Assembly (NCBI GenBank): GCA_963762565.1
Contig: CAVXLD010000012.1
Span: 416,001-480,000 of the forward strand
Reading direction: 5' to 3'
DNA: 64,000 nucleotides
Origin: an uncultured Verrucomicrobiae bacterium
Lineage (GTDB): Bacteria > Verrucomicrobiota > Verrucomicrobiia > Chthoniobacterales > JAFAMB01
Both the position numbers and the translations under genes were made by a program. Positions 1 through 64,000 of the stretch are shown in pieces. Numbering within the stretch: the stretch's first letter is position 1; every line of letters starts with the position of its first letter. The notes under the pieces are model-generated. The model searched no databases. It was not told where the DNA came from and was given only the letters and a program-made list of their open reading frames with translations.

Positions 1-87
1 CGCCTGTTGCGATATTTTCTCGCCAGCTGAAACGCTGAAACAAATAACGCGAAGTCATGAGGTACATGGCAAAGCGGCTCCCCTCCG
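1..87. repeat. Family A REP/REPIN-like element, right end (truncated by window edge)
   Basis: AAAGCGGCTCCCCTCC at 71-86 and CGCCTGTTGCGATATT at 1-16 are reverse complements of the left arms of the copies at 9136 and 17930. Confidence 0.8.
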
Positions 88-128
88 GGCCTTGGGCAAA
101 TACACGCCTTATCAACGTGCCAACCGTT

Positions 129-162
129 TCGAGGACGAGGACGACGACGAGGACGAGAACGA
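129..162. repeat. Family F (GAGGAC/GAC-rich) short repeat, uninterrupted form
   Basis: TCGAGGACGAGGACGACGACGAGGACGAGAACGA; similar copies at ~13905 and ~18286. Confidence 0.75.
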
Positions 163-190
163 TTCAGCTGGCAGCATTGCTGGTCGCTCA

Positions 191-1102
191 TCATCGATGG
201 GCCAGCAGGTTGTCAATTCCCGTTTCCCGGACCTTCACGAGATCATCGGCCGATTTGATAACACACCCGATGGTCTGGTCAGCGGTCTCGCTGTCCAGAT
301 TCGTCTTCTCCAGAAGCGCCAACGTAGCCGATAAATCCAAGGTCTCGGCAACTCCTGGAATCTTCGTGAGACTCATCTTTCTGAGGGAATGCAAAAAATG
401 AACTACCTGTGCGCCGAGTTCCAGGCCGATGCCCGGCAGCCTTGTGTGGACGATGTCCATCTCCTTCTCGAACGTGGGATAATCAATCCAATGATAGAGA
501 CATCTCCTCTTCAGCGCGTCACTCAATTCACGGGCGCCGTTGGAAGTGAGAATAACGTGCGGTCTCTTCTCCGCCTTGATCGTTCCCAGTTCCGGAATGC
601 TGATTTGGAATTCACCGGTTACTTCAAGCAGGAATGCTTCGAACGCTTCATCCGCTCGGTCAATTTCGTCTACCAGCAGAACGGGAGAGGCCTCTTTGGA
701 AGAGATCGATTTCAATAATGGCCGGCGAAGCAAAAAGTCTGGTCCGAAGATGTGTGCCTCCAAGTCTTGGACATTTCGATCGGTTCCCTCTCGCATTTTA
801 ATGGCCAAGATCTGCTTCTGATAGTTCCACTCGTAAACCGCCGAATTCACGTCTAACCCTTCGTAACATTGGAGCCGGATCAGCTCCGTTCCGAGGATTG
901 CAGCAAGTACTTTAGCCGCCTCGGTCTTACCGACTCCAGCGTGGCCTTCAATCAATAAAGGTTTGCCGAGCTTTACTAACAGATAGACCACGGTCGCCAG
1001 CGACCGATCCATGACATACCCCAAGCTCCGCGCTCTCGCGATCAGATCATCAATGCTCCGAATGTCCTGATTTCCGGAGTCCGAGTTAGATGAAGCCGCC
1101 AT
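191..1102 (-). CDS. coxD: MoxR-type AAA+ ATPase, CoxD CO dehydrogenase maturation chaperone
   Basis: Walker A GHAGVGKT, RLQCYEGLD, Walker B LLVDEIDRAD, LSDALKRRCL; lies downstream of coxMSLG. Start moved to ATG 1102 because 1103-1165 is heptamer repeat. Confidence 0.88.
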   Translation of the reverse strand: MAASSNSDSGNQDIRSIDDLIARARSLGYVMDRSLATVVYLLVKLGKPLLIEGHAGVGKTEAAKVLAAILGTELIRLQCYEGLDVNSAVYEWNYQKQILAIKMREGTDRNVQDLEAHIFGPDFLLRRPLLKSISSKEASPVLLVDEIDRADEAFEAFLLEVTGEFQISIPELGTIKAEKRPHVILTSNGARELSDALKRRCLYHWIDYPTFEKEMDIVHTRLPGIGLELGAQVVHFLHSLRKMSLTKIPGVAETLDLSATLALLEKTNLDSETADQTIGCVIKSADDLVKVRETGIDNLLAHR

Positions 1103-1109
1103 AGGAAAG

Positions 1110-1250
1110 AATAGCAGATAGCAGATAGTAAAAAGAAATGACAGATGACAAATGACAGATGACAAACTGGAGGGCGGCGCCCCTAATTTGTCATTTGGGA
1201 TCTGTCATCTGTCATTTCTTTTTACTATCTGCCATCCGCTATTTGCTATT
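1110..1250. repeat. ~140 bp imperfect palindrome built from heptamer runs (GACAAAT/GACAGAT, GCAGATA) between coxG and coxD
   Basis: 1111-1166 is approximately the reverse complement of 1187-1249; overlaps the coxG stop codon. Confidence 0.85.
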
Positions 1251-1830
1251 TCTTCTCGTCCGATTCTGGCCGAAAAATGCGCCCGATCGGTCGGAGCACG
1301 GCGGAGACAGCCACTGCTCCCGCATCAATCGGCTTTACCTCTTGCGGTGGTCCATTCTCCGCTCCTCCGGCGGCTTGCTGTTGAAGGCGCCGCCGCAGGT
1401 TCTGAGTGAACTGCTCGAACATCTGGTTTGCGACTTCTTGAATCATTCTGCTCCCCATTTGTGCGAGAATACCGACCACATTCAGCTCCGAGATAGTAAC
1501 CACTTCGGAACCTCCCTCGGGTAAGTCCCGAACCCTTCCGGTCATCTTCATAGACGCGCTGCCCTTACCCCGGACATCTTGCCCTTTTCCGATCATCTCG
1601 ATCTCGCGATTCTGATCATCTAGCCGCTCAATGTGTGCCTCACCTTTATAATCGCTTACGGCGGGGCCGAGCTTGATTTTGATAACCCCTTTGTAAGTCC
1701 TCTCATCCACTGCTTCGGTAACCTGTGCCCCAGGCACGCAACCGGCCACACTCCTTGGGTCGCTGAGGATCTTCCAGACCTCCGCTGCCGGTTCAGGCGT
1801 CTTGAAGCTTTTTTCAATCTTAATCGCCAT
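1246..1830 (-). CDS. coxG: CoxG / SRPBCC-fold CO dehydrogenase accessory protein
   Basis: VWKILSDPRSVAGCVPGA, KIKLGP, LAQMGSRMI motifs; directly downstream of coxL. Confidence 0.85.
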   Translation of the reverse strand: MAIKIEKSFKTPEPAAEVWKILSDPRSVAGCVPGAQVTEAVDERTYKGVIKIKLGPAVSDYKGEAHIERLDDQNREIEMIGKGQDVRGKGSASMKMTGRVRDLPEGGSEVVTISELNVVGILAQMGSRMIQEVANQMFEQFTQNLRRRLQQQAAGGAENGPPQEVKPIDAGAVAVSAVLRPIGRIFRPESDEKK

Positions 1831-1836
1831 ACAGCT

Positions 1837-4200
1837 TTACTGAGTTACTCCTTTCTCCCCTTTCTCCTTTAGGATCTGCCAGATTTTCCAAGGAGAGAGC
1901 GGCATATCAATGTGTTTGACCCCGAGATGTGATAATGCGTCTACCACGGCATTAACAAACGCCGCGGGCGAGCCCACATTCGGCGATTCTCCTACTCCCT
2001 TCGCGCCGAACGGATGATGGGGTGAGGGGGTGCAGGTATGACCCGTTTCCCAGTGCGGGGTTTCGACGGCGGTGGGTACCAAATAATCCATGAATGTCCC
2101 GCCCTGAACGTTCCCGCTTTCGTCATAAGTGATTTCCTGCATAAACGCGATGGCGAGTCCCTCTGTTAATCCCCCGTGAACCTGCCCTTCGACGATCATC
2201 GGATTGATAATATTCCCGCAATCATCCACCGCGATAAATCGCCGGACCTTGACCTCACCGGTGCCCTTGTCGATATCCACCACGGCAATATAGGTGCCGA
2301 ACGGGAAGGTTAAGTTTGGTGGATCATAGTAGTTAACTGCTTCTAACCCAGGCTCCATGCCTTGTGGGAAGTTAGTGTAGGCAGCAAAAGCGATCTCTTG
2401 GATCGTCTTCGATTTGCCAGGTGCGCCTTTCACGGAAAACTTGCCTGGCTCCCATTCCAGATCCTCTTCGCTGACTTCAAGTAGATGCGCTGCAATTTTT
2501 CGAGCTTTATCCCGAACTTTCCGAGCGGCTAATGCCGCGGCCGCGCCGGACGTCGGTGTGCTGCGACTCGCATAAGTACCCAGTCCGTACGGCGCGGTAT
2601 CAGTATCGCCTTCTTCGATCGCCACATCCGCGGCCGGAATCCCGAGCTCTTGCGCGACGATTTGGGCATAAGTGGTCTCGTGTCCTTGTCCTTGCGATTT
2701 TGTCCCCATTCGCATGATGGCCTTCCCTGTCGGATGAACTCGAAGCTCTGCGCTGTCGAACATCTTGAGCCCGAGAATGTCGAATGTGTGCGATGGCCCG
2801 GCTCCCACAATCTCGGTGAAACTCGATATCCCGATCCCCATCAGTTCCCCTCGCTGCCGTTTCTCCTCTTGCTCCTTCCGTAGCGCCTGATATCCGATCT
2901 TTTCTAGGGCCAGGTCCAGCGCTCCTTGATAATTGCCGCTGTCATAGTTCCAGCCTAGTGGGCTCAAGTAGGGGAACTTGTCCGGAGGGATGAAGTTCCT
3001 CCGGCGGAGCTCAGCCGGATCCATCTTCAATTCCTGTGCGAGAACGTCCATCGCTCTCTCGATCAAATAGGCCGCCTCAGTGACCCGGAAAGAGCAACGG
3101 TAAGCGATGCCGCCCGGCGCTTTATTGGTATAGACGCCGTCGACCTCGGCAAACGCAGAGGAAAAGTCGTACGAGCCGGTGCAGATACTAAACAGGCCCG
3201 CCGGGAATTTCGTCGGTTGCGCGGCTGCGTTAAAAGCGCCGTGGTCAGCCAGGGTCTTAACCCGTAGAGCTTTAACTCTTCCTTCCTTATCAGCAGCTAG
3301 TTCGGCCTCCATGTGGTAGTCCCGGGCGAAGCCGGTTGACTGCAGGTTCTCCGATCGGGTTTCGATCCACTTAACCGGACGCCCCAACGTAAGCGCAGCG
3401 ACAGCAGCGCAGACGTAGCCCGGATAGACCGGCACCTTATTACCAAAGCCACCGCCGATATCAGGGGATATCACGCGGATATTCTGTTCCGGTAGTCCTG
3501 CCACTAGCGCAAAGACCGTTCGATGTGCATGAGGTGCTTGGGATGTGATCCAGGCCGTCAGCTTGCCGGTCGCGGAATTGAAATCGATCACACAGCCACA
3601 TGTTTCCAGCGGAGCCGGGTGACAGCGTGGGAAGAAGGCCTGTACCAGAGCCGTAACCGGTGCCCCCTTCATCTGCTCTTCGGTTGCCGCGCGATCGCCG
3701 ACTTCCCAATGAAAAATAAGATTCGATTTTTCTTCCCGATCATCCCGCAAAATCGGCGCATCCGCGTCCTGAGCTTTGTGCGGATCCACCAGCACCGGCA
3801 GCTCTTCGTAATCTATCTCAACTAAATCCGCTGCGTCGGCGGCCGTGTAGCGATCCTCAGCAACGACGAAAGCGACCTCCTGCGATTGGAAGAGCACCTT
3901 GCCTGTCGCTAACACCATTTGCTTGTCGTGGAAAAGGGTTGGCATCCAGGCCAGATTGGCTTTGGCTAAGTCCTCACCGGTAATGACTGCGAGCACGCCG
4001 GGTAACTTCTTAGCTTCTTCTGTCCGAATGGCCTTAAGACGAGCATGCGCGTAAGGGCTGCGCACCATGTGTCCGTAAACCATGCCGGGCAGTTGCACGT
4101 CGTCGATGTAGTTGCCTTTCCCTTGAATGAATCGCAGATCCTCTTTGCGCTTAATTGAGTGGCCCATTCCCCCGATTTCTGGAGATGTCTTGGCTAGCAT
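1837..4200 (-). CDS. coxL: Aerobic carbon monoxide dehydrogenase large subunit, form I (Mo-Cu)
   Basis: Active-site loop AYRCSFR (form I signature AYXCSFR), IGGGFGNKV, SQGQGHET. Confidence 0.97.
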   Translation of the reverse strand: MLAKTSPEIGGMGHSIKRKEDLRFIQGKGNYIDDVQLPGMVYGHMVRSPYAHARLKAIRTEEAKKLPGVLAVITGEDLAKANLAWMPTLFHDKQMVLATGKVLFQSQEVAFVVAEDRYTAADAADLVEIDYEELPVLVDPHKAQDADAPILRDDREEKSNLIFHWEVGDRAATEEQMKGAPVTALVQAFFPRCHPAPLETCGCVIDFNSATGKLTAWITSQAPHAHRTVFALVAGLPEQNIRVISPDIGGGFGNKVPVYPGYVCAAVAALTLGRPVKWIETRSENLQSTGFARDYHMEAELAADKEGRVKALRVKTLADHGAFNAAAQPTKFPAGLFSICTGSYDFSSAFAEVDGVYTNKAPGGIAYRCSFRVTEAAYLIERAMDVLAQELKMDPAELRRRNFIPPDKFPYLSPLGWNYDSGNYQGALDLALEKIGYQALRKEQEEKRQRGELMGIGISSFTEIVGAGPSHTFDILGLKMFDSAELRVHPTGKAIMRMGTKSQGQGHETTYAQIVAQELGIPAADVAIEEGDTDTAPYGLGTYASRSTPTSGAAAALAARKVRDKARKIAAHLLEVSEEDLEWEPGKFSVKGAPGKSKTIQEIAFAAYTNFPQGMEPGLEAVNYYDPPNLTFPFGTYIAVVDIDKGTGEVKVRRFIAVDDCGNIINPMIVEGQVHGGLTEGLAIAFMQEITYDESGNVQGGTFMDYLVPTAVETPHWETGHTCTPSPHHPFGAKGVGESPNVGSPAAFVNAVVDALSHLGVKHIDMPLSPWKIWQILKEKGEKGVTQ

Positions 4201-4222
4201 TTGAAATTCCTCTGCGTTATTC

Positions 4223-4735
4223 TTACGGCTGGGTTGCGGATGCGTTCACTGCGGATGTGTTGATCTTCTCGGCCGCATACTGGACCGCTTTCACGATGTT
4301 CTGGTAACCGGTGCAACGACATAAGTTGCCCGAAATTCCCCAGCGAATGTCTTCCTCGGTTGGATGAGGATTCTTCTCCAGCAGAGCACAGGCTGACATG
4401 ATCATGCCGGGCGTGCAGAACCCGCATTGGAGTCCATGGCTTTCTTTGAATCCCTCCTGCAGTGGGTGCAAGGCGCTACTGTTACCGACTCCTTCGATCG
4501 TGCGCAGCTCGCGTCCATCGGCCTGAACGGCAAACAGCGTGCACGATTTTACCGCGCGCCCGTCGAGCAGCACCGTGCATGCGCCACAATTCGTCGTATC
4601 GCAACCGATATGCGTCCCGGTGAGCGCGAGATGTTCCCGGATGAAATGCACTAACAACAAACGCGGCTCGACCGCGGCCGCGCGGTCCTTGCCATTTACC
4701 TTTACTGTAATATCGATGACTTTCTTGTTAGTCAT
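4223..4735 (-). CDS. coxS: CO dehydrogenase small (2Fe-2S) subunit
   Basis: [26 protein letters not shown]. Confidence 0.95.
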
Positions 4736-4758
4736 AAAAGCTCTTCGATTAGTTTCTG

Positions 4759-5634
4759 CTAATGGTCCTGGGTCGCCCGGTTGAGCGCTTTAGTTAGTGC
4801 GCGTTTGGTCAATTCTCTCACCATCGCGACTTTGTATTCAGCCGGACCGCGGAGATCCGAACTCGGATGCGCTTCATCGGCTGCCAGCGAAGCTGCTTGG
4901 CTGATATTGCCGTCATCGAGCGCTTTGCCGCGCAGGAACTCCTCCGCGTTCTTGGCCTTGATCGGTGTTCCTCCCACGTTCGTCAGACCAATTCCGGCTT
5001 GTTGGCAAGTTGCCGTCGTGTCGACCGTTATCTGCGCCGCCACTCCGACAGTAGCGAAATCTCCTACTTTGCGTTCTAGCTTAAAATAAGCTCCACCGCT
5101 CCGAGCGGGCGGTATTGGAATTCGGATCTCTGTCAGTATTTCGTTGGGTTCGAGGGCAGTGGTGAAAATGGATAAAAAGAAGTCCTTTATGGGGATGTTC
5201 CTTTTTCCGTTAGGGCCCGTGGCAACGACCTCCGCATTAAGGGCTAACATGGTTGCCGGGTGATCGTTCGCGGGATCACCATGGGCCAGATTGCCGCCCA
5301 CCGTGGCCAGGTTACGCACCTGCGGATCGGCGATCGAGAAAGCCGTGTCTAAAATCAGCGGATATTTGGAGCGTATTAAATCGGAAGCTTCGAGATCGGC
5401 TTCCCTGGTGAGCGCACCAATCTTCAAATAGCCGTCGTCTTCCTCGATGTAGTCGAGGCCACCTATTTGATTGATATCAATAAGATACTCTGGCTGCGCC
5501 AGTCGCATCTTCATCATGGGGATCAAGCTTTGTCCGCCACTTAATATTTTCGCAGCATCACCGTGTTGCTGTAGTAACGAGATGGCCTCAGGAAGGGTCT
5601 TGGGCCGGCAGTAGTCGAATGCTTTCGGGATCAT
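4759..5634 (-). CDS. coxM: CO dehydrogenase medium (FAD) subunit
   Basis: [37 protein letters not shown]. Confidence 0.95.
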
Positions 5635-5666
5635 TTTTCAAAAGCAAACGTCCGCTTCTCCGATCA

Positions 5667-5697
5667 GGTAACTCTCGACAACCGGGCGAGAGTTACC
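5667..5697. promoter_or_regulatory. Perfect 11-bp inverted repeat in the coxM leader (operator or RNA hairpin)
   Basis: GGTAACTCTCG-N9-CGAGAGTTACC, 33-63 nt upstream of the coxM ATG; not seen elsewhere in the window. Confidence 0.5.
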
Positions 5698-5806
5698 CGG
5701 TACACTTAGGATAAGCAGACGGCAGTGGGATGAGGGGGGACCACAAACTACGCACGAAAAGGGCATTTGGACAGAAGAAGATTAAGCCCATGCTAACCGC
5801 GAGTGA

Positions 5807-6031
5807 CCTGGAGGGGAGCCGCTTTGTAGCGTGGTAGTTCTGTAGGTAGGCAGCAAGCGGTTCCCGGGAACGGCCTTGCGATGTGGCTCTCTCCAGGATT
5901 TCAAGGGTGAGCCGCGCGTCCTCCGAACCGAGACGGGAACGTCCAGGAAGTGGCGCATCTTGGGCTCTTCCCGGGAGCCGCTTGCTGCACCTCTGCAGAA
6001 CTGCAACGCTACAAAGCGGCTCCCCTCCAGG
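5807..6031. repeat. Family A REPIN-like element with ~64 bp inverted arms
   Basis: CCTGGAGGGGAGCCGCTTTGTAGCGT...GCAGCAAGCGGTTCCCGGGAA and its near-perfect inverse ending ...ACGCTACAAAGCGGCTCCCCTCCAGG. Confidence 0.9.
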
Positions 6032-6074
6032 CGTCGGGGCTGCTCCGTCAGGAGTTAAGCCCTACCAGAACGTC

Positions 6075-8147
6075 CTACTTCCGCGCTTTCTTTGCGGCCT
6101 CGATCACCTTCTGTTCTAGCTCAGCCGGCAGCTCTTGATAATGACTGAACTCTTCGCTGTGTAACCCGCGGCCGCCGGTGAGGGACCGAAGCTGAGTCGA
6201 GTACCGGTAAAGTTCGCGAGCTGGTACATGAGCCCGGACGACCTGGAAATTGCCTTCCGTGTCCATACCCAGAATCTTGCCGCCGCGACTTGACAAATCG
6301 CCGATTACTTTGCCCATGTAATCTTGCGGGATTTGGACCTCGAGCAATTGTATCGGCTCTAGAAGGCAAGGTCTGGCTTTAAGAAAAGCTTCTTTAAATG
6401 CCCAATAACCGGCGATCTGGAACGAAATATCGTTGGAATCGACCGGATGCATTTTGCCATCGTAAAAATCGACCGCCACATCGACGACTCGGTAACCGGC
6501 AAGAATGCCCTCGTTGCATGCATTGTGCACACCGCGCTCTACCGATGGAACATAAACTCGGTCGACGCACTGGCCGGAGAGCGATTCTTTAAATTCAAAT
6601 CCCGCGTTACGCGGTCTTGGAGCGATGCGCATCCAGACCTCCCCGAATTGCCCCGCGCCACCGCTCTGTTTCTTATGCCGATAAGTCGCCTCTGCCGGTA
6701 TCCTGATCGTTTCCCGGTAGCGCACACGTGGTTCGATGAGGTCAAAATGTACTTTGAACCTCCGGCGCAAGCGTTCAGCCAGTACATCCAGATGTAATTC
6801 CCCTTGGGCTGCCACGATCGTTTGATGCAGTTCAGGATCGGTTTTCACCACGAAGGTCGGATCCTCTTCATGTAAGATCGACAGCCCAGCCGCGATCTTG
6901 TCTTCTTCTCCTTTTGCTTGTGGGTGAAGAGCGGCGTGAACGGTCGGCTTGGGATAGACCGGTTCAGGTAATTTTACGGGACGGCTACCGGAACAGAGCG
7001 TGTTCCCTGTGTAACTGTTTTTTAGTTTTACGGTTGCGCCAACTTCACCTGGCCCAAGCTCATTGACGGGCACGCGATTACGGCCGTTCAGATAGTAAAT
7101 TTGGCCAACTCGCTCGAAGGAGCCACGCGAGCTGTTCAATAGGTCGATCCCGGTCTTGACCGTTCCCGAATAAACCCGGAAGAACCAGAGCTCGCCAAAC
7201 TGTTCCTCGTTCATGGTTTTAAAAATCTGAGCCACCGGTTCTCGGTCAGTGAGGCTGATTTCTGTCTCCTGACCGTTACCGTTGACACCGGCCACCTTCT
7301 GGCGATCTACCGGCGAGGAACCGTACTTAGCGATGAAATCCATGAGCCGGGCGACTCCGACCCCGGTCTCAGCCGATACGGAAAAGACGGGCGTGAAAAG
7401 TTGGGATTGAATCGCTGAATGGATTCCGCTGCGAAACTCTTCTTCCGAAAGCGAGCCTTGCTCGAAAAACTTGTTCAGCAGGGTGTCATCGGACTCCGCG
7501 ATAAGCTCGATTAGCTCCTGGTGCAGCTCGGTCACCCGTTTTTTCCACGGGCCGGTAGCCGGCTCTTCGTTGAACCGGCTGCGACCCGTGGTTTCGTAAT
7601 CCACAATATCGCTGCGTAAGACGTCTAGGATCTTGTTAAAACCCGGTCCCGGATTGACCGGGATGTTCAGGGGGAAAATCCGTCCGTATTGAGCCCGAAG
7701 ATCAGCCAGCACGAGCTCAAAATTGGCGTGTTCCTTGTCCAGCGCGTTCACCACGATAATCTTGGGGATGCCGCATTCCGTGGCGTAATTCCAAACGCGT
7801 TCCGTCCCGACGCCGGCTCCGTGTTGCGCGTGTACCACCACCAGAGCGAAATCTGCGACTCTCAAGGACGCGTACGTCTCGCTCATAAAATCCGGGTAGC
7901 CAGGGCTATCCAGGATATTAAATCGCTTATCGAGCCAATTCGTGTGTAACAACGACGTTTGAGTCGAAATCTGTCTTTGTCTTTCGCTCACATGATAATC
8001 GGACACGGTCGAACCTTCGCTGATCCGGCCCATTCGTCCGATCGCGCCGCTACAGAGCAGCATCGCCTCGGTGAGGATTGTTTTCCCGGACGAGGCGTGC
8101 CCGGTTACAGCGAAGTTGCGGATGTCCGCGGGGGCTAGCGGCACCAT
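6075..8147 (-). CDS. fusA: Elongation factor G paralog (EF-G2 / FusA2 type)
   Basis: GHASSGKT, DSPGYPDF, GELHL, HKKQSGGAGQFG, HPVDS; deviant G2 (RQIST) and G4 (NALD); not in the str operon. Confidence 0.9.
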   Translation of the reverse strand: MVPLAPADIRNFAVTGHASSGKTILTEAMLLCSGAIGRMGRISEGSTVSDYHVSERQRQISTQTSLLHTNWLDKRFNILDSPGYPDFMSETYASLRVADFALVVVHAQHGAGVGTERVWNYATECGIPKIIVVNALDKEHANFELVLADLRAQYGRIFPLNIPVNPGPGFNKILDVLRSDIVDYETTGRSRFNEEPATGPWKKRVTELHQELIELIAESDDTLLNKFFEQGSLSEEEFRSGIHSAIQSQLFTPVFSVSAETGVGVARLMDFIAKYGSSPVDRQKVAGVNGNGQETEISLTDREPVAQIFKTMNEEQFGELWFFRVYSGTVKTGIDLLNSSRGSFERVGQIYYLNGRNRVPVNELGPGEVGATVKLKNSYTGNTLCSGSRPVKLPEPVYPKPTVHAALHPQAKGEEDKIAAGLSILHEEDPTFVVKTDPELHQTIVAAQGELHLDVLAERLRRRFKVHFDLIEPRVRYRETIRIPAEATYRHKKQSGGAGQFGEVWMRIAPRPRNAGFEFKESLSGQCVDRVYVPSVERGVHNACNEGILAGYRVVDVAVDFYDGKMHPVDSNDISFQIAGYWAFKEAFLKARPCLLEPIQLLEVQIPQDYMGKVIGDLSSRGGKILGMDTEGNFQVVRAHVPARELYRYSTQLRSLTGGRGLHSEEFSHYQELPAELEQKVIEAAKKARK

Positions 8148-8192
8148 ATGTTACAATCATGTAACCGATCTGCAGCCGTTGCAAGCCCCGAC

Positions 8193-8302
8193 CTCGCTTA
8201 GGCTCGGTCGAATGACAAATGACAGATGACAAATGTCAGAATAGTTTGGCCAAACTGTCATCTGTCATTTGTTATTTGTCATCCGGGCGAGCCTAAGGCG
8301 AG
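8193..8302. repeat. Palindrome of GACAAAT/GACAGAT heptamers flanked by CTCGCTTAGGCTCG / CGAGCCTAAGGCGAG
   Basis: Inverted arrangement read directly; the flanking motif recurs at ~55567. Confidence 0.8.
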
Positions 8303-8317
8303 CCCCGGAATCTCATC

Positions 8318-8962
8318 ATGAAGAAAATCTTTCACACCCCAATTCGCACGTTTGTGGCCGGCTTGGTTGCGGTGCTGCCAGTGGTATTGACCGTGGCGGT
8401 TATTGTCTGGGTCGGGAGTGTAGTGGATCAATTTGTCGGGCCTCAGAGCGCTTTCGGTCGGTTGCTCATCTCGATCGGGCTTCGGGTTGTGGACACCAAA
8501 GTCGCTGCTTACCTGATCGGGATAGTAGTCGTTCTTACGGCGATTTATATGCTCGGGATATCTGTCGAAGCGGGCCTGAAGCATCGCTTGCAGACCTTTG
8601 TCGATCGGAGTCTCGGGCGAATCCCGGTGATCGGGAATGTTTATAACTTGGCCTACCGTTTTGTGGGCATGCTGGATCGAAAACAAGAGACCGATTTGAA
8701 AGCCATGAGCCCGGTCTGGTGTTTTTTTGGTGGGGAAGGCGGGACCGCGATGCTAGCCCTGATGCCGACCTCGGAACCAGTCATGCTGGGGGGCCGGGCA
8801 TGTCACGTGATCTTGGTCCCCGGCGCCCCGGTACCGATGGGCGGTGCGCTGCTCTATGTCCCGGTCGAGTGGATCAAACCAGCATCCTTCGGCGTGGAAG
8901 GATTGACCAGTATCTATGTCTCGATGGGAATTTCTACGCACCAATTTATGCGGGCTGGGTAG
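8318..8962 (+). CDS. DUF502-like membrane protein
   Basis: FVAGLVAVLPVVLT, RIPVIGNVY, VPGAPVPMGG pattern typical of DUF502; two N-terminal TM segments. Confidence 0.8.
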   Translation: MKKIFHTPIRTFVAGLVAVLPVVLTVAVIVWVGSVVDQFVGPQSAFGRLLISIGLRVVDTKVAAYLIGIVVVLTAIYMLGISVEAGLKHRLQTFVDRSLGRIPVIGNVYNLAYRFVGMLDRKQETDLKAMSPVWCFFGGEGGTAMLALMPTSEPVMLGGRACHVILVPGAPVPMGGALLYVPVEWIKPASFGVEGLTSIYVSMGISTHQFMRAG

Positions 8963-8983
8963 TGGATTGGGCCGTCGGGCTTG

Positions 8984-9094
8984 GTCCTTCCGCCTTCGCC
9001 GACTCTTTGTTGTGGAGCGCGCCTCGCTTGCGAGGCCGACATTGAGGGGGTTGGAGACATAGAGATTGGGCTACGGCGGACAAGCTGTTCTCGA
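8984..9094 (-). repeat. Composite nested repeat: family F site + hairpin cassette E + REP D in its loop
   Basis: Reverse complement reads TCGAGAAC-AGCTTGTCCGCCGTAGCC...GGCCTCGCAAGCGAGGCGCGCTCCAC...GGCGAAGGCGGA-AGGAC; homologous to 43227-43356 and 59671-59788. Confidence 0.85.
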
Positions 9095-9135
9095 TCGGGC
9101 GGGTCACGTCCACCAGGGGTTTTTGTTCCCAACGC

Positions 9136-9410
9136 CCTGGAGGGGAGCCGCTTTGGCATGTGGCAGGCGAGCTCTCGATATTTGTTTCAGCGCTGAGTCC
9201 TATCAAGAAATGTCGCAACAGGCGGCTCCCAGGAATAACCCAGGGTGATGATTTATCCAACGCTGCGACTCGTTTACACCCTGCCCATAGAGCTGCGAAC
9301 CGCTCAGTCGTTCCCGGGAGCCGCCTGTTTTCGTACGTGTCGGCCGGATTAGTGTTGAGACGAAATTCGCGAGGGCGGAAAGATACGCGCCAAAGCGGCT
9401 CCCCTCCAGG
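9136..9410. repeat. Family A REPIN-like element
   Basis: Terminal IR CCTGGAGGGGAGCCGCTTTGG / CCAAAGCGGCTCCCCTCCAGG with inner IR AACAGGCGGCTCCC / GGGAGCCGCCTGTT. Confidence 0.9.
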
Positions 9411-9479
9411 CGCTGGACAATCGCGCGTCGCATCAACGCACCATGTTATTTGAGGACGAGGACGCTGGGCTGGCGCCCA

Positions 9480-11225
9480 TTAATTCGAAGGCGACCCTCC
9501 CGCCCTGCCGGTGGCCTCTGCTATAACCTGCGCCATGATGTGGCCGAGAGTCTTCAGCCGCTCAGGGATCTGGTGGAGACCAACCTTGCGACCAAGTTCC
9601 AAATATTGATCTTCTCGCGGGTCATACGCTGGCCATTGGGGCAATCCCTCAGAATTGGGGTCACCAGTCTTGGCAAACTGGGTCCAATAAAGACGCATTG
9701 TCCGGCCAAGGTTCTCTTCGGCCCCATCGTGTTCCCAGTCCGCTGGAAAAGAGTTGCTTAGGAATTCGAGTTCCTCACCGTGGTATGCCCCCAGGTTCGC
9801 GCGTTTCCCTTTTTCCGCGTATGTGAACTGATAAAGATAAGCTCTCCGACCCAGCCGCGTAGTCGCCTGGGCCAAAGAAAATGCACCGTAACCGAATAGA
9901 TCGTTCTCCAGCTTCAGGTACTGCTCAGGAACGGCTGCGTCGGATCGCGCTGGATACGCTTCAAATTCCTGGTCTGCGAACCGGCCGGTATCCTGATTGA
10001 GATAGATTCTATATTCAGCAAGCGTTTTCGGCCCGGCGTGACCAAACACCGTTGCTTCGTCAGCATTGCTGCCCATCAACACCGGAATATTGAGTTGTTT
10101 GGCTTCCGCGAAAATCTTCGCAGGCTGCTCCGGAATGACCCAGCCATCCACGATCGCGTCAAAACTAAGGCCGTGATCCTGCTGGCAGGCAGCCAGGATT
10201 TTGTCAGCAGGCACTCTACGCAGTTTTGCTAACGTGTCCGCGCCACCGGCTATTCCTAAATCATTCGCCAATCTTTCTCCAGAAGCCTCGCCTGTACTAG
10301 AGATCGAATTGTACGGAATAGGTGACCGGATGTCTTCGTTGAGCACGCTCTGACCTTCACCGCTCTCCAGAATTGCTCCTTGAAACAGTCCGCGAGCCAG
10401 CGGAGAAGCCATCAACAGACAAATATCGACTGCGCCTGCGGATTGTCCCATCACTGTCACTCGATTCGGATCACCGCCGAAACGCGAGATATTGTCTTGA
10501 ACCCAGCGCAGCGCTTGGAGTTGATCCAATAAACCGTAATTGCCGGAGGAGTGATGCTCCGACTCTGCAGTCAAGGCTGGGTGGGCAAAGAACCCGAATG
10601 GTCCAAGCCGATAATTGGCGGTTACCACCACAACCCCAAAACCCGACAGAGCGGGGCCAAGCGGAGTCAATTGGCTGTATCCGGCTCTGTTCGATCCGCC
10701 ATGAAAAAACACGATAACAGGGAGCTTGGCATCCGGAACGAACCGTGACGTCCAGATATTCAGATAAAGACAGTCTTCGCTCCAGCCAATATAAGGCAAC
10801 CAACCAGCCGGAAGTTGCGGAGCCGCTGGGCCGTACTGTTTCGCCTCACGTATGCCGGTCCATTTTTTCACCGGCTCCGGTGGCTTCCAGCGCAGCTCAC
10901 CTACCGGCGGTGCGGCATACGGCAGACCAAGGAAAGCAACACCACCGTGGTCATCGAAAGACGTTCCTTCCAATACGCCGGCTTCCAGTGTCACACTTGG
11001 CGCAGAAGAGCCCAGGGCAATCGACGCCTGACCAAGAGCGGCAACCGCCAGGGTTAGCAAGGATCGCAAAAAAAACTTAACAGGAGAACACAAAGGCCAC
11101 AAAGACTGACAACTTCCGAAGCGGCCTTGAATTCCACCTTTGTGTCCTTTGTGATCTTCTGTGAGCTCCCTTATTTTCGGTCTCATTACTCCTTTGCGTT
11201 CGTTCAGCTTCCCACCAATCACCAA
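9480..11225 (-). CDS. Type B carboxylesterase/lipase, probably secreted (true start probably near 11075)
   Basis: FLGLPYAAPPVGELRW, SEDCLYLN, GNYGLLDQ, GQSAG nucleophile, GAYHGEEL; the N-terminal ~50 codons overlap repeats. Confidence 0.9.
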   Translation of the reverse strand: MVIGGKLNERKGVMRPKIRELTEDHKGHKGGIQGRFGSCQSLWPLCSPVKFFLRSLLTLAVAALGQASIALGSSAPSVTLEAGVLEGTSFDDHGGVAFLGLPYAAPPVGELRWKPPEPVKKWTGIREAKQYGPAAPQLPAGWLPYIGWSEDCLYLNIWTSRFVPDAKLPVIVFFHGGSNRAGYSQLTPLGPALSGFGVVVVTANYRLGPFGFFAHPALTAESEHHSSGNYGLLDQLQALRWVQDNISRFGGDPNRVTVMGQSAGAVDICLLMASPLARGLFQGAILESGEGQSVLNEDIRSPIPYNSISSTGEASGERLANDLGIAGGADTLAKLRRVPADKILAACQQDHGLSFDAIVDGWVIPEQPAKIFAEAKQLNIPVLMGSNADEATVFGHAGPKTLAEYRIYLNQDTGRFADQEFEAYPARSDAAVPEQYLKLENDLFGYGAFSLAQATTRLGRRAYLYQFTYAEKGKRANLGAYHGEELEFLSNSFPADWEHDGAEENLGRTMRLYWTQFAKTGDPNSEGLPQWPAYDPREDQYLELGRKVGLHQIPERLKTLGHIMAQVIAEATGRAGGSPSN

Positions 11226-11280
11226 TCACCAATCACCAATCACCTTCACCTTTCACCTTTCACCTTTCACCTTCTTCACC
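11213..11280. repeat. Heptamer tandem runs (CACCAAT)n + (CACCTTT)n
   Basis: Direct reading; the same units recur at 14390-14680 and 62950-63010. Confidence 0.9.
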
Positions 11281-11839
11281 TCCCGGCCTTCCGTGAGTAC
11301 TCGCCCTTGAAGACGACTGTCCAAGAGCCTCCGTTATCCGCCGATTTCTCCCAAGATTGTTCAACCCTGTCTGGAGCTAGGCGAACAACCCGAATCCGGT
11401 TCAGAACCGCCTCTCCTGCCGGACCGCGACTCGGTCCATAAAACTCGGCCAGTCCTCCGCTTACTTTCCCGGTAAACACATGGACGCGGCCTTGATTGTC
11501 CGCGAACATCCCGTGCCAGGTTTTATCATCCGCACTATAAGCAAAAAGGTTTTCGCCTTTGTGACTTCGTCCGTCATCCCAGTTTTCGACCACCAGATAT
11601 TGGCCGAGAGCAAGAGACACGCGACTGGACGCCTCACTTGAACCGTTGGGATCTGTTATCGCCCAATCACCAAGCCAGAAATCGAATTGCCGGTTTTCCG
11701 GGTCGGTAGCCGCTGGGGTTTCAGCTGCGATGGCGCTGGGTTGAGCTGCGGAAATACATCCCGCGAGCGCCAGCATGAACAGCCCTGGCTGTAACCAACC
11801 GAAATTAAACAAGGAACGTGTGCCGATGAGTAGCCGCAT
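11276..11839 (-). CDS. Secreted beta-barrel protein, DUF1579-like
   Basis: Signal/lipoprotein-like N-terminus (LALAGC), QFDFWLGDW motif, C-terminal WEKSADNGGSW. Confidence 0.6.
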   Translation of the reverse strand: MRLLIGTRSLFNFGWLQPGLFMLALAGCISAAQPSAIAAETPAATDPENRQFDFWLGDWAITDPNGSSEASSRVSLALGQYLVVENWDDGRSHKGENLFAYSADDKTWHGMFADNQGRVHVFTGKVSGGLAEFYGPSRGPAGEAVLNRIRVVRLAPDRVEQSWEKSADNGGSWTVVFKGEYSRKAGR

Positions 11840-11902
11840 ACGAGATCATTCCCGAAAACTTGATGTGGCGCAAGATAGCGCTTACGGCATAATATAACTG
11901 TA

Positions 11903-12689
11903 ATGCGACAACAACTCCTAATTAGAGAGAATGACCCCAAGCCAGGGGAATCTGTCGCGACGCATTCCCGAGAATATCCTCGTGGTTCCCGCATTCCCGA
12001 GCATGCGCATGGCTCAGACCAATTGGTATACGCCAGCAGGGGGGTCATGGAGGTCTCTTCAGGTCAAAGTTTGTGGAAGATCCCACCGCATTTTGGTCTT
12101 TGGATTCCAGCGCGGACTGCGCATCAGATCCAAATGCCTGAAGCCGTTTCGATGCGCACGTTGTATCTTCGACCGGTGCGCACCCGGCTGGCTTCCTCAT
12201 GCAGCCGTGCTCCACGTCGGCGCCTTTCTCCGCGAGCTCATCATTGAGATTGTCCGAGTTGGCCGGCTCCGGGCGCGGAACCGGATCGAGTGCGCCCTCC
12301 GTGATCTCCTAATCGCGGAGTTGGAGCGAGCATCGCCTGTGCCCACCGGCATCATGTTCCCAGGAGACCCGCGCGCGTGCCGCGTTGCCCACCTGGTCAT
12401 TGAAGATCCGCGCTGCCCGGTCTCGCTAAAATCGATGTGTGCCTCTGCCGGGGTCAGTGTCCGCACCCTGGAGAGAACCTTTCGCCGGGAGGTCGGCACC
12501 GATTTTGAATGCTGGCGACGGCAAGTGCGCCTGATGAAAGCAATCGAGATGCTGGTTGCGGGCCGGAGGGTGAAAGAGGTCGCTTTCGCAGTCGGCTACC
12601 AGCATCCCGGCGCTTTCGTTGCCCTTTTTCGGGAGACATTCGGAACCACGCCCAAGGCATGGGTCGCAGCGTTGGAATGGCTGAATTGA
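11903..12689 (+). pseudogene. AraC-family regulator (cupin + HTH) split by a single-base frameshift near 12203
   Basis: Cupin (HAHGSDQLVYASRG, LWIPARTAH) in the frame of 11903; HTH (SVRTLERTFRRE, VAFAVGY, FRETFGTTP) in the frame of 11931; the frames join at TCATGC-A-GCCGTGCTC. Confidence 0.8.
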
Positions 12690-12765
12690 AGGCAGAAGCC
12701 GGGATCGCAAAAAGACTCAATAGAAGGACACGAAGGCCCCCAAAGACGGGCGAGTTCCCAGTACT

Positions 12766-12919
12766 GGGGAGGGATCGCGTCCTCGCGATCAGTTGTTACC
12801 GGAGCCGACGACGCGTTGTCATCACAGACGAAAATACACCTTGAGTTGTGGCACGTCCTCGCGGCGCGCGGGGATCCGCCGTCGCTAAAGCTATGGCGGA
12901 CAGGCAGCGCGCCCTCCCC
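12766..12919. repeat. Family B REP doublet carrying the 32 bp cassette E at 12875-12906
   Basis: GGGAGGGATCGCGTCCTCGCGATC ... GGCGCGCGGGGA[TCCGCCGTCGCTAAAGCTATGGCGGACAGGCA]GCGCGCCCTCCCC. Confidence 0.9.
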
Positions 12920-12947
12920 GATTTGCACGCCTACCGCGCGATCACGG

Positions 12948-13814
12948 TTAACGAAACGTTTCCCCAACCACTTTCCCAACATCCGCGAACGCTTGGTTGA
13001 TTTTGTCGCTCGAGGCACTGGATTCAACGGTGTAAACCACAATTAGAATCGGCGCCCGGTTCGGAGGCCGCGCAATTGCGACATCTCCGGTCGCTCCGTT
13101 CTTGGGGCCAGTGCCGGTTTTGTCTCCGATCTGCCAAGTCGACGGTAACCCGGCCCGTAAACGCTTGTCACCGGTCGTATTCTTAATCAACCAGCCTTCT
13201 AACTTTTGTTGTGACCCCGCGGATAGCTCCTGGTCCACCAGCAACGATTTCAAATCCTTTAACATCGAGGCCGGAGTCGTCGTGTCACGTTCATCGCCCT
13301 TGATCGCGGTATTTAACGTTGGTTCGTTGCGGTCAAGCCGGGTGATAGGATCGCCGATAGAACGGACAAATTCTGTGAGTCCGTGCGGCCCGCCGATCGT
13401 TTGCAGCAGTAGATTCCCGGCTGTGTTATCACTATACTCAATAGCGGCCGCGCAGAGGGCGTCCAGGGTCATACTGCCTTCCTGAACATGGTTTTCGGTG
13501 ATGGGTGCCCACTCCAGCATATCGGCAGGCCCATAAGAAAGCTTTCGATCAAGACGTTCCTGGTTCTGGTCGACGCGCTTAAGAACTGCTGCGGCAGCCA
13601 GCCATTTAAAAGTGCTGCACATCGGAAAACGGTCCTTGGCGTGGTAGTCAATGCTTCTACCGTTCGCCGTATCCAGAATAGCTACCCCGAGACGGCCTTG
13701 GAGATCTCGCTCGATCTCCGCAATTCGTGTGACTGCGGGTTGCGCGGTCTTTTGGTCATCCGCAGCCGGAGCAGACAGGCCTGAGAATAATTGAACTACT
13801 CCGATAGGTAACAC
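12948..13814 (-). CDS. bla: Class A beta-lactamase
   Basis: STFK (SxxK), SDN, RLDRNEPTLN (E166 omega loop), DKTG. Start placed at GTG 13814 (GGAG upstream; TTG 13829 is an alternative) because the ORF extension to 13991 is repeat DNA. Confidence 0.92.
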   Translation of the reverse strand: MLPIGVVQLFSGLSAPAADDQKTAQPAVTRIAEIERDLQGRLGVAILDTANGRSIDYHAKDRFPMCSTFKWLAAAAVLKRVDQNQERLDRKLSYGPADMLEWAPITENHVQEGSMTLDALCAAAIEYSDNTAGNLLLQTIGGPHGLTEFVRSIGDPITRLDRNEPTLNTAIKGDERDTTTPASMLKDLKSLLVDQELSAGSQQKLEGWLIKNTTGDKRLRAGLPSTWQIGDKTGTGPKNGATGDVAIARPPNRAPILIVVYTVESSASSDKINQAFADVGKVVGETFR

Positions 13815-13860
13815 CTTCAGTATCTCCAACCCGCTGCGCGGGTGCTTTTCGGCCTTGGCG

Positions 13861-13939
13861 CAGTACTCCAACACTCCGCACTCCATCACTCCGCGTGGCC
13901 GGATTCGAGGACGAGGACGACGACGATGACGAGAACGAA
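13861..13939. repeat. CACTCC-rich run + uninterrupted family F repeat (empty allele of the composite at 43182)
   Basis: CAGTACTCCAACACTCC...CCGGATTCGAGGACGAGGACGACGACGATGACGAGAACGAA aligns to 43182-43357 minus a 97 bp insert. Confidence 0.8.
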
Positions 13940-14014
13940 ACGCCTTGTGAGTGACCATGGATCCTTCATTGATCTCGTGAGATGCCGGCAAGCCGTTGGT
14001 AAAACCGAAGATAT

Positions 14015-14176
14015 TTAGAAGTGGAGAGCGATCTGGGACAGACTGAACAGGATGCTGATCACGCTGCTAGTGGCAAAGACTGCCCACACTGCAGACTCTG
14101 CAAGACCAGTATAACGAACTGCTCTTTGCGATTCTTGTTGAAATTCCGTGGTGGAAGAGAAGGGGATCATCTTCAT
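14015..14176 (-). CDS. Putative 53 aa small membrane protein (absent from the ORF track)
   Basis: MKMIPFSSTTEFQQESQRAVRYTGLAESAVWAVFATSSVISILFSLSQIALHF; single C-terminal hydrophobic helix; sigma54-like promoter upstream. Confidence 0.55.
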   Translation of the reverse strand: MKMIPFSSTTEFQQESQRAVRYTGLAESAVWAVFATSSVISILFSLSQIALHF

Positions 14177-14192
14177 AATAACAGCGTCATAC

Positions 14193-14207
14193 GCACGTCG
14201 CGTGCCA
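14193..14207 (-). promoter_or_regulatory. Sigma54-type -24/-12 promoter
   Basis: TGGCAC-GCGAC-GTGC versus consensus TGGCAC-N5-TTGC. Confidence 0.55.
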
Positions 14208-14224
14208 CGCTTTAAGCTGTCGCT

Positions 14225-14318
14225 TAAGTGACTGAAAATGAGTGCCTTACGGATGTACTTAAATTCGTGATCCTCTAAGAAACCATCTCAAAATAGGATT
14301 CAGGTTCTCAATTTGAGA
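14225..14318. promoter_or_regulatory. IHF-like site and paired palindromic enhancer (UAS) candidates
   Basis: TTTCAGTCACTTA on the minus strand (14225-14237) resembles WATCAA-N4-TTR; TCTCA-ATT-TGAGA at 14306-14318 with a partial copy TCTCA-AAA-TAGGA 20 bp away. Confidence 0.45.
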
Positions 14319-14351
14319 CCAAAAATGAAATAGCCGCAAGCAGGGCCTAAA

Positions 14352-14721
14352 GCCTCGCGCAAAGGACGCAAAGGGCGCAAGGGGGAGAGGGTGATTAGTG
14401 ATTAGTGATTAGTGATTGGTGATTGGTGGAAACCCAAATCACCGCAAGGGGAAGACAGGTGAACCGCAGATGTACGCGGATTTATTCTGATAGAGAAGCG
14501 AAGCCTAGTGGAGGTGCGAAGCGGTGAAAGGACTATCGCCTGACAGCTGCGGGATGAGTCTGCGAGTCCTGCGAAGGTAAAAAATGCAGGCCGCCTGTTC
14601 GCCACCCATTTTTGCGCGTTGTGTGCCTTCCGCCGCTACTAGGGTTTTCCACCAATCACCAATCACCAATCACCAATCACGTTCTTCTAACCTCTGCGCC
14701 CTTTGCGTCCTTTGCGCGAGC
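14352..14721. repeat. Family H nested inverted element enclosing inverted GTGATT(A/G)/CACCAAT heptamer runs
   Basis: GCCTCGCGCAAAGGACGCAAAGGGCGCA ... TGCGCCCTTTGCGTCCTTTGCGCGAG; homologs at 61597 and 62767. Confidence 0.85.
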
Positions 14722-14733
14722 CCCTTCCGCCTC

Positions 14734-15567
14734 TCACTCCGCCGCGGTCGTTGGCGCCGAGACCTGTTTCAGACCTTCCGGTGTGAATTCGCTATCGCTA
14801 AACGTGACGTTATGCTTAATCCGGGAGCCATCCAGTTCTGTGACTGAACCTTTCTTGGGATTCTGAACCGTCAGATTGGCCGGTATGGGCCGGCCTTTGT
14901 CATCGTTCGAGACACGAGTGGTGTCGATCCGCACTCTGAGCTCACCCGAAGGCAAATATTTCTCGATGCGCATCAGGACCAGGCGATTCGGATCGATCCA
15001 GGAACGCACTTTGGCGTATTCGGATTCTCCCTTGCTTGGTTTGGATTCGAGAACCGTGCAGTTGACGCCATTAACCAGGTCGGTGCCGGTTATAGTCTGG
15101 TTATCCCAAGATAATGGGTCTTCAATGACATCCAGGTAGGAGAGATCACTGCCGAAAAAAGGTTCGCGCAATTCAGAGGCGGTCAACTTCTGAGATTTAT
15201 CCGGAGGGGTGAAAAGTGTTCCACTTGCCGGGCCGCCTGCCTCTTGATGCAGAAGCACAGATTCGCCCTTTTGCGTCTGCGGCCAGAGCACTTGATAAAC
15301 CAAGTCGGTTGCCGACTTAGTTCGTCTCTCTTTGATTTGAATCTGTAACGTCTCCTCGCTCGCGTTTCCGGACGGTTTCACTTGCAACCGGAGACGCACA
15401 TAAGCATCCCCTTGCTGTTTAGCTGACACAGCCGAAGCCAAATCCTTTGGCGACAATTCAGCGGCCGATGCATCCACAAACGCCGTCAACGCCGTGAGCG
15501 CCGTCATCGCCGTGAGCTGAGTTAGCCAAGACGTCCTCCGACGCTTACAGGCATTGCAATAATTCAT
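14734..15567 (-). CDS. Outer membrane lipoprotein-sorting protein (LolA-like fold), secreted
   Basis: Signal peptide ending ASA; FFGSDLSYLD, CTVLESKP, YAKVRSWID, FSDSEFTPEGL pattern of the LolA-like family. Confidence 0.75.
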   Translation of the reverse strand: MNYCNACKRRRTSWLTQLTAMTALTALTAFVDASAAELSPKDLASAVSAKQQGDAYVRLRLQVKPSGNASEETLQIQIKERRTKSATDLVYQVLWPQTQKGESVLLHQEAGGPASGTLFTPPDKSQKLTASELREPFFGSDLSYLDVIEDPLSWDNQTITGTDLVNGVNCTVLESKPSKGESEYAKVRSWIDPNRLVLMRIEKYLPSGELRVRIDTTRVSNDDKGRPIPANLTVQNPKKGSVTELDGSRIKHNVTFSDSEFTPEGLKQVSAPTTAAE

Positions 15568-15647
15568 GTCAAACCTCCTGGATTGATTTTCTCAGTTGGC
15601 GCGACCTCGTCGTCGGCTCTCCTGAACTCCTGAACTCCTCGAACTCC

Positions 15648-16766
15648 TTAAGACCCGTGCAAGGTCTGCCCCGGCGTCACTCTTGAGCTGCGCCAGGCCG
15701 GGTACAGCCCGCTAAGCACACCGACCACGATGGCAATCGCAACGGATACCCCGAGCAGGCGAATCCCGATATCCGGCTCTAGAAGCCCGCGGACACTCGG
15801 TGCGGCTCCTATCATCCGAACGCCTACGACCCCGATCAGGACACCGACTATACCCCCAAGCAGACCCAAAATAGCTGATTCCCACAGGATCAGCTCAACG
15901 ATGCGGCTTCGTTTCCAGCCTAATGCGAGCAACACACAGATCTCCGTTGTCCGTTCGAAGACGTTCATCAACATGGTGTTCATCACGCCCAGAACGCCCA
16001 CGAGTACCGCGAGTAGAGAGGTACTCCAGCTCATCGCTCCTACAATACGAGAGACCTCGCTCTGGCTCAGATTCTCGCTGGCTACGATCGCGCGAGCTTC
16101 CGGTGTCAATTTGTCAATTTGTTCGCAAAGCTGTTGCACGTCCGCCCGGCTGGTGCCGGGAGTGAGCCGGATATCAATCACGTTGATTTTGTCTTGATCA
16201 CCGGTGATCTGCTGGAGCAATGGCAATGAAAGAATCACCGAGCCATTCTCGACCCAAGCGTTACCATCGACGATCCCAACGACTTTCAGTTCCGCGGTCT
16301 CGATTTGGATCGGATCGCCGACCTTCTTTTTAAGCACTTCGGCCGCCGTACGCCCAAGCACGACTGCCTTCTCTTGAGCATCGTCCGGCATTCTGCCAGA
16401 GATGATCTTCAGGTTCTTCCAGGTGAACCCACCCCATTCCCGAGCCGAGACCATTATCATCTCGGTATTTTCAACGCTCATGAGGTCTACCAAGATCGCA
16501 CAAGTGGCATCGACATGGGGGAGATGAGCAATCCGGTCCTGGGCCGCAGCACTGAATTCTTTCGGGACTAGCGAGCTGGTCATATTGCTGACCACGACAT
16601 CCGTCCCCCGCGCTTTCATCCCTGCCGCCCAACTTTTGTTGAGTCCGCGCGAAAGGCCCACTAGCGCGACGACTGCGGCAATTCCGATGGAAATACCTAA
16701 CAAGGTGAGAAGGGTGCGGGTTCGGCGACGGGTCAAACCCCGTATCACCACAGTCATAAAACTCAT
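15648..16766 (-). CDS. ABC transporter permease, MacB/FtsX/LolE family
   Basis: RTLLTLLGISIG, VMNTMLMNVFERTTEI, SGLYPAWRSSR. Confidence 0.9.
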   Translation of the reverse strand: MSFMTVVIRGLTRRRTRTLLTLLGISIGIAAVVALVGLSRGLNKSWAAGMKARGTDVVVSNMTSSLVPKEFSAAAQDRIAHLPHVDATCAILVDLMSVENTEMIMVSAREWGGFTWKNLKIISGRMPDDAQEKAVVLGRTAAEVLKKKVGDPIQIETAELKVVGIVDGNAWVENGSVILSLPLLQQITGDQDKINVIDIRLTPGTSRADVQQLCEQIDKLTPEARAIVASENLSQSEVSRIVGAMSWSTSLLAVLVGVLGVMNTMLMNVFERTTEICVLLALGWKRSRIVELILWESAILGLLGGIVGVLIGVVGVRMIGAAPSVRGLLEPDIGIRLLGVSVAIAIVVGVLSGLYPAWRSSRVTPGQTLHGS

Positions 16767-17515
16767 TAGTACGCTCCGTTACCTGTTTGCCGGTCCGACA
16801 CGGTCTGTCCGTCAATCATATGAATGATTCGCGACGCTCGATGGGCAATCCGGTCGTCGTGAGTGACGAGCACGAGCGTCATGTGTCGTTCCTGCTGGAT
16901 CTGGTTGAGCAAGTCGAGGATCATGGCCGTGTTGTCACTGTCCAAGTTGCCCGTCGGTTCGTCGGCGAGCAGCACAGAAGGGCTGTTGGCCAGGCTGCGG
17001 GCAATGGCTACTCGTTGTCTTTCTCCTCCCGACAATTTGTTCGGGAAGTGGTTCAGCCGGCCTTCCAGCCCAACCGCCTTCAAAAGCTCACGTGCTCGAT
17101 CCTTGCGTTTCGAGCTCGGCATCCGAGTCTCGAGCATCGGAATTTGCACGTTCTCTAATGCGGTGAAGGTCGGCAGAAGATGGAACGACTGGAAAATAAA
17201 CCCGATTTCCCGAGATCGGTAATCTGACGGATCGGATAAATCGGGGATTGATATTCCCCGGAACAATAAAGTCCCGGCGGTAGGCCGATCTAGTGCACCA
17301 AGCAGTTGAAGCAGAGTGGTTTTACCACAGCCGCTTGGACCCATGATGGCGATAAATTCTCTCTCTGGGATCTCTAGATCCAAACTTCGGAGAGCTTGAA
17401 CCGCGCCGTCATCAAAATCCTTCTTGAGCCCTGCCGCCTCAAATACGTTTGGAATTGGAGCGTCTGACATAGTGTCGACGGCCGCGGTTTCATTAGACCG
17501 AAGCGATGGCTGCAT
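16766..17515 (-). CDS. ABC transporter ATP-binding protein, LolD/MacB family (start 17515 or 17470)
   Basis: GPSGCGKT, GFIFQSFHL, LSGGERQRV, LADEPTGNLD, VTHD; stop overlaps the permease start. Confidence 0.92.
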   Translation of the reverse strand: MQPSLRSNETAAVDTMSDAPIPNVFEAAGLKKDFDDGAVQALRSLDLEIPEREFIAIMGPSGCGKTTLLQLLGALDRPTAGTLLFRGISIPDLSDPSDYRSREIGFIFQSFHLLPTFTALENVQIPMLETRMPSSKRKDRARELLKAVGLEGRLNHFPNKLSGGERQRVAIARSLANSPSVLLADEPTGNLDSDNTAMILDLLNQIQQERHMTLVLVTHDDRIAHRASRIIHMIDGQTVSDRQTGNGAY

Positions 17516-17768
17516 AAATAATTCCTGGCATCGGTGTTTTGGCCGACTTATTTCTTCCGTTATCTCAATTCGACGATCCGCTGACCTGATATTCTTCAAT
17601 CAAAAACGTAACCCCCATTGAGAGTTCGTTTTGCAGGCTTGGGCAGGTTGTAGCCTCTTGCCCCAGCCGTTGGAATCGGGCGACGAGAATAGCACGGGAT
17701 GCGTCAAGCGCGAAAAGAATTTCTTAAGCGGTCATTTGTGTCGGCCGATTGGTTGCTTTGCCCCTGAT

Positions 17769-17898
17769 GGGGGAGGGCGTGCGTCCCCGCGCGCCGCGAA
17801 CGGTCTGCATTGTGGACTTGGCCCAAGACAATTCATCGGGTCTACGCGGCCTTCGGTAACAATCCGGCGACTGCCGGACGACGACGCGATCTCTCCCC
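17769..17898. repeat. Family B REP doublet, empty (no cassette)
   Basis: GGGAGGGCGTGCGTCCCCGCGCGCCGCG ... CTTCGGTAACAATCC ... GACGCGATCTCTCCCC. Confidence 0.85.
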
Positions 17899-17919
17899 GG
17901 CGATGGGCGGGTTGTTCGT

Positions 17920-18254
17920 CCCAGCGCTCGGAGGGGAGCCGCTTTGGCGCGCATTGGGTGACCTCGCGATATTTGGTTCAGCGCTCCCTTTGCCAAAGAA
18001 TATCGCAACAGGCGGCTCCGCGAATAGCCCAGCTGCTCGCAGCTCGAGGGGCCGCGCTTAAACGAATCGAAAGTCACAGGTAAATGCATCACACTGGATT
18101 ATTTCCGGGAGCCGCTTGTTTTCACACGTTTTGCCCGGATTGGCTTTGCGGCGAAATGTGCTGGGCGGCTAGATGTGCGCCAAAGCGGCCTGCCCGACGT
18201 AGCCTCCCGAGTCTAGACGAAGGGGCGAAGTCCGCCTCTCCGCCGGGCGCTGGG
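17920..18254. repeat. Family A element whose right end is interrupted by an E-like hairpin cassette
   Basis: GGAGGGGAGCCGCTTTGG ... CCAAAGCGGC[CTGCCCGACGTAGCC...GGCGAAGTCCG]CCTCTCC. Confidence 0.85.
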
Positions 18255-18338
18255 TGATTACACGTCGCATCACCCGCCACGCTTTTCGAGGACGAGGACG
18301 AGGACGCGAACGCGGGCGATTGCCGGCGGCGAATCCCC

Positions 18339-19292
18339 TCACCGGGTCGGGGTAAGCCACTGAGAACCGACCCGGGGATCCGCTAGATTACGGAAAAGAT
18401 GCTTAAACGCGTGCCAATAGCTGGGAAACGGGGCCATCTCATCCGGATTCTTCGGTTCAAGTGCCGAAGCGAATAACGGGAGCTCGGCATGCGGAATGCC
18501 CGAGCGCCAATGATGGACGCCATGAAACGGTTCGTGTAGCAGAGTTAAAGCAACAAATTTTCCGAGTGGCCCTTTTGCGATGATACTTCGGGTTGAGCCA
18601 TTCACTGTCGACCCAGTCAGGCCGACATGTTCGATGTATTTACGCCAGCTCTGCATGTTCCCGGCCAAGACTGCCGGCGCCAGATACAACCACAAAAAAT
18701 AAACCCAAGTTTTCGTGATCGCGACAACTCCGAGAATGCAAACCCAGGCGACCCCCATCAAAAGGAATTCCTCCCAAATTTTCCGCCGAACCTTCGTGTT
18801 GCGGATAGGGGAGCCCTTTCGAAAAAAGGTGCGGACGAACAAAAATGGGGTGTAAAAGGTGCCGATGGTGAGCTCGAGAAACGCGCAGAGAATTCGGAGC
18901 CATCGGGGCGTGCCAGGGATATCGAACGGCCAGAGTTCTTCGTCTTTTTGAGTCGCCAGGTGGGCGTGATGCAGTTGGTGCGCGGCCCGGTAAAGGTTGA
19001 AGCTGGTGAAGCTCATCACGCCGATGATGACGCCGTCGATTTCGTTCAAGCGCCGGTTTTTGCGGAGCAACCCATGAGTTGCTTCGTGAAAACCGATCAA
19101 CATCCCGTGCATGAGATGGCTCACAATCAGCATCAACAGTACGCTCACCCAAATCCATCCCAGATACACCGAGAGGGTCAGCGCTGCTTCGGTCACAAAA
19201 TAAATCGCCGCTAGCAGTGGGAAAGCAGCCCGGCTTACCCAGGTTGGCTGCTCCTGTGGGGTCACGGCTTCGGTCGAAGGGGTCGTGCTCAT
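18339..19292 (-). CDS. Membrane-bound fatty acid desaturase family protein
   Basis: His boxes HEATH, HQLHH, HGVHH; TM segments; ATGA overlap with the upstream C-domain gene. Confidence 0.9.
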   Translation of the reverse strand: MSTTPSTEAVTPQEQPTWVSRAAFPLLAAIYFVTEAALTLSVYLGWIWVSVLLMLIVSHLMHGMLIGFHEATHGLLRKNRRLNEIDGVIIGVMSFTSFNLYRAAHQLHHAHLATQKDEELWPFDIPGTPRWLRILCAFLELTIGTFYTPFLFVRTFFRKGSPIRNTKVRRKIWEEFLLMGVAWVCILGVVAITKTWVYFLWLYLAPAVLAGNMQSWRKYIEHVGLTGSTVNGSTRSIIAKGPLGKFVALTLLHEPFHGVHHWRSGIPHAELPLFASALEPKNPDEMAPFPSYWHAFKHLFRNLADPRVGSQWLTPTR

Positions 19293-20653
19293 GAATCTTT
19301 GCCCGGAAAAGTGTTAATCCGACTCTCAGGGGAACGACAAGCGGCTGCCAGTATCGCCTGAAAGAGGTTAACTAGGTTTTCAATTTCTGCCAGTGGGAAC
19401 AGGTCGGGCCGGAAGAGCCACACTACCTCGAGTCCTTCATCTATCACGGTGATTTCGCAGCCGAGGTGGAATCTGGCGGTACCGGTGGACCGCATGCTAA
19501 GGGACGCAGATAATCCGTGGAGTGCCACGTCCGGCATCGGATGGTTCTGCAATGCGAAACGCACTTCGAAGATCGGGTTATGTCCCGCCCTTGGAGTTTC
19601 CCCCATAGCCGTCACCAGCTCGACAAAAGGCATGGCTTTGGCGAAACATTCCACAGTTCCTTCATGCACTTTTTTGAGATGATCCGAAAAGACCCGGTCA
19701 GGCTCTACCTGCCCGCGAATAGGAACAATACCTGCGCAGTATCCCATCGTTTCCCGGACCGCCTGGGTGCTTCGGTTAGCGACGGGCGTACCCACGAGTA
19801 CATCAGCCTCGCCTGTCCATTTAGAAAGCGCGATCTGGAACGCGGATAGCAGAGTGCTAAAAAGCGTTGCGCCGGTTATGCGAGCAAGTTCCCGCACCGC
19901 ATTGGCGAGATCGATCGGAAAATAAAAGACGCGCCGCTCCGCAGGTCCCGAGGCGGTCATTGATCCTTCAAAGGAACTCCAAAGTCTCCGGGTTCCAGCC
20001 AGATAAGATCTCCAGAACGGCGCGCGGCGTTCTATTTCAGCCGGCTGCCAATAAGAGCGTTCGGCTGTGCCCCAAGCGCTGTACGTTAACGCTACTTCCG
20101 GGAGTCGCTCCCGCGGAGAGAGGATGCCGGTTAAGTAGGCGGCGCACAAATCCTCAACGAATACCCCCAAACTCCAGCCGTCCGCGACAGCATGATGAAT
20201 AGCCAGAACCAAGACATGAGTATCCTGGCTTAGCCGCAGAACTTCCACTCGATAGAGCGGCCCTCGCACGAGCTCGAACGGCGTACGGAAAACTTCCATG
20301 GCTGCCTCTTCGACCACTTCGTCGCGGACTAGCCCGTCGGAAAGGCTCCGGTACCGGAGATTAACATCCGCGCTCGACCGGATCATCTGGAGCGGGCGCT
20401 CTTTGCCGGGCAGGATCGAAAGCCGCAGGACTTCCTGGCGTTCCATTACCCGGCGGACAGCTGACTCGCAGGTTTCCTGAGTCACCAGGCCTCGCACCCG
20501 GATCAGGCAACAGATATGATTGGCAACGTCCGCAACCGGGACCGGCGATGCTTCCCAGAGCTCTCGTTGCGGAAAGGTCAGAGGCTGCAGTTTCGCTTTT
20601 CCACTGGCCAACCAGTCCTTGAGCGCGGCGCGTTTATCTACAGACACATCCAT
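19289..20653 (-). CDS. Stand-alone NRPS-type condensation domain protein / acyltransferase
   Basis: PLTFPQRELW, HHAVADGWS (HHxxxDG), VGTPVANR, HNPIFEV; no A or T domain. Confidence 0.9.
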   Translation of the reverse strand: MDVSVDKRAALKDWLASGKAKLQPLTFPQRELWEASPVPVADVANHICCLIRVRGLVTQETCESAVRRVMERQEVLRLSILPGKERPLQMIRSSADVNLRYRSLSDGLVRDEVVEEAAMEVFRTPFELVRGPLYRVEVLRLSQDTHVLVLAIHHAVADGWSLGVFVEDLCAAYLTGILSPRERLPEVALTYSAWGTAERSYWQPAEIERRAPFWRSYLAGTRRLWSSFEGSMTASGPAERRVFYFPIDLANAVRELARITGATLFSTLLSAFQIALSKWTGEADVLVGTPVANRSTQAVRETMGYCAGIVPIRGQVEPDRVFSDHLKKVHEGTVECFAKAMPFVELVTAMGETPRAGHNPIFEVRFALQNHPMPDVALHGLSASLSMRSTGTARFHLGCEITVIDEGLEVVWLFRPDLFPLAEIENLVNLFQAILAAACRSPESRINTFPGKDS

Positions 20654-20655
20654 TG

Positions 20656-23600
20656 CTAATGAACGACATCTCTTGAATCCGAAAGTTTCTCTTCGGTGGT
20701 GTCTTCTCCTAGCAAGCCCGCAATTTCCTCATCAGATAGCGCAGTCAAATCGACTTCCTCGCTGAGCGTTTGCCCGGCCTCGCCTCGAGCGGCCGCTTTT
20801 TTCGCCGGCGTCCCGCCGCTTCGTTTTGCGCCCATGTATTCTGCGATCAGCGTGACGATTTGGCCGATCGTGCGCGCTCGAGTCAGGCTGGCCGGCGGTA
20901 GCGACACTCCCAGGGAGGCATCAAGCGTATTCTCGATCTCAACTCCCATTAACGAATCGAGCCCTAGATCCGTTAACGGCTGATCATCACGCAACGTCTC
21001 CGGTTTCACCCGCAGGACGGACGCGACGGCGTCGCGCACTGCTTGCCCGACGATGCCTTCCACTTCATCCGGCGCTGCTGATTCGATCCTTTGGCGATAA
21101 TCGCTGACCTTACCGGGGCTGTCGTTCCCTTCGATGGCCGAGAAAATACGTTCGAGTAACGGTCTTTCCTGCATGCTGCGGAAGACCTGGCGCCATTTCA
21201 CCCAATCAATCCGGATCGCCATCACTTGATCGGCATTCGCCATGAGCGAAGACTCCATCAGGTCAACCACCTCATGGGGCGAAAGTTCACCGGTTCCTTG
21301 TCTGGCGAGAAACTCAGCCACCCTTTCATTGCGGGCCACGTAACCCTCGCCACCAAGTGCTCCCCAGTTGATCACGAGAGCTGGTAAACCCAGTGCCCGG
21401 CGATGATGCGCCAAGGAATCAAGGAAAGCATTGGCCGCAGCATAATTGCCCTGCGCCGGATTTCCAAAAATGCTCGAGACAGAGGAGAACATCACAAAGC
21501 AATCGAGTTCGAGGTCACGCGTTGCTTGATGGAGTAACCAGGCTCCCCGTGCTTTAGGGGCAAGCACGCTCCGCATCCGGTCGCTGGTCAGCGCCGCTAG
21601 CGGGGCGTCGTCGATCACCATGGCCAAGTGGAAAACGCCTTTTAACGGACGATTGGCTGTCCGGACCGTCGCCATCAGCCGAGTCACGTCTTCTTCAGAT
21701 CCGGCATCCGCGCGGATCGCGGTGACGGAAACACCTCGCTCGCGAAGCCGATCCACGAACCCTTTCGCTTCCGGAGTTTCTGCGCCGCTCCGGCTGACCA
21801 GTACCAGGTCTCCTGCACCGGCTTCTACTAACCATTGGGCAACGACTTTACCGAATCCTCCGAATGCCCCCGTGATCAAATAGCTGCCCTGCGTATCGAC
21901 ATGAAATCCTGCGGTCAGCGGTTCTCCTCGTCGGGGAAGGAAGGCTTCGGGGAATGTGACCAGCACTTTGCCGATATGCTTGCCCTGAGCCATCAACCGG
22001 AAACCTGCGTCAACCCGAGCCGCCGGATAAGATCGGTATGGTAGCGGTCTAAGAGAGCCGCGCTCGATGAGATCGGAAATCTCTTCCAGCATCTGCCGGG
22101 TCAAAGATTCATCACCGGAAAATACCGCATCCATGGCCACCACATGAAAAGATGCATTCCGGCGGAGCGGCCAAAGGGGGATACGTGCGTTCTGATAGAT
22201 ATCTCGCTTCCCGATCTCGATAAATCGGCCGAACTCCGTCAGACACGAAAGTCCCATTGGAATCGCTTCGGAGGCAAGTGCATTCAGTACGACATCAACT
22301 CCGCGCCGTCCGGTGATCTGCATGACCGCATCCGCAAAATCGCCGCGACGGGAATCAATGACGTGCTTAACGCCCAATCGCTCGAGCAAGTTTCGCTTAG
22401 TTTGGCTGCCCGCCGTGGCGATTACTTTTGCTCCCAGGTAATGGGCGATCTGAATCGCCGCCATCCCAACACCGCCGGCGCCAGCGTGAACCAGGATAGA
22501 TTCTCCCGGCCGCATGCGGGCCACATTCTGCAACGCGTGCCAAGCCGTCATGAACACGACCGGCAACGTGGCGGCCTCTTCAAACGATAATTCACCGGGA
22601 ATGCGGCGCACATCGCCACCTCGGGCTAAGGTGTGGGTAGAGAGCCCAAACACTGAAAGGCCGAAGACGCGGTCACCAGGCGCAACATGATCGACGCCGG
22701 ATCCCACCGCTTTCACAATCCCGGCAACTTCGTCCCCAAAGAGCCGTGCGTCCGGCGCCTCCATCGGATACAAAGCGAGGGCTTTTAATACATCCCGGAA
22801 ATTCAGGCCGGCTGCTTTAACTTCGATGAGCACTTGGCCCGGGCCGCAATCCGGTGCGACAAAGGGTTTGAAACCGAGGGTATCAAGATGCCCGCGTTCG
22901 CGGGACTCGAGTCGCAGAGGAACTGCCGGATCGAGCCGCTCGTCAACCGACGAGCGACCGCGAACGATGCGCTGAACGTACCTGGCTTGGCCCCTGAATG
23001 CGACTTCTCGTTCCCCGTCAGTCCGCATCAATTCTTGCCAGAGGAAAGAAAAGTCAGAGGGTGACGGCTCAAATCCGAGATCGATGCCGCGGCCGGAGAA
23101 GTTCGAGTACTCATTGAGGACTACGCGGAAGAGACCAAGCAGGGGAGCTTGAGCAACATTGGGAGGGATTTCCGCCCAGCCGGCCGGCTGTGCGCCGCGA
23201 GTCACCAGATCGATGCGAAGCTTTCCCGTCGGGCCGACGACGGAGTCCAAAGCTTGGACCAAATGGAGCAACGCGTCTGTCCCCATCAATGCGGGGTCTT
23301 GTTTCGAGTCTCGATTTGCCGGTTCCGTCCAGAGATAAACGATCCGCTCGAGCGGCGCATCCTGGAAGCACTCTTGCAGTACGCTCTTCCAATCCTCAAC
23401 GGACTCGGGAGCAACCGTAAAAACTCCGGTTCCGTTGCCTGGAAAATGGTTGCCGGGTCTAACTACCCTGCAGGTTGTATCCAACTGACGGAGTTGGGTT
23501 GCGAGTAGGTCTCCCAGATCAGACGCGTCGTCGACAATCAGCCACGACTTTTCTGACGGCGCTTCTATCGAACCGTTGGGCCATGCGACCGGCGTCTCAG

Positions 23601-26600
23601 CAGGTTTCTGCCAGGCCTTCCGCGCGAGCAGACCGATCTGGCCTTCGCCTTCCGGGCCAACCAGACCAGGAAGGGTTATTGTCTCGGCGAATCCGGTTTC
23701 CCGGAGGACACTCTCCCATTGAGAACGGCCCAGCAACGGGTGCTCCTGACGCAAATCGCTATCCGTAAAGCGCCACCATCCTGATGTCAGACCGAAGACG
23801 ACCTCTGTCCATAGTTGCGGGTTGGCGAGGTCCATGAAAGCCAAGCTGCCTCCCGGAGCCAGTAGGCTGTGTAGTTCCCTTAGCTCTGCCCGCAAGTCGC
23901 GGACGGCATGCAACACGTTCGTTCCAATGATGAAGTCGAATGTGCCGGCTTCAAATCCTTGCTCGGCAGCGGGTTTCTCCAGATCGTAAGTCTTAAATTC
24001 CACGTTGTGGAAATTGGCCAGCTTTTGCTTGGCGCCGCCGAAAAACGCCGGAGATACATCCGTGAAAGTGTAGGAATGCAGTTCATGGTCGATCAACGGC
24101 AACACATGAGCTGTTAATCCTCCGGTGCCGGCTCCCACTTCCAGAATTCTGAGCCCACGACCTTCCGGTAAATGGCGCGCTGTTTCCTGGATTGCGGCGG
24201 CAATCGCGCCGAGCCAATGGCTGGCGTAGAGCCCCTCGCAGTAGAAATGATCCAGCAAGTCCACTGCGCTTCCCGCGAATAGTACCTGTACGGCGTCTTT
24301 TTCTCCCCGTAAGATTGGGCCAAGTTCAGCGCAATTGTCCACGCAAAGCAGGCCCTCTGCGGTGTATCCGGGATGTTTAGTTATAAAGGTCCGGAGAGCG
24401 TCGGCGGCGGAATCTGCGGCCCGGGTGAACGCTGTTGTCGGTCGATAGCTGTCTCCATTCTTTTCGAGCCAACCGCGTCTGGCCAGGTTAGCCAGGAAAC
24501 GTTCAAACACGTGGCGCATCGGTTCCGCGACTTGCAAAGATTGGCTCGAGAAATCGACAGCCCCGGTTACAGATGCCATCTTTCGAATGCCATCAGCAAG
24601 CTGTTCCGCTGCCAGCTGATCTTGGTCGATTATCGCCTGGATCATCTGAGATCGGCCTCGCATGGTGAGCACCTCATCCAATGCTGCCTGCGCGGCTTCC
24701 CGCACCCGGCCAAACGGGATTGGCTCTGGCAGAGGCCCCGTCGATCCAACCGGTGTTCGCTCCCAGGTAAGGTGGTAGAGCACGTTGCGGCTAACAGCTT
24801 GCGCTCCTCCTCGATGGCCTCCGGCGATGGCAATTGCCCGGAAACCGTCTACCAGCACACAAGGCTGTCCTTGCTCGTCAAACAGTTCGATCCGGCCTTC
24901 AACGTATTCGTTGCTGCATTGGTGAACCGTGGCCCGTACCCGGGTGTTATCCCCGGGAGATTGAAGGAATAAAATTTTAGAAAATCGGACCGGCAATTTT
25001 AGCCCGGCTTTGCGGTCTTCCTTGGTGGCGGCCGCCGCCGAAAAGACGTGGAGAGCGCCATCGAAAAGTACGGGGTGAAGCGAGTACTCACTTGCCCGGT
25101 CGATAATTCGTTTTGATAAAGCGACCTGTCCTTCAGACCGCCCGTTGCTGGCCGAAAGGGCGCGGATCGGCCGGAACTCTTCCCCATAAGGGAGTCCCAG
25201 ATCGCTCATGTGCCGGTAGAAGTCTTCAATCCCAACCGGGGTTAGATCGGACACCGGGGAAGAATCCCAGGATGCTGTGCCAAAGCTGGTCTCTGTCCGC
25301 TCGCTGCGCATTGAGCCGACCACATGCAGGGACCACGCCGCCCCGTGATGCATTTGGCTCTGAATCGAGAAGGTTCGCTCGTTTGGGTCGTAGGAGAGCT
25401 CAAGCTGAAGCTCAGAAGGGGTATCGGACAGGATCAGCGGTTTCCGAATCTCGAAGTCTTCGACGATAAAGGGTCGTCCATTGAACAGCTGGGTGCCGGC
25501 CTCCAAGATCATCTCAACAAACGCAGCAGCCGGGAAAACGACTAAATTCTCCACCTTGTGATCCCGGAGGAAAGCCAGGTGCCGGCCGTCCAAGCGACTG
25601 ATCCAGGTGGGCGTAGCCCGCGGTAGTTTGACCTCGAGTAATCCGCGGGAGCCTGAGCTCAAGCGGCTTTCTGCCCAATCATTGGATTCGTTCCACCACC
25701 GGTTCTTGTCCCAAGCATACGCTGGGAGTGAGAGTAACCGGCGAGATGGGGTCATGCTGGTAAAGTCCAATCCGACATTGGCTCGGTGCAGGCTCATCCC
25801 AGTCTCGAGCAGTGATTCGTGTTCGCGCTCTCGCCGGATCGAAGAAAATACCGTGGTCTTGGTTCCGTTGCGTCCAGCCAGACAATCTTGAATTGACCGA
25901 ACGAGGGCGGGTTGCGCGCTAAGTTCGAGCCAAACGTCGATCCCCGTCTCGCTTACGGCGTCGACGGCGGATGCAAATTGAACCGGCTGCCGTACGCCGC
26001 GTCCCCAGTGTTCAGCGACACAATCCGTTCCAGCGCATTTCTGACCGGTGACCGTGCTGAAGAAAGGTACCTTCTCCGGATGCGGAACCAGATCAGCCAA
26101 CGCCGCCTCCAACTCTTCGGATGCAGGCCTCATCAACGGATGATGAAAAGGATGGTCCACCCGGACGAAGCGGGCGAATACCTCATCGGCCTCGAGTTCC
26201 GTCGCGATCGCTTCCAAAGAAAGCTTTGGTCCGGCTAGGGTGAGCGAGTTAGGACCGTTAAAGGCCGCGATAGTGATGGTGCGATCATATTGCGCCAGCC
26301 GAGCCCGAGCGGCCTCTTCATTTAAACCGACGGCCAACATCGTACCCTGTCCGCGGGCGCAGTCATCCATGAAGCGAGCTCGTAACACGATTATCCGAGC
26401 TGCTTCTTCAAAGGTGAGGACGCCGGCCACGAATGCAGCCGCGATTTCACCCACGCTGTGACCCACCACAGCCGCGGGCTCAATTCCCCAGGATTTCCAC
26501 ATTTCTGCCAGAGCCACCTGAATGGCGAAGATGGCCGGTTGAGCCACCTCTGTCCGCGCCATTTGCGTCTCTTCCTCCGAGCGGCTGAGCTCTTCGATCA

Positions 26601-28356
26601 GTGAAAATCGGCTATACGGCCGCATGGCGGCATCGCAACGCTCAATGGTTTGGCGAAATAGGGGCTCATACTGCATGAGCTCGCGGCCCATGCCCCACCA
26701 TTGCGGCCCTTGCCCGCTCATCACGAAAGCCACCCGTGGGCTCTGGGTTGGTCGAGGGGCAAACGTGGTTTGGATCTTTGGCCCCGGCTGTCCGGTTGCG
26801 TAATTCGTCAGTTCCTGAACGACCTCGACTAGTGACCCGGCCACCAAAGTGAGCCGGTAGGGATGATGATTACGCCGAGTGCCTAATGTGTAGGTCAAAT
26901 CGGGCAGAATAGGAGAGCTGCCGTTAGCAGCCGCGTGTTGCTCGACCCAGGTAGCCATGCGCATGGCATAACCTCGCAGCGATTCTTCTGAGCGGGCCGA
27001 CAACATCACCGGCCAAGCTCGTTCAACCTCGATCTTTTCGTGCTCCGTTTGGCATTCTACCGGGGGCTCGACCAAAAGGACGTGTGCATTTGCGCCACCG
27101 AAGCCGAAAGAATTGACGCCGGCCATTCGGGAACCAGACGTCTCCGGGAACGGCTCCAAGGTTGTGGGTATCCGCAGCTTCAGCGCTGCGAAATCGATGT
27201 TTGGATTTGGTGTATTGAAATGCAGGCTGGCCGGGATACGACCATGTTTCAGCACTAACATCGCTTTCAACAGACCAGCCAGACCGGCAGCGGTCTCCAG
27301 GTGGCCCAGATTCGTCTTTACCGATCCAATCGGTAACGGTTTATCCGCAGGGCGATCCTGGCAAAGGGCCTTCGAAAGGGCATACGCTTCAATCGGGTCA
27401 CCGACCGCCGTGCCGGTTCCATGAGCTTCAACGAACCCGATCTCAGAAGGAGAAATCCCAGCGTTTACACACGCCTCTGAGACGAGTCGGGCCTGCGCTT
27501 CAGCACTGGGAAGCGAGATCCCATTCGTATGACCATCCTGGTTGAGTGCGGTGCCGATAATGATCCCTTGGATGGGGTCGCCATCCTCGATCGCTCGAGA
27601 GAGCCTTTTGAGCAGTACCATGCCGGCTCCTTCGCCACGGACGAAGCCATTGGCCGCAGCGTCGAACGCTTTGCATTTCCCTTCCGGCGAGAGCATTGAA
27701 GCTTGCGAAAATCCGATGAACCCGCCGGGAGTAATGATCACCGTGACCCCCCCGGCCAGCGCTGTATCGCCGCGGCCCGCGCGAATGTGTTCGCACGCCA
27801 TATGAACAGCCGTTAATGCGGACGAACAGGCCGTATCCATCGCCACGCTCGGCCCTTGCAAATTTAGGCAATAGGAAATTCGGTTAGCGGCGATGCTGTG
27901 GGCGGTGCCCGTCGGCGAATGGGGTCCGATCCCAGAATGGTCGAAAGCGGTACTCTGAATTCCCTGATATTCGTTGTGCGAAATACCGACGAAAACGCCG
28001 ATGTCGGTTCCGCGCTCAAAATCGAGCACCACGCCTGCGTCTTCGATTGCTTCCCAAGCCGTCTCCAGGAGTAACCGATGTTGCGGGTCGACATAGGGAG
28101 CTTCCCGTGGCGAGATGCCAAAAAACTGTGGATCGAATTGGTCGATGTTCTCCAGAAACCCGGCCCGCTTGGCTATCGATTTTCCAGGGAGTCCAGGTTC
28201 CGCGTCGAAAAAGCGTTCTATGTTCCAACGGTCCGGCGGGACGTCAGTTACGGCTTCGCGTGCCTCGACCAGCAGTTTCCAAAATGACTGAACGTCATTT
28301 ACTCCGCCGGGGAATCGGCATCCGATGCCAATAATTGCGATAGGATCTTTCGACAT
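20656..28356 (-). CDS. Single-module highly reducing type I PKS: KS-AT-DH-cMT-ER-KR-ACP, no TE
   Basis: KS DTACSS/HGTGT/NLGH; AT GHSVG and HPFH; DH LRDHKVENLVVFP with DGALH; MT LEVGAGTGG/NVLH; ER VHAGAGGVG; KR GAFGGFG/YAAAN; ACP LGLDSL. Confidence 0.96.
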   Translation of the reverse strand: MSKDPIAIIGIGCRFPGGVNDVQSFWKLLVEAREAVTDVPPDRWNIERFFDAEPGLPGKSIAKRAGFLENIDQFDPQFFGISPREAPYVDPQHRLLLETAWEAIEDAGVVLDFERGTDIGVFVGISHNEYQGIQSTAFDHSGIGPHSPTGTAHSIAANRISYCLNLQGPSVAMDTACSSALTAVHMACEHIRAGRGDTALAGGVTVIITPGGFIGFSQASMLSPEGKCKAFDAAANGFVRGEGAGMVLLKRLSRAIEDGDPIQGIIIGTALNQDGHTNGISLPSAEAQARLVSEACVNAGISPSEIGFVEAHGTGTAVGDPIEAYALSKALCQDRPADKPLPIGSVKTNLGHLETAAGLAGLLKAMLVLKHGRIPASLHFNTPNPNIDFAALKLRIPTTLEPFPETSGSRMAGVNSFGFGGANAHVLLVEPPVECQTEHEKIEVERAWPVMLSARSEESLRGYAMRMATWVEQHAAANGSSPILPDLTYTLGTRRNHHPYRLTLVAGSLVEVVQELTNYATGQPGPKIQTTFAPRPTQSPRVAFVMSGQGPQWWGMGRELMQYEPLFRQTIERCDAAMRPYSRFSLIEELSRSEEETQMARTEVAQPAIFAIQVALAEMWKSWGIEPAAVVGHSVGEIAAAFVAGVLTFEEAARIIVLRARFMDDCARGQGTMLAVGLNEEAARARLAQYDRTITIAAFNGPNSLTLAGPKLSLEAIATELEADEVFARFVRVDHPFHHPLMRPASEELEAALADLVPHPEKVPFFSTVTGQKCAGTDCVAEHWGRGVRQPVQFASAVDAVSETGIDVWLELSAQPALVRSIQDCLAGRNGTKTTVFSSIRREREHESLLETGMSLHRANVGLDFTSMTPSRRLLSLPAYAWDKNRWWNESNDWAESRLSSGSRGLLEVKLPRATPTWISRLDGRHLAFLRDHKVENLVVFPAAAFVEMILEAGTQLFNGRPFIVEDFEIRKPLILSDTPSELQLELSYDPNERTFSIQSQMHHGAAWSLHVVGSMRSERTETSFGTASWDSSPVSDLTPVGIEDFYRHMSDLGLPYGEEFRPIRALSASNGRSEGQVALSKRIIDRASEYSLHPVLFDGALHVFSAAAATKEDRKAGLKLPVRFSKILFLQSPGDNTRVRATVHQCSNEYVEGRIELFDEQGQPCVLVDGFRAIAIAGGHRGGAQAVSRNVLYHLTWERTPVGSTGPLPEPIPFGRVREAAQAALDEVLTMRGRSQMIQAIIDQDQLAAEQLADGIRKMASVTGAVDFSSQSLQVAEPMRHVFERFLANLARRGWLEKNGDSYRPTTAFTRAADSAADALRTFITKHPGYTAEGLLCVDNCAELGPILRGEKDAVQVLFAGSAVDLLDHFYCEGLYASHWLGAIAAAIQETARHLPEGRGLRILEVGAGTGGLTAHVLPLIDHELHSYTFTDVSPAFFGGAKQKLANFHNVEFKTYDLEKPAAEQGFEAGTFDFIIGTNVLHAVRDLRAELRELHSLLAPGGSLAFMDLANPQLWTEVVFGLTSGWWRFTDSDLRQEHPLLGRSQWESVLRETGFAETITLPGLVGPEGEGQIGLLARKAWQKPAETPVAWPNGSIEAPSEKSWLIVDDASDLGDLLATQLRQLDTTCRVVRPGNHFPGNGTGVFTVAPESVEDWKSVLQECFQDAPLERIVYLWTEPANRDSKQDPALMGTDALLHLVQALDSVVGPTGKLRIDLVTRGAQPAGWAEIPPNVAQAPLLGLFRVVLNEYSNFSGRGIDLGFEPSPSDFSFLWQELMRTDGEREVAFRGQARYVQRIVRGRSSVDERLDPAVPLRLESRERGHLDTLGFKPFVAPDCGPGQVLIEVKAAGLNFRDVLKALALYPMEAPDARLFGDEVAGIVKAVGSGVDHVAPGDRVFGLSVFGLSTHTLARGGDVRRIPGELSFEEAATLPVVFMTAWHALQNVARMRPGESILVHAGAGGVGMAAIQIAHYLGAKVIATAGSQTKRNLLERLGVKHVIDSRRGDFADAVMQITGRRGVDVVLNALASEAIPMGLSCLTEFGRFIEIGKRDIYQNARIPLWPLRRNASFHVVAMDAVFSGDESLTRQMLEEISDLIERGSLRPLPYRSYPAARVDAGFRLMAQGKHIGKVLVTFPEAFLPRRGEPLTAGFHVDTQGSYLITGAFGGFGKVVAQWLVEAGAGDLVLVSRSGAETPEAKGFVDRLRERGVSVTAIRADAGSEEDVTRLMATVRTANRPLKGVFHLAMVIDDAPLAALTSDRMRSVLAPKARGAWLLHQATRDLELDCFVMFSSVSSIFGNPAQGNYAAANAFLDSLAHHRRALGLPALVINWGALGGEGYVARNERVAEFLARQGTGELSPHEVVDLMESSLMANADQVMAIRIDWVKWRQVFRSMQERPLLERIFSAIEGNDSPGKVSDYRQRIESAAPDEVEGIVGQAVRDAVASVLRVKPETLRDDQPLTDLGLDSLMGVEIENTLDASLGVSLPPASLTRARTIGQIVTLIAEYMGAKRSGGTPAKKAAARGEAGQTLSEEVDLTALSDEEIAGLLGEDTTEEKLSDSRDVVH

Positions 28357-28587
28357 AATTAAGTGGGTCGCGGGCCGACTGTGCGCAGAGAGCTCCAGCG
28401 TACAGATTTCGTTTCAGCGAAGTCAATGGTGTGGTGGATTGGGTTCACTTTGCCAAACAAGAGCAAAAAGAGAACACCACATTTCGATTTCGCGAACGAA
28501 ATCGAGTTCGGATTGATTAACTATTTGTTTTTTTGACGTTTCCATTGCAGCCTGCATTCAAATTCGCCACGTAAACCTGGCTGAAGG

Positions 28588-28793
28588 CCGTGGCGCTGCC
28601 TCGCTTGCGTGGCCGTGGTAAGCAAGGAAAATTGTTTAGTCAATCCTTATCGCTGCAGCGCTCTATCTCGCGACCTCGTCCATCTTTATAAACAAAAGCG
28701 ACGGCCTGACCAAGCGACTTCCACACCGATATCCTTGCGAACCACGGCCTCGCAAGCGAGGCAGCGCTCCACGGGTGGCGACCCCCTTAGGCC
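28588..28793. repeat. Family D REP inverted doublet in the PKS/asnB divergent region
   Basis: CCGTGGCGCTGCCTCGCTTGCGTGGCCGTGGT ... ACCACGGCCTCGCAAGCGAGGCAGCGCTCCACGGGTGGCGACCCC. Confidence 0.88.
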
Positions 28794-28880
28794 CTCCGCG
28801 GACAAATCAGCTAATAGCACGAGATGCGAATTGGAAACAAATGTTTGACCGGTCCCCGATAGGCGCTGAGCCTTAATAAG

Positions 28881-30875
28881 ATGTGTGGAATTGCAGGCTT
28901 TATTGATTTGGCCGGAGGCCGTTCCCTCGGTGACGATGTCATCAAGAGGATGACACGCGCGATCATTCACCGAGGACCAGACGAGGAGGGGTATTTCCAG
29001 CGTCCGGGCCTCGCTCTGGGCTCAAGACGGTTAAGCATCGTCGGTTTGGCGGACGGTCAACAACCGGTGACGAACGAAGACCGGACGGTCCATGTGGTCT
29101 TTAATGGCGAGTTTTTTGACTTCCAGGAGCGGCGTGCTGAGCTGCAAGCCAAAGGGCATCGTTTAGTAACGCATTGCGATACCGAGATCATTCCGCACTT
29201 TTGGGAAGAAGCGCAGGAGAAGATGTTCAAGAGTTTTCAGGGCCAATTCGCCTTCGCGTTGTGGGACGATCGGCGGCGTTGTCTAGTGCTTGGTCGGGAC
29301 CGGTTTGGGATTAGCCCGCTTTATTGGACCAGACAAGGCGATTGGTTGTTCTTTGCTTCTGAAATTAAGGCCTTGCTGGCCTCCGGGATGGTTCCGGCCG
29401 AGCCTGATCTCCGAGGCATCGATCATGTTTTCACTTTCGCTGCTTTGCCCGGCCCAATTACCTGTTTCAAAGGGGTTAAATTATTACCGCCCGGTCATTA
29501 TTTAGTGATTCGGCCGGGAAACCGATCTGGAACGACTTCATCGATCAAAGAGAGTGCCTATTGGAAAATGGACTTCCCCGATCGCGGGGAAGAAGATCGG
29601 GGAGAAAACGCTAAGGCCTTGGTTGACCGGTTCGAGCAGCTCCTGCTGAACGCAGTTGAGGAACGCCTCAGAGCAGACGTACCGGTTGGTTCTTATTTGT
29701 CCGGCGGTGTCGATTCAAGTGTTATCGCGGCTCTCGCTTGTCACGTTAAAGGTCCTGCCATCAACACCTATACAGTCCGGGTCGATGCGCCCCATTTGGA
29801 TGAGCTGGACGCTGCTAACCTTGTAGCCCGCCATATCGGTACCAAACCTCCGATTGTTCAGCAATTCAGGAGCGAAGACGTGTTAAACACCTATCCGGAG
29901 TTGATCCACGCTGCGGAAGCGCCGGTCATCGACACTTCCTGCGCGGCGCTCTTACAACTGGCAGGGCGGGTTCACCGTAATAATCAAAAAGTCGTTCTTA
30001 CCGGCGAAGGAGCCGACGAATGGTTGATCGGTTATCCCTGGTATAAAGCCGCTAAGATTCTCAGTCTTCTCGATGTTATTCCTGGATTGCCACTTAGCGA
30101 CCTATTCCGTAGCGCGTATCTCGGGCTGCACCACGTACCGCAGTATCCCGCGAGCTTTCGACGCGGAGTAGAGGCTTCACTCGGCGGACCCAATGCCTGG
30201 ATCGATACTTATGGTGTCCTCGGACTGGCGAAACTAAGATTTTATGCGCCGCCGATGCGGGAGGTCCTGGCACAACACAATGCTTGGGCCGATCTGCACA
30301 TCCCCTTGGAACGAGCCAAACGATGGCACCCGTTAAACCGGGGGGTTTGGGTGGCGGCACGAGTTACTCTGGCCGGACACCTTTTGCAGGCCAAAGGAGA
30401 TCGGGTGGCGATGAATTCCTCGGTTGAAGTGCGCTACCCGTTTCTTGACGAAGACGTTTTCAACTTTTTGGCTTCGCTGGATCCGCGCTGGAAGCTTCGA
30501 GGTTTTCGCGACAAGCATCTGCTGCGCCTTTTGGCGGAACGTTGGGTGCCGCCTTCCGTGTATCGGCGCCGCAAGGTGATTTTCCGAGCTCCTTTGGACA
30601 GTTTTCAGTTGGAACCTGAACCGCCTTTTGTCAGCCAGTTAGTGAGCGAAGAATCGCTACGACGGACCGGATATTTCGACGTCGAGCAAGTCCATCATTG
30701 GCGACGAGCTTATCGTCAACTGCGCGCCGGGTCTCTAGGACGACTTTCGGTCGAATTGGGCCTGGTGGCAGTAGTCGCGACTCAGCTCTGGCATCATTTG
30801 TTTATTCGGCCTGAGCTCGCCGAGCTGCCCGTTGGAACTGCCAACGGAGTCTCTCTGGAGAAGGCGGCCCTCTAA
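28881..30875 (+). CDS. asnB: Asparagine synthetase B-like glutamine amidotransferase
   Basis: N-terminal MCGIAG, HRGPD, FNGE, SGGVDS PP-loop, LTGEGADE, EVRYPFLD. Confidence 0.92.
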   Translation: MCGIAGFIDLAGGRSLGDDVIKRMTRAIIHRGPDEEGYFQRPGLALGSRRLSIVGLADGQQPVTNEDRTVHVVFNGEFFDFQERRAELQAKGHRLVTHCDTEIIPHFWEEAQEKMFKSFQGQFAFALWDDRRRCLVLGRDRFGISPLYWTRQGDWLFFASEIKALLASGMVPAEPDLRGIDHVFTFAALPGPITCFKGVKLLPPGHYLVIRPGNRSGTTSSIKESAYWKMDFPDRGEEDRGENAKALVDRFEQLLLNAVEERLRADVPVGSYLSGGVDSSVIAALACHVKGPAINTYTVRVDAPHLDELDAANLVARHIGTKPPIVQQFRSEDVLNTYPELIHAAEAPVIDTSCAALLQLAGRVHRNNQKVVLTGEGADEWLIGYPWYKAAKILSLLDVIPGLPLSDLFRSAYLGLHHVPQYPASFRRGVEASLGGPNAWIDTYGVLGLAKLRFYAPPMREVLAQHNAWADLHIPLERAKRWHPLNRGVWVAARVTLAGHLLQAKGDRVAMNSSVEVRYPFLDEDVFNFLASLDPRWKLRGFRDKHLLRLLAERWVPPSVYRRRKVIFRAPLDSFQLEPEPPFVSQLVSEESLRRTGYFDVEQVHHWRRAYRQLRAGSLGRLSVELGLVAVVATQLWHHLFIRPELAELPVGTANGVSLEKAAL

Positions 30876-30919
30876 TGTGGCTAATCGCCTGACCTGGGCG
30901 GTTAGCAGGATTTTTTTGA

Positions 30920-32278
30920 ATGGATACAAAAAACCGATGTGCCTCCGCGGCTCAACTCTTCAAAGTCGCCCTCGCGCTTGTTGCCCTTCTCAGCGGGTGC
31001 GCGACCCCATTTAACCATGATGCCAGCGTTACGCGGAATAACGCCTTTATCGATTACTGGCCGGGGCCGAAAGACTCGGAAAATGTCCGTCTAGCGGTTA
31101 AGGACGTTATCGATCTCAAGGGCGTTGTTACTACGGCAGGTTCTGATTATTTCGAAAAGCACGGCCAGCCCGCCTCCCGCGACGCGGCCTGTATGGCGAT
31201 CGCCCGGCAACGAGGCATCAGGATCGTCGGCAAAACCAACCTCGACGAATTTGCCGTCGGGGTGACCGGGATGAATGAATATTTCGGAATCCCGAGAAAC
31301 CGGATCAGCCGATGGCGGGATCTTATTCCGGGTGGCTCATCCTCCGGGTGCGCGGTGGCAGTTCAAAGCGGTATGGCGGATGTTGGCTTTGGCACCGACA
31401 CCGCTGGATCCGTCCGAGTCCCGGCGGCTTGTTGCGGCATTGTGGGTTTAAAAACCACGTTCGGTCTGATCTCGCTACATGGCGTATTTCCCCTTGAACC
31501 TAAGCATATGGACACGGTTGGCCCGATGGGCAAAGACATCGACCACGTGGTCGAGGGCATGGATCTGCTGGAGAACGGCTTCCGTGAACGCTACGAATCT
31601 GCCATCGCAAACATGCCGGCGAGAAGAATTCGGATCGGCCGCTTATACGTGGATGGCACCGATAAAAAAATCGATCAAGCGATCGATTCCGCTCTTAGCC
31701 AGGCAGGATTTGAAGTTATTCCGTTAAGCAAAGCTTTTAAAGACAGATGGGACCAGGCCGAGAAGGACGCGACTACCGTCGCGGAGTCAGGCGCCTGGAT
31801 CAGCGATGGCCCCTATTTTTCGAAACCGGAAGTTGGCGGCAAAGTCAAAGCGGCAATCGCTTTGGGACAGATTGAATTCACGACGAACTATAAAAACGCG
31901 CTTAGCCGAGAAGCGGCTTGGCGGCGCACCCTGGGCCAGCTGTTCACGCGCGTCGATTTCATTGCTTTGCCGACCCTGAAAAAATTGCCCCCCAGGATTC
32001 CGATTATCGGCGGTAGTCCCGTGTTTGAAGCGATGGTCCTAGGTTTACAGAACACGGCCGCAGTCAACTACGCAGGGAACCCTGCTTTGGCGATGCCGGT
32101 TCCGATAAATGATAGGGAGGTCCCGGTAACCAGTCTGCAATTGATCGGGCCGCGCTTAAGTGAAGCTCGGCTTTTGAGCGCCGGTCACCTGGTCGAGGAG
32201 GCCGTCCGTCCGGCCGTCAGAAAATCGCTGGCCAGGGAATCCGGATTGTTGAGGCACCTTTGGAGGCGCAACTTGTAG
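30920..32278 (+). CDS. Amidase-signature family enzyme, predicted lipoprotein
   Basis: AVKD, GKTNLDEF, GGSSSG, GTDTAGSVRVPA; lipobox LLSGC. Confidence 0.9.
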   Translation: MDTKNRCASAAQLFKVALALVALLSGCATPFNHDASVTRNNAFIDYWPGPKDSENVRLAVKDVIDLKGVVTTAGSDYFEKHGQPASRDAACMAIARQRGIRIVGKTNLDEFAVGVTGMNEYFGIPRNRISRWRDLIPGGSSSGCAVAVQSGMADVGFGTDTAGSVRVPAACCGIVGLKTTFGLISLHGVFPLEPKHMDTVGPMGKDIDHVVEGMDLLENGFRERYESAIANMPARRIRIGRLYVDGTDKKIDQAIDSALSQAGFEVIPLSKAFKDRWDQAEKDATTVAESGAWISDGPYFSKPEVGGKVKAAIALGQIEFTTNYKNALSREAAWRRTLGQLFTRVDFIALPTLKKLPPRIPIIGGSPVFEAMVLGLQNTAAVNYAGNPALAMPVPINDREVPVTSLQLIGPRLSEARLLSAGHLVEEAVRPAVRKSLARESGLLRHLWRRNL

Positions 32279-32455
32279 GCGAAACGGCGCACCGGCGAAA
32301 GGGCGAAAGGGCGACAAGGCGCGACAACCGAGGGCCTATCATCGCTTCCAAGAAACTCGGCTTGCTCTCATGACTTGATTCGTCACATCGATTGATCGCG
32401 CCCTTTCGCCCATTCGCCCTTTCGCCGGTGCGCCGGTGCGCCCATTCGCCGTCGC
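32278..32455. repeat. Inverted octamer runs (GGCGAAAG/GGCGCACC vs CTTTCGCC/CATTCGCC) between the amidases
   Basis: Direct reading; similar runs at 36231-36632, 52060-52100 and 58120-58165. Confidence 0.8.
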
Positions 32456-32505
32456 GCAAGAATATATGGCTCTCCGCTGGTGCTTCGTGCTAAGAGCTTT
32501 GCCCG

Positions 32506-33798
32506 ATGAAACTACACCAGCGTTTGGAAGCTCCTGTGCTTGTGCTCGGCCTGTCGTTGGCCCTCTGGCTAAGCGGTTGCACCATTCCTGAGCGGCGATC
32601 CGCTTCCGGTAGTCATCATCATGACTTCATCGATTATTGGCCGGTCCCAAAGAACGACCAAGAGATTGTCTTGGCCGTTAAAGACAACATCGACGTCAAA
32701 GGCGTGGTTACCAGCGCCGGATCTGAATACGTTTCCAAGACGGCGTCACCTGCGACCGAGGACGCGGCTTGTTTAGCCATAGCCCGGGCGCGGGGTGTGC
32801 GGATCATTGGGAAAACCAATCTCAGCGAATTCGCAGTGGCGCCTTCCGGTGTGAACGAGTATTTCGGCACTCCGAGGAATCCTTTCAGTAAGTTGCACAA
32901 GATTATTCCGGGAGGTTCCTCCAGTGGTTCGGCTGCGTCAGTCGATAGTGGGCTTGCTGACATTGCGTTCGGGACCGATACCGCAGGTTCTGTTCGTGTA
33001 CCGGCCGCTTGCCAGGGGATTGTAGGATTGAAAACCACCTTCGGTTTAGTCCCCTTGCGCGGCGTATTCCCAGTCGAACCTAAACATCTGGACACGGTCG
33101 GTCCTATGGGAAAAGACATCGCCCACGTCGTGATGGGGATGGATCTTTTGGAGAAAGGCTTTGCTGACAAGTACAACACGGCTGTCGGGAAAAAGCCGTC
33201 AGGCAAACAAATCAGAATTGGCAGGCTCTATCTAAGCGGGACCGATCCGAAAATCGATAAAGCGATCGATGACGCTCTCGTCCGAGCGCAATTTCAAGTT
33301 GTACGGCTGGGTCCAGCTTTTAAGGTGAAATGGGACCAAGCTAAGAATGATGGGAACACCATGGCCGCCGCCGGCGCGTGGATTAGCGAACAACAATATG
33401 TCTTACAATGGGGAGTCCGGACTAGAACCAGGGCCATCATCCTTCTCGGCAGACTGCTTTATCCTGGCCCTTATCGACAGGCTTTGGCACGGCGAGCGGC
33501 CTGGGAGCATGTTCTGCGCGAAGAATTCAAGAAAGTGGACTTCATTGCTTTACCGACCCTACAGGTAATCCCGCCACCCATCCCCTGGCTTGGCGGGAGC
33601 GCTTTCCTGGAGGCTCAGGTTTTGAACATACAAAACACGGTAGCGGTAAACTACGCGGGTAATCCGGCACTGGCGGTACCGATTCCGGTCGGCCACGAAC
33701 ATTTTCCAGTCACAAGCCTGCAATTGGTCGGGCCCCGATTAAGCGAAGCGCAACTCTTGAACGCAGGCCGGATTGTTGAGGCTAGTTCGGAAAGATAG
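32506..33798 (+). CDS. Amidase-signature family enzyme, predicted lipoprotein (paralog of the previous gene)
   Basis: AVKDNID, GGSSSGS, GTDTAGSVRVPA, shared EPKHxDTVGPMGKDI; lipobox WLSGC. Confidence 0.9.
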   Translation: MKLHQRLEAPVLVLGLSLALWLSGCTIPERRSASGSHHHDFIDYWPVPKNDQEIVLAVKDNIDVKGVVTSAGSEYVSKTASPATEDAACLAIARARGVRIIGKTNLSEFAVAPSGVNEYFGTPRNPFSKLHKIIPGGSSSGSAASVDSGLADIAFGTDTAGSVRVPAACQGIVGLKTTFGLVPLRGVFPVEPKHLDTVGPMGKDIAHVVMGMDLLEKGFADKYNTAVGKKPSGKQIRIGRLYLSGTDPKIDKAIDDALVRAQFQVVRLGPAFKVKWDQAKNDGNTMAAAGAWISEQQYVLQWGVRTRTRAIILLGRLLYPGPYRQALARRAAWEHVLREEFKKVDFIALPTLQVIPPPIPWLGGSAFLEAQVLNIQNTVAVNYAGNPALAVPIPVGHEHFPVTSLQLVGPRLSEAQLLNAGRIVEASSER

Positions 33799-33943
33799 AG
33801 ACCGATCGGCGGCAACCTCCCAGGCGGAGGGGGGGTGAGATTTCAAGTTGCCGATCGTTTTTCAGCTGTTAAGATACGCTGTTATCCCAGCTGGCAGCGG
33901 TCCCTTCTTGGGCTTTGTAAGCGTCACTGGATTTTTGCGAACT

Positions 33944-34708
33944 ATGAAGGCTGTGTTACTCCGCTCGATCCCTGTAATATCAGGGCTGCTCTTGACTGTA
34001 GGCTCTTTGCGAGCCGAAACGGTGGATGCTCTGATCACCGAAGGAGACTTTTATTACGCGAAGTTAGAAGCTGATCAGTCGCTCAAATACTATTTGCCGG
34101 CGGAAAAGCTCGAACCCAACAACGTGCGCTTACTAGTGCACATATCCCGCGAATATCGTCATTTAATGATCGATGCCACGAGCCAGTCGGAGAAGGTTCG
34201 TCTCGGAAGTACCGCGGTCGACTACGCCAAACGGGCAACTGCTATTGCCCCCAAAGATCCGGATGCACAACTAGCCATAGCTATTAGCTATGGAGAACTC
34301 CAGCCGTTTCAAGGCTACCATCAAAGATTTGATGCTGTCCATGTCATCAAGGATGCTGCCGACAGGGTGATTGAATTGGATCCACATAATGACCTGGGCT
34401 GGCACGTTTTAGGTCGCTGGTATCAAGGCCTGGCTGAGGTCGATCCCGTTCATCGGGTGCTGGCGCAGGCGCTCGGTGGCCTACCCCCTGCTACTTATCA
34501 AGAGGCGGCCACTTGTTTCGAAAAGGCGATAGAGCTCAATCCGAACCGCCTGATGCATTACGTCGCTCTAGGCACCGTCTATATAGAGATGGGCAAAAAA
34601 GAGGAAGGCTGCCGCCTGATCCAAAAAGGCCTTGCCATGCAGAACACCGAAAAGGACGACCCGGACGTCAAGCGCCAGGGCGAAGAGGTGTTGGCAAAGA
34701 ACCGGTAG
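33944..34708 (+). CDS. Secreted TPR-repeat protein
   Basis: Signal peptide MKAVLLRS...SLRA; TPR-like helices (FEKAIELNPN, YVALGTVY). Confidence 0.75.
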   Translation: MKAVLLRSIPVISGLLLTVGSLRAETVDALITEGDFYYAKLEADQSLKYYLPAEKLEPNNVRLLVHISREYRHLMIDATSQSEKVRLGSTAVDYAKRATAIAPKDPDAQLAIAISYGELQPFQGYHQRFDAVHVIKDAADRVIELDPHNDLGWHVLGRWYQGLAEVDPVHRVLAQALGGLPPATYQEAATCFEKAIELNPNRLMHYVALGTVYIEMGKKEEGCRLIQKGLAMQNTEKDDPDVKRQGEEVLAKNR

Positions 34709-35116
34709 GGCGAGGCTCCCGAAAAGCCGATCTTTGGTGGGGCGAGGCTCCCGAACAACTGGTCGAGTTCGCAGCGTTTCCCGGCGTTTGAAACCGACGG
34801 TGATGTTGTACCCTAAAAGCGCGCCGAGCCGTGGTATATGTCGTGCCCACCTGTTTGGAGCTGCAATGTCCTGGGAGCTTGGTAGGGCGAGGCTCCCGAA
34901 CAACCGATCGAGTTAACAGCGTTATCGACGTTTAATACCCGCGATGACCGGGTGCTAAAAACGTGCCGAGCCGTGGTATATGTGTTGCCACCCGCCTGGC
35001 GCTGCAACGTCCTGAGAGCGGCTCGGCAGTTTATAAGTCTAACGATGCGATTCGGCGCGGGAAGAAGCTCAAACCTTCGCGACCAAGTTTAGGTTATACA
35101 GGAGCTTCGCCCTACC
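34704..35116. repeat. Family C REPIN-like element with internal ~145 bp duplication; its termini provide both flanking TAG stops
   Basis: GGTAGGGCGAGGCTCCCGAA (34704, 34881; GTGG variant ~34737), GCCGAGCCG/CGGCTCGGC inner IR, end GGAGCTTCGCCCTACC. Confidence 0.88.
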
Positions 35117-36188
35117 GATCTTCCATCCACGGTTGTGGTTCGGCCGTAATTTCTCGCCCGCTTTCCGCGGATTGCTCGATCAACTGCCCGAGATAACAAT
35201 CGTGACAGGCCTCTGCGAGGCTGTAAGCAGGTTCTCCGGTCGTCACGTAGCTACCCATCCGGGCAAGAGAAGTTGCGACGGCGATTTCGTCGTCGTTCCA
35301 GCGCATCGCTGGGAAAGGGTTTTCGTACAAGATTTCTCCGCCGCCTGCGATACTCCGATGCGAATAACCTTCCAAGTTGCCCGCTTGCCCGGTATCGCGC
35401 CGCACTAGTTCAAACTGAAATGGTCGATCAAAACTTCGCAGCAGCCGAACCGTAGTTTGATTGATCTCGCCCTCCTCACCTCGTACCAACAGCCGCGGAG
35501 AACGGATCCAAGAATGATATTGGTCTCCCGTGAAATCGAAAATCCCGAAGCGATCGCCGTAATCGAGTTGAGCAATAGTTCTGACCGATTCCACGGTCTT
35601 TCTCTCGGTTGGTAGCCGGTTCCGATGCGGGCCGGCTACGACTCGTGAGGCAAAACGACGAGCGTTGATCTTTGGCAGTCGAAGGCCGGTTTGGAGAAAA
35701 TGGCGAAGCAAGCTGACACCGTGGTAACCGTGCGCAATTGAGACGTCCGCTTCGTAGATGGTTCCCAAACGACCGCTCTCAATCAGCGCAAGGCGAGCCG
35801 CGTGCAGTGGCTGAAAGATATATTGTTCAGCCACTTGGATCCGTGCCCCTGCCCGTTCCAGTTGAACCACCCGGTGAAGTTCCTTTAGATCCCGGCTGAT
35901 CGGGGTCTCGGACAGAATCGGTACACCGCGCTCTGACAAGGCTTCCATCCATTCCAGGTTAGCGCTGGCCGAGACTGATGTGACCACAAAGTCTGGACGT
36001 TTCTCGGCCAGCAATTCATCCAGGGTCGAAAACGTTGGAGCCGACCAACGCCGGCTGAGCTCTGCTCGTTTGTCCGGATTACGAGCGACGACTCCTGCCA
36101 AAGGAAATTGTTCCGGCAAATCCCGAGCGATCCGCAAGAAGAACTCGGCTCGCCAACCGCTACCTATGACTCCGAAAGAAGAGGGCAT
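35112..36188 (-). CDS. Gfo/Idh/MocA family oxidoreductase
   Basis: GVIGSGWRA Rossmann motif, ETP (EKP variant), VAEQY. Confidence 0.85.
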   Translation of the reverse strand: MPSSFGVIGSGWRAEFFLRIARDLPEQFPLAGVVARNPDKRAELSRRWSAPTFSTLDELLAEKRPDFVVTSVSASANLEWMEALSERGVPILSETPISRDLKELHRVVQLERAGARIQVAEQYIFQPLHAARLALIESGRLGTIYEADVSIAHGYHGVSLLRHFLQTGLRLPKINARRFASRVVAGPHRNRLPTERKTVESVRTIAQLDYGDRFGIFDFTGDQYHSWIRSPRLLVRGEEGEINQTTVRLLRSFDRPFQFELVRRDTGQAGNLEGYSHRSIAGGGEILYENPFPAMRWNDDEIAVATSLARMGSYVTTGEPAYSLAEACHDCYLGQLIEQSAESGREITAEPQPWMEDR

Positions 36189-36230
36189 GTGGAAGGAAAC
36201 AGGGGGAATTCGCGGAGTTCAAGCAGCGTG

Positions 36231-36632
36231 TGGCGAAAGGCGCGAAACGGCGAATGGGCGAATGGGCGAAACGGCGATGAAATGTCCCGAGCCCAACGTT
36301 GGTGGGGCGAGGCTCCCGAACGGCCTAAAACGGTTCGCAGGGGTTAGTTGTATGGCGCTCTTATATTGAGTGTTGGGCCGAGACGCTGCCGAGCCGTGGC
36401 CCAGCGCGACGCATCTGAAAACGGGCTGCGGGTTGGTTAGCTAATCCGGGGCGTCCGCGAGTCAGGGGCCTCGGCTCGGCAGCGAATCAGCCCTGCGCAC
36501 TTTCTCGTCGACATCCACAGGCAACTCTGGAAGCACCACCGCCCGTTCCGGAGCCTCGCCCCACCATTCTTGGGCTCCGGTCGCCCATTCGCCCATTCGC
36601 CCTTTCGCCCGTCTTCGCCCTTTCGCCCTCGC
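36231..36632. repeat. Family C element (36300-36566) flanked by inverted octamer runs
   Basis: TGGTGGGGCGAGGCTCCCGAAC ... GCCGAGCCG ... CGGCTCGGC ... GTTCCGGAGCCTCGCCCCACCA. Confidence 0.9.
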
Positions 36633-36634
36633 GG

Positions 36635-37708
36635 CTATTCATCCTCTAGCTTCCTCCCGTCCCTCCCACCGCCGGAACCTGAATACGGCTGACCCGGTTG
36701 CCAATCCGACGGACCGGGCGGAACAAACGAGGCGAGGGGAATTCGGACCTGGCATCGGTGCTGGGACGACATGAATGCTGCTTCGCAGATCTCGAGCGCG
36801 GTTAACGAACTCTCGGGTAATCGATAATCTGGTTTCCCAGATTGGATTTGCGTCGCCAAGTTTTCGAGGTGCCGCCGATGACCGAAAACCGATAACTCTT
36901 CCGGAACAATTATCTGACCGGCCGGATGCTCAGTATTCAAGATAAAGTACCCTCTTTCCCAGGCCCAGAACTCGATCATCCCGCGCGTGCCGGCCAAACG
37001 AAACACCGTTTTCTTTCCGGGAGTATTCACGCGGATGAAATCGCCCGTCTGTAAGATCATGCGGACCCCATTGACATTCTCAACGTAGGTAACGGCCACA
37101 GTTTCGACCTGCATCCCATCGCGATAGGTCCGCGTGGATGTATCGCAAGCGGCCAGAACGGAATTGATCGAGGCTTCACCAGTCGCCGCCAGGCAAAAGT
37201 CGAGCCAATGAATTCCTGCATTTAAGAGGTCCCATTTATCGCACTGGACCTCGATCTGGCGCAGTTCGCCAATTTCACCGCGGATAACGCGAGCGATGAC
37301 TTCCAACGATGTCGCTCGGGCCCGCAACCCGTGCGGGACGACCATCGGCAGATTGCGCGACTTGATCGCGTCGACGATTCTTCGGCCGGCGGCAGCTGTA
37401 TCGGCGAGCGGTTTCTCAACCAAAATCCCTCGCAGCGACGGCAATTCTAAGGCCTCGAGAACGATCGATTCATGCGATGGAGCGTAAGTGCTCACACAGA
37501 CGACATCAGTTGGGCACTGAGCGAACATCTCTCGATGAGAACCAAAAGACTGTACGCCCGGAAAATCTTGCTCCAACGACCGTCGAACCTCCGGCCTGAG
37601 ATCCGCCGCCGCGGCCAGACGAAAGAGCGGAGAAGCTGCGAGCGCTTCCAAACTTAAGCGGCCTCCCACGCCGCAGCCGACTACAGAAGCAGTTAATGAA
37701 AGGTTCAT
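36635..37708 (-). CDS. Gfo/Idh/MocA family oxidoreductase
   Basis: VVGCGVGG, VEKPLA, LLNAGIHWLD. Confidence 0.88.
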   Translation of the reverse strand: MNLSLTASVVGCGVGGRLSLEALAASPLFRLAAAADLRPEVRRSLEQDFPGVQSFGSHREMFAQCPTDVVCVSTYAPSHESIVLEALELPSLRGILVEKPLADTAAAGRRIVDAIKSRNLPMVVPHGLRARATSLEVIARVIRGEIGELRQIEVQCDKWDLLNAGIHWLDFCLAATGEASINSVLAACDTSTRTYRDGMQVETVAVTYVENVNGVRMILQTGDFIRVNTPGKKTVFRLAGTRGMIEFWAWERGYFILNTEHPAGQIIVPEELSVFGHRRHLENLATQIQSGKPDYRLPESSLTALEICEAAFMSSQHRCQVRIPLASFVPPGPSDWQPGQPYSGSGGGRDGRKLEDE

Positions 37709-37709
37709 T

Positions 37710-37811
37710 GTTACGAGTTACGGGTTGCGGGTTACGAGTTGGCGACTTGCCGCCGCTGCTAAAGACTGTGTAACTCCCACCACAGAACCCGTAACCCGCA
37801 ACTCGTAACCC
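37710..37811. repeat. Inverted heptamer runs GTTACG(A/G) / CGTAACC
   Basis: GTTACGAGTTACGGGTTGCGGGTT ... AACCCGTAACCCGCAACTCGTAAC. Confidence 0.85.
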
Positions 37812-37812
37812 C

Positions 37813-39765
37813 TCAGAACCTCTGCTGCAGATCATTCCTTCGATAGACTTCGATGAGTTCTTCGAGTTGCTTGATCACTTGCACCAAATAGCGACCGCGC
37901 TGACTGTCCGCGACCCGTTTCGGCTTTGGCCATTCTCTGACCACGGTGATGCTCGGGATAATATCCGCTCCTTTACTAATAGCGGCTTCCACCGATTCAA
38001 AATGATGGTGCTTGGCTAAGAATGTCCGATGAGCCTCTAAGACCAGCGTGAATCCGTGATCGCCATAGGCTTCGGAGAACGCTCCATCGATGGTGATAGC
38101 CTTCCCGCTCTTTTTTAGAGGCGATTCGCCTTTTTCCACCTCGACCGGGACATGTCCGTTTACGATCAAGCCTTGTTCAATCGGTACCCCGAACTCAGAA
38201 AGAACTTTGTCGCAGAACCACACTTCATGGATCAGGCGGAAATACGGGTTCTTGGTTTCGACATGGGTCTTAGAATCTTTGATCAAGTCTCGCTCCAAAG
38301 TCGTGATTCGATCCTTCCCAAAAAGGGGTGACGCCGGGCCGCTCCATAGATACCAGAGCAGGTCTGGTTCTTCCTTCAGCGGTCCATCGAGCAGCCGGTA
38401 GACATAAGATTCGATGGCATCGAACAGCGCCCGTCCTGCATAGGACTTCCCATTGATCATCATCGGCAAGAAATCACCGTTTTGGTCAACCGGAACGCAG
38501 CCGTGAAAAATAAGATGTTCCTGACGCCGGACATACATCTCCCCGTGCGTGACCATCCACCGTATCTGGTCCCATAACTTTTGGCTGGTCATAAACGAGC
38601 GCCGGATTCGTTCCAGGCAAAGTGTTTCTTCGGTGGTCAGCCTGTAAGGATCAGTTGGATCGATCGTCGGAAAATGGGTGTCTAGGAGCGGGTAAGAAAC
38701 GCCGTCTACTTCAATTGTCCCGGCTTCATAATTTATCCGATGTAAAAGACGCCGATGCTCGAGCCCCCACTCCGGGTGGCGCGCGATCATTTGGCCTTCC
38801 AATTTGAAAAGCATAATTGACGCTGCTTTTTGCATGCGAGCCATCATGCTCTTCTCGCGCAGGCCGGTTCCTCTGGTTTCGAAATGTTCCGCCAGATCAT
38901 CCGCGTAAACAGTGCGGGCAAGAACCTCGAGAGGTTGCATGGGAATTCCGTATCCTTCTTCTAACTGACTGAGTCGGCGATATCGGAGCGAAATTCGTAA
39001 CACCTGACAGATGAGGGCTCGATGCCCGAGGCAAGCGCCCAGCCATTCCATATCGTGATTGCCCCAAACAAACGACACGTTTGGCTGTTGCATGAGATAG
39101 TCCATCACCCGATCCCCTCTCGGACCGCGATCCCAGGCATCGCCTCCTATGATCAATTCGTCGATGGCCAGGTTGCGGATGACGCGTCCGGTTAAGTGGA
39201 TGACATGGAGAACGCGTCCCCGGCGAGTTAATTCGTCGACGATGGCATCGGCATAAGACCGGTCGCGTTCCGACGACGGTTCATGAAGTATCTCTGCCAA
39301 TAGCTCCCGATATTCTTTCGGAAAAACCCGCATCGAATGTTTCAGACTGCGGCGGGATGCCAATACCCTGACGATATGAAAAAGAAGGTGCAACGTGCGC
39401 GTCGCGTAGTCTTTCCGATCCTGTTCCGAGGTTAGAGTTTGCTCGAGACGGCCGATAACTTCTGCTGGATAGAAAACCAGAGTAAGAATTTCCTGAAATT
39501 GTTCGGGTGGTATCCGGTCTTTTAGCAAGCGCTCGACCAAAGGCCGCAAGGTTCCCGACGCGTTATTAATGACGTGGCGGAGTTTTTTGTCTTCGCCGTG
39601 AATATCGCTGATCACATGGATCGTTCCTCGCGGCAGAGTGAGTTCCGCGGTAAAACGTGCAATCTCGGCGATCGCCCGATCGATGTTCGGTATCTCGCGA
39701 GCTAGCGATGCCAACTTAGCCAGTTCCACCTCTCGAAGCTCGGCCTGGTCTTTTTGCGGTTCCAT
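37813..39765 (-). CDS. fbp: Fructose-1,6-bisphosphatase class III (Firmicutes-type)
   Basis: LPRGTIHVISDIHGE, NNASG, GDAWDRGP, WGNHD, FHGCVP, WYLWSGPASPLFGKD, NGHVPV, IDGAFSEAY. Confidence 0.88.
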   Translation of the reverse strand: MEPQKDQAELREVELAKLASLAREIPNIDRAIAEIARFTAELTLPRGTIHVISDIHGEDKKLRHVINNASGTLRPLVERLLKDRIPPEQFQEILTLVFYPAEVIGRLEQTLTSEQDRKDYATRTLHLLFHIVRVLASRRSLKHSMRVFPKEYRELLAEILHEPSSERDRSYADAIVDELTRRGRVLHVIHLTGRVIRNLAIDELIIGGDAWDRGPRGDRVMDYLMQQPNVSFVWGNHDMEWLGACLGHRALICQVLRISLRYRRLSQLEEGYGIPMQPLEVLARTVYADDLAEHFETRGTGLREKSMMARMQKAASIMLFKLEGQMIARHPEWGLEHRRLLHRINYEAGTIEVDGVSYPLLDTHFPTIDPTDPYRLTTEETLCLERIRRSFMTSQKLWDQIRWMVTHGEMYVRRQEHLIFHGCVPVDQNGDFLPMMINGKSYAGRALFDAIESYVYRLLDGPLKEEPDLLWYLWSGPASPLFGKDRITTLERDLIKDSKTHVETKNPYFRLIHEVWFCDKVLSEFGVPIEQGLIVNGHVPVEVEKGESPLKKSGKAITIDGAFSEAYGDHGFTLVLEAHRTFLAKHHHFESVEAAISKGADIIPSITVVREWPKPKRVADSQRGRYLVQVIKQLEELIEVYRRNDLQQRF

Positions 39766-39816
39766 AACGGGGGTGCTCTCATTTTACACGCGTTTGCCCA
39801 GAGTGTGTGCGAAAAA

Positions 39817-40029
39817 CCGTGGAGCGCGCCTTGCTTGCAAGGCCGAAGGGATCGCCACCCGTGGAGCGCGCCTTGCTTGCAAGGCCGAAGGGATCGCCAC
39901 CCGTGGAGCGCGCCTTGCTTGCAAGGCCGAAGGGGTCGCCACCCGTGGAGCGCGCCTTGCTTGCAAGGCCGAAGGGGTCGCCACCCGTGGAGCGCGCCTT
40001 GCTTGCAAGGCCGAAGGGGTCGCCACCCG
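39817..40029. repeat. Tandem array of 5 x 42 bp REP D-variant units
   Basis: CCGTGGAGCGCGCCTTGCTTGCAAGGCCGAAGGG(A/G)TCGCCAC starting at 39817, 39859, 39901, 39943, 39985; no spacers. Confidence 0.97.
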
Positions 40030-40071
40030 ACATGCCTTGACCTTTCCCCGCCATCATGGAAACAACGAAAC

Positions 40072-40968
40072 GTGTCCCAAATCACCAAGCGCCCGGAAGC
40101 AGAGGTTGCTGTCGACATCGAAACCGTCCGCGCCTTACTCAGAACTCAGCATCCTGATCTTTCTGAGTTACCCCTCGCTGAGGTCGCCGTCGGGTGGGAT
40201 AACTTTATATTTCGGTTAGGTGAAGCGATGGCGGTTCGCCTCCCGCGCCGGGCTGCCAGCGCTACCCTTTTAGAGCACGAACAACACTGGCTGCCTATCA
40301 TTGCACGCCACCTGCCGATATCCGTGCCCGCGCCTTTACGCATAGGAACACCCGGGGAACAATATCCCTGGCAATGGAGCATCGTACCTTGGCTTTCGGG
40401 ACAACCCGCTGACCTTGCACCTCTTGATGCAGATCAGGCAAAACCGTTAGCACATTTCCTCCGCGCTCTGCACATCGCCGCGCCGCCGGACGCCCCAAAA
40501 AATCCGTCCAGAGGGGTACCGCTTCAACAGAGAGCAGCTGCGGTAGAGGAACGCATGCATCGTCTCGCCCAAAAGACCTCGTTGGCGAATTCAACTATAA
40601 CCAAGGTGTGGGAATCGGCTTTGCAAGCACCACCGGCTGATCTGGTCACCTGGTTCCACGGTGACCTCCATCCGCAAAACGTCTTAGTCGAACACGGCAA
40701 ACTGGTGGCCGTAATTGACTGGGCCGATATCGCGGCAGGAGATCCCGCAACAGATCTTGGCTCCATCTGGATGTTGCTCCCGACTGTGGCGGCTCGCGAA
40801 ACTGCCATTTCCGAATACGGCAACGTTTCGTCTGCCACCTGGTCACGAGCGCTGGGCTGGGCAATCAACCTCGGCACGCTGCTCTTAGAGACAGGTCTAG
40901 TGGATAATCCACGTCATGCCAAGATCGGTGAACTTACGCTCCAGCGGATTGTCGAAGGGCCACATTAG
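40072..40968 (+). CDS. Aminoglycoside phosphotransferase (APH) family kinase
   Basis: GWDN, VRLPRR, HGDLHPQN (Brenner motif), VIDW, GDPATDL; start at GTG 40072 because the upstream extension is tandem repeat. Confidence 0.88.
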   Translation: MSQITKRPEAEVAVDIETVRALLRTQHPDLSELPLAEVAVGWDNFIFRLGEAMAVRLPRRAASATLLEHEQHWLPIIARHLPISVPAPLRIGTPGEQYPWQWSIVPWLSGQPADLAPLDADQAKPLAHFLRALHIAAPPDAPKNPSRGVPLQQRAAAVEERMHRLAQKTSLANSTITKVWESALQAPPADLVTWFHGDLHPQNVLVEHGKLVAVIDWADIAAGDPATDLGSIWMLLPTVAARETAISEYGNVSSATWSRALGWAINLGTLLLETGLVDNPRHAKIGELTLQRIVEGPH

Positions 40969-41378
40969 AGCTCCGTAAATGGATTGAAGACTTTCAGCCC
41001 CCGATTTTGAAAATCTTGATCCTCCGACGCAATAACCAGCCCATGCTGGATTGCCGTTGCGGCGATGTAGCTATCAATGATTGGCATGACCTGGCCAGCT
41101 TTTTCCTGTTTCACATGGAGATCTGCCCACACATGGGCTGTAGTCGTCGTGAAATTGAGGACGCGTTCACCAAAGTTTGAAAGTAACCGGGTTAACCACT
41201 CTTGGAGTCGCTTCCTTTCAGCCCCGCTCTTCGTCCTGACCCAATGCGCAAGTTGGGAGATCACAATCGAAGAAGTGTAACAGTTGGTACTCTCCTGCTT
41301 AAGCCAGGTGAGCACACGTACGTTCGGCTGTCGTCTTGCTGTCTCGCTGATTACGTTTGTATCCAAAAGCCAGTTCAC
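40965..41378 (-). CDS. vapC: PIN-domain VapC toxin
   Basis: WLLDTNVISE, DSYIAATA, DQDF, FNPF. Confidence 0.9.
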   Translation of the reverse strand: MNWLLDTNVISETARRQPNVRVLTWLKQESTNCYTSSIVISQLAHWVRTKSGAERKRLQEWLTRLLSNFGERVLNFTTTTAHVWADLHVKQEKAGQVMPIIDSYIAATAIQHGLVIASEDQDFQNRGLKVFNPFTEL

Positions 41379-41611
41379 GGCACTTTCTTCTGGTAGACTT
41401 CCGATGAGCGAGGGGGCGGGAAATCGTCATCCGCCACGCCGGGGGCCGCTGCTAGAATATATTCCCAGTCGATTCCTTTCACACTCCTGCGCAAGATCAC
41501 AGCGCTCTCCTTCTCATCAAAACTCCAGATGAGTTCATCTCCAGGTCGGATTGAATCAATTTCCGCGGGAATGCGGATCCTTCGTTTTTCATCAACCAAC
41601 AGAGTCGCCAT
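41375..41611 (-). CDS. AbrB/MazE-type antitoxin
   Basis: VDEKRRIRIP...IRPGDEL; 4-nt overlap with vapC. Confidence 0.8.
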   Translation of the reverse strand: MATLLVDEKRRIRIPAEIDSIRPGDELIWSFDEKESAVILRRSVKGIDWEYILAAAPGVADDDFPPPRSSEVYQKKVP

Positions 41612-41646
41612 GTGGGAATCATTTCCCACATTCGGCGACACGTCAA
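41610..41646 (-). promoter_or_regulatory. TA promoter with palindromic operator; probably leaderless
   Basis: TTGACG-N17-AATGAT-N6-ATG; perfect IR ATGTGGGAA-TCAT-TTCCCACAT overlapping the -10 and the start. Confidence 0.65.
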
Positions 41647-41741
41647 TCTAATGCTCCTTGGAATCCGTCTTTGCGTGAGATTTTTTCTTTTTGTGGTTGC
41701 GGCGCAGCCCGTTGGTTGTTCGTGGTAAAATTAAAGTGCGC

Positions 41742-42833
41742 TCAGGCGACCTTGGCCAACCTGGTTTGACCGGCTAGCTCTTTCCTAACCAAAGGCGCCA
41801 CTTGCGTCCCCAGGAGCTCAATGGCCCGCATGGTTTTCCGATGCCCAATCATGCCGCCGTTCAACAAAATCGTCAATCGGCCGATCCCGCCTAACACGTT
41901 GTTCTCGTAGATGATTTTCTCCGCGATCGTCTCCGGATCACCAATCAGCAGGGCGCCGGTGGGTCCTCGGCTGGCGTCAAATTGAGCCCGGCTAATCGGA
42001 GGCCAACCGCGTTCTTTACCGATCCGGTTAAACAATTCCGAGTAAGACGGGTAAAAATCTTCTGCTGCTTGCTCGGTCGTATCGGCAATAAACCCGATTG
42101 AGTGAATGCTAACGTCTAGGTCCGCGGGGCGTGAGGACGTGGGACCGTCCCCTTCAGCCGTATGACCAGCTCGTTCACCGCTTTCGCGATAAAAGTCGAT
42201 TAAAGGACGGAACCGCCGTGGTTCACCACCAATAATCGCCACGGCTAGCGGTAACCCAAGTAAACCTGCCCGCGCAAAAGATTGAGGTGTACCACCCACA
42301 CCGACTCGGATCGGTAAAAGATTTTGTACGGGGCGCGGATAAACTCCTTGCCCGGTCAAGGCGGGGCGATGTTTCCCAGACCAATGGACCTGGGTGTTTT
42401 CTCGAATCTTAAGCAGAAGCGCTAACTTCTCCGTGAAAAGCGAGTCGTAATCGTCCAGATCAAATCCAAACAGCGGATACGATTCGATGAATGAGCCCCG
42501 ACCCACAATAATTTCGGCTCGCCCCTCCGAGATAAGATCGAGTGTGGCGAACTGTTGAAAGACCCGCACCGGATCTTCGGAACTCAGAACGGTGACGGCG
42601 CTGGTTAATCGGATCTGTTTTGTACGCGCGGCTGCCGCCGCCAAAATAACGGCCGGTGCCGAAGCTACAAACTCCGCCCGATGATGTTCGCCGATCCCAA
42701 ACACATCCAGACCGACCTGATCCGCGAGTTCGATCTCTTCGAGCAAATCCTTGACCCGCTGGACCTGGGTAGACGCAGCGCCATTCCCTGTCTTCAGGCT
42801 AGTCTCAACAAAGCTATCAATACCAATCTGCAT
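41742..42833 (-). CDS. LLM class flavin-dependent oxidoreductase (luciferase-like)
   Basis: FGIGEHHR, LTSAVTVLSSEDPVRVFQQFATLD, GRGSFIESYPLFG. Confidence 0.92.
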   Translation of the reverse strand: MQIGIDSFVETSLKTGNGAASTQVQRVKDLLEEIELADQVGLDVFGIGEHHRAEFVASAPAVILAAAAARTKQIRLTSAVTVLSSEDPVRVFQQFATLDLISEGRAEIIVGRGSFIESYPLFGFDLDDYDSLFTEKLALLLKIRENTQVHWSGKHRPALTGQGVYPRPVQNLLPIRVGVGGTPQSFARAGLLGLPLAVAIIGGEPRRFRPLIDFYRESGERAGHTAEGDGPTSSRPADLDVSIHSIGFIADTTEQAAEDFYPSYSELFNRIGKERGWPPISRAQFDASRGPTGALLIGDPETIAEKIIYENNVLGGIGRLTILLNGGMIGHRKTMRAIELLGTQVAPLVRKELAGQTRLAKVA

Positions 42834-42854
42834 TGTATCAAAGTTACAGGATTA

Positions 42855-42885
42855 ATATTGATGCATATTATATCGATGTCAATAT
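42855..42885 (-). promoter_or_regulatory. AT-rich promoter/operator upstream of the LLM gene
   Basis: Minus strand TTGACA (42882-42877) with AATATT 17 nt downstream; IR ATATTGA...TCAATAT. Confidence 0.5.
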
Positions 42886-42944
42886 ATGTGCGTCAAGTCT
42901 CACCCAGCGCTTCGTTCTCGGATGGAAATTTAGGCCGACGGCCC

Positions 42945-43054
42945 GGGAGGGATCGCGTCCCCGCGATCCGTTGGTATCGAAGTTGGGCATGTGTTGTAGT
43001 CGCGGACGAAAATACACCATTGGCTTGTGGCACGTCCTCGCGGCGCGCGGGGAC
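42945..43054. repeat. Family B REP doublet, empty allele
   Basis: GGGAGGGATCGCGTCCCCGCGATCC ... GGCACGTCCTCGCGGCGCGCGGGGAC; interior homologous to 12766 and 59076. Confidence 0.88.
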
Positions 43055-43181
43055 TACGAATCCGAGAATTGCTGCTCAAGAGGTAAAGGGTGAATTGCAC
43101 GTGAAGTTAGGGTGAAGTACGCGACCGCTGGCAATGCCTTCGGCGTCTTTTAGCCTGTGCACAGTTGCAATTTGGACTAGG

Positions 43182-43356
43182 CAGTACTCCAAAACCCCAG
43201 TATCCCATCGCTCCGCTCGACCGGATTCGAGGACAGCCTGTCCGACGAACCCCAAGCTCTATATTGCCGACCGCTCAAGTCGGCCTCGCAAGCGAGGCAC
43301 GCTCCACAGGCCGGACGCTGGCGAAGTCGGAAGGACGAGGAGGAGAACGAGAACGA
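43182..43356 (+). repeat. Composite nested repeat: F site filled by cassette E (43235-43331), which carries REP D
   Basis: CCGGATTCGAGGAC[AGCCTGTCCGACG...CGGCCTCGCAAGCGAGGCACGCTCCAC...GGCGAAGTCGGA]AGGACGAGG. Confidence 0.88.
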
Positions 43357-43454
43357 AGGCGCCGGGCCGCAATACGCTCCTCCTAGCTCCTAGATTCTAG
43401 CTCCTAGCTCCTTCCTTTTGTCACCTTTGTGATCTTGCTGTACGAGTATCTTGT

Positions 43455-44423
43455 ATGAACTACCGGACGCTGGGCAGGACAGGATTGCAGTTCTCGGAAA
43501 TCGGATTCGGCGCGTGGGGGATCGGAAAGGGGGCATGGATCGGCGCCGAGGACGATGAATCGAGCAAGGCCTTGAATAAGGCGATCGATCTCGGCCTTAA
43601 CTTCATCGATACGGCTCTGGTGTACGGAGATGGTCACAGTGAAAGCCTGGTGGGGAAGGTCGTGAAAGGGCGTTCTGAGACCATCTACGTTGCCAGCAAA
43701 ATCCCTCCCAAGAATTTTCAGTGGCCAGCTCAACGCGGTGTCTCCGTCAAAGAAGCGTTCCCGGCTGATCACGTTATCGCGTCAACGGAAGAGAGCTTAA
43801 AAAATCTTGGGTTAGACACCATCGACGTACAACAATTCCATGTCTGGTCGGATGAATGGGCGGATAAGGGTGATTGGCTCGATGCGATTCAGAAGCTCAA
43901 AAAAGATGGGAAGATTCGATTTTTCGGGGTCTCCATTAACGATAACCAGCCGGAGAACGCGATCCGCCTCATTGAAACCGGAGCGGTCGATACCGTTCAG
44001 GTCATCCACAATATTTTCGAGCAAGCCCCGGAAGACCACCTCTATCCAGCTTGTGAGAAGCATCAGGTCGGCGTCATTGTCCGGGTACCGTTTGACGAAG
44101 GAAGCCTGACCGGCAAAATCACGCCCGATACTAAATTTGATTCGGCCGATTTCCGGAGCCGGTATTTTCGTGGGGAACGAAAAAAAGAAGTGTACGATCG
44201 AGTACAAAAGATCGTTTCCGATCTCGGGATCACGTTGGATCAAATGCCAGAAATCGCACTACGCTATGTGTTGAGCCATCCTGCGGTCTCAACCGTAATC
44301 CCCGGAATGCGTTCGGTTCGAAACGTGGAACGAAATTGCGCGGTAGGCGACGGCAAAGGATTAACCCAAGACCAGGTTAACAAGCTCAAAGCTCACCGTT
44401 GGCCGCATACCTTTTACGGGTAG
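43455..44423 (+). CDS. Aldo/keto reductase
   Basis: [38 protein letters not shown]. Confidence 0.92.
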
Positions 44424-44464
44424 AAGAAGATGCCGGTGATCTTGCCACGAAGTGGCAGCAGAAT

Positions 44465-44678
44465 GGGGAGGGCGCGCTGCCTGTCCGCCATAGCTTTAGC
44501 GACGGAGGATCCCCGCGCGCCGCGAGGACGTGCCAACAACCTAAAGGTGTATTTTTGTCCGCGATTACCGCACGTACCAGGCTTCGGTAACAAAGGATCG
44601 CGGGGATCCGACGTCGCCAACGATTGCAAGAAAGACCTGGAGAGAGAAGGCTATGTCGGACAGGCAGCGATCCCTCCC
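44465..44678. repeat. Family B REP doublet with cassette E in both REPs (44478-44509 and 44607-44666)
   Basis: Both hairpin loops are interrupted by (T)GCCTGTCCG...GGA cassettes. Confidence 0.9.
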
Positions 44679-44694
44679 GGGCCATCGGCCTGCA

Positions 44695-46125
44695 TCAATC
44701 CGGCGCCGCGCGCAAAGTGAGCAACGCCTCGGCCCCCTGGTGATCTCTGCGGTTACGGACCACTACCGTCCCGTGATGCAATTGAGCGACCTCCCGAGCG
44801 AAACAAAGCCCGAGTCCCGAGCTTCTCTTGCCAGTCGACGGCCTGGCTAACGAGTAGAAACGATCAAAAATTTTAGATAGAGCGTAGTCCGGTATCCCTG
44901 GTCCTTCGTCTAAAATTCGGACCAGAACCATTTTGCTTTCTCGCTCCACTGACACCATAACCGTCCCGGCTGAGGGCGAAAATTCGTTTGCGTTCTGAAG
45001 CAAGTTAGTAACCGCGTTTTCTATCAGAAACTCGTCGCCGATCACCATCGCTTGCCGGTTCGGAGTAAAGTCAATTGTCACCGCAGTCGCGCGTTCCCGG
45101 ATCCGACGAACGACGCGTTCGACGATCCCGGATAAGTCGGCCCGCTGCGGTGCATCCAGTTTTTTGCGGTTTTCGATCACGGAAAGAGCCACCAACTCAT
45201 CGATCAACCGTTGGAGCCGGGTGGATTCCGATAAAATATTCGTCAAGAAGCGGGTTTGCTGTTCTGGAGCCATCTCTTCTTGGAGTAATTCCGAAGCACC
45301 ACTGATCGCTGCTACCGGCGCTTTCATCTCATGGCTTAAGGCTTGGACATAAGATTGGACATACTTTCGTCCTTCCAACGCGTCTCGCATCTGCTCCAGC
45401 GACTCTCCCAAAACCCGCAGATGCTGTCCGGGAAGCCGCAACGGGGCCGGCCGTTCACCTTTGGAGATAGCGATGGCATGCCGGGTGAGTTGCGCCAGCG
45501 GTGCCGTAACCCATCGGGACAAGGCGGCGCCTATCCCGGTGCATACCACCACGACACTCAATCCGACCAGCGTCAAGGTACGCTCGGTGTCCGCCAGAAA
45601 TTCTTGCACGTCGCGCTGCGGTTTGTAGACCGAGACCACCCCCCATAAATGTCCGTCGACCATGATCGGAGCTGCTACGTACAAAATCGCCCCTTTAGGA
45701 TTGGACTCCTGCACTGTCGTCCGCGCTCCATAAAGTCCTTGCAAGGTCATGGCCACATCGTGAAACGCCTTAAAATCGTGTCCCACATTTTCTGGATGCC
45801 CGGAATCGAATTGCACAATTCCATTGGCATCGGTGACGTACAGATCCATTGAGATCCGAGTCTTAAGTCGGCTATAAATTTGTGCCTGTAAATGTCTTTG
45901 GTTGGCGGCGTGGAACCCGCGTTCCCAGGCGTTGCTAAAGCTCCCGGTCGACTTAACCTCGTCAGCAATCACGCCGGCGATCACTTCGGCCGTATCAACC
46001 ATCGGTTCTTCCACCGCCTCGCGATAAGCTTGTCCGACTCGCTTGGAAACGAGACTGAGAAATAAAAGTACTCCGGCAATCGATAGGATCAGAGATCCGA
46101 GAAGGATTCGCGCGCTGATGCTCAC
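44695..46125 (-). CDS. creC: Sensor histidine kinase CreC
   Basis: VEEPMVDTA, YVTDANGIVQFDS, TLQGLYGART, LEGRKYVQSYVQALSHEMKAP, RFYSLARP. Confidence 0.9.
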   Translation of the reverse strand: MSISARILLGSLILSIAGVLLFLSLVSKRVGQAYREAVEEPMVDTAEVIAGVIADEVKSTGSFSNAWERGFHAANQRHLQAQIYSRLKTRISMDLYVTDANGIVQFDSGHPENVGHDFKAFHDVAMTLQGLYGARTTVQESNPKGAILYVAAPIMVDGHLWGVVSVYKPQRDVQEFLADTERTLTLVGLSVVVVCTGIGAALSRWVTAPLAQLTRHAIAISKGERPAPLRLPGQHLRVLGESLEQMRDALEGRKYVQSYVQALSHEMKAPVAAISGASELLQEEMAPEQQTRFLTNILSESTRLQRLIDELVALSVIENRKKLDAPQRADLSGIVERVVRRIRERATAVTIDFTPNRQAMVIGDEFLIENAVTNLLQNANEFSPSAGTVMVSVERESKMVLVRILDEGPGIPDYALSKIFDRFYSLARPSTGKRSSGLGLCFAREVAQLHHGTVVVRNRRDHQGAEALLTLRAAPD

Positions 46126-46895
46126 AATTCTTCCAGCAGCGAATAACCGAAGCCGCGCCGGGTCTGGATCGCGTCGATCTCAGGGCGAACCTGACGCATT
46201 TTCGATCTTAGGCTTTTGATGTGCGCGTCTACCGTGCGCTCCATCGAAGCCTCTGGTTCTTCCCAGGCTGCTTCCATTAGCTGAGCACGCGAATACACTC
46301 GCCCGGGTGCACTGGCTAGAATCTCGAGCAGCCGAAATTCATATCGGGATAAGATTAACGGTTCGCCAAAATAACGTACTACCTTGCGTTGCTGATCAAT
46401 CGACAGGGCCGTGGAACGCTGCCTCGCTTCCGCCGCCGCTTCGCTATGGCGCGACGAGTCCGAGGCCGACTCGGTCGGAACTGCAGGCTCCTTCCGTTCG
46501 TTGACGGCGCTGCCGGCGTTCACAACCCGCCGCAAGATGGCCCGGATCCGGGCGCTTAGTTCCCGCGGCCGGAAGGGCTTGGACACATAATCATCGCCTC
46601 CGATCTCAAGCCCTACCACCCGGTCAACCTCTTCGGATCGCGCCGTGAGAAAAAGAATGGGGACGCTCGAAGTCATCCGTATCCGCCGGCAGACCTCGAA
46701 CCCGTTCATGTCCGGCAGCCCAATGTCCAATACAACGAGATCGAACGCTTCTCTGGCTAGCAGGTTCAGAGCTTCACCGCCGGTCCCGCAGCGCTCGGTG
46801 ATGCAACCGTCGGTCTCCAACGGAAACTGAATGGTATCCGCAATCGAAGCTTCATCTTCGACGATCAAAATGCGGGGTCCGCCTGGTGCCTTCAT
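46122..46895 (-). CDS. creB: Response regulator CreB, with a REP-derived linker insertion
   Basis: ILIVEDE, LDIGLPD, GDDYVSKPF, LSRYEF, RTVDAHIKSLR; ATG 46895 overlaps the creD stop (ATGA). Confidence 0.88.
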   Translation of the reverse strand: MKAPGGPRILIVEDEASIADTIQFPLETDGCITERCGTGGEALNLLAREAFDLVVLDIGLPDMNGFEVCRRIRMTSSVPILFLTARSEEVDRVVGLEIGGDDYVSKPFRPRELSARIRAILRRVVNAGSAVNERKEPAVPTESASDSSRHSEAAAEARQRSTALSIDQQRKVVRYFGEPLILSRYEFRLLEILASAPGRVYSRAQLMEAAWEEPEASMERTVDAHIKSLRSKMRQVRPEIDAIQTRRGFGYSLLEEL

Positions 46896-48109
46896 TGTGC
46901 GGAGACTGGCGGCGGCGTCACTGGTCGGCGCACGAACTTCTGCGACCAATCGACTTTTGCCGTTGTTACCATCAAGAACGCCAAAGTTAATACGGAACCG
47001 ATTGCGATGGTCAACCCGCTGTAACCGTCAATAAAAAAGCTGTAACTAAACAGCACCATATACGCAATTTGCCCGCCAACCGCCCACAATGACAGCGTCC
47101 TCCCGGCGAACCCATAAATATAACCGCACACCAGTAACAAAGAAACCCCGGCCGCAATCAGGAAACTGGCATGTAGCGGTAGCACGTCCACTAGGTAAGC
47201 GAACAGTAGATGGAACGAAAAGAATCCGGCCGAGATGAAGAAAAAATTCATCGGATGAAGCGGCGCATTGCGCGTCATGGCCAAAACCAAAAAAACGGTG
47301 GCAAAGAAAAGCAGCGAAACCGGCGCATAAAAGCTGACTCGCTCGGCTACAGGTCCTGGGTTCAGTACATCCGGCATGCTCATCCCGATGGCTTGCGCAC
47401 CGATCACATCCGGATAGCTCCATTGCAGTTGCCAACCGGTTTCTGTTTGTGTTGCCTGAGTCGGAGAACCTGTCCCTTGCGGAAAGTTAATTTCTCGAAA
47501 ATCCGTGCGCATGGTCAGAACAAAATTATGGATCCGATTTCGGTTTTGGAAGTCATACGCCCACTGATCCAGGCCACGAGTTTTGAATGCGATCTTGAGG
47601 GTTCGCGATTTACCTGCAGGTACGATTATCCCGTCCGACAAGACGCCGCTTTCTGACGGGTTCACGAGCTCAGTGCGATCTCCAAGCACGAAGGACACAT
47701 CGTAACAGCCTCCGGCATTCTGCGGTAATCGAAATGCCACGTAGATCATTTGCTCAATCGGAGTCGGATTAGCAATTTCATAAACCCCGGCGAAATCGAC
47801 GGTATAAGTTCGAAACCAGAGCAGCCCTTTCTGCTTCGGCTCAGACATTAGATGAACGGTAACCTGTGAGTTGTCCGGACTGATCGCTTTCTTGCCGTCT
47901 TTACCGGTGGGGGACTCATACCATGCGTACGGATGCATCTGTTTAAGCGGCGCACCCCATCCGGCTTGAACCGCGTTGCTCAAAGTATCTGCAGCCTGAT
48001 TTGTGCGATAGACCAGCGCTGCGCCGAGCAATGCCCAGCCGATGCTAGTGCAAACAATGATAAAACCGATCGCTAACAGTTTAGGAAAAGAATAATTGGA
48101 GTTCTTCAT
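46892..48109 (-). CDS. creD: Inner membrane CreD-like protein
   Basis: C-terminal multi-TM region with LHPMNF, FHLLFAYL, LMVTTAKVDW; translationally coupled to creBC. Confidence 0.7.
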   Translation of the reverse strand: MKNSNYSFPKLLAIGFIIVCTSIGWALLGAALVYRTNQAADTLSNAVQAGWGAPLKQMHPYAWYESPTGKDGKKAISPDNSQVTVHLMSEPKQKGLLWFRTYTVDFAGVYEIANPTPIEQMIYVAFRLPQNAGGCYDVSFVLGDRTELVNPSESGVLSDGIIVPAGKSRTLKIAFKTRGLDQWAYDFQNRNRIHNFVLTMRTDFREINFPQGTGSPTQATQTETGWQLQWSYPDVIGAQAIGMSMPDVLNPGPVAERVSFYAPVSLLFFATVFLVLAMTRNAPLHPMNFFFISAGFFSFHLLFAYLVDVLPLHASFLIAAGVSLLLVCGYIYGFAGRTLSLWAVGGQIAYMVLFSYSFFIDGYSGLTIAIGSVLTLAFLMVTTAKVDWSQKFVRRPVTPPPVSAQ

Positions 48110-48160
48110 GAGATTTTAGATTTGGGACAAGATTGTGGGCGAGGCCGACTCGGTCGCCAC

Positions 48161-48611
48161 CCGTGGAGCGTTGCCTCGCTTGCGAGGCCGGAGGGGTCGC
48201 CACCCGTGGAGCGTTGCCTCGCTTGCGAGGCCGGAGGGGTCGCCACCCGTGGAGCGTTGCCTCGCTTGCGAGGCCGGAGGGGTCGCCACCCGTGGAGCGC
48301 TGCCTCGCTTGCGAGGCCGGAGGGGTCGCCACCCGTGGAGCGCTGCCTCGCTTGCGAGGCCGGAGGGGTCGCCACCCGTGGAGCGTTTCCTCGCTTGCGA
48401 GGCCGTGGTAAACAAGGGGGCGTTGTTCTGTAAAACCCCTGCCCGTGCTGCGCTCTATCGTCTGCCGATCGCGGTTGAGACTGTCTACCTCGCAAAAATG
48501 GAACGCGACGCAGTTCCCCAATTAAGGCGATATAGAGTGTTGATAGCGTCAGGCAGTGATCAATGATGTCCCGCTGCGCGCCACGGCCTCGCAAGCGAGG
48601 CAGCGCTCCAC
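48161..48611. repeat. Tandem array of 5 x 43 bp REP D units + partial sixth (48161-48405), paired with an inverted REP D at 48581-48611
   Basis: CCGTGGAGCG(T/C)TGCCTCGCTTGCGAGGCCGGAGGGGTCGCCAC at 48161, 48204, 48247, 48290, 48333, 48376. Confidence 0.97.
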
Positions 48612-48656
48612 AGTTCCGACCGATTTCGTTCCCGGCGATGACGACGATGACGACGT

Positions 48657-50363
48657 TCACGGCGTTGCCTGGGCTCCTTCCTTCCTCCGGTAGTAGACCT
48701 CAAGGTTAGGAGTTTCACCCCGCACCAGACGTTTCTTGAATACGATTGATGCCTTATCCCCTGAACTGGGCTCGACGTTTCCTTCAAATGCCGTCGCCTC
48801 GTAGGTATCAGGTAGAGAAAGGCGCCACTCCAGCTGTTCGATAAATAGCTGACTAGAAGGCAATGACAGTGCGAGTTTACCTTCCACCGGTTCGAACTTT
48901 GAACCACGCGCCGTGTAAGTAATCAGAATCTCAAGCGAGTTGGCTTTTCCCGAGTTAGCCGGAGGAGAGATAAACAGCTCCAGTTCGCCATCCGTTTTTA
49001 CGACTGGACTCGCCGGATTCGAGTTCACCTGACAATCCAGGAGAACACTTCCTGCCGGCAACCGGAAGCGCCAAGGGAACGCGCTCCGGTACTCGATCTT
49101 GAACCAGGCCTCACATTTCAACGAGCCGTCCAGAACGAGAGTAGTTTGATACCCGGCGGCTGAGATCCGGGCGTTGTCGGGTTTCAGCACGGGCAATAGC
49201 CGGGTCGACACCGCGATCGCGTTAGCGGAACGGATCGCGTAGAAATCTGGTGTTGCTAGCCTCGATTGAATCCAATACGGCAACTGCGCGACATCAGTGC
49301 CAGCTTGTCCGTTGTCGCTTTGCACGACGGTGCCGGGTAACGGCGCAATCACCGTCAGACTGGTTTGTGGATCGAGTTCTTGCCCGAAACGCGGATTCTC
49401 GATTTCCCAAGGCCGGCCGGGCTCAGGGTTGGGAAGCTCATAACGAACGCTGATGTTTCGATCGAGGACGCCGGCTGTTTCCCAGGTAAGAGCAATCTTT
49501 CTGCGACCTGATCCAGACATGCTGATCTGCGCGGGTTGAAGGTCAGGCCCTTCGATCTCCAGCTTTGAAGCGGTGACCGGTAATTCTGTCTCCGCGGCAA
49601 GACCGCTACCAGAGTGGCCGGACAGATGAATGTGACTTTCGACTTCAATAGTCTCGAAGGTCGGCTTGACGTAGGTTTGTGTAATCTGTGACCAGACGGT
49701 TGGGGACTCGGGATTCTCTGTGACGCAGACGATCTTGAGCTCGCTGCCGTTCGACGAAAGCGGCAAAAACCTGCTTGTATCGACCGGTTTGCCGTCAACC
49801 AGGATTCGTTTGCCGGGCGGTACGTTAGTAAACTCCAGTTGGCCGGAAGTAACGGGGAGCAGGCGAAGCGAGATTGGTTCTCCTTCGCAGAGTGCGCTTT
49901 GAATATCAAATTGGATCGTTACTTTGGTTAGTCCCGACCGGTTAGTTAAAAGACAAAGCTGTCCATCCCGGGGAAGTACGACCCCGTTTTCGCACGCCAC
50001 ATTTGTGATCGGCAAATCGAGACCAATGATCGGAACAAAGACCCACTTCGGCCCAAAGGTATTGATATCGAACACAGCTTCCCCGGATGGGTGTGCCGCA
50101 TCAAAAGACAATTTGATCTGAGCCCGGGTGACAGCGCCGGTGACATTCGGGGTATCCTCTTGCTTGGTAGCAGGTGTTGCCGCCTGTAGTAAGCGTTTGA
50201 ATTCCTGGTACGGAATCGTGACCTGTCCCGTGAGAATAGTACTAGAGTCGGAGCGAGGAGCTTCATCTCCAGAGGCTGACGCTACCGGAGTGAGCCAAAT
50301 AGCTGACACAAATAGAAGCAGACCCAATCGTGTGATCATCGATTCGGATTCTGAATCGTCCAT
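48657..50363 (-). CDS. Secreted hypothetical protein, beta-rich (start 50363 or 50339)
   Basis: Signal peptide MITRLGLLLFVSAIWLTPVASA; long ORF upstream of creD; extension to 50627 is repeat DNA. Confidence 0.75.
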   Translation of the reverse strand: MDDSESESMITRLGLLLFVSAIWLTPVASASGDEAPRSDSSTILTGQVTIPYQEFKRLLQAATPATKQEDTPNVTGAVTRAQIKLSFDAAHPSGEAVFDINTFGPKWVFVPIIGLDLPITNVACENGVVLPRDGQLCLLTNRSGLTKVTIQFDIQSALCEGEPISLRLLPVTSGQLEFTNVPPGKRILVDGKPVDTSRFLPLSSNGSELKIVCVTENPESPTVWSQITQTYVKPTFETIEVESHIHLSGHSGSGLAAETELPVTASKLEIEGPDLQPAQISMSGSGRRKIALTWETAGVLDRNISVRYELPNPEPGRPWEIENPRFGQELDPQTSLTVIAPLPGTVVQSDNGQAGTDVAQLPYWIQSRLATPDFYAIRSANAIAVSTRLLPVLKPDNARISAAGYQTTLVLDGSLKCEAWFKIEYRSAFPWRFRLPAGSVLLDCQVNSNPASPVVKTDGELELFISPPANSGKANSLEILITYTARGSKFEPVEGKLALSLPSSQLFIEQLEWRLSLPDTYEATAFEGNVEPSSGDKASIVFKKRLVRGETPNLEVYYRRKEGAQATP

Positions 50364-50419
50364 GTGAAGCGGATGTGAACGAGGCGCGAAAAGAAGGTGA
50401 AAATTAGCGAACCGGTTCC

Positions 50420-50600
50420 GGGAGGGCGCGCAGCCTGTCCGCCATAGCCTGGCATCAATCACGGTTTTTGCGAACAAAACTGGCGACGGCGGATCCCCGC
50501 GCGCCGCGGAAGCGCCACAATCCAAAAGGCGCATTCCCTTCCACAACGGCCACCGTCGTCGGCTTCGGTAACAACGGCGCGCGGGACTCGCGCCCTCCCC
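50420..50600. repeat. Family B REP doublet with an expanded 62 bp cassette E (50432-50493)
   Basis: GGGAGGGCGCGC[AGCCTGTCCGCCATAGCC...TGGCGACGGCGGA]TCCCCGCGCGCCGCG ... CGCGCCCTCCC. Confidence 0.9.
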
Positions 50601-50863
50601 TAACTGGCATCCGCGTAACAACCCCATAGTTCATCCGAACTACTAACAACGATTCTCTGGAGCCATCGACTGAGCGCGCGGGAGTGTTAGTCATTCTTCC
50701 TGCCAATACCACGCTTTCGACCGAGTTAGGCGATTTTGAAGGGAGGCTAAGCCACCGGCATGGATGCAACGCCATTATCGATCGAGAGCCAAAACCATAG
50801 CCACCAACAATGAGAATCAAGAGACTGTCCCTCCTTATTAGCGAGGTAGTTAGTAATACGCGC

Positions 50864-51967
50864 ATGCAGACCAAAACCTTTGGAAACTTTGCGCGCATCC
50901 TTGCCGTTGCCGCTGCTTTCACCATGCTACCGGCTCACCAAGTCCTGGCCTTTTCCGATAACCAGACCAGGGTTCTTCCGTTTCCTGCGCAAACGGTGTC
51001 AACCATTCCTTCGAATGGCGACGTCAATCCTTACGGCGTAGCCTTCGTTCCCAAAGGCTTTCCGACCGGAGGAACGTTGAATCCTGGCGATTTGCTAGTT
51101 TCGAACTTCAACGACTCCGCCAATATTCAAGGTACTGGAACCACAATCATCGACATTCCGTCCAGCGGGCAACCTTTTACATTTTTTCAAGGCGCCGCTC
51201 CTCTCGGTCTGAGTACGGGTTTGGCGGTTCTTAAGGCCGGATTTGTTTTAGTAGCGAACTGTCCTACCAATAATGCAGTGCCAGTGTCCGGCGCCCTGCC
51301 AGGTTCACTTCTGCTCCTCGACCGAAACGGAAACCTGCTGAATACCTACACCAGTAACGAGATCCAAGGTCCTTGGGACTTCTCGGTCTATGACCAAGGC
51401 GGCACCGTGTGGGTGTTTGTCTCTAATTCGATCAATGGGACGGTATCCCGTATCGAGCTAGTATTTGATGGTGGCAACTTTTCTATCAAAAGCACTGCCA
51501 CCATCGCATCCGGTTACACTCATCATGCCGATCCGGCGACATTTGAGGTTTCACCGACCGGATCTGCCTATGATCCCACGACCGGCATTCTCTATGTCGC
51601 TTCAACCGGTGATAACGCCGTTTACGCGATTGCCAACGCTCTCTTTGCTCGTGTTCCCCGGGGTATGGGCAAAGTTATCTATGCTGACCAGGTGCACCTG
51701 CATGGTGCCTTAGCCATGGTGTTCGGACCTAACGGCAATCTGCTCGTGAGTAACAGCGACGAGTTCAATGTGGATCCGAATCAGCCAAGTGAAATCGTAG
51801 AATTCACGGTGACCGGCCAATTCGTCGGCGAGATTTCTGTGGATCCGAATCTTGGCGGAGCATTCGGGCTAAAAGCGACAGGGGTGAACGATAATTCCTA
51901 CCGTTTTGCCGCTGTCGATGATAACGCGGTTAACGTAACTATCTGGACCCTGAACGCCGGCAACTAA
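50864..51967 (+). CDS. Secreted beta-propeller-like protein (NHL-like)
   Basis: Signal peptide ending VLA; GDVNPYGVAFVP, LVSNFN, GPWD, PTGSAYDP repeated blade-like segments. Confidence 0.7.
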   Translation: MQTKTFGNFARILAVAAAFTMLPAHQVLAFSDNQTRVLPFPAQTVSTIPSNGDVNPYGVAFVPKGFPTGGTLNPGDLLVSNFNDSANIQGTGTTIIDIPSSGQPFTFFQGAAPLGLSTGLAVLKAGFVLVANCPTNNAVPVSGALPGSLLLLDRNGNLLNTYTSNEIQGPWDFSVYDQGGTVWVFVSNSINGTVSRIELVFDGGNFSIKSTATIASGYTHHADPATFEVSPTGSAYDPTTGILYVASTGDNAVYAIANALFARVPRGMGKVIYADQVHLHGALAMVFGPNGNLLVSNSDEFNVDPNQPSEIVEFTVTGQFVGEISVDPNLGGAFGLKATGVNDNSYRFAAVDDNAVNVTIWTLNAGN

Positions 51968-52101
51968 GTTAGTCAGCCCAACTGTATTTAGACCACCGGA
52001 AGGCGTGTCCAAGAAGGAGTTCTTGGCACGCCTTTTGGCGTTCCGTATGCACCGGCCGACTCGCCCATTCGCCGTTTCGCCCATTCGCCCCTTTCGCCGA
52101 A

Positions 52102-52287
52102 CCGTGGAGCGCTGCCTCGCTTGCGAGGCCGTGGTAAGCAGCGGTGGTGACGTGGAAAACGCTTTGTCTGGCAACGCTCTTGTGCGGTGAGGGCGCAAAA
52201 ATCGCGACATAGAGCGCAACACAGGAAATAGCCGGACCTCGCGAGTTTCCCTTGCTACCCACGGCCTCGCAAGCGAGGCACGCTCCA
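52102..52287. repeat. Family D REP inverted doublet
   Basis: CCGTGGAGCGCTGCCTCGCTTGCGAGGCCGTGGT ... CCACGGCCTCGCAAGCGAGGCACGCTCCA. Confidence 0.9.
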
Positions 52288-52308
52288 TCATTGGCTATCG
52301 GCTATCGG

Positions 52309-54654
52309 CTATTCGCGCAGCGGCAGCCGCACCCCAATACTCGTCCCCTGGCCAACTACCGTGACCATCTCAAACCCCGCGCCCATGTTTTCCGCCCTGG
52401 CCTGCATATTGGATAAACCAAAACCGTCCCTGTCGGCGTCCCTAGGATTTGCGATCCCGGACCCATCATCGGTGATCTTTAAAAAAAGGTTAGCGGCATC
52501 AGCGCGCAGGCTGACCATGACGACCGTCGGTTTAGCATGCCGAACCGCGTTACTGATCGCTTCTTGAGCGATTCGCAGGAGATTTTCCTGGACCGTGGGC
52601 GGCAGAGTGTCTTCTGTCACCCCTTCTACGCTTAGCTCGCAACGCAACCGGCCGGGAATATTTGAACGCTCGGCTAACTTTTCCATTGCCCGAACCAAAC
52701 CGAATTCCTCGATTACGCTGGGTTGAAAGCTGAAAGCGGAGCGACGCGCTTCCGCTAATCCGAATTGGGCCAATTCAATTGCGCGTTCAACATAGTTCAG
52801 CGTGTTATTCCCACCTCGTTCCATCACCTTTTTGGCTGCTCCTAATTGCATGGAGATGCCCGTAAACAACTGAGCCAGGGAGTCATGGATCTCTCCTACC
52901 AGCTCGTTACGTTCCGCTAGAACAGCAGATTGTCGTGCCCCCTTGGCCAATCGGGTAAGTTGTATAGCCAGGCTAGCCTGAGTCGCCAGCGCCCTGGCGA
53001 TTTCGATTTCTTCGGGGCGGAATTCACGGTCTTCAGTGAACCGAAAGGTGACGCTGCCAACCAACTGTCCACCTAGATTCAAAGGTATCACTAGCGATGT
53101 CCTCGCACCCAAACCAAGCAGGTAAGTCCTGAATCGGTCAGGAATGTGAGTATTCGGGTCCAAAAGCCGGAGCACGCTAGCCGGCGGTTTCAGTAAATTG
53201 GCTTGGCGCTCATCGAGGGGAACCGTTCGCAATTCCACCGGATATTTGGCTTCCGCCGGGGTCATCACCCGGCCCTGCTGAAATACCAGGTCTAAGGTCA
53301 AAACGTTCTGCTCAAAGTCGCGCAACCTCAAGACAGACGAAGCGGCGCCCAGTTGCCGGGTCATAGCGCCCATGACTTGGCCCAAGAATTCGTCGAGTTC
53401 CGGCACCGAGGCCAACGCATCCAGGCATCCGCGGAGCGCCTCATTCGCTTTGGTAATTTCAGCTACCCGCTCCTGAGCTGCTTTTTCCTTTTCATTGGCT
53501 AAGGCAGTCAGCTGGGCTTGTTCAGCCAGTCTAGCTAGCTCAATTGCTAACGTCGCCTGTTGGGCCAACGAATGAGCGAATTCCAGGTCATCCTGGTCAA
53601 GTTCACGATGACTCGCTATTCGCACAGAGAGCGCACCCACGAGCTGCCGGCCAAAGACCAGGGGTATCAACAAAAGAGCCTGGATCCCGGAGCTGGAAAA
53701 GCGGGCTTGCTGGGCCGGGGTATATTTGAGCCGAGGATCGTGAACCGGGTCGTGATGCAGGAATGGCCGGTTCATCTGGAGCGCAATCCACTCGGGATCG
53801 TCCTTTTCCCAGATACGGGGTTCATGCGCGTTCGGGTGGTCTGCGTGTTCGGCTACCACGACATGCCCCTCCTCACAAACGGAATGCAAATGCGCTGCGC
53901 GTCGTTCAACGTCAATCAACCAGAGAGTAGATGAGTGACCTCCGAGCTGTTCCGTCAGCACCATTAAGACGTGATCAACGAAACTCTGCAGATGCTTGTC
54001 CCGGGCTAGAGCTTCCAGGCTGCGCCTGAGCACCTCATTTGCGCGGGAAAGCTTCAGCGCATGTTCCCGTGCCTCTTCCCTGGAGCGGAGAGCCGCCACC
54101 CCGTAAGCCAGATTATTCGCCAGGTCGGTGTAGTGTTCGATCGTGCTCTCATTAAAAGCATTCGTCTCTCCGGCATAGAGACTGAGGTTACCAATTCGTT
54201 TTCCGTGCGCGATCAACGGAAGGGCAATGCATGAAGCGTATCCGTGAGCGATAGCCTCAGCTCGCCAGGGAGCGATGGTAGGGTCGGTCTGGTTATCTTT
54301 GACCCAGTAAGGTTTACCGGTCCGGAGGGCGATCCCGGTTGGTCCACGTCCTCTTTCGGTTTCGTCGCTCCAGGAAATCTTGGCTTTTTCTACGTAGTCG
54401 CGGCCTTCACCGGCCATCGCCACCGGGCGAACCGTCTTTTCCTGGTCTTCTTCACAATGGCCGACCCAAGCTAACCGAAGCCCACCCACTTCCACTAAAA
54501 TTCGGCAAACGGACTGGAAAAGTTGCAGCTCGTTGTGGGCGTGGACCAGCGCATAGTTACACTGGTAAAGAGTCTTCAGAATACGATTCAGCCGGCCGAG
54601 TTCTTCCTCGTTGCTTGGACCCTTTTGCTTGGGATCGATGTCTGGTTTCGCCAT
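52309..54654 (-). CDS. Cytoplasmic multi-GAF sensor histidine kinase (HisKA_3, NarX/DegS type)
   Basis: ERNELVGEIHDSLAQ, QEAISNAVRHA, DDGSG, GFGLSNM; three GAF-like segments; no TM. Confidence 0.9.
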   Translation of the reverse strand: MAKPDIDPKQKGPSNEEELGRLNRILKTLYQCNYALVHAHNELQLFQSVCRILVEVGGLRLAWVGHCEEDQEKTVRPVAMAGEGRDYVEKAKISWSDETERGRGPTGIALRTGKPYWVKDNQTDPTIAPWRAEAIAHGYASCIALPLIAHGKRIGNLSLYAGETNAFNESTIEHYTDLANNLAYGVAALRSREEAREHALKLSRANEVLRRSLEALARDKHLQSFVDHVLMVLTEQLGGHSSTLWLIDVERRAAHLHSVCEEGHVVVAEHADHPNAHEPRIWEKDDPEWIALQMNRPFLHHDPVHDPRLKYTPAQQARFSSSGIQALLLIPLVFGRQLVGALSVRIASHRELDQDDLEFAHSLAQQATLAIELARLAEQAQLTALANEKEKAAQERVAEITKANEALRGCLDALASVPELDEFLGQVMGAMTRQLGAASSVLRLRDFEQNVLTLDLVFQQGRVMTPAEAKYPVELRTVPLDERQANLLKPPASVLRLLDPNTHIPDRFRTYLLGLGARTSLVIPLNLGGQLVGSVTFRFTEDREFRPEEIEIARALATQASLAIQLTRLAKGARQSAVLAERNELVGEIHDSLAQLFTGISMQLGAAKKVMERGGNNTLNYVERAIELAQFGLAEARRSAFSFQPSVIEEFGLVRAMEKLAERSNIPGRLRCELSVEGVTEDTLPPTVQENLLRIAQEAISNAVRHAKPTVVMVSLRADAANLFLKITDDGSGIANPRDADRDGFGLSNMQARAENMGAGFEMVTVVGQGTSIGVRLPLRE

Positions 54655-54659
54655 GCAGG

Positions 54660-55307
54660 CTAATCGATTTGAATTAACCCGCGTCCACTAGCGATAGCGA
54701 TCGCTTCGGTCCGACCGATTGCGTCCAATTTCTTTAGAATAGATCGGACATGGTTTTTCACCGTGAACTCGCTGATGTGGAGAGCCTGCCCTATCTCTTT
54801 GTTGCTTTTGCCGAGCGCCATTTGTTTAAGAATCTCAAGTTCGCGCTCGGATAGTTGAGGCTGCGCCATCGAATCGACTAACTTGGCAGCCAGATCTCGT
54901 GGGAGTGAAGACTTTCCGGAATAGACCTCCCGAATGGTGTCGCACACTTGCTCGGGTTCTGCCCCCTTGAGCAGATAGCTTTTCGCTCCCGCGGCCAGCG
55001 CCTTACGTAGGTCTTCAGCTTTGGCCGAGTGCGTCAAAATAATAATGCGGGGACGCGGCCTTTCCGACATCAGCTCAGTCACGACCTCGATCCCGTCTTT
55101 TTTCGGCATCCGCAAATCCAGGATCAGAATATCAGGAGAAAGTTGTCTATAGAGCCGGCAAGCATCATCGCCGTCGTGGGCTTGACCGACCACTTCTAGA
55201 TCTTTTTCAAGCTCAAGAATTGCAGTTAGTCCTTCTCGAACGACCGGGTGATCGTCCGCGATCAGGATCCGTATGCTGTTCTCCGAAGGGTCAGCGGAAG
55301 AGCTCAT
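54660..55307 (-). CDS. NarL/FixJ family response regulator
   Basis: ADDHPVVREG, LDLRMP, LSERELEIL, SNKEI, TVKNHV. Confidence 0.93.
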   Translation of the reverse strand: MSSSADPSENSIRILIADDHPVVREGLTAILELEKDLEVVGQAHDGDDACRLYRQLSPDILILDLRMPKKDGIEVVTELMSERPRPRIIILTHSAKAEDLRKALAAGAKSYLLKGAEPEQVCDTIREVYSGKSSLPRDLAAKLVDSMAQPQLSERELEILKQMALGKSNKEIGQALHISEFTVKNHVRSILKKLDAIGRTEAIAIASGRGLIQID

Positions 55308-55670
55308 AAATCGACCGAAAACAGCCCCTGGCAAAGGCCTTAACCGTGCCAGTAGTTAACACCTCTGTCGAGCAATCATATCGTTCTCATCCTCGTACGC
55401 TCTCATCGTACTCGTGCTCGAAATAATCCCTCTTCCCAAGATTATGATCTAGCCCGATTCCGAATTTCTCCCATCGTGCCACGCGTTTAGTCCGAGCCTA
55501 CCCAAAAATCTCGAGCACGAGGACGTCACGAAACCCGATTGGCTATTGGCTATCGGCTATTCGGAGCGAGCCTAAGCGAGTCTCCGTCGGCTAGTTCGAA
55601 AGAACCAAGAAGAACGGTTCTCCTGAGGCATCGATTACCCTCGCCCTGGTGGTAGCGTTTCGCCCACCAA

Positions 55671-56816
55671 ATGAAAACCTTCCTTTCTCAACTTGCCTCT
55701 TTAAACTCACCGCTTTGCGGTGGGGTTGCAGTCGGAACGCTTGCCAGCGATTGGGTAAACGCGGTCAAGAAAATTGTCTTTCTCGGTAGCCTGCTGGGAG
55801 CGCTGTCACCTGGGTTGGCTCAAACCGCAAATGCGCTGCCGCAAAACTTAGTGATCACGACAGTGAACGTCGGAAGTTACCCGATTGGCCTAGTGGTCAG
55901 CCCGGATAGCAGTACCGTTTACGTCGCGAACAGTAGTTCAGGCACGATTAGCGTGATCGACGCAGCGAACAATTATGCGATCAAAGCGACGATCACGTTA
56001 CCAACGAATACCTATCCCGAGTGTCTCGCGATTACTCCGGATGGAACTAAGCTGTACGCAACCAATCATGTGGAACAGGGAACCGTCTCGGTAATTGACA
56101 CCACCCAGCCGACTTATCCGGTCGTCGCGACCTTGAATGTTGGAGCCTACCCCTACGGCTTAGCCGTGACTCCCAATGGAATGGATCTCTGGGTGGCCAA
56201 CCAGGGGAGTACATATGGACAAATTCCAGGCACGATCTCCGTATTTGCTACCGCCACCGGTACTCTCCAGACGACGCTCGAACCTGGTGGGAATCCCTGG
56301 TTGCTCGCCTTTGCAAAACAAGGAGCACAAGCCGACGTGCTCAATTATGCTTCAACCGGCTTTATCCAATCCATCAATTCCACATCATGGACCGTTGGGC
56401 GTTCCGTTGGAGCGGCGGGCCAACTCATCTATCCCGATGGAATGACGACCAATGGCGGCTCGCTCTATATTACAGACGCTGCCAACTATGTCAGCGTGTG
56501 CAATGCGGGCGATGGCGTCCAGACGGTCCAGCTCTTAGCTGTACCGAACGTCTACGATGACTATGAACTGGGCCAACCTGCGGTCACAAAAAACGGAAAA
56601 TATCTTTATGTTCCGTATTATTATAACGCTGGGGCCGAGTCTGCCGGAAACCAGGTCGCCATACTTGAGCTGGCTACCGGCCAGCTCGTAGGTACACCGA
56701 TCACCGTCGGCGATTATCCGTATTGGACCCAGATTTCACCGAACGGACAAACCCTCTACGTCGTTAACGAGATATACGGCACCGGCTCCGTGACGGTGGT
56801 CAATATCACCCCTTAA
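55671..56816 (+). CDS. YncE/YVTN-type beta-propeller protein, secreted
   Basis: Repeats of VSPDxxxVYVAN, ITPDGxKLY, VTPNG, ISPNG. Confidence 0.8.
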   Translation: MKTFLSQLASLNSPLCGGVAVGTLASDWVNAVKKIVFLGSLLGALSPGLAQTANALPQNLVITTVNVGSYPIGLVVSPDSSTVYVANSSSGTISVIDAANNYAIKATITLPTNTYPECLAITPDGTKLYATNHVEQGTVSVIDTTQPTYPVVATLNVGAYPYGLAVTPNGMDLWVANQGSTYGQIPGTISVFATATGTLQTTLEPGGNPWLLAFAKQGAQADVLNYASTGFIQSINSTSWTVGRSVGAAGQLIYPDGMTTNGGSLYITDAANYVSVCNAGDGVQTVQLLAVPNVYDDYELGQPAVTKNGKYLYVPYYYNAGAESAGNQVAILELATGQLVGTPITVGDYPYWTQISPNGQTLYVVNEIYGTGSVTVVNITP

Positions 56817-57078
56817 CGAACGCCGGCAACGCTCCGGCAACCGCCGGACCGACAACGCCGGGAACGACGGAGATTCCCGGCGAAGACTGAGCCGCTTCGC
56901 CCGGGTCCTCCAGTCCAGCCTTGCGAAGTGCCGGAGGGTTTCGTCCGCTCCGTCCACTAAGTCCACTCCGTCCACTCGACCCGCCGATCTCCCCGTGCGC
57001 ATTCGCTATTTGCTATTTGCAATTCGAAGCGAGTTCGGCGGCTGCCTAGGCGGCTGCCGGACGAGTCTCCGAAGATGG

Positions 57079-57111
57079 AGCGGGGACCGCGCCCTCCACG
57101 CGGTCCCCGCT
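57079..57111. terminator. 13-bp perfect GC hairpin (terminator or solitary REP)
   Basis: AGCGGGGACCGCG-CCCTCCA-CGCGGTCCCCGCT; preceded by GGAG; T-run 9 nt downstream. Confidence 0.4.
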
Positions 57112-57524
57112 GCCGGGATGTTTTTGTAGCCTTGGGAGTTACAAAAACAGGAAAGGATCTAATCAGTAAAATCGACTCATTCGGTAAAGAAGACGGCAGA
57201 GTGGGGGAGCCGTTGGCATTGAATGCCCAGACTGAGACGGCAGGGGATAACTGCTTGAGCTTATTTAACGATCTGCCTGCCTTGCCGCTGATTTCGCTAA
57301 AAATAGTAAAAAGTTAACTCCTATTGGTTAATAATATCAGCCTTTTCCTCAAAAACAGCGAATCAATCGCAAACGCTGAACAACTTTTTCTTATCGGTAC
57401 GCCGTCGGCCATTAACCGATATCAATCCTTGTTCCAGAACTCAGAGGTCAGCGGATGTCTGAAGAAACTAACCAGACAGGCCCCTAGCCGTTACATAGGA
57501 TCGGGAAGGACCAAAGAAGGTCTA

Positions 57525-57650
57525 ATGACTAGACCAAAACTGTACCATTCAGAAAGCGAACGCATAAGACTTCTCCTCATCTCGCGCTCAATCCATTCCG
57601 TCCTTTTAGGAGCGGTAGCGGTTATACTCGCGATCGGAGATCAGTGTTAG
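57525..57650 (+). CDS. Possible 41 aa small protein
   Basis: AAGAAGG upstream; MTRPKLYHSESERIRLLLISRSIHSVLLGAVAVILAIGDQC with hydrophobic C-terminus; AT-rich upstream DNA. Confidence 0.25.
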   Translation: MTRPKLYHSESERIRLLLISRSIHSVLLGAVAVILAIGDQC

Positions 57651-57842
57651 TTGAAGAATGACGTAACCGTCAATCTAAATTCGTGGGGATTTAACAGAAG
57701 ATCGCAAACGCCACAAAGACAGGATTACCGGTAGGCCTCTTTGCGATCCTTGTGACCTTCGTGGATGTGGTTCTTAAGAGGTTGGCGGGTAGGGGAAACG
57801 GCGTGTCGGCGTATCGGCGTGTGGGGGAACGAAGTCCAGAGC

Positions 57843-58210
57843 TGGTGGGGCGAGGCTCCGGAACGGCCGATTGTTGTTAACAATCCCCCGGCGGATTCTG
57901 GTGACATCGTGGGCGAGGCCTATTCGCGGCCGAGCCGGGCCCAGCGCTATGCAGCGGAATCGCGTCCTGGACTAGTCGATCGTGTTTTGGGGTGGCTCAC
58001 CGTGGGATCGGCTCGGCCGCCCATCGGCCTAATCCGTGACAATCGCGGGCAACGCGAGGCGCCCTGTGAAACCTTCGAGTCCAGTCCGGAGCCTCGCCCC
58101 ACCAACGTTGGGCTTCGTTCGCCGTTTCGCCCAATCGCCGGTGCGCCCTTTCGCCCTTTCGCCCACACGCCCACACGCCCACACGCCCACACGCCCACAC
58201 GCCCACACGC
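57843..58210. repeat. Family C element (57843-58104) followed by octamer runs including (CGCCCACA)6
   Basis: TGGTGGGGCGAGGCTCCGGA ... GCCGAGCCG ... CGGCTCGGC ... TCCGGAGCCTCGCCCCACCA. Confidence 0.9.
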
Positions 58211-58215
58211 CACCC

Positions 58216-58704
58216 CTACCGTTCCGGATATTCTTTTACAAAATCGCTGCTGCTCGACTCGTTAAATGCCACTAGAACCGGCTTGATGCCGGAATCGGAA
58301 GCTGGCTGGGTCGACCATGAACCGTTCCCAGTAAAAGCCAGGTCCCACTCGGCATAGACAGTTCCGGTCACACTACCGTCACCACTCTCATCAATTAAGG
58401 TTAGCCAGCCAACGCAATGGACATCCAAGGTGCCCTGATGCGAACGCGTCACCTTGATGTAGGTAATCACGAAATCGAGCGGATGAGTTGGCTGCGAGCG
58501 AGCTCTCTCCCACGATTTAACCGTGTTGGCTGGTACTGCTGTATAAACTGGTTCAACCCCGAAATAGCAGACGCTGAAAACGTCGTACACCAGTGGTTGT
58601 AACTGCCTTTCCAAAGGCGGTAACCGATCCAGGTTATAAGCGATATCACCCTTAGCTAATAGCGGTGCGAGGACCGCCGCAACAACGATAAACAATCTCA
58701 CCAT
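58216..58704 (-). CDS. Hypothetical secreted protein
   Basis: Purine-rich RBS (GAGGAAAGGGG); signal peptide MVRLFIVVAAVLAPLLAKG. Confidence 0.65.
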   Translation of the reverse strand: MVRLFIVVAAVLAPLLAKGDIAYNLDRLPPLERQLQPLVYDVFSVCYFGVEPVYTAVPANTVKSWERARSQPTHPLDFVITYIKVTRSHQGTLDVHCVGWLTLIDESGDGSVTGTVYAEWDLAFTGNGSWSTQPASDSGIKPVLVAFNESSSSDFVKEYPER

Positions 58705-59075
58705 ATTCCCCTTTCCCTCTTTTCATTCTCTTCTCACCAATCACCAATCACGGCGAGCGGGGGAACACGTACGCTGCTATGCAATGATGAACGGCACATC
58801 AATCCCTTCCGAATCTCCTGTCGATCTTGTGCAGCTAAGAGATGGCGCCTGACGGAGGGAGACCCCTTTTCTACACCGAGCTGCGACTCTGCGAATGCGA
58901 GCGGCGTTGCTAACTTCTTACTGCAATAAAACTTAAAATAAATTGACCCAGCTAACCCAACCCTTAACATCCCATCACTTCCCTCTCTTCCGGCAGCCAA
59001 ACTGCCCGTTTTAAAACGCGTAACCGTCTATTCCTTTTCCGCGATTGTCAAGACCCCGGGGCGAAGCCCCAATCC

Positions 59076-59236
59076 GGGAGGGCGCGCTGCCTGTCCGCCA
59101 TAGCTTTAGCGACGGAGGACCCCCGCGCGCCGCGAGGGCGTGCCATAACGTAAAGATGCATTCTCGTCCGCGACTACAACACATGCTCGCCTTCGTTAAC
59201 AATCCGATGGCTGCCGGACGGGGACGCGATCCCTCC
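59076..59236. repeat. Family B REP doublet with the 32 bp cassette E (59088-59119)
   Basis: Cassette identical to that at 44478-44509. Confidence 0.9.
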
Positions 59237-59311
59237 GTTATTTGCAACCCCGATCGACCTCGCTTCAGTCTTTATTACGCCGTGGAATCTGTTTAATAAT
59301 TCGGCAGCGAT

Positions 59312-59662
59312 ATGGTGCAGCCGGTTACAACAGGCAACGCGATGATAAGCGGCTCTCAACGACGATGGAAACGAATTGCCTGTTATTTACCGCTGACGGC
59401 GCTCGCGTTAGAGCTCGTTTGGATCTTCCTACTTTTCATGGCCCTGATTTTCTCGGTCGGAGATACACCCTACGTAAATACCCCCGACAAATCGCGTTTC
59501 TGGGGGTTGCTTTCGGCAGGACCGGCAGCAGTCGGCGTTCTGTTGGGGTTGGTAGTACTCCTGTTGCGCTTCCCAGCTAAGACCGTGGATTGGGTCTTCC
59601 TCTTCCTCGGCATCGCAGGATGCGCCGGCCTCCTCTTCATCTGTACCAACGGAATCTGGTAG
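59312..59662 (+). CDS. Hypothetical membrane protein (3 TM)
   Basis: Three long hydrophobic segments; start may be 59342. Confidence 0.6.
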   Translation: MVQPVTTGNAMISGSQRRWKRIACYLPLTALALELVWIFLLFMALIFSVGDTPYVNTPDKSRFWGLLSAGPAAVGVLLGLVVLLLRFPAKTVDWVFLFLGIAGCAGLLFICTNGIW

Positions 59663-59670
59663 AAACCAAT

Positions 59671-59788
59671 CGTCCTCGTCCTTCCGACTTTGCCAACGTC
59701 CCGGTTGTGGAGCGCGCCTCGCTTGCGAGGCCGACTTCGAGCGGTTGGCAACATAGAGCATAGGCTTCGTCGGACAGGCTGTCCTCGA
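59671..59788 (-). repeat. Composite nested repeat (F site + cassette E + REP D)
   Basis: Reverse complement TCGAGGAC-AGCCTGTCCGACGAAGCC...GGCCTCGCAAGCGAGGCGCGCTCCAC...GGCAAAGTCGGA-AGGACGAGGACG. Confidence 0.88.
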
Positions 59789-59810
59789 TGCGGCACTCCA
59801 TCACGCCGAT

Positions 59811-59970
59811 ACGCCGAACGCCAAACGCCAAACGCCGAACGCCAAACGCCGAACGCCAAACGCCGAACGCCAAACGCCGAACGCCAAACGCCGAACGCCA
59901 AACGCCAAACGCCAAACGCCAAACGCCAAACGCCAAACGCTAAACGCTAAACGCCAAACGCCAAACGCCG
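59811..59970. repeat. Heptamer microsatellite ACGCC(A/G)A, about 23 copies
   Basis: 160 bp continuous run abutting the stop codon at 59971. Confidence 0.97.
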
Positions 59971-60930
59971 TCACGCGAGTACCTTGAGCCGTCGCAACAC
60001 CCGGTTCATCGCGGTGTAGCCGAAATGGCCTTGCGGAACTATTTCGACGTTCTGGAGATTCCAGGTTTCAGCCAAACGCTCTAACGTCTTCAGCGGCACG
60101 ATCCGATCAAATTCTCCTGCTAACAAATGAATACGGTTCGGATCAACGAGCGGCTTTTGGTCGAAGGGACTTGACAGATGCGCATGTTCCCTGGAAATCC
60201 CGGGCCCAATCAGATACCGGCGCAAGCGTGCCCGAATCGTCAGTGCGGCTGGGCTGTTCCAGATTGCTTCCTCGATATCGACGACCGGCTGTAAAAGAGC
60301 GGCAAACTCAAAATCTTCTTCTAGGGATAAGAGAATAGAGCCGATCCAACCACCGTAACTTGTGGCAATCAGCCCAAAACGATCTGCCCCTCGAGTCCTG
60401 CACAGCTCAAGCAACTGGCGTATTTCTATGACCGCTTGGCGAATGGTCTCTGCGTTTCGAATGAGGTCTGACGTGAGCGCTAGCGCCCCATTAACATATC
60501 CCGCCGGGACCCGAGTGTAATGATAGGGAAGCTGGACGAGGATAGCGTTCCAGCCGTTTTGATTGAAGCGGTGCGCGATACGTTGATACCCGAAGTCGCT
60601 CGCTGACATCAACGCGTGCAGAAAGAATACAGCTGGCGCGGACCATCCTTGGCTCGAAAGAAAGATTCGTGCTCTGGCGATGTCGTTTTGGGCGAACCCC
60701 GATTCGATGGGGCTAGACCAGCTTAACATGCCTCCCTTGACGTCGAGTCCTGTGATGAGTTCCCTGGCGTAATACTGTCGCCGGGAAAGGGGGCGGCAGC
60801 GCTCCAAATAATTAACTAATTCGGCTGGTAGATTGGTCCGATCAGGAAGTCGCCACTGAACAAAGTTGATCAAATGACAGCAAGCGCTATCGACGAGAGT
60901 CGCTGCCAAGAGTCGAGCTTTTCTTACCAT
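59971..60930 (-). CDS. Alpha/beta hydrolase fold protein
   Basis: FLHAL, LPYHYTRVP, nucleophile elbow ATSYGG, GEFDRIVP, QGHF. Confidence 0.8.
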   Translation of the reverse strand: MVRKARLLAATLVDSACCHLINFVQWRLPDRTNLPAELVNYLERCRPLSRRQYYARELITGLDVKGGMLSWSSPIESGFAQNDIARARIFLSSQGWSAPAVFFLHALMSASDFGYQRIAHRFNQNGWNAILVQLPYHYTRVPAGYVNGALALTSDLIRNAETIRQAVIEIRQLLELCRTRGADRFGLIATSYGGWIGSILLSLEEDFEFAALLQPVVDIEEAIWNSPAALTIRARLRRYLIGPGISREHAHLSSPFDQKPLVDPNRIHLLAGEFDRIVPLKTLERLAETWNLQNVEIVPQGHFGYTAMNRVLRRLKVLA

Positions 60931-61267
60931 TTTAGTACTTGCCGGCTATCCAGAGAGCCAAAAAGCGGGCTGGACAGGTTCCTACGTATGGGGCAGCCAC
61001 TATGCCCTCAGCCCGTACTAGTAATCAGTAATCAGTAAGCGGTACGCCGGTATCCAGGCAAGAACAGTACTGATTACTGACCAACTTTCCTGACCCCATA
61101 GATCTCATGCTTCCGCGCTTGCCCGACCCCAGATCCTCCTGGCTCCTCTCCTTGAACTCCGCGAACTCCTTGAACTCCTTTTTCCTCCTGAATTCCCTCT
61201 AAATGAGGGAAAAAACGCCGATTCTCTTGAAAAAACGCGGTTCTCTTGTCATAACACACCAATAGCG

Positions 61268-61552
61268 ATGACCAAAACCGAACTCCAAAACGAACTCGCC
61301 ACGGCGACTCAAACCAACAAACGTACGGCTGCCCTGTTCCTAGATACCCTCAGCGGCCTCGCTTATAAAGCCATCAAGAAAGACGGCGAATTCACGCTGC
61401 CGGGCTTCGGGAAACTGGTAAAACAAAAGCGAAAAGCGCGTATTGGTATCAACCCGAAAACCCAGCAGAAGATCAAGATTCCTGCCAAAACCGTCGTTAA
61501 GTTCCGTGTTGCGAAAGCTGCCAAGGACGCAATCCTAGGCGCTAAGAAGTAG
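61268..61552 (+). CDS. hup: DNA-binding protein HU
   Basis: MTKTEL, LPGFGK, RKARIGINPKT, IKIPAK, KFRVAK. Confidence 0.95.
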   Translation: MTKTELQNELATATQTNKRTAALFLDTLSGLAYKAIKKDGEFTLPGFGKLVKQKRKARIGINPKTQQKIKIPAKTVVKFRVAKAAKDAILGAKK

Positions 61553-61596
61553 CGCAGATCTTTTTAGAAGTGCTCTAACTTAGCGGCGCCGGACAA

Positions 61597-61889
61597 GCCT
61601 CGCGCAGAGGACGCAAAGGACGCAACGAAAGGCAACGGGAAGGATAAGGCCTGCGGCCAGCGCCTCTGATCATGGCGCCGCTTACCGGTCCCGGCTTCCG
61701 TCGGGACAGATAGCAAATAGCAAAAGGGGGCCGCTCTGCCGCGCCGTAGGCCTTGCGAAAGAGGGCTATTGAGGATTTTCACCAATCACGAATCACCTTC
61801 GACACGCTAAATGCTCGCTCAGGTCAGGCCTTTCACTTTTCACCTTTCACGTTCTCCCTTAGCGCCCTTTGCGTCCTCTGCGCGAGGCT
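61597..61889. repeat. Family H nested inverted element
   Basis: GCCTCGCGCAGAGGACGCAAAGG ... CCTTTGCGTCCTCTGCGCGAGGC enclosing heptamer runs. Confidence 0.85.
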
Positions 61890-61934
61890 AGTCTAGCGTT
61901 GTTGGCATTGACGGCGCTCCCGGCGTTGCTGGCG

Positions 61935-62369
61935 TTATTCCAGGTACCCCTTGAGCCAACCCAAAACCTGCGGCCATCCCTTGTGGACTTCGCGTGCGGC
62001 TGGCGTTAAGCCGGAGTGAGTCACCCGGACCATGGTGACACCATCGTTTTCGCTCAAATCAAACCGCACAAGAGATTCCGTGGTTTCGCCTTGCCAACTA
62101 GGGTTCCAGGTAAATTCGAGCAACCGTGGGCGGTCAATCCGGGTATACTGGCCGTGGCAGGTAAATTGGTTTCCCCTGGCGACCCCTCGCATAATCCATT
62201 TGCCGCCTACCCGCAGATCGGAATCCATCTCATTAGATTCATAGACGCCTTCGGCGCCCCACCATCGGAGCCGTTCTTCGGGATTCGCAATGGCTTCGAA
62301 AATACGGTCGGCGGATCCTTTAATCGTGATTTCTTCTACAATGGGCTCATCTGTCGTGGTTGGGTTCAT
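61935..62369 (-). CDS. SRPBCC/AHSA1 domain protein
   Basis: RIFEAIANPE..RWWG, DLRVGGKW, LEFTW, VTHSG, GWPQVL. Confidence 0.88.
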   Translation of the reverse strand: MNPTTTDEPIVEEITIKGSADRIFEAIANPEERLRWWGAEGVYESNEMDSDLRVGGKWIMRGVARGNQFTCHGQYTRIDRPRLLEFTWNPSWQGETTESLVRFDLSENDGVTMVRVTHSGLTPAAREVHKGWPQVLGWLKGYLE

Positions 62370-62716
62370 GGCTTTTCCTTTTTCTGATTCGCTGGTTGTT
62401 CAACGTAGCGTTTGAGGTTGCGCAGGCTCTGGCTCCACAACTGCCGATAATCCTCTAGCCAGGTGTTTACCGTTTCGAGCGGTTTCGGATTCAATTCGCA
62501 GATGCTGGCTGTGCCGGCTTTGTAACTAACGACCAAGCCCGCGGTGCGTAGCAACCGCAGATGCTTAGAGATGGCCGGCCGGCTGGTCTGAAAATTTGCC
62601 GCGATCTCACCAACGGTAAGCGGCCCCTGGCGCAGCAGTTCTAAAATCTCTCTACGCGTCGGATCAGCAATAGCCCGGAACACCGCATCATTTCTGCTAG
62701 CTCGAATCGTAACCAT
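62366..62716 (-). CDS. ArsR/SmtB family transcriptional regulator
   Basis: VFRAIADPTRREIL, SRPAISKHLRLL; ATGA overlap with the SRPBCC gene. Confidence 0.92.
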   Translation of the reverse strand: MVTIRASRNDAVFRAIADPTRREILELLRQGPLTVGEIAANFQTSRPAISKHLRLLRTAGLVVSYKAGTASICELNPKPLETVNTWLEDYRQLWSQSLRNLKRYVEQPANQKKEKP

Positions 62717-62756
62717 ACGGTTACTAATACGGTAACCATTCAGTTACAGATGTCAA
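62709..62756 (-). promoter_or_regulatory. Tandem palindromic operators of the ArsR gene plus -35
   Basis: GTAACC-ATAC-GGTTAC (62709-62724) and GTAACC-ATTC-AGTTAC (62732-62747); TTGACA on the minus strand at 62756-62751. Confidence 0.75.
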
Positions 62757-62766
62757 CGACCAGACT

Positions 62767-63052
62767 AGCCTCGCGCAGCGAACGCAAAGGGAAGAAAGTG
62801 AAAGGTGACAGGTGAAACGTGAAAAGTCCAAATACCGCGAAACAGCGCAAAGAGGGAAGCGTGATTAGTGATTAGTGATTTGTGACCGTGATCGGCCCTG
62901 CGCCGAAACAATTTGTCATCTGCCATTTGTCATGAATCCGCTGGCCGCTACCTTCCACCAATCACCAATCACCAATCACCAATCACCAATCACCAATCAC
63001 CTTTCACGTTCTTCCGTCCCCTCTGCGTCCGTTGCGTCCTCTGCGCGAGGCT
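62767..63052. repeat. Family H nested inverted element with several heptamer runs
   Basis: AGCCTCGCGCAG ... CTGCGCGAGGCT enclosing GTGAAAG, GTGATTA, ATTTGTC and CACCAAT runs. Confidence 0.85.
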
Positions 63053-63059
63053 CTATTTT

Positions 63060-63971
63060 TCACCCTGGGAACGGGAACGGTTCTAACACACGCTCGCTGA
63101 GAGCCTTCTTCAAAATGCGTTTCACCTGGCTGCCTTCCGCTTCGGTCAGCGCCAAGCGAGGAGGTCGAGTTAAAGCGAAGCCGGCGCCGACTTCTTCCTG
63201 AACAAACTTAATCGCTTGAACAAATTTAACGATCGTATCCAAACGCAATAACGGTAGAAACCATCGGTACAACTCCCAGATTTCCGGGCCGCTTTGAGTC
63301 GAAGCCAGGCGGAAAAGTTCTACGGATTCTCTCGGGAACGCATTAGCCAATCCTGCAATCCAGCCAATAGCTCCGGCTTGAATTCCTTCCGCGATAAGAT
63401 CATCCACTCCGACGAGCAGATGCAATCGTTCGTCTAGAAGCTCTTTGATCGCGGCGATCCGTCTGACATCGCTCGAAGATTCTTTCACTGCTGCTAACCC
63501 TGGGCAATCCTGTGCAAGTTCTGCAATCTGGGTAGGCAAAAAATCGGTCTTATAAGCGATTGGATTGTTATACAACATGCAAGGTAGAGCGGTTGACTCG
63601 ATAACCGCTCGCAGATGACTTTTCATTTCGGACCAGTCCGACGAATACGCGTAAGGAGGCAGAACCATAAGACCATGGCAACCAATCTTCTCTGCTTCCT
63701 GGGCCAATTTCACCGCCTCGCGAGTTGACAACGCGGCCACTCCGGCTACCACAAAACCCTGCGGCCCGATCGCTTCACAGCTGAGCCTCAAAACCGCCAG
63801 TTTTTCGTCGAAGCTTAGAGTGGCGCCTTCGCCCAAAGAACCCAGTGGCACCACCCCATCACAGCCCGCAGCAACTAACCATCGCAGATGTTTCTTCATC
63901 CAGGTCTGGTTAATTTCTCCATTTGGATCAAATGGAGTCGTGACAGCGGGGATCACACCTTTCCAATCCAT
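63060..63971 (-). CDS. DapA/NanA family lyase (possibly a hydroxyproline-pathway pyrroline deaminase rather than true DapA)
   Basis: GVIPAVTTPF, GSLGE (not GTTGE), YNNP, Schiff-base KESS, GVDD. Confidence 0.85.
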   Translation of the reverse strand: MDWKGVIPAVTTPFDPNGEINQTWMKKHLRWLVAAGCDGVVPLGSLGEGATLSFDEKLAVLRLSCEAIGPQGFVVAGVAALSTREAVKLAQEAEKIGCHGLMVLPPYAYSSDWSEMKSHLRAVIESTALPCMLYNNPIAYKTDFLPTQIAELAQDCPGLAAVKESSSDVRRIAAIKELLDERLHLLVGVDDLIAEGIQAGAIGWIAGLANAFPRESVELFRLASTQSGPEIWELYRWFLPLLRLDTIVKFVQAIKFVQEEVGAGFALTRPPRLALTEAEGSQVKRILKKALSERVLEPFPFPG

Positions 63972-64000
63972 AAGTTCTCAGATCAAAATCGGTTCTATGT

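Follow-up and report, generated by a model that had tools for sequence, protein, structure and literature searches.

A hairpin cassette of about 30 nt carried by host repeats of a Verrucomicrobiae genome, probably a REP-like element, occurs in bacteria of many phyla

The window analysed here is a stretch of 64,000 nucleotides (64 kb) from an uncultured Verrucomicrobiae bacterium. It was confirmed that a real DNA hairpin of ~30 nt, referred to as the cassette, sits within other repeats of this window. Eight to nine cassettes were found, all of them intergenic, and 7/8 lie sense to the adjacent gene, mostly just 3' of it (Table 1). The eight filled copies reported in an initial annotation of this DNA were all recovered where it had placed them. 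The 11-mer GCCTGTCCGMC, with at most one mismatch, gave 15 matches in the window against 3.25 expected, a number reached by 0/100 shuffles, and the two-ended cassette pattern gave 5 matches against 0 expected.

Table 1. Cassettes and host-repeat sites in the window. R1 is the model used to score the window copies, in bits.
Feature	Position	Strand	Description	R1 score
Cassette	12875-12906	-	32 bp, minimal form; host B1 left terminal hairpin; T + GCCTG tag, stem TCCGCC/GGCGGA, ATA/GAC internal loop, GC-TTTA-GC tip	52.2 bits
Cassette	44478-44509	+	32 bp; B4 left hairpin; 3' arm GGAGGA (one stem mismatch)	50.2 bits
Cassette	44607-44666	-	60 bp; B4 right hairpin; stem TCCGAC/GTCGGA; unique 32-nt loop	33.3 bits
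Cassette	50432-50493	+	62 bp; B5 left hairpin; leading A; unique 34-nt loop	42.4 bits
Cassette	59088-59119	+	32 bp; B6 left hairpin; core identical to 44479-44509	
Cassette	43235-43331	+	97 bp; host F; 69-nt loop with REP D hairpin (GGCCTCGCAAGCGAGGC)	
Cassette	59683-59780	-	98 bp; host F; loop with REP D	
Cassette	8989-9086	-	Host F; GCTTG tag variant; stem TCCGCC/GGCGGA; loop with REP D	31.8 bits
Possible ninth, decayed cassette	18188-18232	+	GCCTGCCCGAC...; different site of F-family repeat; weak match	9.5 bits (E 1.3)
B1	12767-12918		Left hairpin filled; right hairpin (12767-12791) empty	
B2	17771-17897		Left hairpin empty (GGGAGGGCGTGC-G-TCCCCGCGCGCC); right end with different small hairpin	
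B3	42945-43055		One empty hairpin, folding as 8-bp stem with TCCC loop; other end truncated at cassette position of filled copies	
B4	44466-44678		Both terminal hairpins filled; cassettes mutually inverted	
B5	50420-50599		Left hairpin filled; right hairpin (about 50575-50599) empty	
B6	59076-59237		Left hairpin filled; right end a different small hairpin	
Empty F site	128-160	+	TCGAGGAC-G-AGGACGACGA	
Further empty F sites	13904-13924, 18285-18305, 9449-9463		TCGAGGAC-G-AGGAC	

At its 5' end the cassette has an unpaired tag, (G)CCTG. This is followed by a stem of 6 bp (TCCGMC/GKCGGA), above which lie a symmetric 3x3 internal loop, a GC clamp of 2-3 bp, GC(N)/(N)GC, and an apical loop whose length is unconstrained. 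The minimal unit is 30-31 nt, and length classes of 31/34/37 up to 61 nt were observed. The tag GCCTG was present in 61/61 aligned cassettes of alignment A1, in which it was fixed by the search pattern; divergent cassettes carry GCTTG, ACCTG, TCCTG or NNYTG instead. The sequence GTAG does appear inside the hairpin, where it belongs to the internal loop. In A1 the two sides of this loop change together, ATA occurring with GAC and GWA with GAA. Compensatory changes were found in the stem, with the variants TCCGTC/GACGGA, CCCGCC/GGCGGG, CCAGCC/GGCTGG and TCCTCC/GGAGGA. The covariation of CCGCC/GGCGG with CCGAC/GTCGG proposed in the initial annotation was reproduced, but the copies at 44478 and 59088 (GGAGGA) contain one mismatch. 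In alignment A3 (122 matches, 89 distinct rows), which was fitted to the model, 97% of the cells were paired around the conserved internal loop, and both-sided changes were seen in 6/9 pairs. The observed pairing and covariation were reached by 0/500 shuffles, and slid controls on A3 gave 28-51% pairing. As most positions were fixed by the search pattern, the conservation of the cassette is partly built in. The structural case rests on covariation and not on fold energy, since single-sequence DNA folds of six filled copies were no better than those of shuffles (z +0.21 to -0.97).

The loops had been taken to hold captured cargo, for which no support was obtained. Because other repeats were seen in the loop, namely REP D or, in loci L061 and L090 outside the window, a second cassette, the variable content points to small repeats that inserted secondarily into the cassette loop, as judged from the sequences. 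The ~32-nt loops of the window are unique, with no match in the 1.3-Mb locus set. No gene-sized loop was found in 1.30 Mb of loci: for 121 of the 123 5' halves the stem is closed within 70 nt, and for the other 2 within 71-120 nt.

By an exact-pattern scan of species-representative genomes, at least 112 cassette loci were found in at least 11 named phyla, against a chance expectation of ~0.3 matches as estimated under uniform base composition. Among the 80 matches listed, grouped by record title, 27 were PVC-type, 12 Pseudomonadota, 9 Planctomycetota, 7 Acidobacteriota, 6 Omnitrophota, 3 Bacteroidota, 2 Patescibacteria and 2 Thermodesulfobacteriota, with 4 single labels and 8 unlabelled. The cassette is almost unchanged in bacteria of many phyla. 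No carrier was seen in the plasmids searched (0 cassette matches) or in phages (one weak match, E 0.6).

Outside the window, the cassette was found in a wide range of hosts. Its flanks pair over at least 5 bp in 17/118 cassettes compared with 3.7% in the control. Some cassettes lie inside the loops of CGTC-type REPs (L108, L022), others in heptamer arrays (L072, L097, L041, L083, L095), and some are nested in one another (L061, L090). In-frame cassettes were observed in real genes, namely those for a PQQ dehydrogenase, a penicillin amidase, an Lhr helicase, an E2 acyltransferase and a sigma-70 factor, and one cassette lies antisense within a real helicase gene. When 50 Lhr homologues were aligned, 2 showed the query's antisense-frame peptide, 2 the other antisense frame, and 46 no recognisable cassette peptide, and two reading frames of the cassette were seen to occupy the same loop of orthologous Lhr helicases. 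At the level of sequence, this comparison showed the cassette to be present in some and absent from other orthologous Lhr genes. Two different genes of Vicinamibacterales share not only the cassette but also its extended flanks. Within an RNase P RNA gene (L049) lie two 110-nt inverted cassette dimers, in which partner-to-partner pairing replaces the cassette's own hairpin; these insertions are tolerated in peripheral helices of the RNA. Inverted pairs were clear at L049 and at the two ends of B4, and most cassettes are single. The description of an ultra-small, structure-defined, non-coding element was borne out in unrelated hosts of many phyla, from palindromes and tandem arrays to genes and an RNA gene.

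The near-identical sequence in many phyla, the internal loop covarying as a unit, the compensatory stem changes, the sense orientation of most window copies and the tolerance in RNase P RNA would all be expected of a functional structured RNA or protein-binding hairpin under selection (for instance a module for mRNA stabilisation or processing, or one that mimics a conserved RNA motif) that spreads passively with carrier sequences. This explanation is nevertheless considered unlikely. In the wider set no orientation preference was found, with 12 sense versus 7 antisense cassettes between co-directional genes and 17 versus 21 inside ORFs, many of which are unverified. The antisense copy in the helicase gene, the occurrence in tandem arrays and within the cassette itself, and the exchange of the hairpin for partner pairing in the L049 dimers also argue against it. 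Besides, no Rfam 15 family was matched at the gathering score over the whole window, or at E up to 10 over 44380-44720.

Host repeat B is a 130-215-bp element with hairpin ends. It was observed that B resembles a MITE. The empty sites that had been claimed are real, both in B (GGGAGGG(ATCGC/CGTGC)-G-TCCCC at 42945 and 17771) and in F (TCGAGGAC-G-AGGAC at 128 and 13904, and also at 18285 and 9449), and two more empty B hairpins, at 12767 and 50588(-), were added to them. In the alignments of B and F the cassette replaces a single G, as proposed; as a wider rule this gives way to insertion between G and A/T, the base 3' of the cassette being A or T at 99/114 distinct sites. The three F-hosted cassettes of the window have one common loop content, and this composite recurs in another Verrucomicrobiota genome (L062) at ~70-82% identity. 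Filled and empty B-type hairpins with the same junction co-occur in three loci of Verrucomicrobiota (L019, L020 and L098). Owing to these recurrences, the view that the filled sites of the window are independent insertions found no support, and the window cassettes most likely travelled with their hosts, being apparently inherited with B and F. Descent of filled copies from an ancestral composite, which the initial annotation had named as evidence against mobility, is found locally in the window and not globally.

It might be argued that the cassette is immobile altogether, a mere optional segment of larger repeats (B, F) whose filled and empty forms would be products of deletion, gene conversion or recombination between repeat copies. 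The restriction of every window cassette to B or F, the F composite and the B-type pairs with one junction are in line with this, as are the shared extended flanks in Vicinamibacterales. We regard it as quite improbable, because the same 31-nt core occurs in more than 100 unrelated contexts of many phyla (CGTC-type REP loops, differing heptamer arrays, different genes), is nested in itself, and appears in two frames at the same helicase loop while most orthologues are without it.

Several known systems were compared with the cassette. The closest are REPs of the GTAG superfamily, which are mobilised by RAYT (Di Nocera et al. 2013, PMC3733652; Messing et al. 2012, PMC3479197). In the text description of PMC3733652, these are imperfect palindromes of 20-40 bp with mismatched stem bases, and the foot of the hairpin bears an unpaired 5' tag of 4-5 nt, as in the cassette; the build of GTAG-3 and GTAG-14 (stem, non-complementary di- or trinucleotides, GC-flanked variable loop) is that of the cassette, and both GTAG REPs and the cassette occur in the PVC group. 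The inverted dimers at L049 may also correspond to those of REPs (REPIN/BIME). Unlike GTAG REPs, the cassette has the tag (G)CCTG and an unrelated stem sequence, no cassette-flanked RAYT was found, there is mostly one cassette per locus, and the same core extends over at least 11 named phyla. Classical REPs have many copies per genome, mostly intergenic and 3' of genes. Most 20-kb loci contain a single cassette, unlike such REPs, and this was counted against a REP-like reading. It was also noted, on the same side, that near-invariance over phyla is hard to reconcile with dependence on lineage-specific enzymes. One of the 24+4 REP families of PMC3733652 may overlap with the cassette.

CGTC-tagged REPs, as described in the same text (PMC3733652), are small tagged palindromes of several phyla with no dedicated transposase, and the cassette likewise has no linked enzyme. 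A TGTC variant of the CGTC tag can be read at cassette positions 4-7; however, T6 and C7 are paired and covarying, so that they belong to the stem and not to a tag. CGTC REPs are described (PMC3733652) with a terminal CGTC, TGTC or CCTC tag, a stem of 8-9 bp starting from A-T pairs, a 4-5-nt loop and a CCA tail. The cassette has no A-T pairs at the stem foot, its stem starting T-A, C-G, and no CCA tail, its 3' neighbours being W-G-C. Its insertion inside CGTC-type REP loops (L108, L022) indicates a separate family. MITEs are short, non-autonomous, intergenic and hairpin-folding like the cassette, but they have terminal inverted repeats of 15-30 bp and target-site duplications, whereas the inverted end of the cassette is 6 bp, with no consistent duplication and no parent IS. 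Hairpin-hosted cassettes have no flanking direct repeat, and the direct repeats of some lineages belong to the host or composite, since the same repeats recur at different sites. An integron attC was rejected as well: no R''/L''-L'/R' boxes with GTTRRRY core sites were found in A1. Rickettsia palindromic elements (RPEs) occur in RNA genes as well as in protein genes; RPE-1 is several times longer than the cassette and is not known outside Rickettsia. By description (PMC3733652), RPEs resemble the cassette in being palindromic repeats in frame within functional protein genes.

No cognate enzyme had been noticed in the window, and none was found among the 48 ORFs scanned. Near the at least 112 loci, no recurrent gene family was detected beyond histidine kinases, ABC ATPases and similar large families. 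No RAYT flanked by the cassette was found in the window or among 141 ORFs located up to 1.2 kb from a cassette; a single neighbour (L057) is RAYT-like, but it scored 42.9 bits against an NCBIfam cut-off of 80, and it is flanked by a repeat other than the cassette. Mobilisation by another machine, such as a hairpin-acting tyrosine recombinase (integron- or Xer-like), a palindrome-targeting IS110-type recombinase or a general host replication or repair activity, would fit the targeting of hairpin tips with no linked Y1 gene, the breadth over phyla expected of a widely conserved host enzyme, the REP-targeting IS elements described in PMC1525189, and an XerC-like integrase gene that ends 22 nt before a cassette (L065), but is very unlikely given that this integrase is the single such case in 141 neighbouring ORFs, that neither attC-type boxes nor a dif-like core is visible in the cassette, and that a 5' tag with a mismatched hairpin is the Y1-substrate signature reported in the text of PMC3479197.

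On balance, the cassette is probably a REP-like small palindromic repeat, that is, a non-coding, non-autonomous and selfish hairpin, host-carried in the window, for which a Y1-type mobiliser is proposed. The reading as a mobile element stands for a tiny structured element in unrelated hosts, present or absent in Lhr genes; it was given up for independent insertion in the window and for cargo capture. As RAYTs depend on a 5' tag and on a mismatched stem, according to the text of PMC3479197, we infer that the mobiliser may be a RAYT/IS200-type HUH Y1 enzyme. Judging from the architecture, it would act in trans on the folded single strand, with the tag, the foot of the stem and the mismatched loop as its recognition features. 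The junctions suggest that the cassette would enter between G and A/T, without consistent target duplication, and the favoured targets would be DNA able to extrude as a single strand, such as palindrome tips and short tandem arrays. Its survival in genes might be due to a net length that is usually a multiple of three and to five of its six frames being open. In the window, comparison suggests that the eight cassettes would be carried by B and F and multiply together with them, and that the filled and empty sub-lineages of both would be old. An element of this kind is already known, as the text of PMC3733652 describes some REP families that occupy other palindromes or lie in frame within genes, especially those for helicases and repair.

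All eight cassette copies that the initial annotation had described in the window, each a REP-like DNA hairpin of ~30 nt with or without loop contents, were found where it had placed them. When up to one mismatch was allowed, the 11-mer GCCTGTCCGMC occurred 15 times in the window against 3.25 expected (0/100 shuffles reached 15), and a pattern requiring both cassette ends gave 5 matches against 0 expected. The covariance model of the cassette recovered the five short window copies at 33–52 bits. The coexistence of filled and empty states was confirmed in full for both host repeat families, by counting the ends of family B and by aligning filled and empty copies of family F. Family B is an element of 130–215 bp with two terminal hairpins in inverted orientation. 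Its six copies (B1–B6) provide twelve ends, five of which are filled with the cassette and four empty; two bear a different small hairpin, and one is truncated exactly at the cassette position. An empty end folds into an 8-bp stem with a TCCC loop. In filled ends, W and the cassette take the place of the final G in the 5' half of the stem (...CGC-G-TCCCC versus ...CGC-W-GCCTG...GGA-TCCCC). The same relation was observed in family F (TCGAGGAC-G-AGGAC versus TCGAGGAC-A-GCCTG...GGA-AGGAC).

Several other repeats accompany these families. The right terminal hairpins of B2 and B6 have the other small hairpin, TCCGGCAG(T/C)C(G/A)(C/T)CGGA, in place of their 3' half; it may be a second tiny element using host B. 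The motif GGGGWSAS, which PMC3733652 places in inverted repeats flanking some RAYT-like genes, is fitted exactly by only the B2 end among the B termini. The third left part of family F appears to contain a decayed cassette at a second site. The intergenic regions of the window are dense with repeats, and many contain tandem arrays of 7–8-nt units (CACCAAT, TCGCCCWT, ACGCCRA and others); in other PVC genomes, the cassette was located within arrays of this type. Another small repeat, REP D (core GGCCTCGCAAGCGAGGC, head GTGGAGCG), occurs in tandem arrays and as single copies, and is present too in three loci of other genomes (L006, L047 and L062). The window has a G+C content of 53–58%, and its genes are ordinary chromosomal ones, including a CO-dehydrogenase-type cluster, EF-G, a type I polyketide synthase and two-component systems. 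A Pfam scan of 48 ORFs of the window revealed no transposase, HUH enzyme, reverse transcriptase or integrase.

Positions of repeats and genes in the window and in loci of other genomes
Feature	Location	Strand	Description
Cassette copy	window 8989–9085		31.8 bits (covariance model)
Doubtful ninth cassette copy	window 18188–18232		9.5 bits (covariance model)
Left part of family F	window 60–143, 9381–9464, 18170–18300		conserved, 84 nt (..CAAAGCGGCTCCCCTCC..), precedes GAGGAC run
B termini	window 12767–12778, 17886–17897, other B ends		start with GGGGAGGG or GGGGAGAG
Other small hairpin in B2	window 17860–17897	minus	
Other small hairpin in B6	window 59195–59237	minus	
REP D arrays	window 39775–40071, 48096–48439		~6 units of 42–43 nt
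REP D single copies	window near 28593, 28745, 46409, 52102, 52262		
Tandem arrays of 7–8-nt units	window 11213–11279, 14650–14716, 32390–32465, 36573–36640, 52053–52128, 58103–58218, 59783–59992, 62956–63036		
Biosynthetic cluster	window 18339–28356	minus	2566-aa type I polyketide synthase (KS-AT-DH-MT-ER-KR-ACP), condensation-domain protein, fatty-acid desaturase
Penicillin amidase linker	L024, residues ~225–250		cassette inside
RNase P RNA gene	L049, ~9918–10523		closed by 13-bp P1 (sequence reading)
RAYT-like gene	L057, 9240–10040		flanked and interrupted by own repeat (..CCTTTAAAGGTGACACCTTT..), ~360 nt from a cassette

Two window copies and 59 from other genomes, all short and distinct, were aligned; the 61 follow a common plan, consisting of the tag GCCTG, the stem TCCGMC/GKMGGA, an internal loop RWA/RAM, a clamp GC(N)/(N)GC and an apical loop. 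The internal loop varies as a unit, ATA being found with GAC, and GTA or GAA with GAA, and the third clamp pair covaries freely (C-G in 44 rows, U-A in 24 and G-C in 6). Compensated stems such as TCCGTC/GACGGA, CCCGCC/GGCGGG, CCAGCC/GGCTGG and TCCTCC/GGAGGA were found in divergent copies retrieved by the model. The stem covariation noted at the outset was borne out in the set of 122 matches, where 97% of the cells are paired and six of nine pairs changed on both sides, these figures being read with the caveat that the collecting pattern fixed most cassette positions and that the alignment was fitted to the model. The observed values were reached by 0/500 shuffles, and slid controls paired 28–51%. 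Single-sequence folds of the copies were no better than those of shuffles. A known RNA family was rejected, as Rfam gave no match to the cassette at either threshold. The 11-mer of the 3' arm occurs in literature on unrelated topics, several papers dealing with Streptomyces or gut microbes; the 3' arm presumably resembles a conserved stretch of ribosomal RNA.

The interpretation in the initial annotation, that of a mobile element inserting into other repeats and capturing cargo, was partly supported: it held for the tiny, structure-defined element residing in other repeats, and was not supported as stated for independent insertion of the window copies and for cargo capture. The filled sites of the window are probably not independent insertions, because both composites recur in other Verrucomicrobiota. 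The three F copies have common loop content (REP D and its flanks), and the entire F composite recurs at ~70–82% identity in L062, from another Verrucomicrobiota MAG; B-type hairpins in both states, with the identical junction, were found in L019, L020 and L098. These recurrences imply that the filled/empty dimorphism of B and F is old, and that the window copies multiply along with their hosts. As for cargo, later insertion into the loop explains its contents better than capture does. In the 58–62-nt forms, the ~32-nt loops had no other match in the window or the loci. By eye, the loops of L034 and L098 look alike, as do those of L069 and L102; if real, this likeness would mean that the ~32-nt loops evolve as ordinary sequence. 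EF-G, 78% identical, is the only gene common to the window and its nearest relative L019 (a Verrucomicrobiae MAG), which leaves these two sequences no orthologous intergenic site for an empty-versus-filled comparison. This identity most likely places the source organism of the window in the Verrucomicrobiota.

When the species-representative genomes (596 Gb) were scanned with the two-ended pattern and loops of up to 34 nt, at least 112 cassette loci were obtained, against a chance estimate of ~0.3 under uniform base composition. The titles of 80 of these loci were grouped by phylum in our own scheme, and the flanks were likewise checked for the first 80; the bin labels may be in error. Of the 80 titles, 27 belonged to PVC-type Verrucomicrobiota, Kiritimatiellae and Lentisphaerae, followed by Pseudomonadota (12, including 3 Bradyrhizobium, two of those complete chromosomes), Planctomycetota (9), Acidobacteriota (7), Omnitrophota (6), Bacteroidota (3), Patescibacteria (2) and Thermodesulfobacteriota (2). 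Single labels made up four more (Rifleibacteriota, Bdellovibrio, Armatimonadota and one Bifidobacterium label), and eight were unnamed. The contig of L045 is labelled Flavobacteriaceae, and the nearest named relatives of its Lhr helicase are Alphaproteobacteria (Micropepsaceae, Rhizomicrobium); this bin label may be wrong. Among 72,556 plasmid records none matched the cassette, and of 50,697 phage records one did, weakly and at chance level.

The cassette was found repeatedly in the tips of host hairpins: in 17/118 copies, the two flanks can form 5 or more contiguous bp with each other, versus 3.7% in a control that combined the left flank of one copy with the right flank of another. In L108 and L022, the host is a CGTC-type REP whose loop contains the cassette. 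In heptamer tandem arrays (L072, L097, L041, L021, L083, L095 and L033), it lies between the G and the A/T of the unit. It was also nested in the loop of another cassette (L061, L090) or directly adjoined another copy (L050, L053). At 99 of 114 distinct sites the element is followed by A or T, and at 61 the position after that is G. Immediately 5' of CCTG, the search pattern imposed a G; the nested L090 has C there. Some copies lie between imperfect direct repeats of 6–8 nt. These were rejected as target-site duplications and are read as host or composite sequence, since the same repeats turn up beside the cassette at different sites, or result from tandem arrays.

Ten ORFs enclosing a copy were scanned, and five were clearly real genes that carry it in frame. 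They encode a PQQ dehydrogenase (L004), a penicillin amidase (L024), an E2 acyltransferase with the copy in a linker (L056), a sigma-70 with the copy in the N-terminus (L063) and an Lhr helicase in which the copy is antisense (L045). The cassette peptides recur, namely GLSAVA..AKAD and PVRRS..EGG in the sense frames and SAFAKATADR in one antisense frame. Counted from G to A, the length is 3n+1 in 98/115 copies, which leaves the reading frame intact provided that the G is host sequence. A coding constraint was rejected as the explanation: the length classes 31/34/37 also follow from base pairs added at the tip, and thus no selection for frame is claimed. Among 50 Lhr homologues aligned to the query (58–87% identity), the loop after the Walker A motif carries the SAFA.ATAD peptide in two, RLRQ.FGGQ from the other antisense frame of the cassette in two and no recognisable cassette peptide in 46. 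These counts amount to a presence/absence polymorphism at one orthologous site, where two or more different states exist. The site in the amidase family is a hypervariable GAS/GAT-repeat linker, with a diverged cassette peptide in 1/40 homologues. In Vicinamibacterales penicillin amidases, the GAS/GAT/GAM repeats of this linker correspond to 9-nt DNA repeats.

In L049, from a Patescibacteria MAG, the cassette was found in P12 of a class A RNase P RNA (195.7 bits, Rfam). A second, nearly identical unit lies ahead of the GAGGAAAGTCC box, where P3 belongs. Both units are inverted cassette pairs, each folding into a 110-nt hairpin (–68.6 and –72.8 kcal/mol; z of –6.8 and –9.0; 0/200 shuffles fold equally well). 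The Rfam alignment starts after the first dimer; the P1 and the GAGGAAAGTCC box put the 5' end of the RNA upstream of it.

No recurrent enzyme family was found near the loci, as clustering of 1100 ORFs yielded only large housekeeping families. A Pfam search for a linked enzyme in 141 ORFs within 1.2 kb of copies gave one gene resembling RAYT, the Y1 HUH enzyme mobilising REPs, with a score below the curated cut-off (L057); one XerC-like integrase was also present. The RAYT-like gene was rejected as the cassette enzyme since it is flanked by its own, different repeat, and it looks like the REPtron of a different family. In the 1.30 Mb examined, paired cassette halves never lie more than 120 nt apart, hence enclose no gene and give no autonomous version, and no orientation bias of copies relative to genes was seen.

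According to PMC3479197, RAYT binding requires a 5' tetranucleotide and a stem mismatch. The cassette architecture matches that reported for Y1 HUH substrates, which bear a tag at the foot of the 5' side and a hairpin whose mismatch is indispensable. By text description, it also follows the plan of the GTAG-3/-14 REPs, with stem, trinucleotide and GC-flanked loop (section 5 of PMC3733652). Because this architecture matches that of Y1 HUH substrates, we propose that the cassette would be mobilised in trans, on single-stranded DNA, by a Y1 HUH-type enzyme. PMC3733652 describes REPs that lie within small palindromes, as well as REPs in frame in genes for helicases and repair proteins; it also reports, from five phyla, CGTC REPs with no dedicated transposase.

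The cassette is thus a further member of the REP-like class, a kind already known, and may overlap a family published in PMC3733652. Three of its 15-mers occurred in no paper and four of its 11-mers only in unrelated ones, and a literature search by concept returned only REP papers. It is unusual in its tag, its spread over many phyla with a near-invariant core and its presence inside RNase P RNA. We regard as rather doubtful the far-reaching reading that the 30-nt unit is itself a transposable element, the smallest known and among the most widely distributed in bacteria. Such an element would be defined by its fold, with long ends playing no such part, and moved by an enzyme that is present in many phyla or still unrecognised; it would enter essential RNA genes (P3 and P12 of RNase P RNA) and, in frame, proteins, with its loop as a landing pad and repeats growing by mutual nesting.

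The cassette repeatedly gives rise to spurious ORFs and to what look like insertions in protein alignments, and merits a covariance model in annotation pipelines. If it moves on its own, the lower size limit of a mobile DNA unit would be ~30 nt, and the mobilising activity would be common to very distant bacteria, from Patescibacteria to Bradyrhizobium. Should it do no more than persist, this compact hairpin with its covarying pairs still shows how small palindromes colonise the loops of palindromes and tandem arrays, add peptides of 10–17 residues to real enzymes and remodel the peripheral helices of RNase P RNA.

Follow-up and report, generated by a model that had tools for sequence, protein, structure and literature searches.

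In mycobacteria, the PDIM and sulfolipid pathways rely on thioesterase-less, fully reducing lipid PKSs (Mas or Pks2), and mycocerosic acid synthase (MAS) is an iterative enzyme of this kind. Their chains, which carry methyl branches from methylmalonyl-CoA, are released by a PapA acyltransferase, which has the condensation fold and an HHxxxD motif. These systems also have a FadD loader, MmpL, their own ABC transporter (DrrABC) and a periplasmic lipid carrier of LolA-like fold (LppX). Heterocyst glycolipids are PKS-derived envelope lipids as well, and their MacB-family ABC exporter (DevBCA) includes the membrane-fusion protein DevB and has a TolC partner. In LolCDE-LolA sorting there are two permease genes, and the carrier belongs to PF03548. 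The LolA3 proteins of Bacteroidota have, according to the available text of PMC13103446, no known function and no pairing with LolB. In the aryl-polyene/flexirubin systems, genes for a LolA-like chaperone and a transporter (ApeL, ApeM, ApeN) are part of the polyketide-like lipid cluster itself, with proposed placement of the product in the outer membrane (available sections of PMC8253772); the synthase is type II FAS-like, and the transporter is of the RND family and has a LolB-like partner. Bamb_5915 is a free condensation (C) domain that joins a carrier-bound acyl group to a free amine (excerpt of PMC9113145). Like the zeamine stand-alone C domain and VibH, it is a discrete C-domain protein; systems of this type have an assembly line as partner, dock through a short motif at the C-terminus of the carrier, and join the acyl group to an amine or alcohol that is free (excerpts of PMC9113145 and PMC5811116). 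TsnB9-type hydroxyamidotransferases use ATP to activate polyketide or aryl acids at their free carboxyl group and transfer nitrogen from a glutamine derivative (available part of PMC13418202), and their system includes amidooxygenase partners (TsnB6/7-like).

We analysed a 64,000-nucleotide stretch (the window) from the genome of a soil member of the Verrucomicrobiota, order Chthoniobacterales. It includes a ~20-kb gene set that is tightly conserved in soil Verrucomicrobia (Table 1). Neither literature searches nor the protein names given by the source yielded a description of this PKS cluster. Direct observations on the cluster cover its genes and their intact catalytic motifs, the export signals, and the synteny and phyletic co-occurrence in relatives. 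The ten genes, coordinates and domains listed in the first-pass annotation were recovered in the ORF list and a Pfam scan, as were the 2-nt gap between the PKS and C-domain genes and the overlap of the latter with the desaturase gene, which amounts to 4 nt. The ATPase and permease genes have one base in common (position 16766), and this tight coupling of genes counts in favor of a single lipid pathway. No A domain, TE or PPTase was found among the 38 window ORFs scanned, which outside the cluster comprise those of at least 180 aa, in agreement with that annotation. Two PPTase (ACPS) matches occur elsewhere in the genome.

Table 1. Features of the cluster, with positions in the window, strand and basis of assignment.
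Feature	Position	Strand	Basis and remarks
Periplasmic LolA-like carrier, PF17131/LolA3/DUF1329 type	14734-15567	-	Pfam LolA_like 93 bits
MacB/LolE-type ABC permease, single gene	15648-16766	-	Pfam MacB_PCD + FtsX
ABC ATPase, LolD/MacB/DevA-like	16766-17599	-	Pfam ABC_tran
Dispersed ~270-nt repeat, MITE-like, between desaturase and ATPase genes	17920-18189	.	Own-genome matches
Membrane di-iron fatty-acid desaturase/hydroxylase family protein	18339-19292	-	Pfam FA_desaturase 104 bits
Free-standing NRPS-type Condensation domain	19289-20653	-	Pfam Condensation 212 bits
Type I PKS, 2566 aa	20656-28356	-	Pfam; single module, fully reducing, C-methylating, no TE or loading module
Divergent PKS/asnB intergenic region, holds repeated element	28357-28880	.	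Soil DNA run contig depth
AsnB-family glutamine-dependent amidotransferase, cluster-specific orthologue group	28881-30875	+	Pfam GATase_7 + Asn_synthase
Amidase-signature amidase 1, lipoprotein	30920-32278	+	Pfam Amidase 213 bits; lipobox LSGC
Amidase-signature amidase 2, lipoprotein	32506-33798	+	Pfam Amidase 209 bits; lipobox L-S-G-C
Secreted TPR protein	33848-34708	+	Pfam TPR families + RMD1-3

Synteny was compared over 80 related loci, labeled Chthoniobacterales, Chthoniobacter, Udaeobacter, Pedosphaera, Prosthecobacter, Luteolibacter and Akkermansiaceae. With evaluable loci as denominators, and in genomes that are kin so that the counts overstate independent support, the PKS gene adjoins the C-domain gene in 77/78 loci and the desaturase gene comes next in 74/74. 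Downstream are the genes for the ABC ATPase (64/73), permease (61/72) and LolA-like carrier (57/69); asnB is adjacent in 49 of 54 loci and not adjacent in five. The linkage in relatives that the first-pass annotation proposed to look for is thus present. Amidase and TPR genes shift position among relatives while remaining linked: the LolA-like gene is followed by asnB, the TPR gene and an amidase gene in one locus (L055) and by an amidase gene in five others (L086, L092, L093, L100 and L108), and TPR orthologues adjoin asnB or an amidase gene. An amidase gene adjoins the cluster in four of the five distant genomes tested, and all nine families occur together in a genome from another family with a C-domain identity of only 52%.

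Among 61 relatives, 20 have a C-domain orthologue, accompanied by orthologues of asnB in 17, of the LolA-like gene in 16 and of an amidase in 18. Orthologues of the C domain, asnB and the LolA-like protein were not found in any of the 24 genomes that belong to other families of this order, and an even phylum-wide sample (genomes at least 90% complete) has orthologues in only 3 of 400 other genomes, so the cluster is patchy. About nine loci with sufficient flank (~1 locus in 8) have no export module downstream, and five genomes without it, whose completeness is not established, gave no LolA-like orthologue genome-wide at E <= 1e-20, so export by this route is not obligatory. One 100%-complete genome (G049) has an amidase orthologue without the cluster. 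Lipases recur in the cluster, namely a PGAP1-like alpha/beta hydrolase (9/80 loci) and a patatin (4/80); no other gene family was found to recur widely across the 80 loci. Synteny, linkage through rearrangements, the shared phyletic pattern and the recurring lipases count for an envelope lipid, and the loci without the export module, the non-adjacent asnB genes, the amidase of G049 and the patchiness count against it.

The domain order of the PKS, KS(4-380)-AT(544-846)-DH(909-1180)-cMT(1388-1557)-ER(1838-2133)-KR(2157-2334)-ACP(2438-2504), is the one originally annotated, as is the lack of a TE in the Pfam scan, and the active-site motifs are intact. Among solved structures the top match is MAS (1029 bits), and the NCBIfam Pks2 model scores 1232 bits; the PKS part of the analogy with PDIM loci drawn in the first-pass annotation therefore fits. 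An ABC transporter of its own and a periplasmic carrier with a LolA-like fold are further features in common with PDIM. Judged by its sequence, the AT appears to be specific for malonyl units, which would make the cMT domain the source of the methyl branches, in contrast to the methylmalonyl-CoA route. The cluster further differs from the PDIM and sulfolipid systems in having neither FadD nor MmpL, in its MacB/LolE-type transporter, in its asnB, amidase, TPR and desaturase genes, which have no counterpart there, and in its diderm, verrucomicrobial host. It also differs from aryl-polyene clusters, in that the synthase is a type I PKS, the transporter is a MacB-type ABC system, and there is no LolB-like gene. 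Behind the ACP, a C-terminal tail motif, ..(V/I)(D/N)L.A(L/I)(S/T)....I..LL, is largely kept in eight orthologues, with L, A, I and LL invariant.

The HHAxADG motif of the free C domain is invariant in 11 orthologues. Its top PDB matches are canonical C domains of Txo2, TycC and Txo1 (down to 1.9e-51), and neither a PapA5 nor a VibH chain was matched at E <= 1e-3. A PapA-like identity was thus rejected. The candidate releasing enzyme has the HHxxxD motif and the condensation fold in common with the PapA of PDIM, to which it had been likened through PapA5, but it is of NRPS type. The conserved PKS tail recalls the carrier motif of Bamb_5915-type systems. However, the C-domain protein has only a ~20-residue conserved helix at its N-terminus in place of the beta-hairpin docking domain, and it is paired with one PKS of iterative type instead of an assembly line. 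NRPS-type C domains usually accept a carrier-bound aminoacyl group. The acceptor is therefore a guess, as neither an A domain nor a PCP was found among the 38 scanned ORFs of the window and the 80 loci share no additional widespread gene family. The single pathway originally proposed, which would build a methyl-branched, modified acyl chain, pass it to an amine or alcohol by way of the free C domain and export it by a Lol-like route, is partly supported: gene co-occurrence and the MAS-like PKS speak for it, and the PapA5-like C domain has to be given up. Its core survives the comparison with relatives from several verrucomicrobial orders, in which the genes are found together even where their order is rearranged.

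The ABC ATPase is most like LolD, and its translation probably begins at the ATG of position 17515 or 17470, since relatives align only from residue 12-52 onward. It scores 238.8 bits against LolD TIGR02211 (cut-off 307.75) and 190 bits against the DevA subfamily model, under the cut-off. The permease, encoded by one gene of MacB/LolC/E architecture, reaches 52 bits with NCBIfam lolCE (cut-off 362). The ABC/LolA module thus falls under every NCBIfam Lol equivalog cut-off, and the cluster is under that of DevC as well; in place of DevB and TolC there is a LolA-like carrier. This protein has an N-terminal signal peptide, and its AF2 model (pLDDT 80.5) has 4z48, 3bk5 and 9tp6 (LolA3) as top Foldseek matches, at a query-normalised TM of 0.73-0.74 versus only 0.36-0.40 for canonical LolA. 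The fold of the LolA superfamily, claimed from the outset, is therefore upheld, but the type is that of LolA3 and DUF1329 structures (PF17131, not PF03548), and an identity as canonical LolA was rejected. Canonical LolA is encoded elsewhere in the genome, so the cluster carrier is an additional one. To our knowledge MacB-type transporters do not flip substrates over the inner membrane, and no flippase was found in the cluster, which together count against the proposed mode of export.

The desaturase family protein has the His boxes HEATH, HQLHH and HGVHH. Lys61, GGSSSG and GSVR are present in amidase 1, of which amidase 2 is a paralogue (251 of 453 aligned positions identical), both being lipoproteins as first annotated. 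For the TPR protein, the sequence makes Met33, near 33944, the likely start, followed by a signal peptide. The desaturase–ATPase gap measures 739 nt, far more than in the relatives compared, and its positions 161-713 recur at about 100 further sites of the genome (108 matches). This confirms in substance that the gap is mostly repeats, as the first-pass annotation had it, although repeat finders run inside the window saw almost nothing. The ~270-nt element has at least eight near-full copies in the genome, 81-91% identical, and inverted ends of 17 nt (17938-17954 and 18173-18189). Around the PKS/asnB intergenic region, a soil DNA run gave a contig depth of up to 595 in bin 28727-29393, against about 10 in the flanks, and many joints at 28625-28785.

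The function of AsnB bears on the nature of the product. The protein has MCG at its N-terminus and an intact PP-loop (SGGVDSS), it exceeds the TIGR01536 cut-off (407 bits versus 267), and its gene is the only PF00733 (Asn_synthase) gene of a genome that also encodes AsnRS; it could therefore simply make asparagine. Free L-Asn might then be the acceptor of the C domain, giving an N-acyl-asparagine lipid that the amidases deamidate or deacylate in the periplasm. Chemically, such a lipid would resemble the N-acyl-D-Asn prodrug motif. Orthologues of asnB with at least 76% identity occur in 19 of the 61 relatives, 17 of them with a C-domain orthologue, which would suit this alternative; none was found in the other two, both fragmented drafts, and the remaining relatives have paralogues of 30-41% identity or none. 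We nevertheless consider it improbable, because the protein is only 30% identical to E. coli AsnB, has two large insertions, and does not keep the TTIR segment, which we take to bind aspartate. Its top PDB match is instead the hydroxyamidotransferase 7ylz (1.2e-49, aligned mainly over residues 1-390), presumably TsnB9 or a close homologue, and we know of no C domain of this clade that accepts a free amino acid.

A secreted specialised metabolite (a lipo-amide antibiotic, surfactant or signal) in place of a structural outer-membrane lipid is the most plausible of the alternatives, and still an unlikely one. The ABC transporter would then serve for efflux or self-protection, with the amidases either activating the product or detoxifying it. 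MacB-type pumps export antibiotics and toxins, and in prodrug pathways such as colibactin/ClbP a masking group is removed in the periplasm after export. The patchy distribution (3/400 phylum-wide, 20/61 relatives) and the dispensable export module also fit. However, genes for a membrane-fusion protein or of TolC type were not found to recur in the cluster over the 80 loci, and the LolA-fold carrier found instead has, in its model, a hydrophobic groove that would point to envelope retention. PKS identity over these loci (62-81%) is high for a secondary-metabolite cluster, and small (~3 Mb) Udaeobacter-labeled genomes still retain the gene set. Least probable is that the neighbors are not one pathway at all, with the PKS, C-domain and desaturase genes making a lipid or metabolite, the ABC/LolA-like module being a second system that sorts lipoproteins (the amidases, for instance), asnB housekeeping, and the linkage inherited gene order. 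The LolD- and LolC/E-like transporter, the lipoprotein nature of both amidases, the loci without the ABC/LolA module or asnB, and the kinship of the genomes would be in keeping with this. Against it, the genes remain linked after several distinct rearrangements and in more than one order. Flanks past the LolA-like and TPR genes are not kept outside the genus (a beta-lactamase gene adjoins the LolA-like gene only in same-genus loci) and no other family recurs widely around the cluster. Orthologue groups of asnB, the LolA-like protein and the C domain have a common phyletic pattern, and one genome (G028) in which the search gave no LolA-like orthologue still retains an amidase.

For the envelope-lipid reading that we prefer, we infer the mechanism, every chemical step included, as follows. 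The MAS-like PKS would elongate an acyl starter from primary metabolism, or build the chain iteratively, taking malonyl units, fully reducing each and adding SAM-derived alpha-methyl branches. The free C domain would dock on the conserved acidic tail behind the ACP and release the chain by condensation with a free amine or hydroxyl nucleophile that is not carrier-bound, and the translationally coupled membrane di-iron enzyme would desaturate or hydroxylate the product. AsnB would adenylate a free carboxylate of the product to form a primary amide, neutralising the lipid; as the cluster has no TsnB6/7-like amidooxygenase genes, a simple amide would be expected rather than a hydroxamate. On the periplasmic side, the two lipoprotein amidases would hydrolyse this amide. 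This masking and unmasking is our own construction, for which the literature consulted gives no direct precedent and which counts against the proposal. The MacB/LolE-type transporter would pull the lipid out of the inner membrane and pass it to the LolA3-type carrier and then the outer membrane, with the secreted TPR protein as a partner. On balance, the chances appear about even that this locus of soil Verrucomicrobiota is a conserved cluster for making and trafficking an envelope lipid. Its genes probably serve to build a methyl-branched fatty chain, join it to a partner, and shift it into the cell envelope.

The layout proposed in the first-pass annotation, ten genes in two divergent arms, was recovered at the same positions, and a Pfam scan confirmed each domain call. 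The PKS gene ends 2 nt from the gene for a free-standing Condensation (C) domain, the C gene shares 4 nt with the desaturase gene, and the ATPase and permease genes have one base in common. Inspection of the sequences revealed an LSGC lipobox in both amidases and signal peptides on the LolA-like and TPR proteins. As also claimed, no A domain, TE or PPTase occurs among the 38 window ORFs scanned; two matches to ACPS-type PPTases are on other contigs of the genome. A carrier-protein ORF hidden in the intergenic gaps was considered and rejected, none that was plausible being visible by eye. The class A beta-lactamase-family gene at 12948-13991, beside the LolA-like gene, is kept at this flank only in same-genus loci (L022 and L023) and marks the cluster boundary. 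A CO-dehydrogenase/xanthine-dehydrogenase-type set (AAA ATPase, CoxG, molybdopterin large subunit and FAD-binding subunit) is encoded at 191-5634.

Genes of the cluster, with window positions
Gene product	Position	Strand	Basis
LolA_like	14734-15567	(-)	Pfam
MacB_PCD + FtsX permease	15648-16766	(-)	Pfam
ABC ATPase	16766-17599	(-)	Pfam
FA_desaturase	18339-19292	(-)	Pfam
Free Condensation domain	19289-20653	(-)	Pfam
PKS, 2566 aa	20656-28356	(-)	Pfam
AsnB-type amidotransferase	28881-30875	divergent (+)	Pfam
Amidase-signature amidase, first	30920-32278	divergent (+)	Pfam
Amidase-signature amidase, second	32506-33798	divergent (+)	Pfam
TPR protein	33848-34708	divergent (+)	Pfam

The expectation that relatives would link the PKS, C and desaturase genes to the Lol-like, asnB and amidase genes survives, with synteny in 80 loci. 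These are the best 80 of 343 related stretches drawn from 185,579 species genomes; they partly overlap a set of 16 same-family loci and come from related organisms, and are therefore not independent. The PKS gene lies directly upstream of the C gene in 77 of 78 evaluable loci, and the desaturase gene directly downstream in all 74. Further downstream follow the ATPase (64 of 73), the permease (61 of 72) and the LolA-like gene (57 of 69; in loci L051, L061 and L068 an insert of about 7 kb pushes it past the flank). An asnB is within the locus in 49 of 54 evaluable cases and not adjacent in the other 5. As far as contigs reach, the 16 same-family loci encode LolA-like protein, permease, ATPase, desaturase, C domain and PKS, with divergent asnB, amidase(s) and TPR genes, except L029 and L030, where 3.8-4.2 kb beyond the desaturase hold no ABC genes. 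The second arm varies in position: in L055 asnB, TPR and amidase genes come after the LolA-like gene, in L086, L092, L093, L100 and L108 an amidase gene follows it on the opposite strand, and in L062, L065, L066 and L080 a TPR gene abuts asnB in opposite orientation. Comparison of contig coordinates placed an amidase gene no more than about 1.5 kb from the end of the fetched locus in four of five distant genomes. All nine gene families recur in one genome of a different family, where C-domain identity is only 52%: there the amidase, TPR and asnB genes diverge from those for the PKS, C domain, desaturase, ATPase, permease and LolA-like protein. The linkage thus outlasts rearrangement, and the cluster flanks are not conserved, no other gene family recurring widely in the 80 loci.

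Export genes are missing in about 9 loci with sufficient flank, and five export-less genomes, of unrated completeness, contain no LolA-like orthologue anywhere at E <= 1e-20. Six loci (L063, L064, L070, L081, L099 and L103), all without a full ABC/LolA-like module, encode a family of ORFs with no Pfam match, 268-383 aa as called (e.g. L070:12396-13196), directly after the desaturase in five and about 7 kb downstream in L063. Because the full module is missing in all six, this ORF may be an alternative partner. In L064 its first ~80 residues resemble the ATPase N-terminus. The insert of about 7 kb, between the ATPase and permease genes of L050, L051, L061 and L068 (e.g. L061:6309-13553; two of the four are labelled Chthoniobacter), encodes a patatin-like phospholipase of 1302 aa and a PGAP1-like alpha/beta hydrolase, together with another ORF lacking any Pfam match.

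The distribution of the cluster is patchy across the phylum. Among 61 relatives, this genome included, 20 have a C-domain orthologue, 19 an asnB orthologue of at least 76% identity (17 in common with the C-domain set; genomes outside these 19 have 30-41% paralogues or none), 18 a LolA-like orthologue (16 in common) and 23 an amidase orthologue (18 in common). In 24 genomes from the order's other families there was no C-domain, asnB or LolA-like orthologue, and one of these, the 100% complete G049, has the amidase orthologue alone. An even sample of 400 other genomes of the phylum, at least 90% complete, yielded an orthologue in three, all of one genus, at 51-52% identity. Each of the nearest loci in the species-genome collection carries a Verrucomicrobiota label, in most cases Chthoniobacterales, and genomes of ~3 Mb labelled Udaeobacter still hold the cluster. 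The window stretch is also present in soil metagenome runs from several studies. The C gene of genome G017 (G017:C8:266663-267995) and the asnB of genome G009 (G009:C6:66-2050), both genomes being low-contig relatives, read in pieces with internal stops, which reflects either cluster decay or sequencing or assembly errors.

The PKS is a single module in the Pfam order KS-AT-DH-cMT-ER-KR-ACP and has no TE; it has the KS-AT-DH-ER-KR-ACP layout of mycocerosic acid synthase (MAS), with an extra cMT between DH and ER. MAS is also its best solved match (1029 bits), NCBIfam places it nearest to Pks2, and its identity is 62-81% across loci labelled as several orders. Intact motifs were found in KS (Cys177 and His), AT (GHSVGE), DH (HKVENLVVFP and HPVLFDGALH), cMT (LEVGAGTGG), ER (HAGAGGVG), KR (GAFGGFG and Tyr) and ACP (DSL). 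In the AT, GHSVGE and an HPFH-type motif occur in place of the GHSQG and YASH of a methylmalonyl-specific, MAS-like AT; we take these motifs to be specificity markers, and by them the AT looks malonyl-type. With such an AT and a cMT whose SAM motif LEVGAGTGG is intact, methyl branches would therefore be SAM-derived. No loading module or FAAL is encoded by the window ORFs scanned and no further family recurs across related loci, an absence that would be compatible with a module that acts iteratively on a long-chain acyl starter.

The C domain matches PF00668 over its full length (residues 21-448; 212 bits vs a cut-off of 30.6). It carries the HHxxxDG catalytic motif expected of PapA5-type enzymes, as HHAVADG in this genome and as HHA(V/I)ADG, invariant, in 11 orthologues. 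The first-pass annotation had likened it to PapA, and this likeness fell away in a PDB profile search, which placed it with NRPS C domains rather than in the PapA clade. The 58 matches at E <= 1e-3 are led by Txo2 (1.9e-51) and include TycC and Txo1, all matches with an informative title come from NRPS or PKS-NRPS enzymes (C, E or Cy domains), and no PapA5 or VibH chain, assumed to be present in the searched copy, appeared at that threshold. To judge from these matches, the C domain is a canonical NRPS-type domain. An A-PCP module with a carrier-bound acceptor was not found: the window ORFs scanned encode neither an AMP-binding nor a second carrier domain, and most of the 80 loci share no additional gene family. 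The C protein has a conserved N-terminal helix and the PKS a tail motif, largely conserved, that follows its ACP; the two look like a docking pair. A search of protein representatives with the C domain gave as its best 150 matches giant NRPSs of 3573-7929 aa, which score via summed C domains and say nothing of the free-standing family. An AF2 model built from 11 close orthologues (mean pLDDT 57) was too poor for reading the acceptor pocket. In public metagenomes the family gave 2067 matches at E <= 1e-40 among 8000 candidates scored, and names were absent or generic for all 120 relatives among the matches listed.

The putative desaturase matches PF00487 at 104 bits and has three histidine boxes, HEATH, HQLHH and HGVHH, of the forms HxxxH, HxxHH and HxxHH. 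No PDB sequence matched it at E <= 0.01, and the ESM Atlas returned only generic 'fatty acid desaturase' clusters. The amidases match PF01425 at 213 and 209 bits and both have the lysine (Lys61/59), GSVR and GGSSSG, which we take to be the Lys, cis-Ser and Ser motifs of the amidase signature. Both are generic amidase-signature enzymes. Their closest solved relatives are GatA, allophanate/biuret hydrolases and FAAH, which mostly hydrolyze primary amides or fatty amides.

AsnB has an MCGIAG N-terminus with the Cys nucleophile and a PP-loop, YLSGGVDSS, that contains SGGxDS, and scores 407 bits against the TIGR01536 cut-off of 267. Identity to E. coli AsnB is 30%, and the protein has two large insertions. 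The TTxR pattern of E. coli AsnB, where TTIR presumably has an aspartate-site role, was not found: in a MAFFT alignment of 9 cluster proteins and E. coli AsnB, itself uncertain at 30% identity, TTIR aligns to DT-- followed by SC. The best solved relative is the hydroxyamidotransferase 7ylz (1.2e-49), presumably TsnB9 itself or one of its close homologues. TsnB9-type enzymes are reported to use ATP to activate polyketide or aryl acids at the free carboxyl group (PMC13418202).

The export proteins had been described as LolA/LolDE-like, which stands for the carrier as a member of the LolA superfamily, whereas assignment to canonical LolA, LolD or LolCE does not. The carrier matches PF17131 (LolA3/DUF1329) at 93 bits vs a cut-off of 30. 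Foldseek on its AF2 model (pLDDT 80.5) gave target-normalised TM scores of 0.81-0.86 to structures of DUF1329, the LolA superfamily and P. gingivalis LolA3, with 0.83-0.86 to 4z48, 3bk5 and 9tp6, and pointed to the larger 13-strand LolA-superfamily fold; canonical LolA fits the model far more poorly. The carrier does not match PF03548, and the genome encodes its PF03548 (canonical) LolA on another contig. The ATPase and permease are most like LolD and LolC/E, although both score under the equivalog cut-offs (238.8 vs 307.75 bits for LolD; 52.2 vs 362.45 bits for lolCE). A housekeeping Lol role was rejected because of these sub-cut-off scores and the canonical LolA elsewhere in the genome. LolA3 is described as having no known function and no pairing with LolB (PMC13103446). 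Relatives of the ATPase align only from residue 12-52 onward, so the annotated TTG start is probably too far upstream; ATG codons occur at 17515 and 17470.

The gap between the desaturase and ATPase genes had been called mostly repeats, and rightly so. Its 739 nt give 108 matches in the genome itself, and an element of ~270 nt at 17920-18189, with 17-nt inverted repeats at its ends, has at least 8 near-full genome copies at 81-91% identity and further repeated pieces on both sides within the gap; repeat finders restricted to the window report almost nothing there. In same-family relatives the gap is far shorter: tens to a few hundred nt separate the tblastn matches, which in one locus overlap. 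By these comparisons, a dispersed MITE-like element has inserted into the gap in this genome. The ~270-nt repeat also occurs at about 9117-9464 and 1-164 of the window and looks like an intergenic MITE-like or REP-like element. A second repeated element lies between the PKS and asnB genes (28625-28785), with many alternative contig joints in a soil DNA run; there the summed contig depth is 595 in bin 28727-29393 vs about 10 on the flanks. Between the amidase genes, short tandem arrays at 32278-32324 and 32399-32457 are mutually inverted (GGCGAAAG vs CGCCCTTT), and inverted arrays also lie downstream of the LolA-like gene at 14358-14428 and 14650-14717 (CGCAAAGGA and GTGATTA vs CACCAAT and CCTTTGCGC); both pairs would form long hairpins. 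The one Rfam match on 14000-35500, MIR1858, is under its gathering score (49.7 bits vs 137), sits on the octamer-repeat hairpin at 32265-32450 and was taken as spurious.

A promoter and terminator scan of 14300-18500 found promoter-like sites at chance level (2 vs 2.0 expected). Contigs from two soil metatranscriptome libraries of two studies partly cover five genes (LolA-like, permease, ATPase, PKS and TPR), with 90-99% likeness and a depth of 2-5; DNA carry-over may contribute to them. The C-domain and desaturase bins hold no such contigs, which is not evidence of silence. At most these contigs, which carry no transcript or operon structure, are a weak hint of cluster transcription.

We consider a six-step pathway the most likely mechanism. 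It is built on parts, intact motifs, export signals and co-inheritance observed here, from which we infer every chemical step. The PKS would make a saturated, methyl-branched acyl-ACP, and the docked C domain would transfer the chain from the ACP to a free amine or hydroxyl, after which the membrane di-iron enzyme would modify the released product. Bamb_5915 is described as a free-standing C domain that joins an acyl group on its carrier to a free amine (PMC9113145). The AsnB-type enzyme would then turn a free carboxylate into an amide, and the lipoprotein amidases would strip that amide in the periplasm; this masking and unmasking is an idea of the present analysis. Finally, the MacB-type ABC transporter and LolA3-type carrier, with the TPR protein as a periplasmic partner, would bring the lipid to the outer membrane. 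An aryl-polyene lipid cluster is likewise described as having a LolA-like chaperone with a transporter (PMC8253772).

Three other readings bear on this pathway. The genes may be unrelated neighbours, as the lack of the export module or of asnB in some loci would allow; set against this is the persistence of the linkage through rearrangement. The product may instead be a secreted metabolite. Lipase genes recur within the cluster (the PGAP1-like hydrolase in 9 of the 80 loci, at varied positions in or beside it, and the patatin in 4), which fits with a lipid product. A third reading has AsnB supplying asparagine for an N-acyl-asparagine. At 93.7% completeness, this genome has the cluster asnB as its sole PF00733 (Asn_synthase) match and encodes AsnRS and GatB as well, so asparagine supply is tied to one of two sources, this gene or tRNA-dependent synthesis. 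The TIGR01536 score, the sole PF00733 status and the presence of AsnRS and GatB would all count against a special role for AsnB; the likeness to 7ylz and the altered TTIR segment lie on the side of the amidation step.

Taken jointly, the most far-reaching form of the favoured pathway would be that soil Verrucomicrobiota, including those labelled Candidatus Udaeobacter, make a new class of outer-membrane lipid, N-acyl or O-acyl and methyl-branched, that passes the envelope under a charge mask: a TsnB9-like AsnB amidates its carboxylate in the cytoplasm for crossing of the inner membrane, the lipoprotein amidases unmask it in the periplasm, and a private MacB-type ABC transporter and LolA3-type carrier deliver it. 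We regard this whole combination as improbable. The cluster itself is classed as a variant of known PKS-lipid export systems. The synteny tests cover its asnB, amidase and TPR arm, and AsnB looks TsnB9-like and the carrier is of the LolA3 type. We found no description of the cluster in the openly accessible full-text literature, and the accessible text of the Udaeobacter MAG paper names only terpene, aryl-polyene, ladderane and phosphonate clusters (PMC7343977).

The identity of the product would provide a new lipid biomarker for soil Verrucomicrobiota. It would also add a second case, from outside the mycobacteria, in which a condensation-fold enzyme releases a PKS lipid. Verrucomicrobiota rank with the most abundant bacteria of soil, and to our knowledge almost nothing is known of their envelope lipids. 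The combination of a cytoplasmic amidotransferase and amidases in the periplasm hints at a step, in trafficking or in activation, not described for lipids. If the pathway is true, the functionally orphan LolA3/PF17131 carriers would gain their first cargo, a lipid rather than a lipoprotein.
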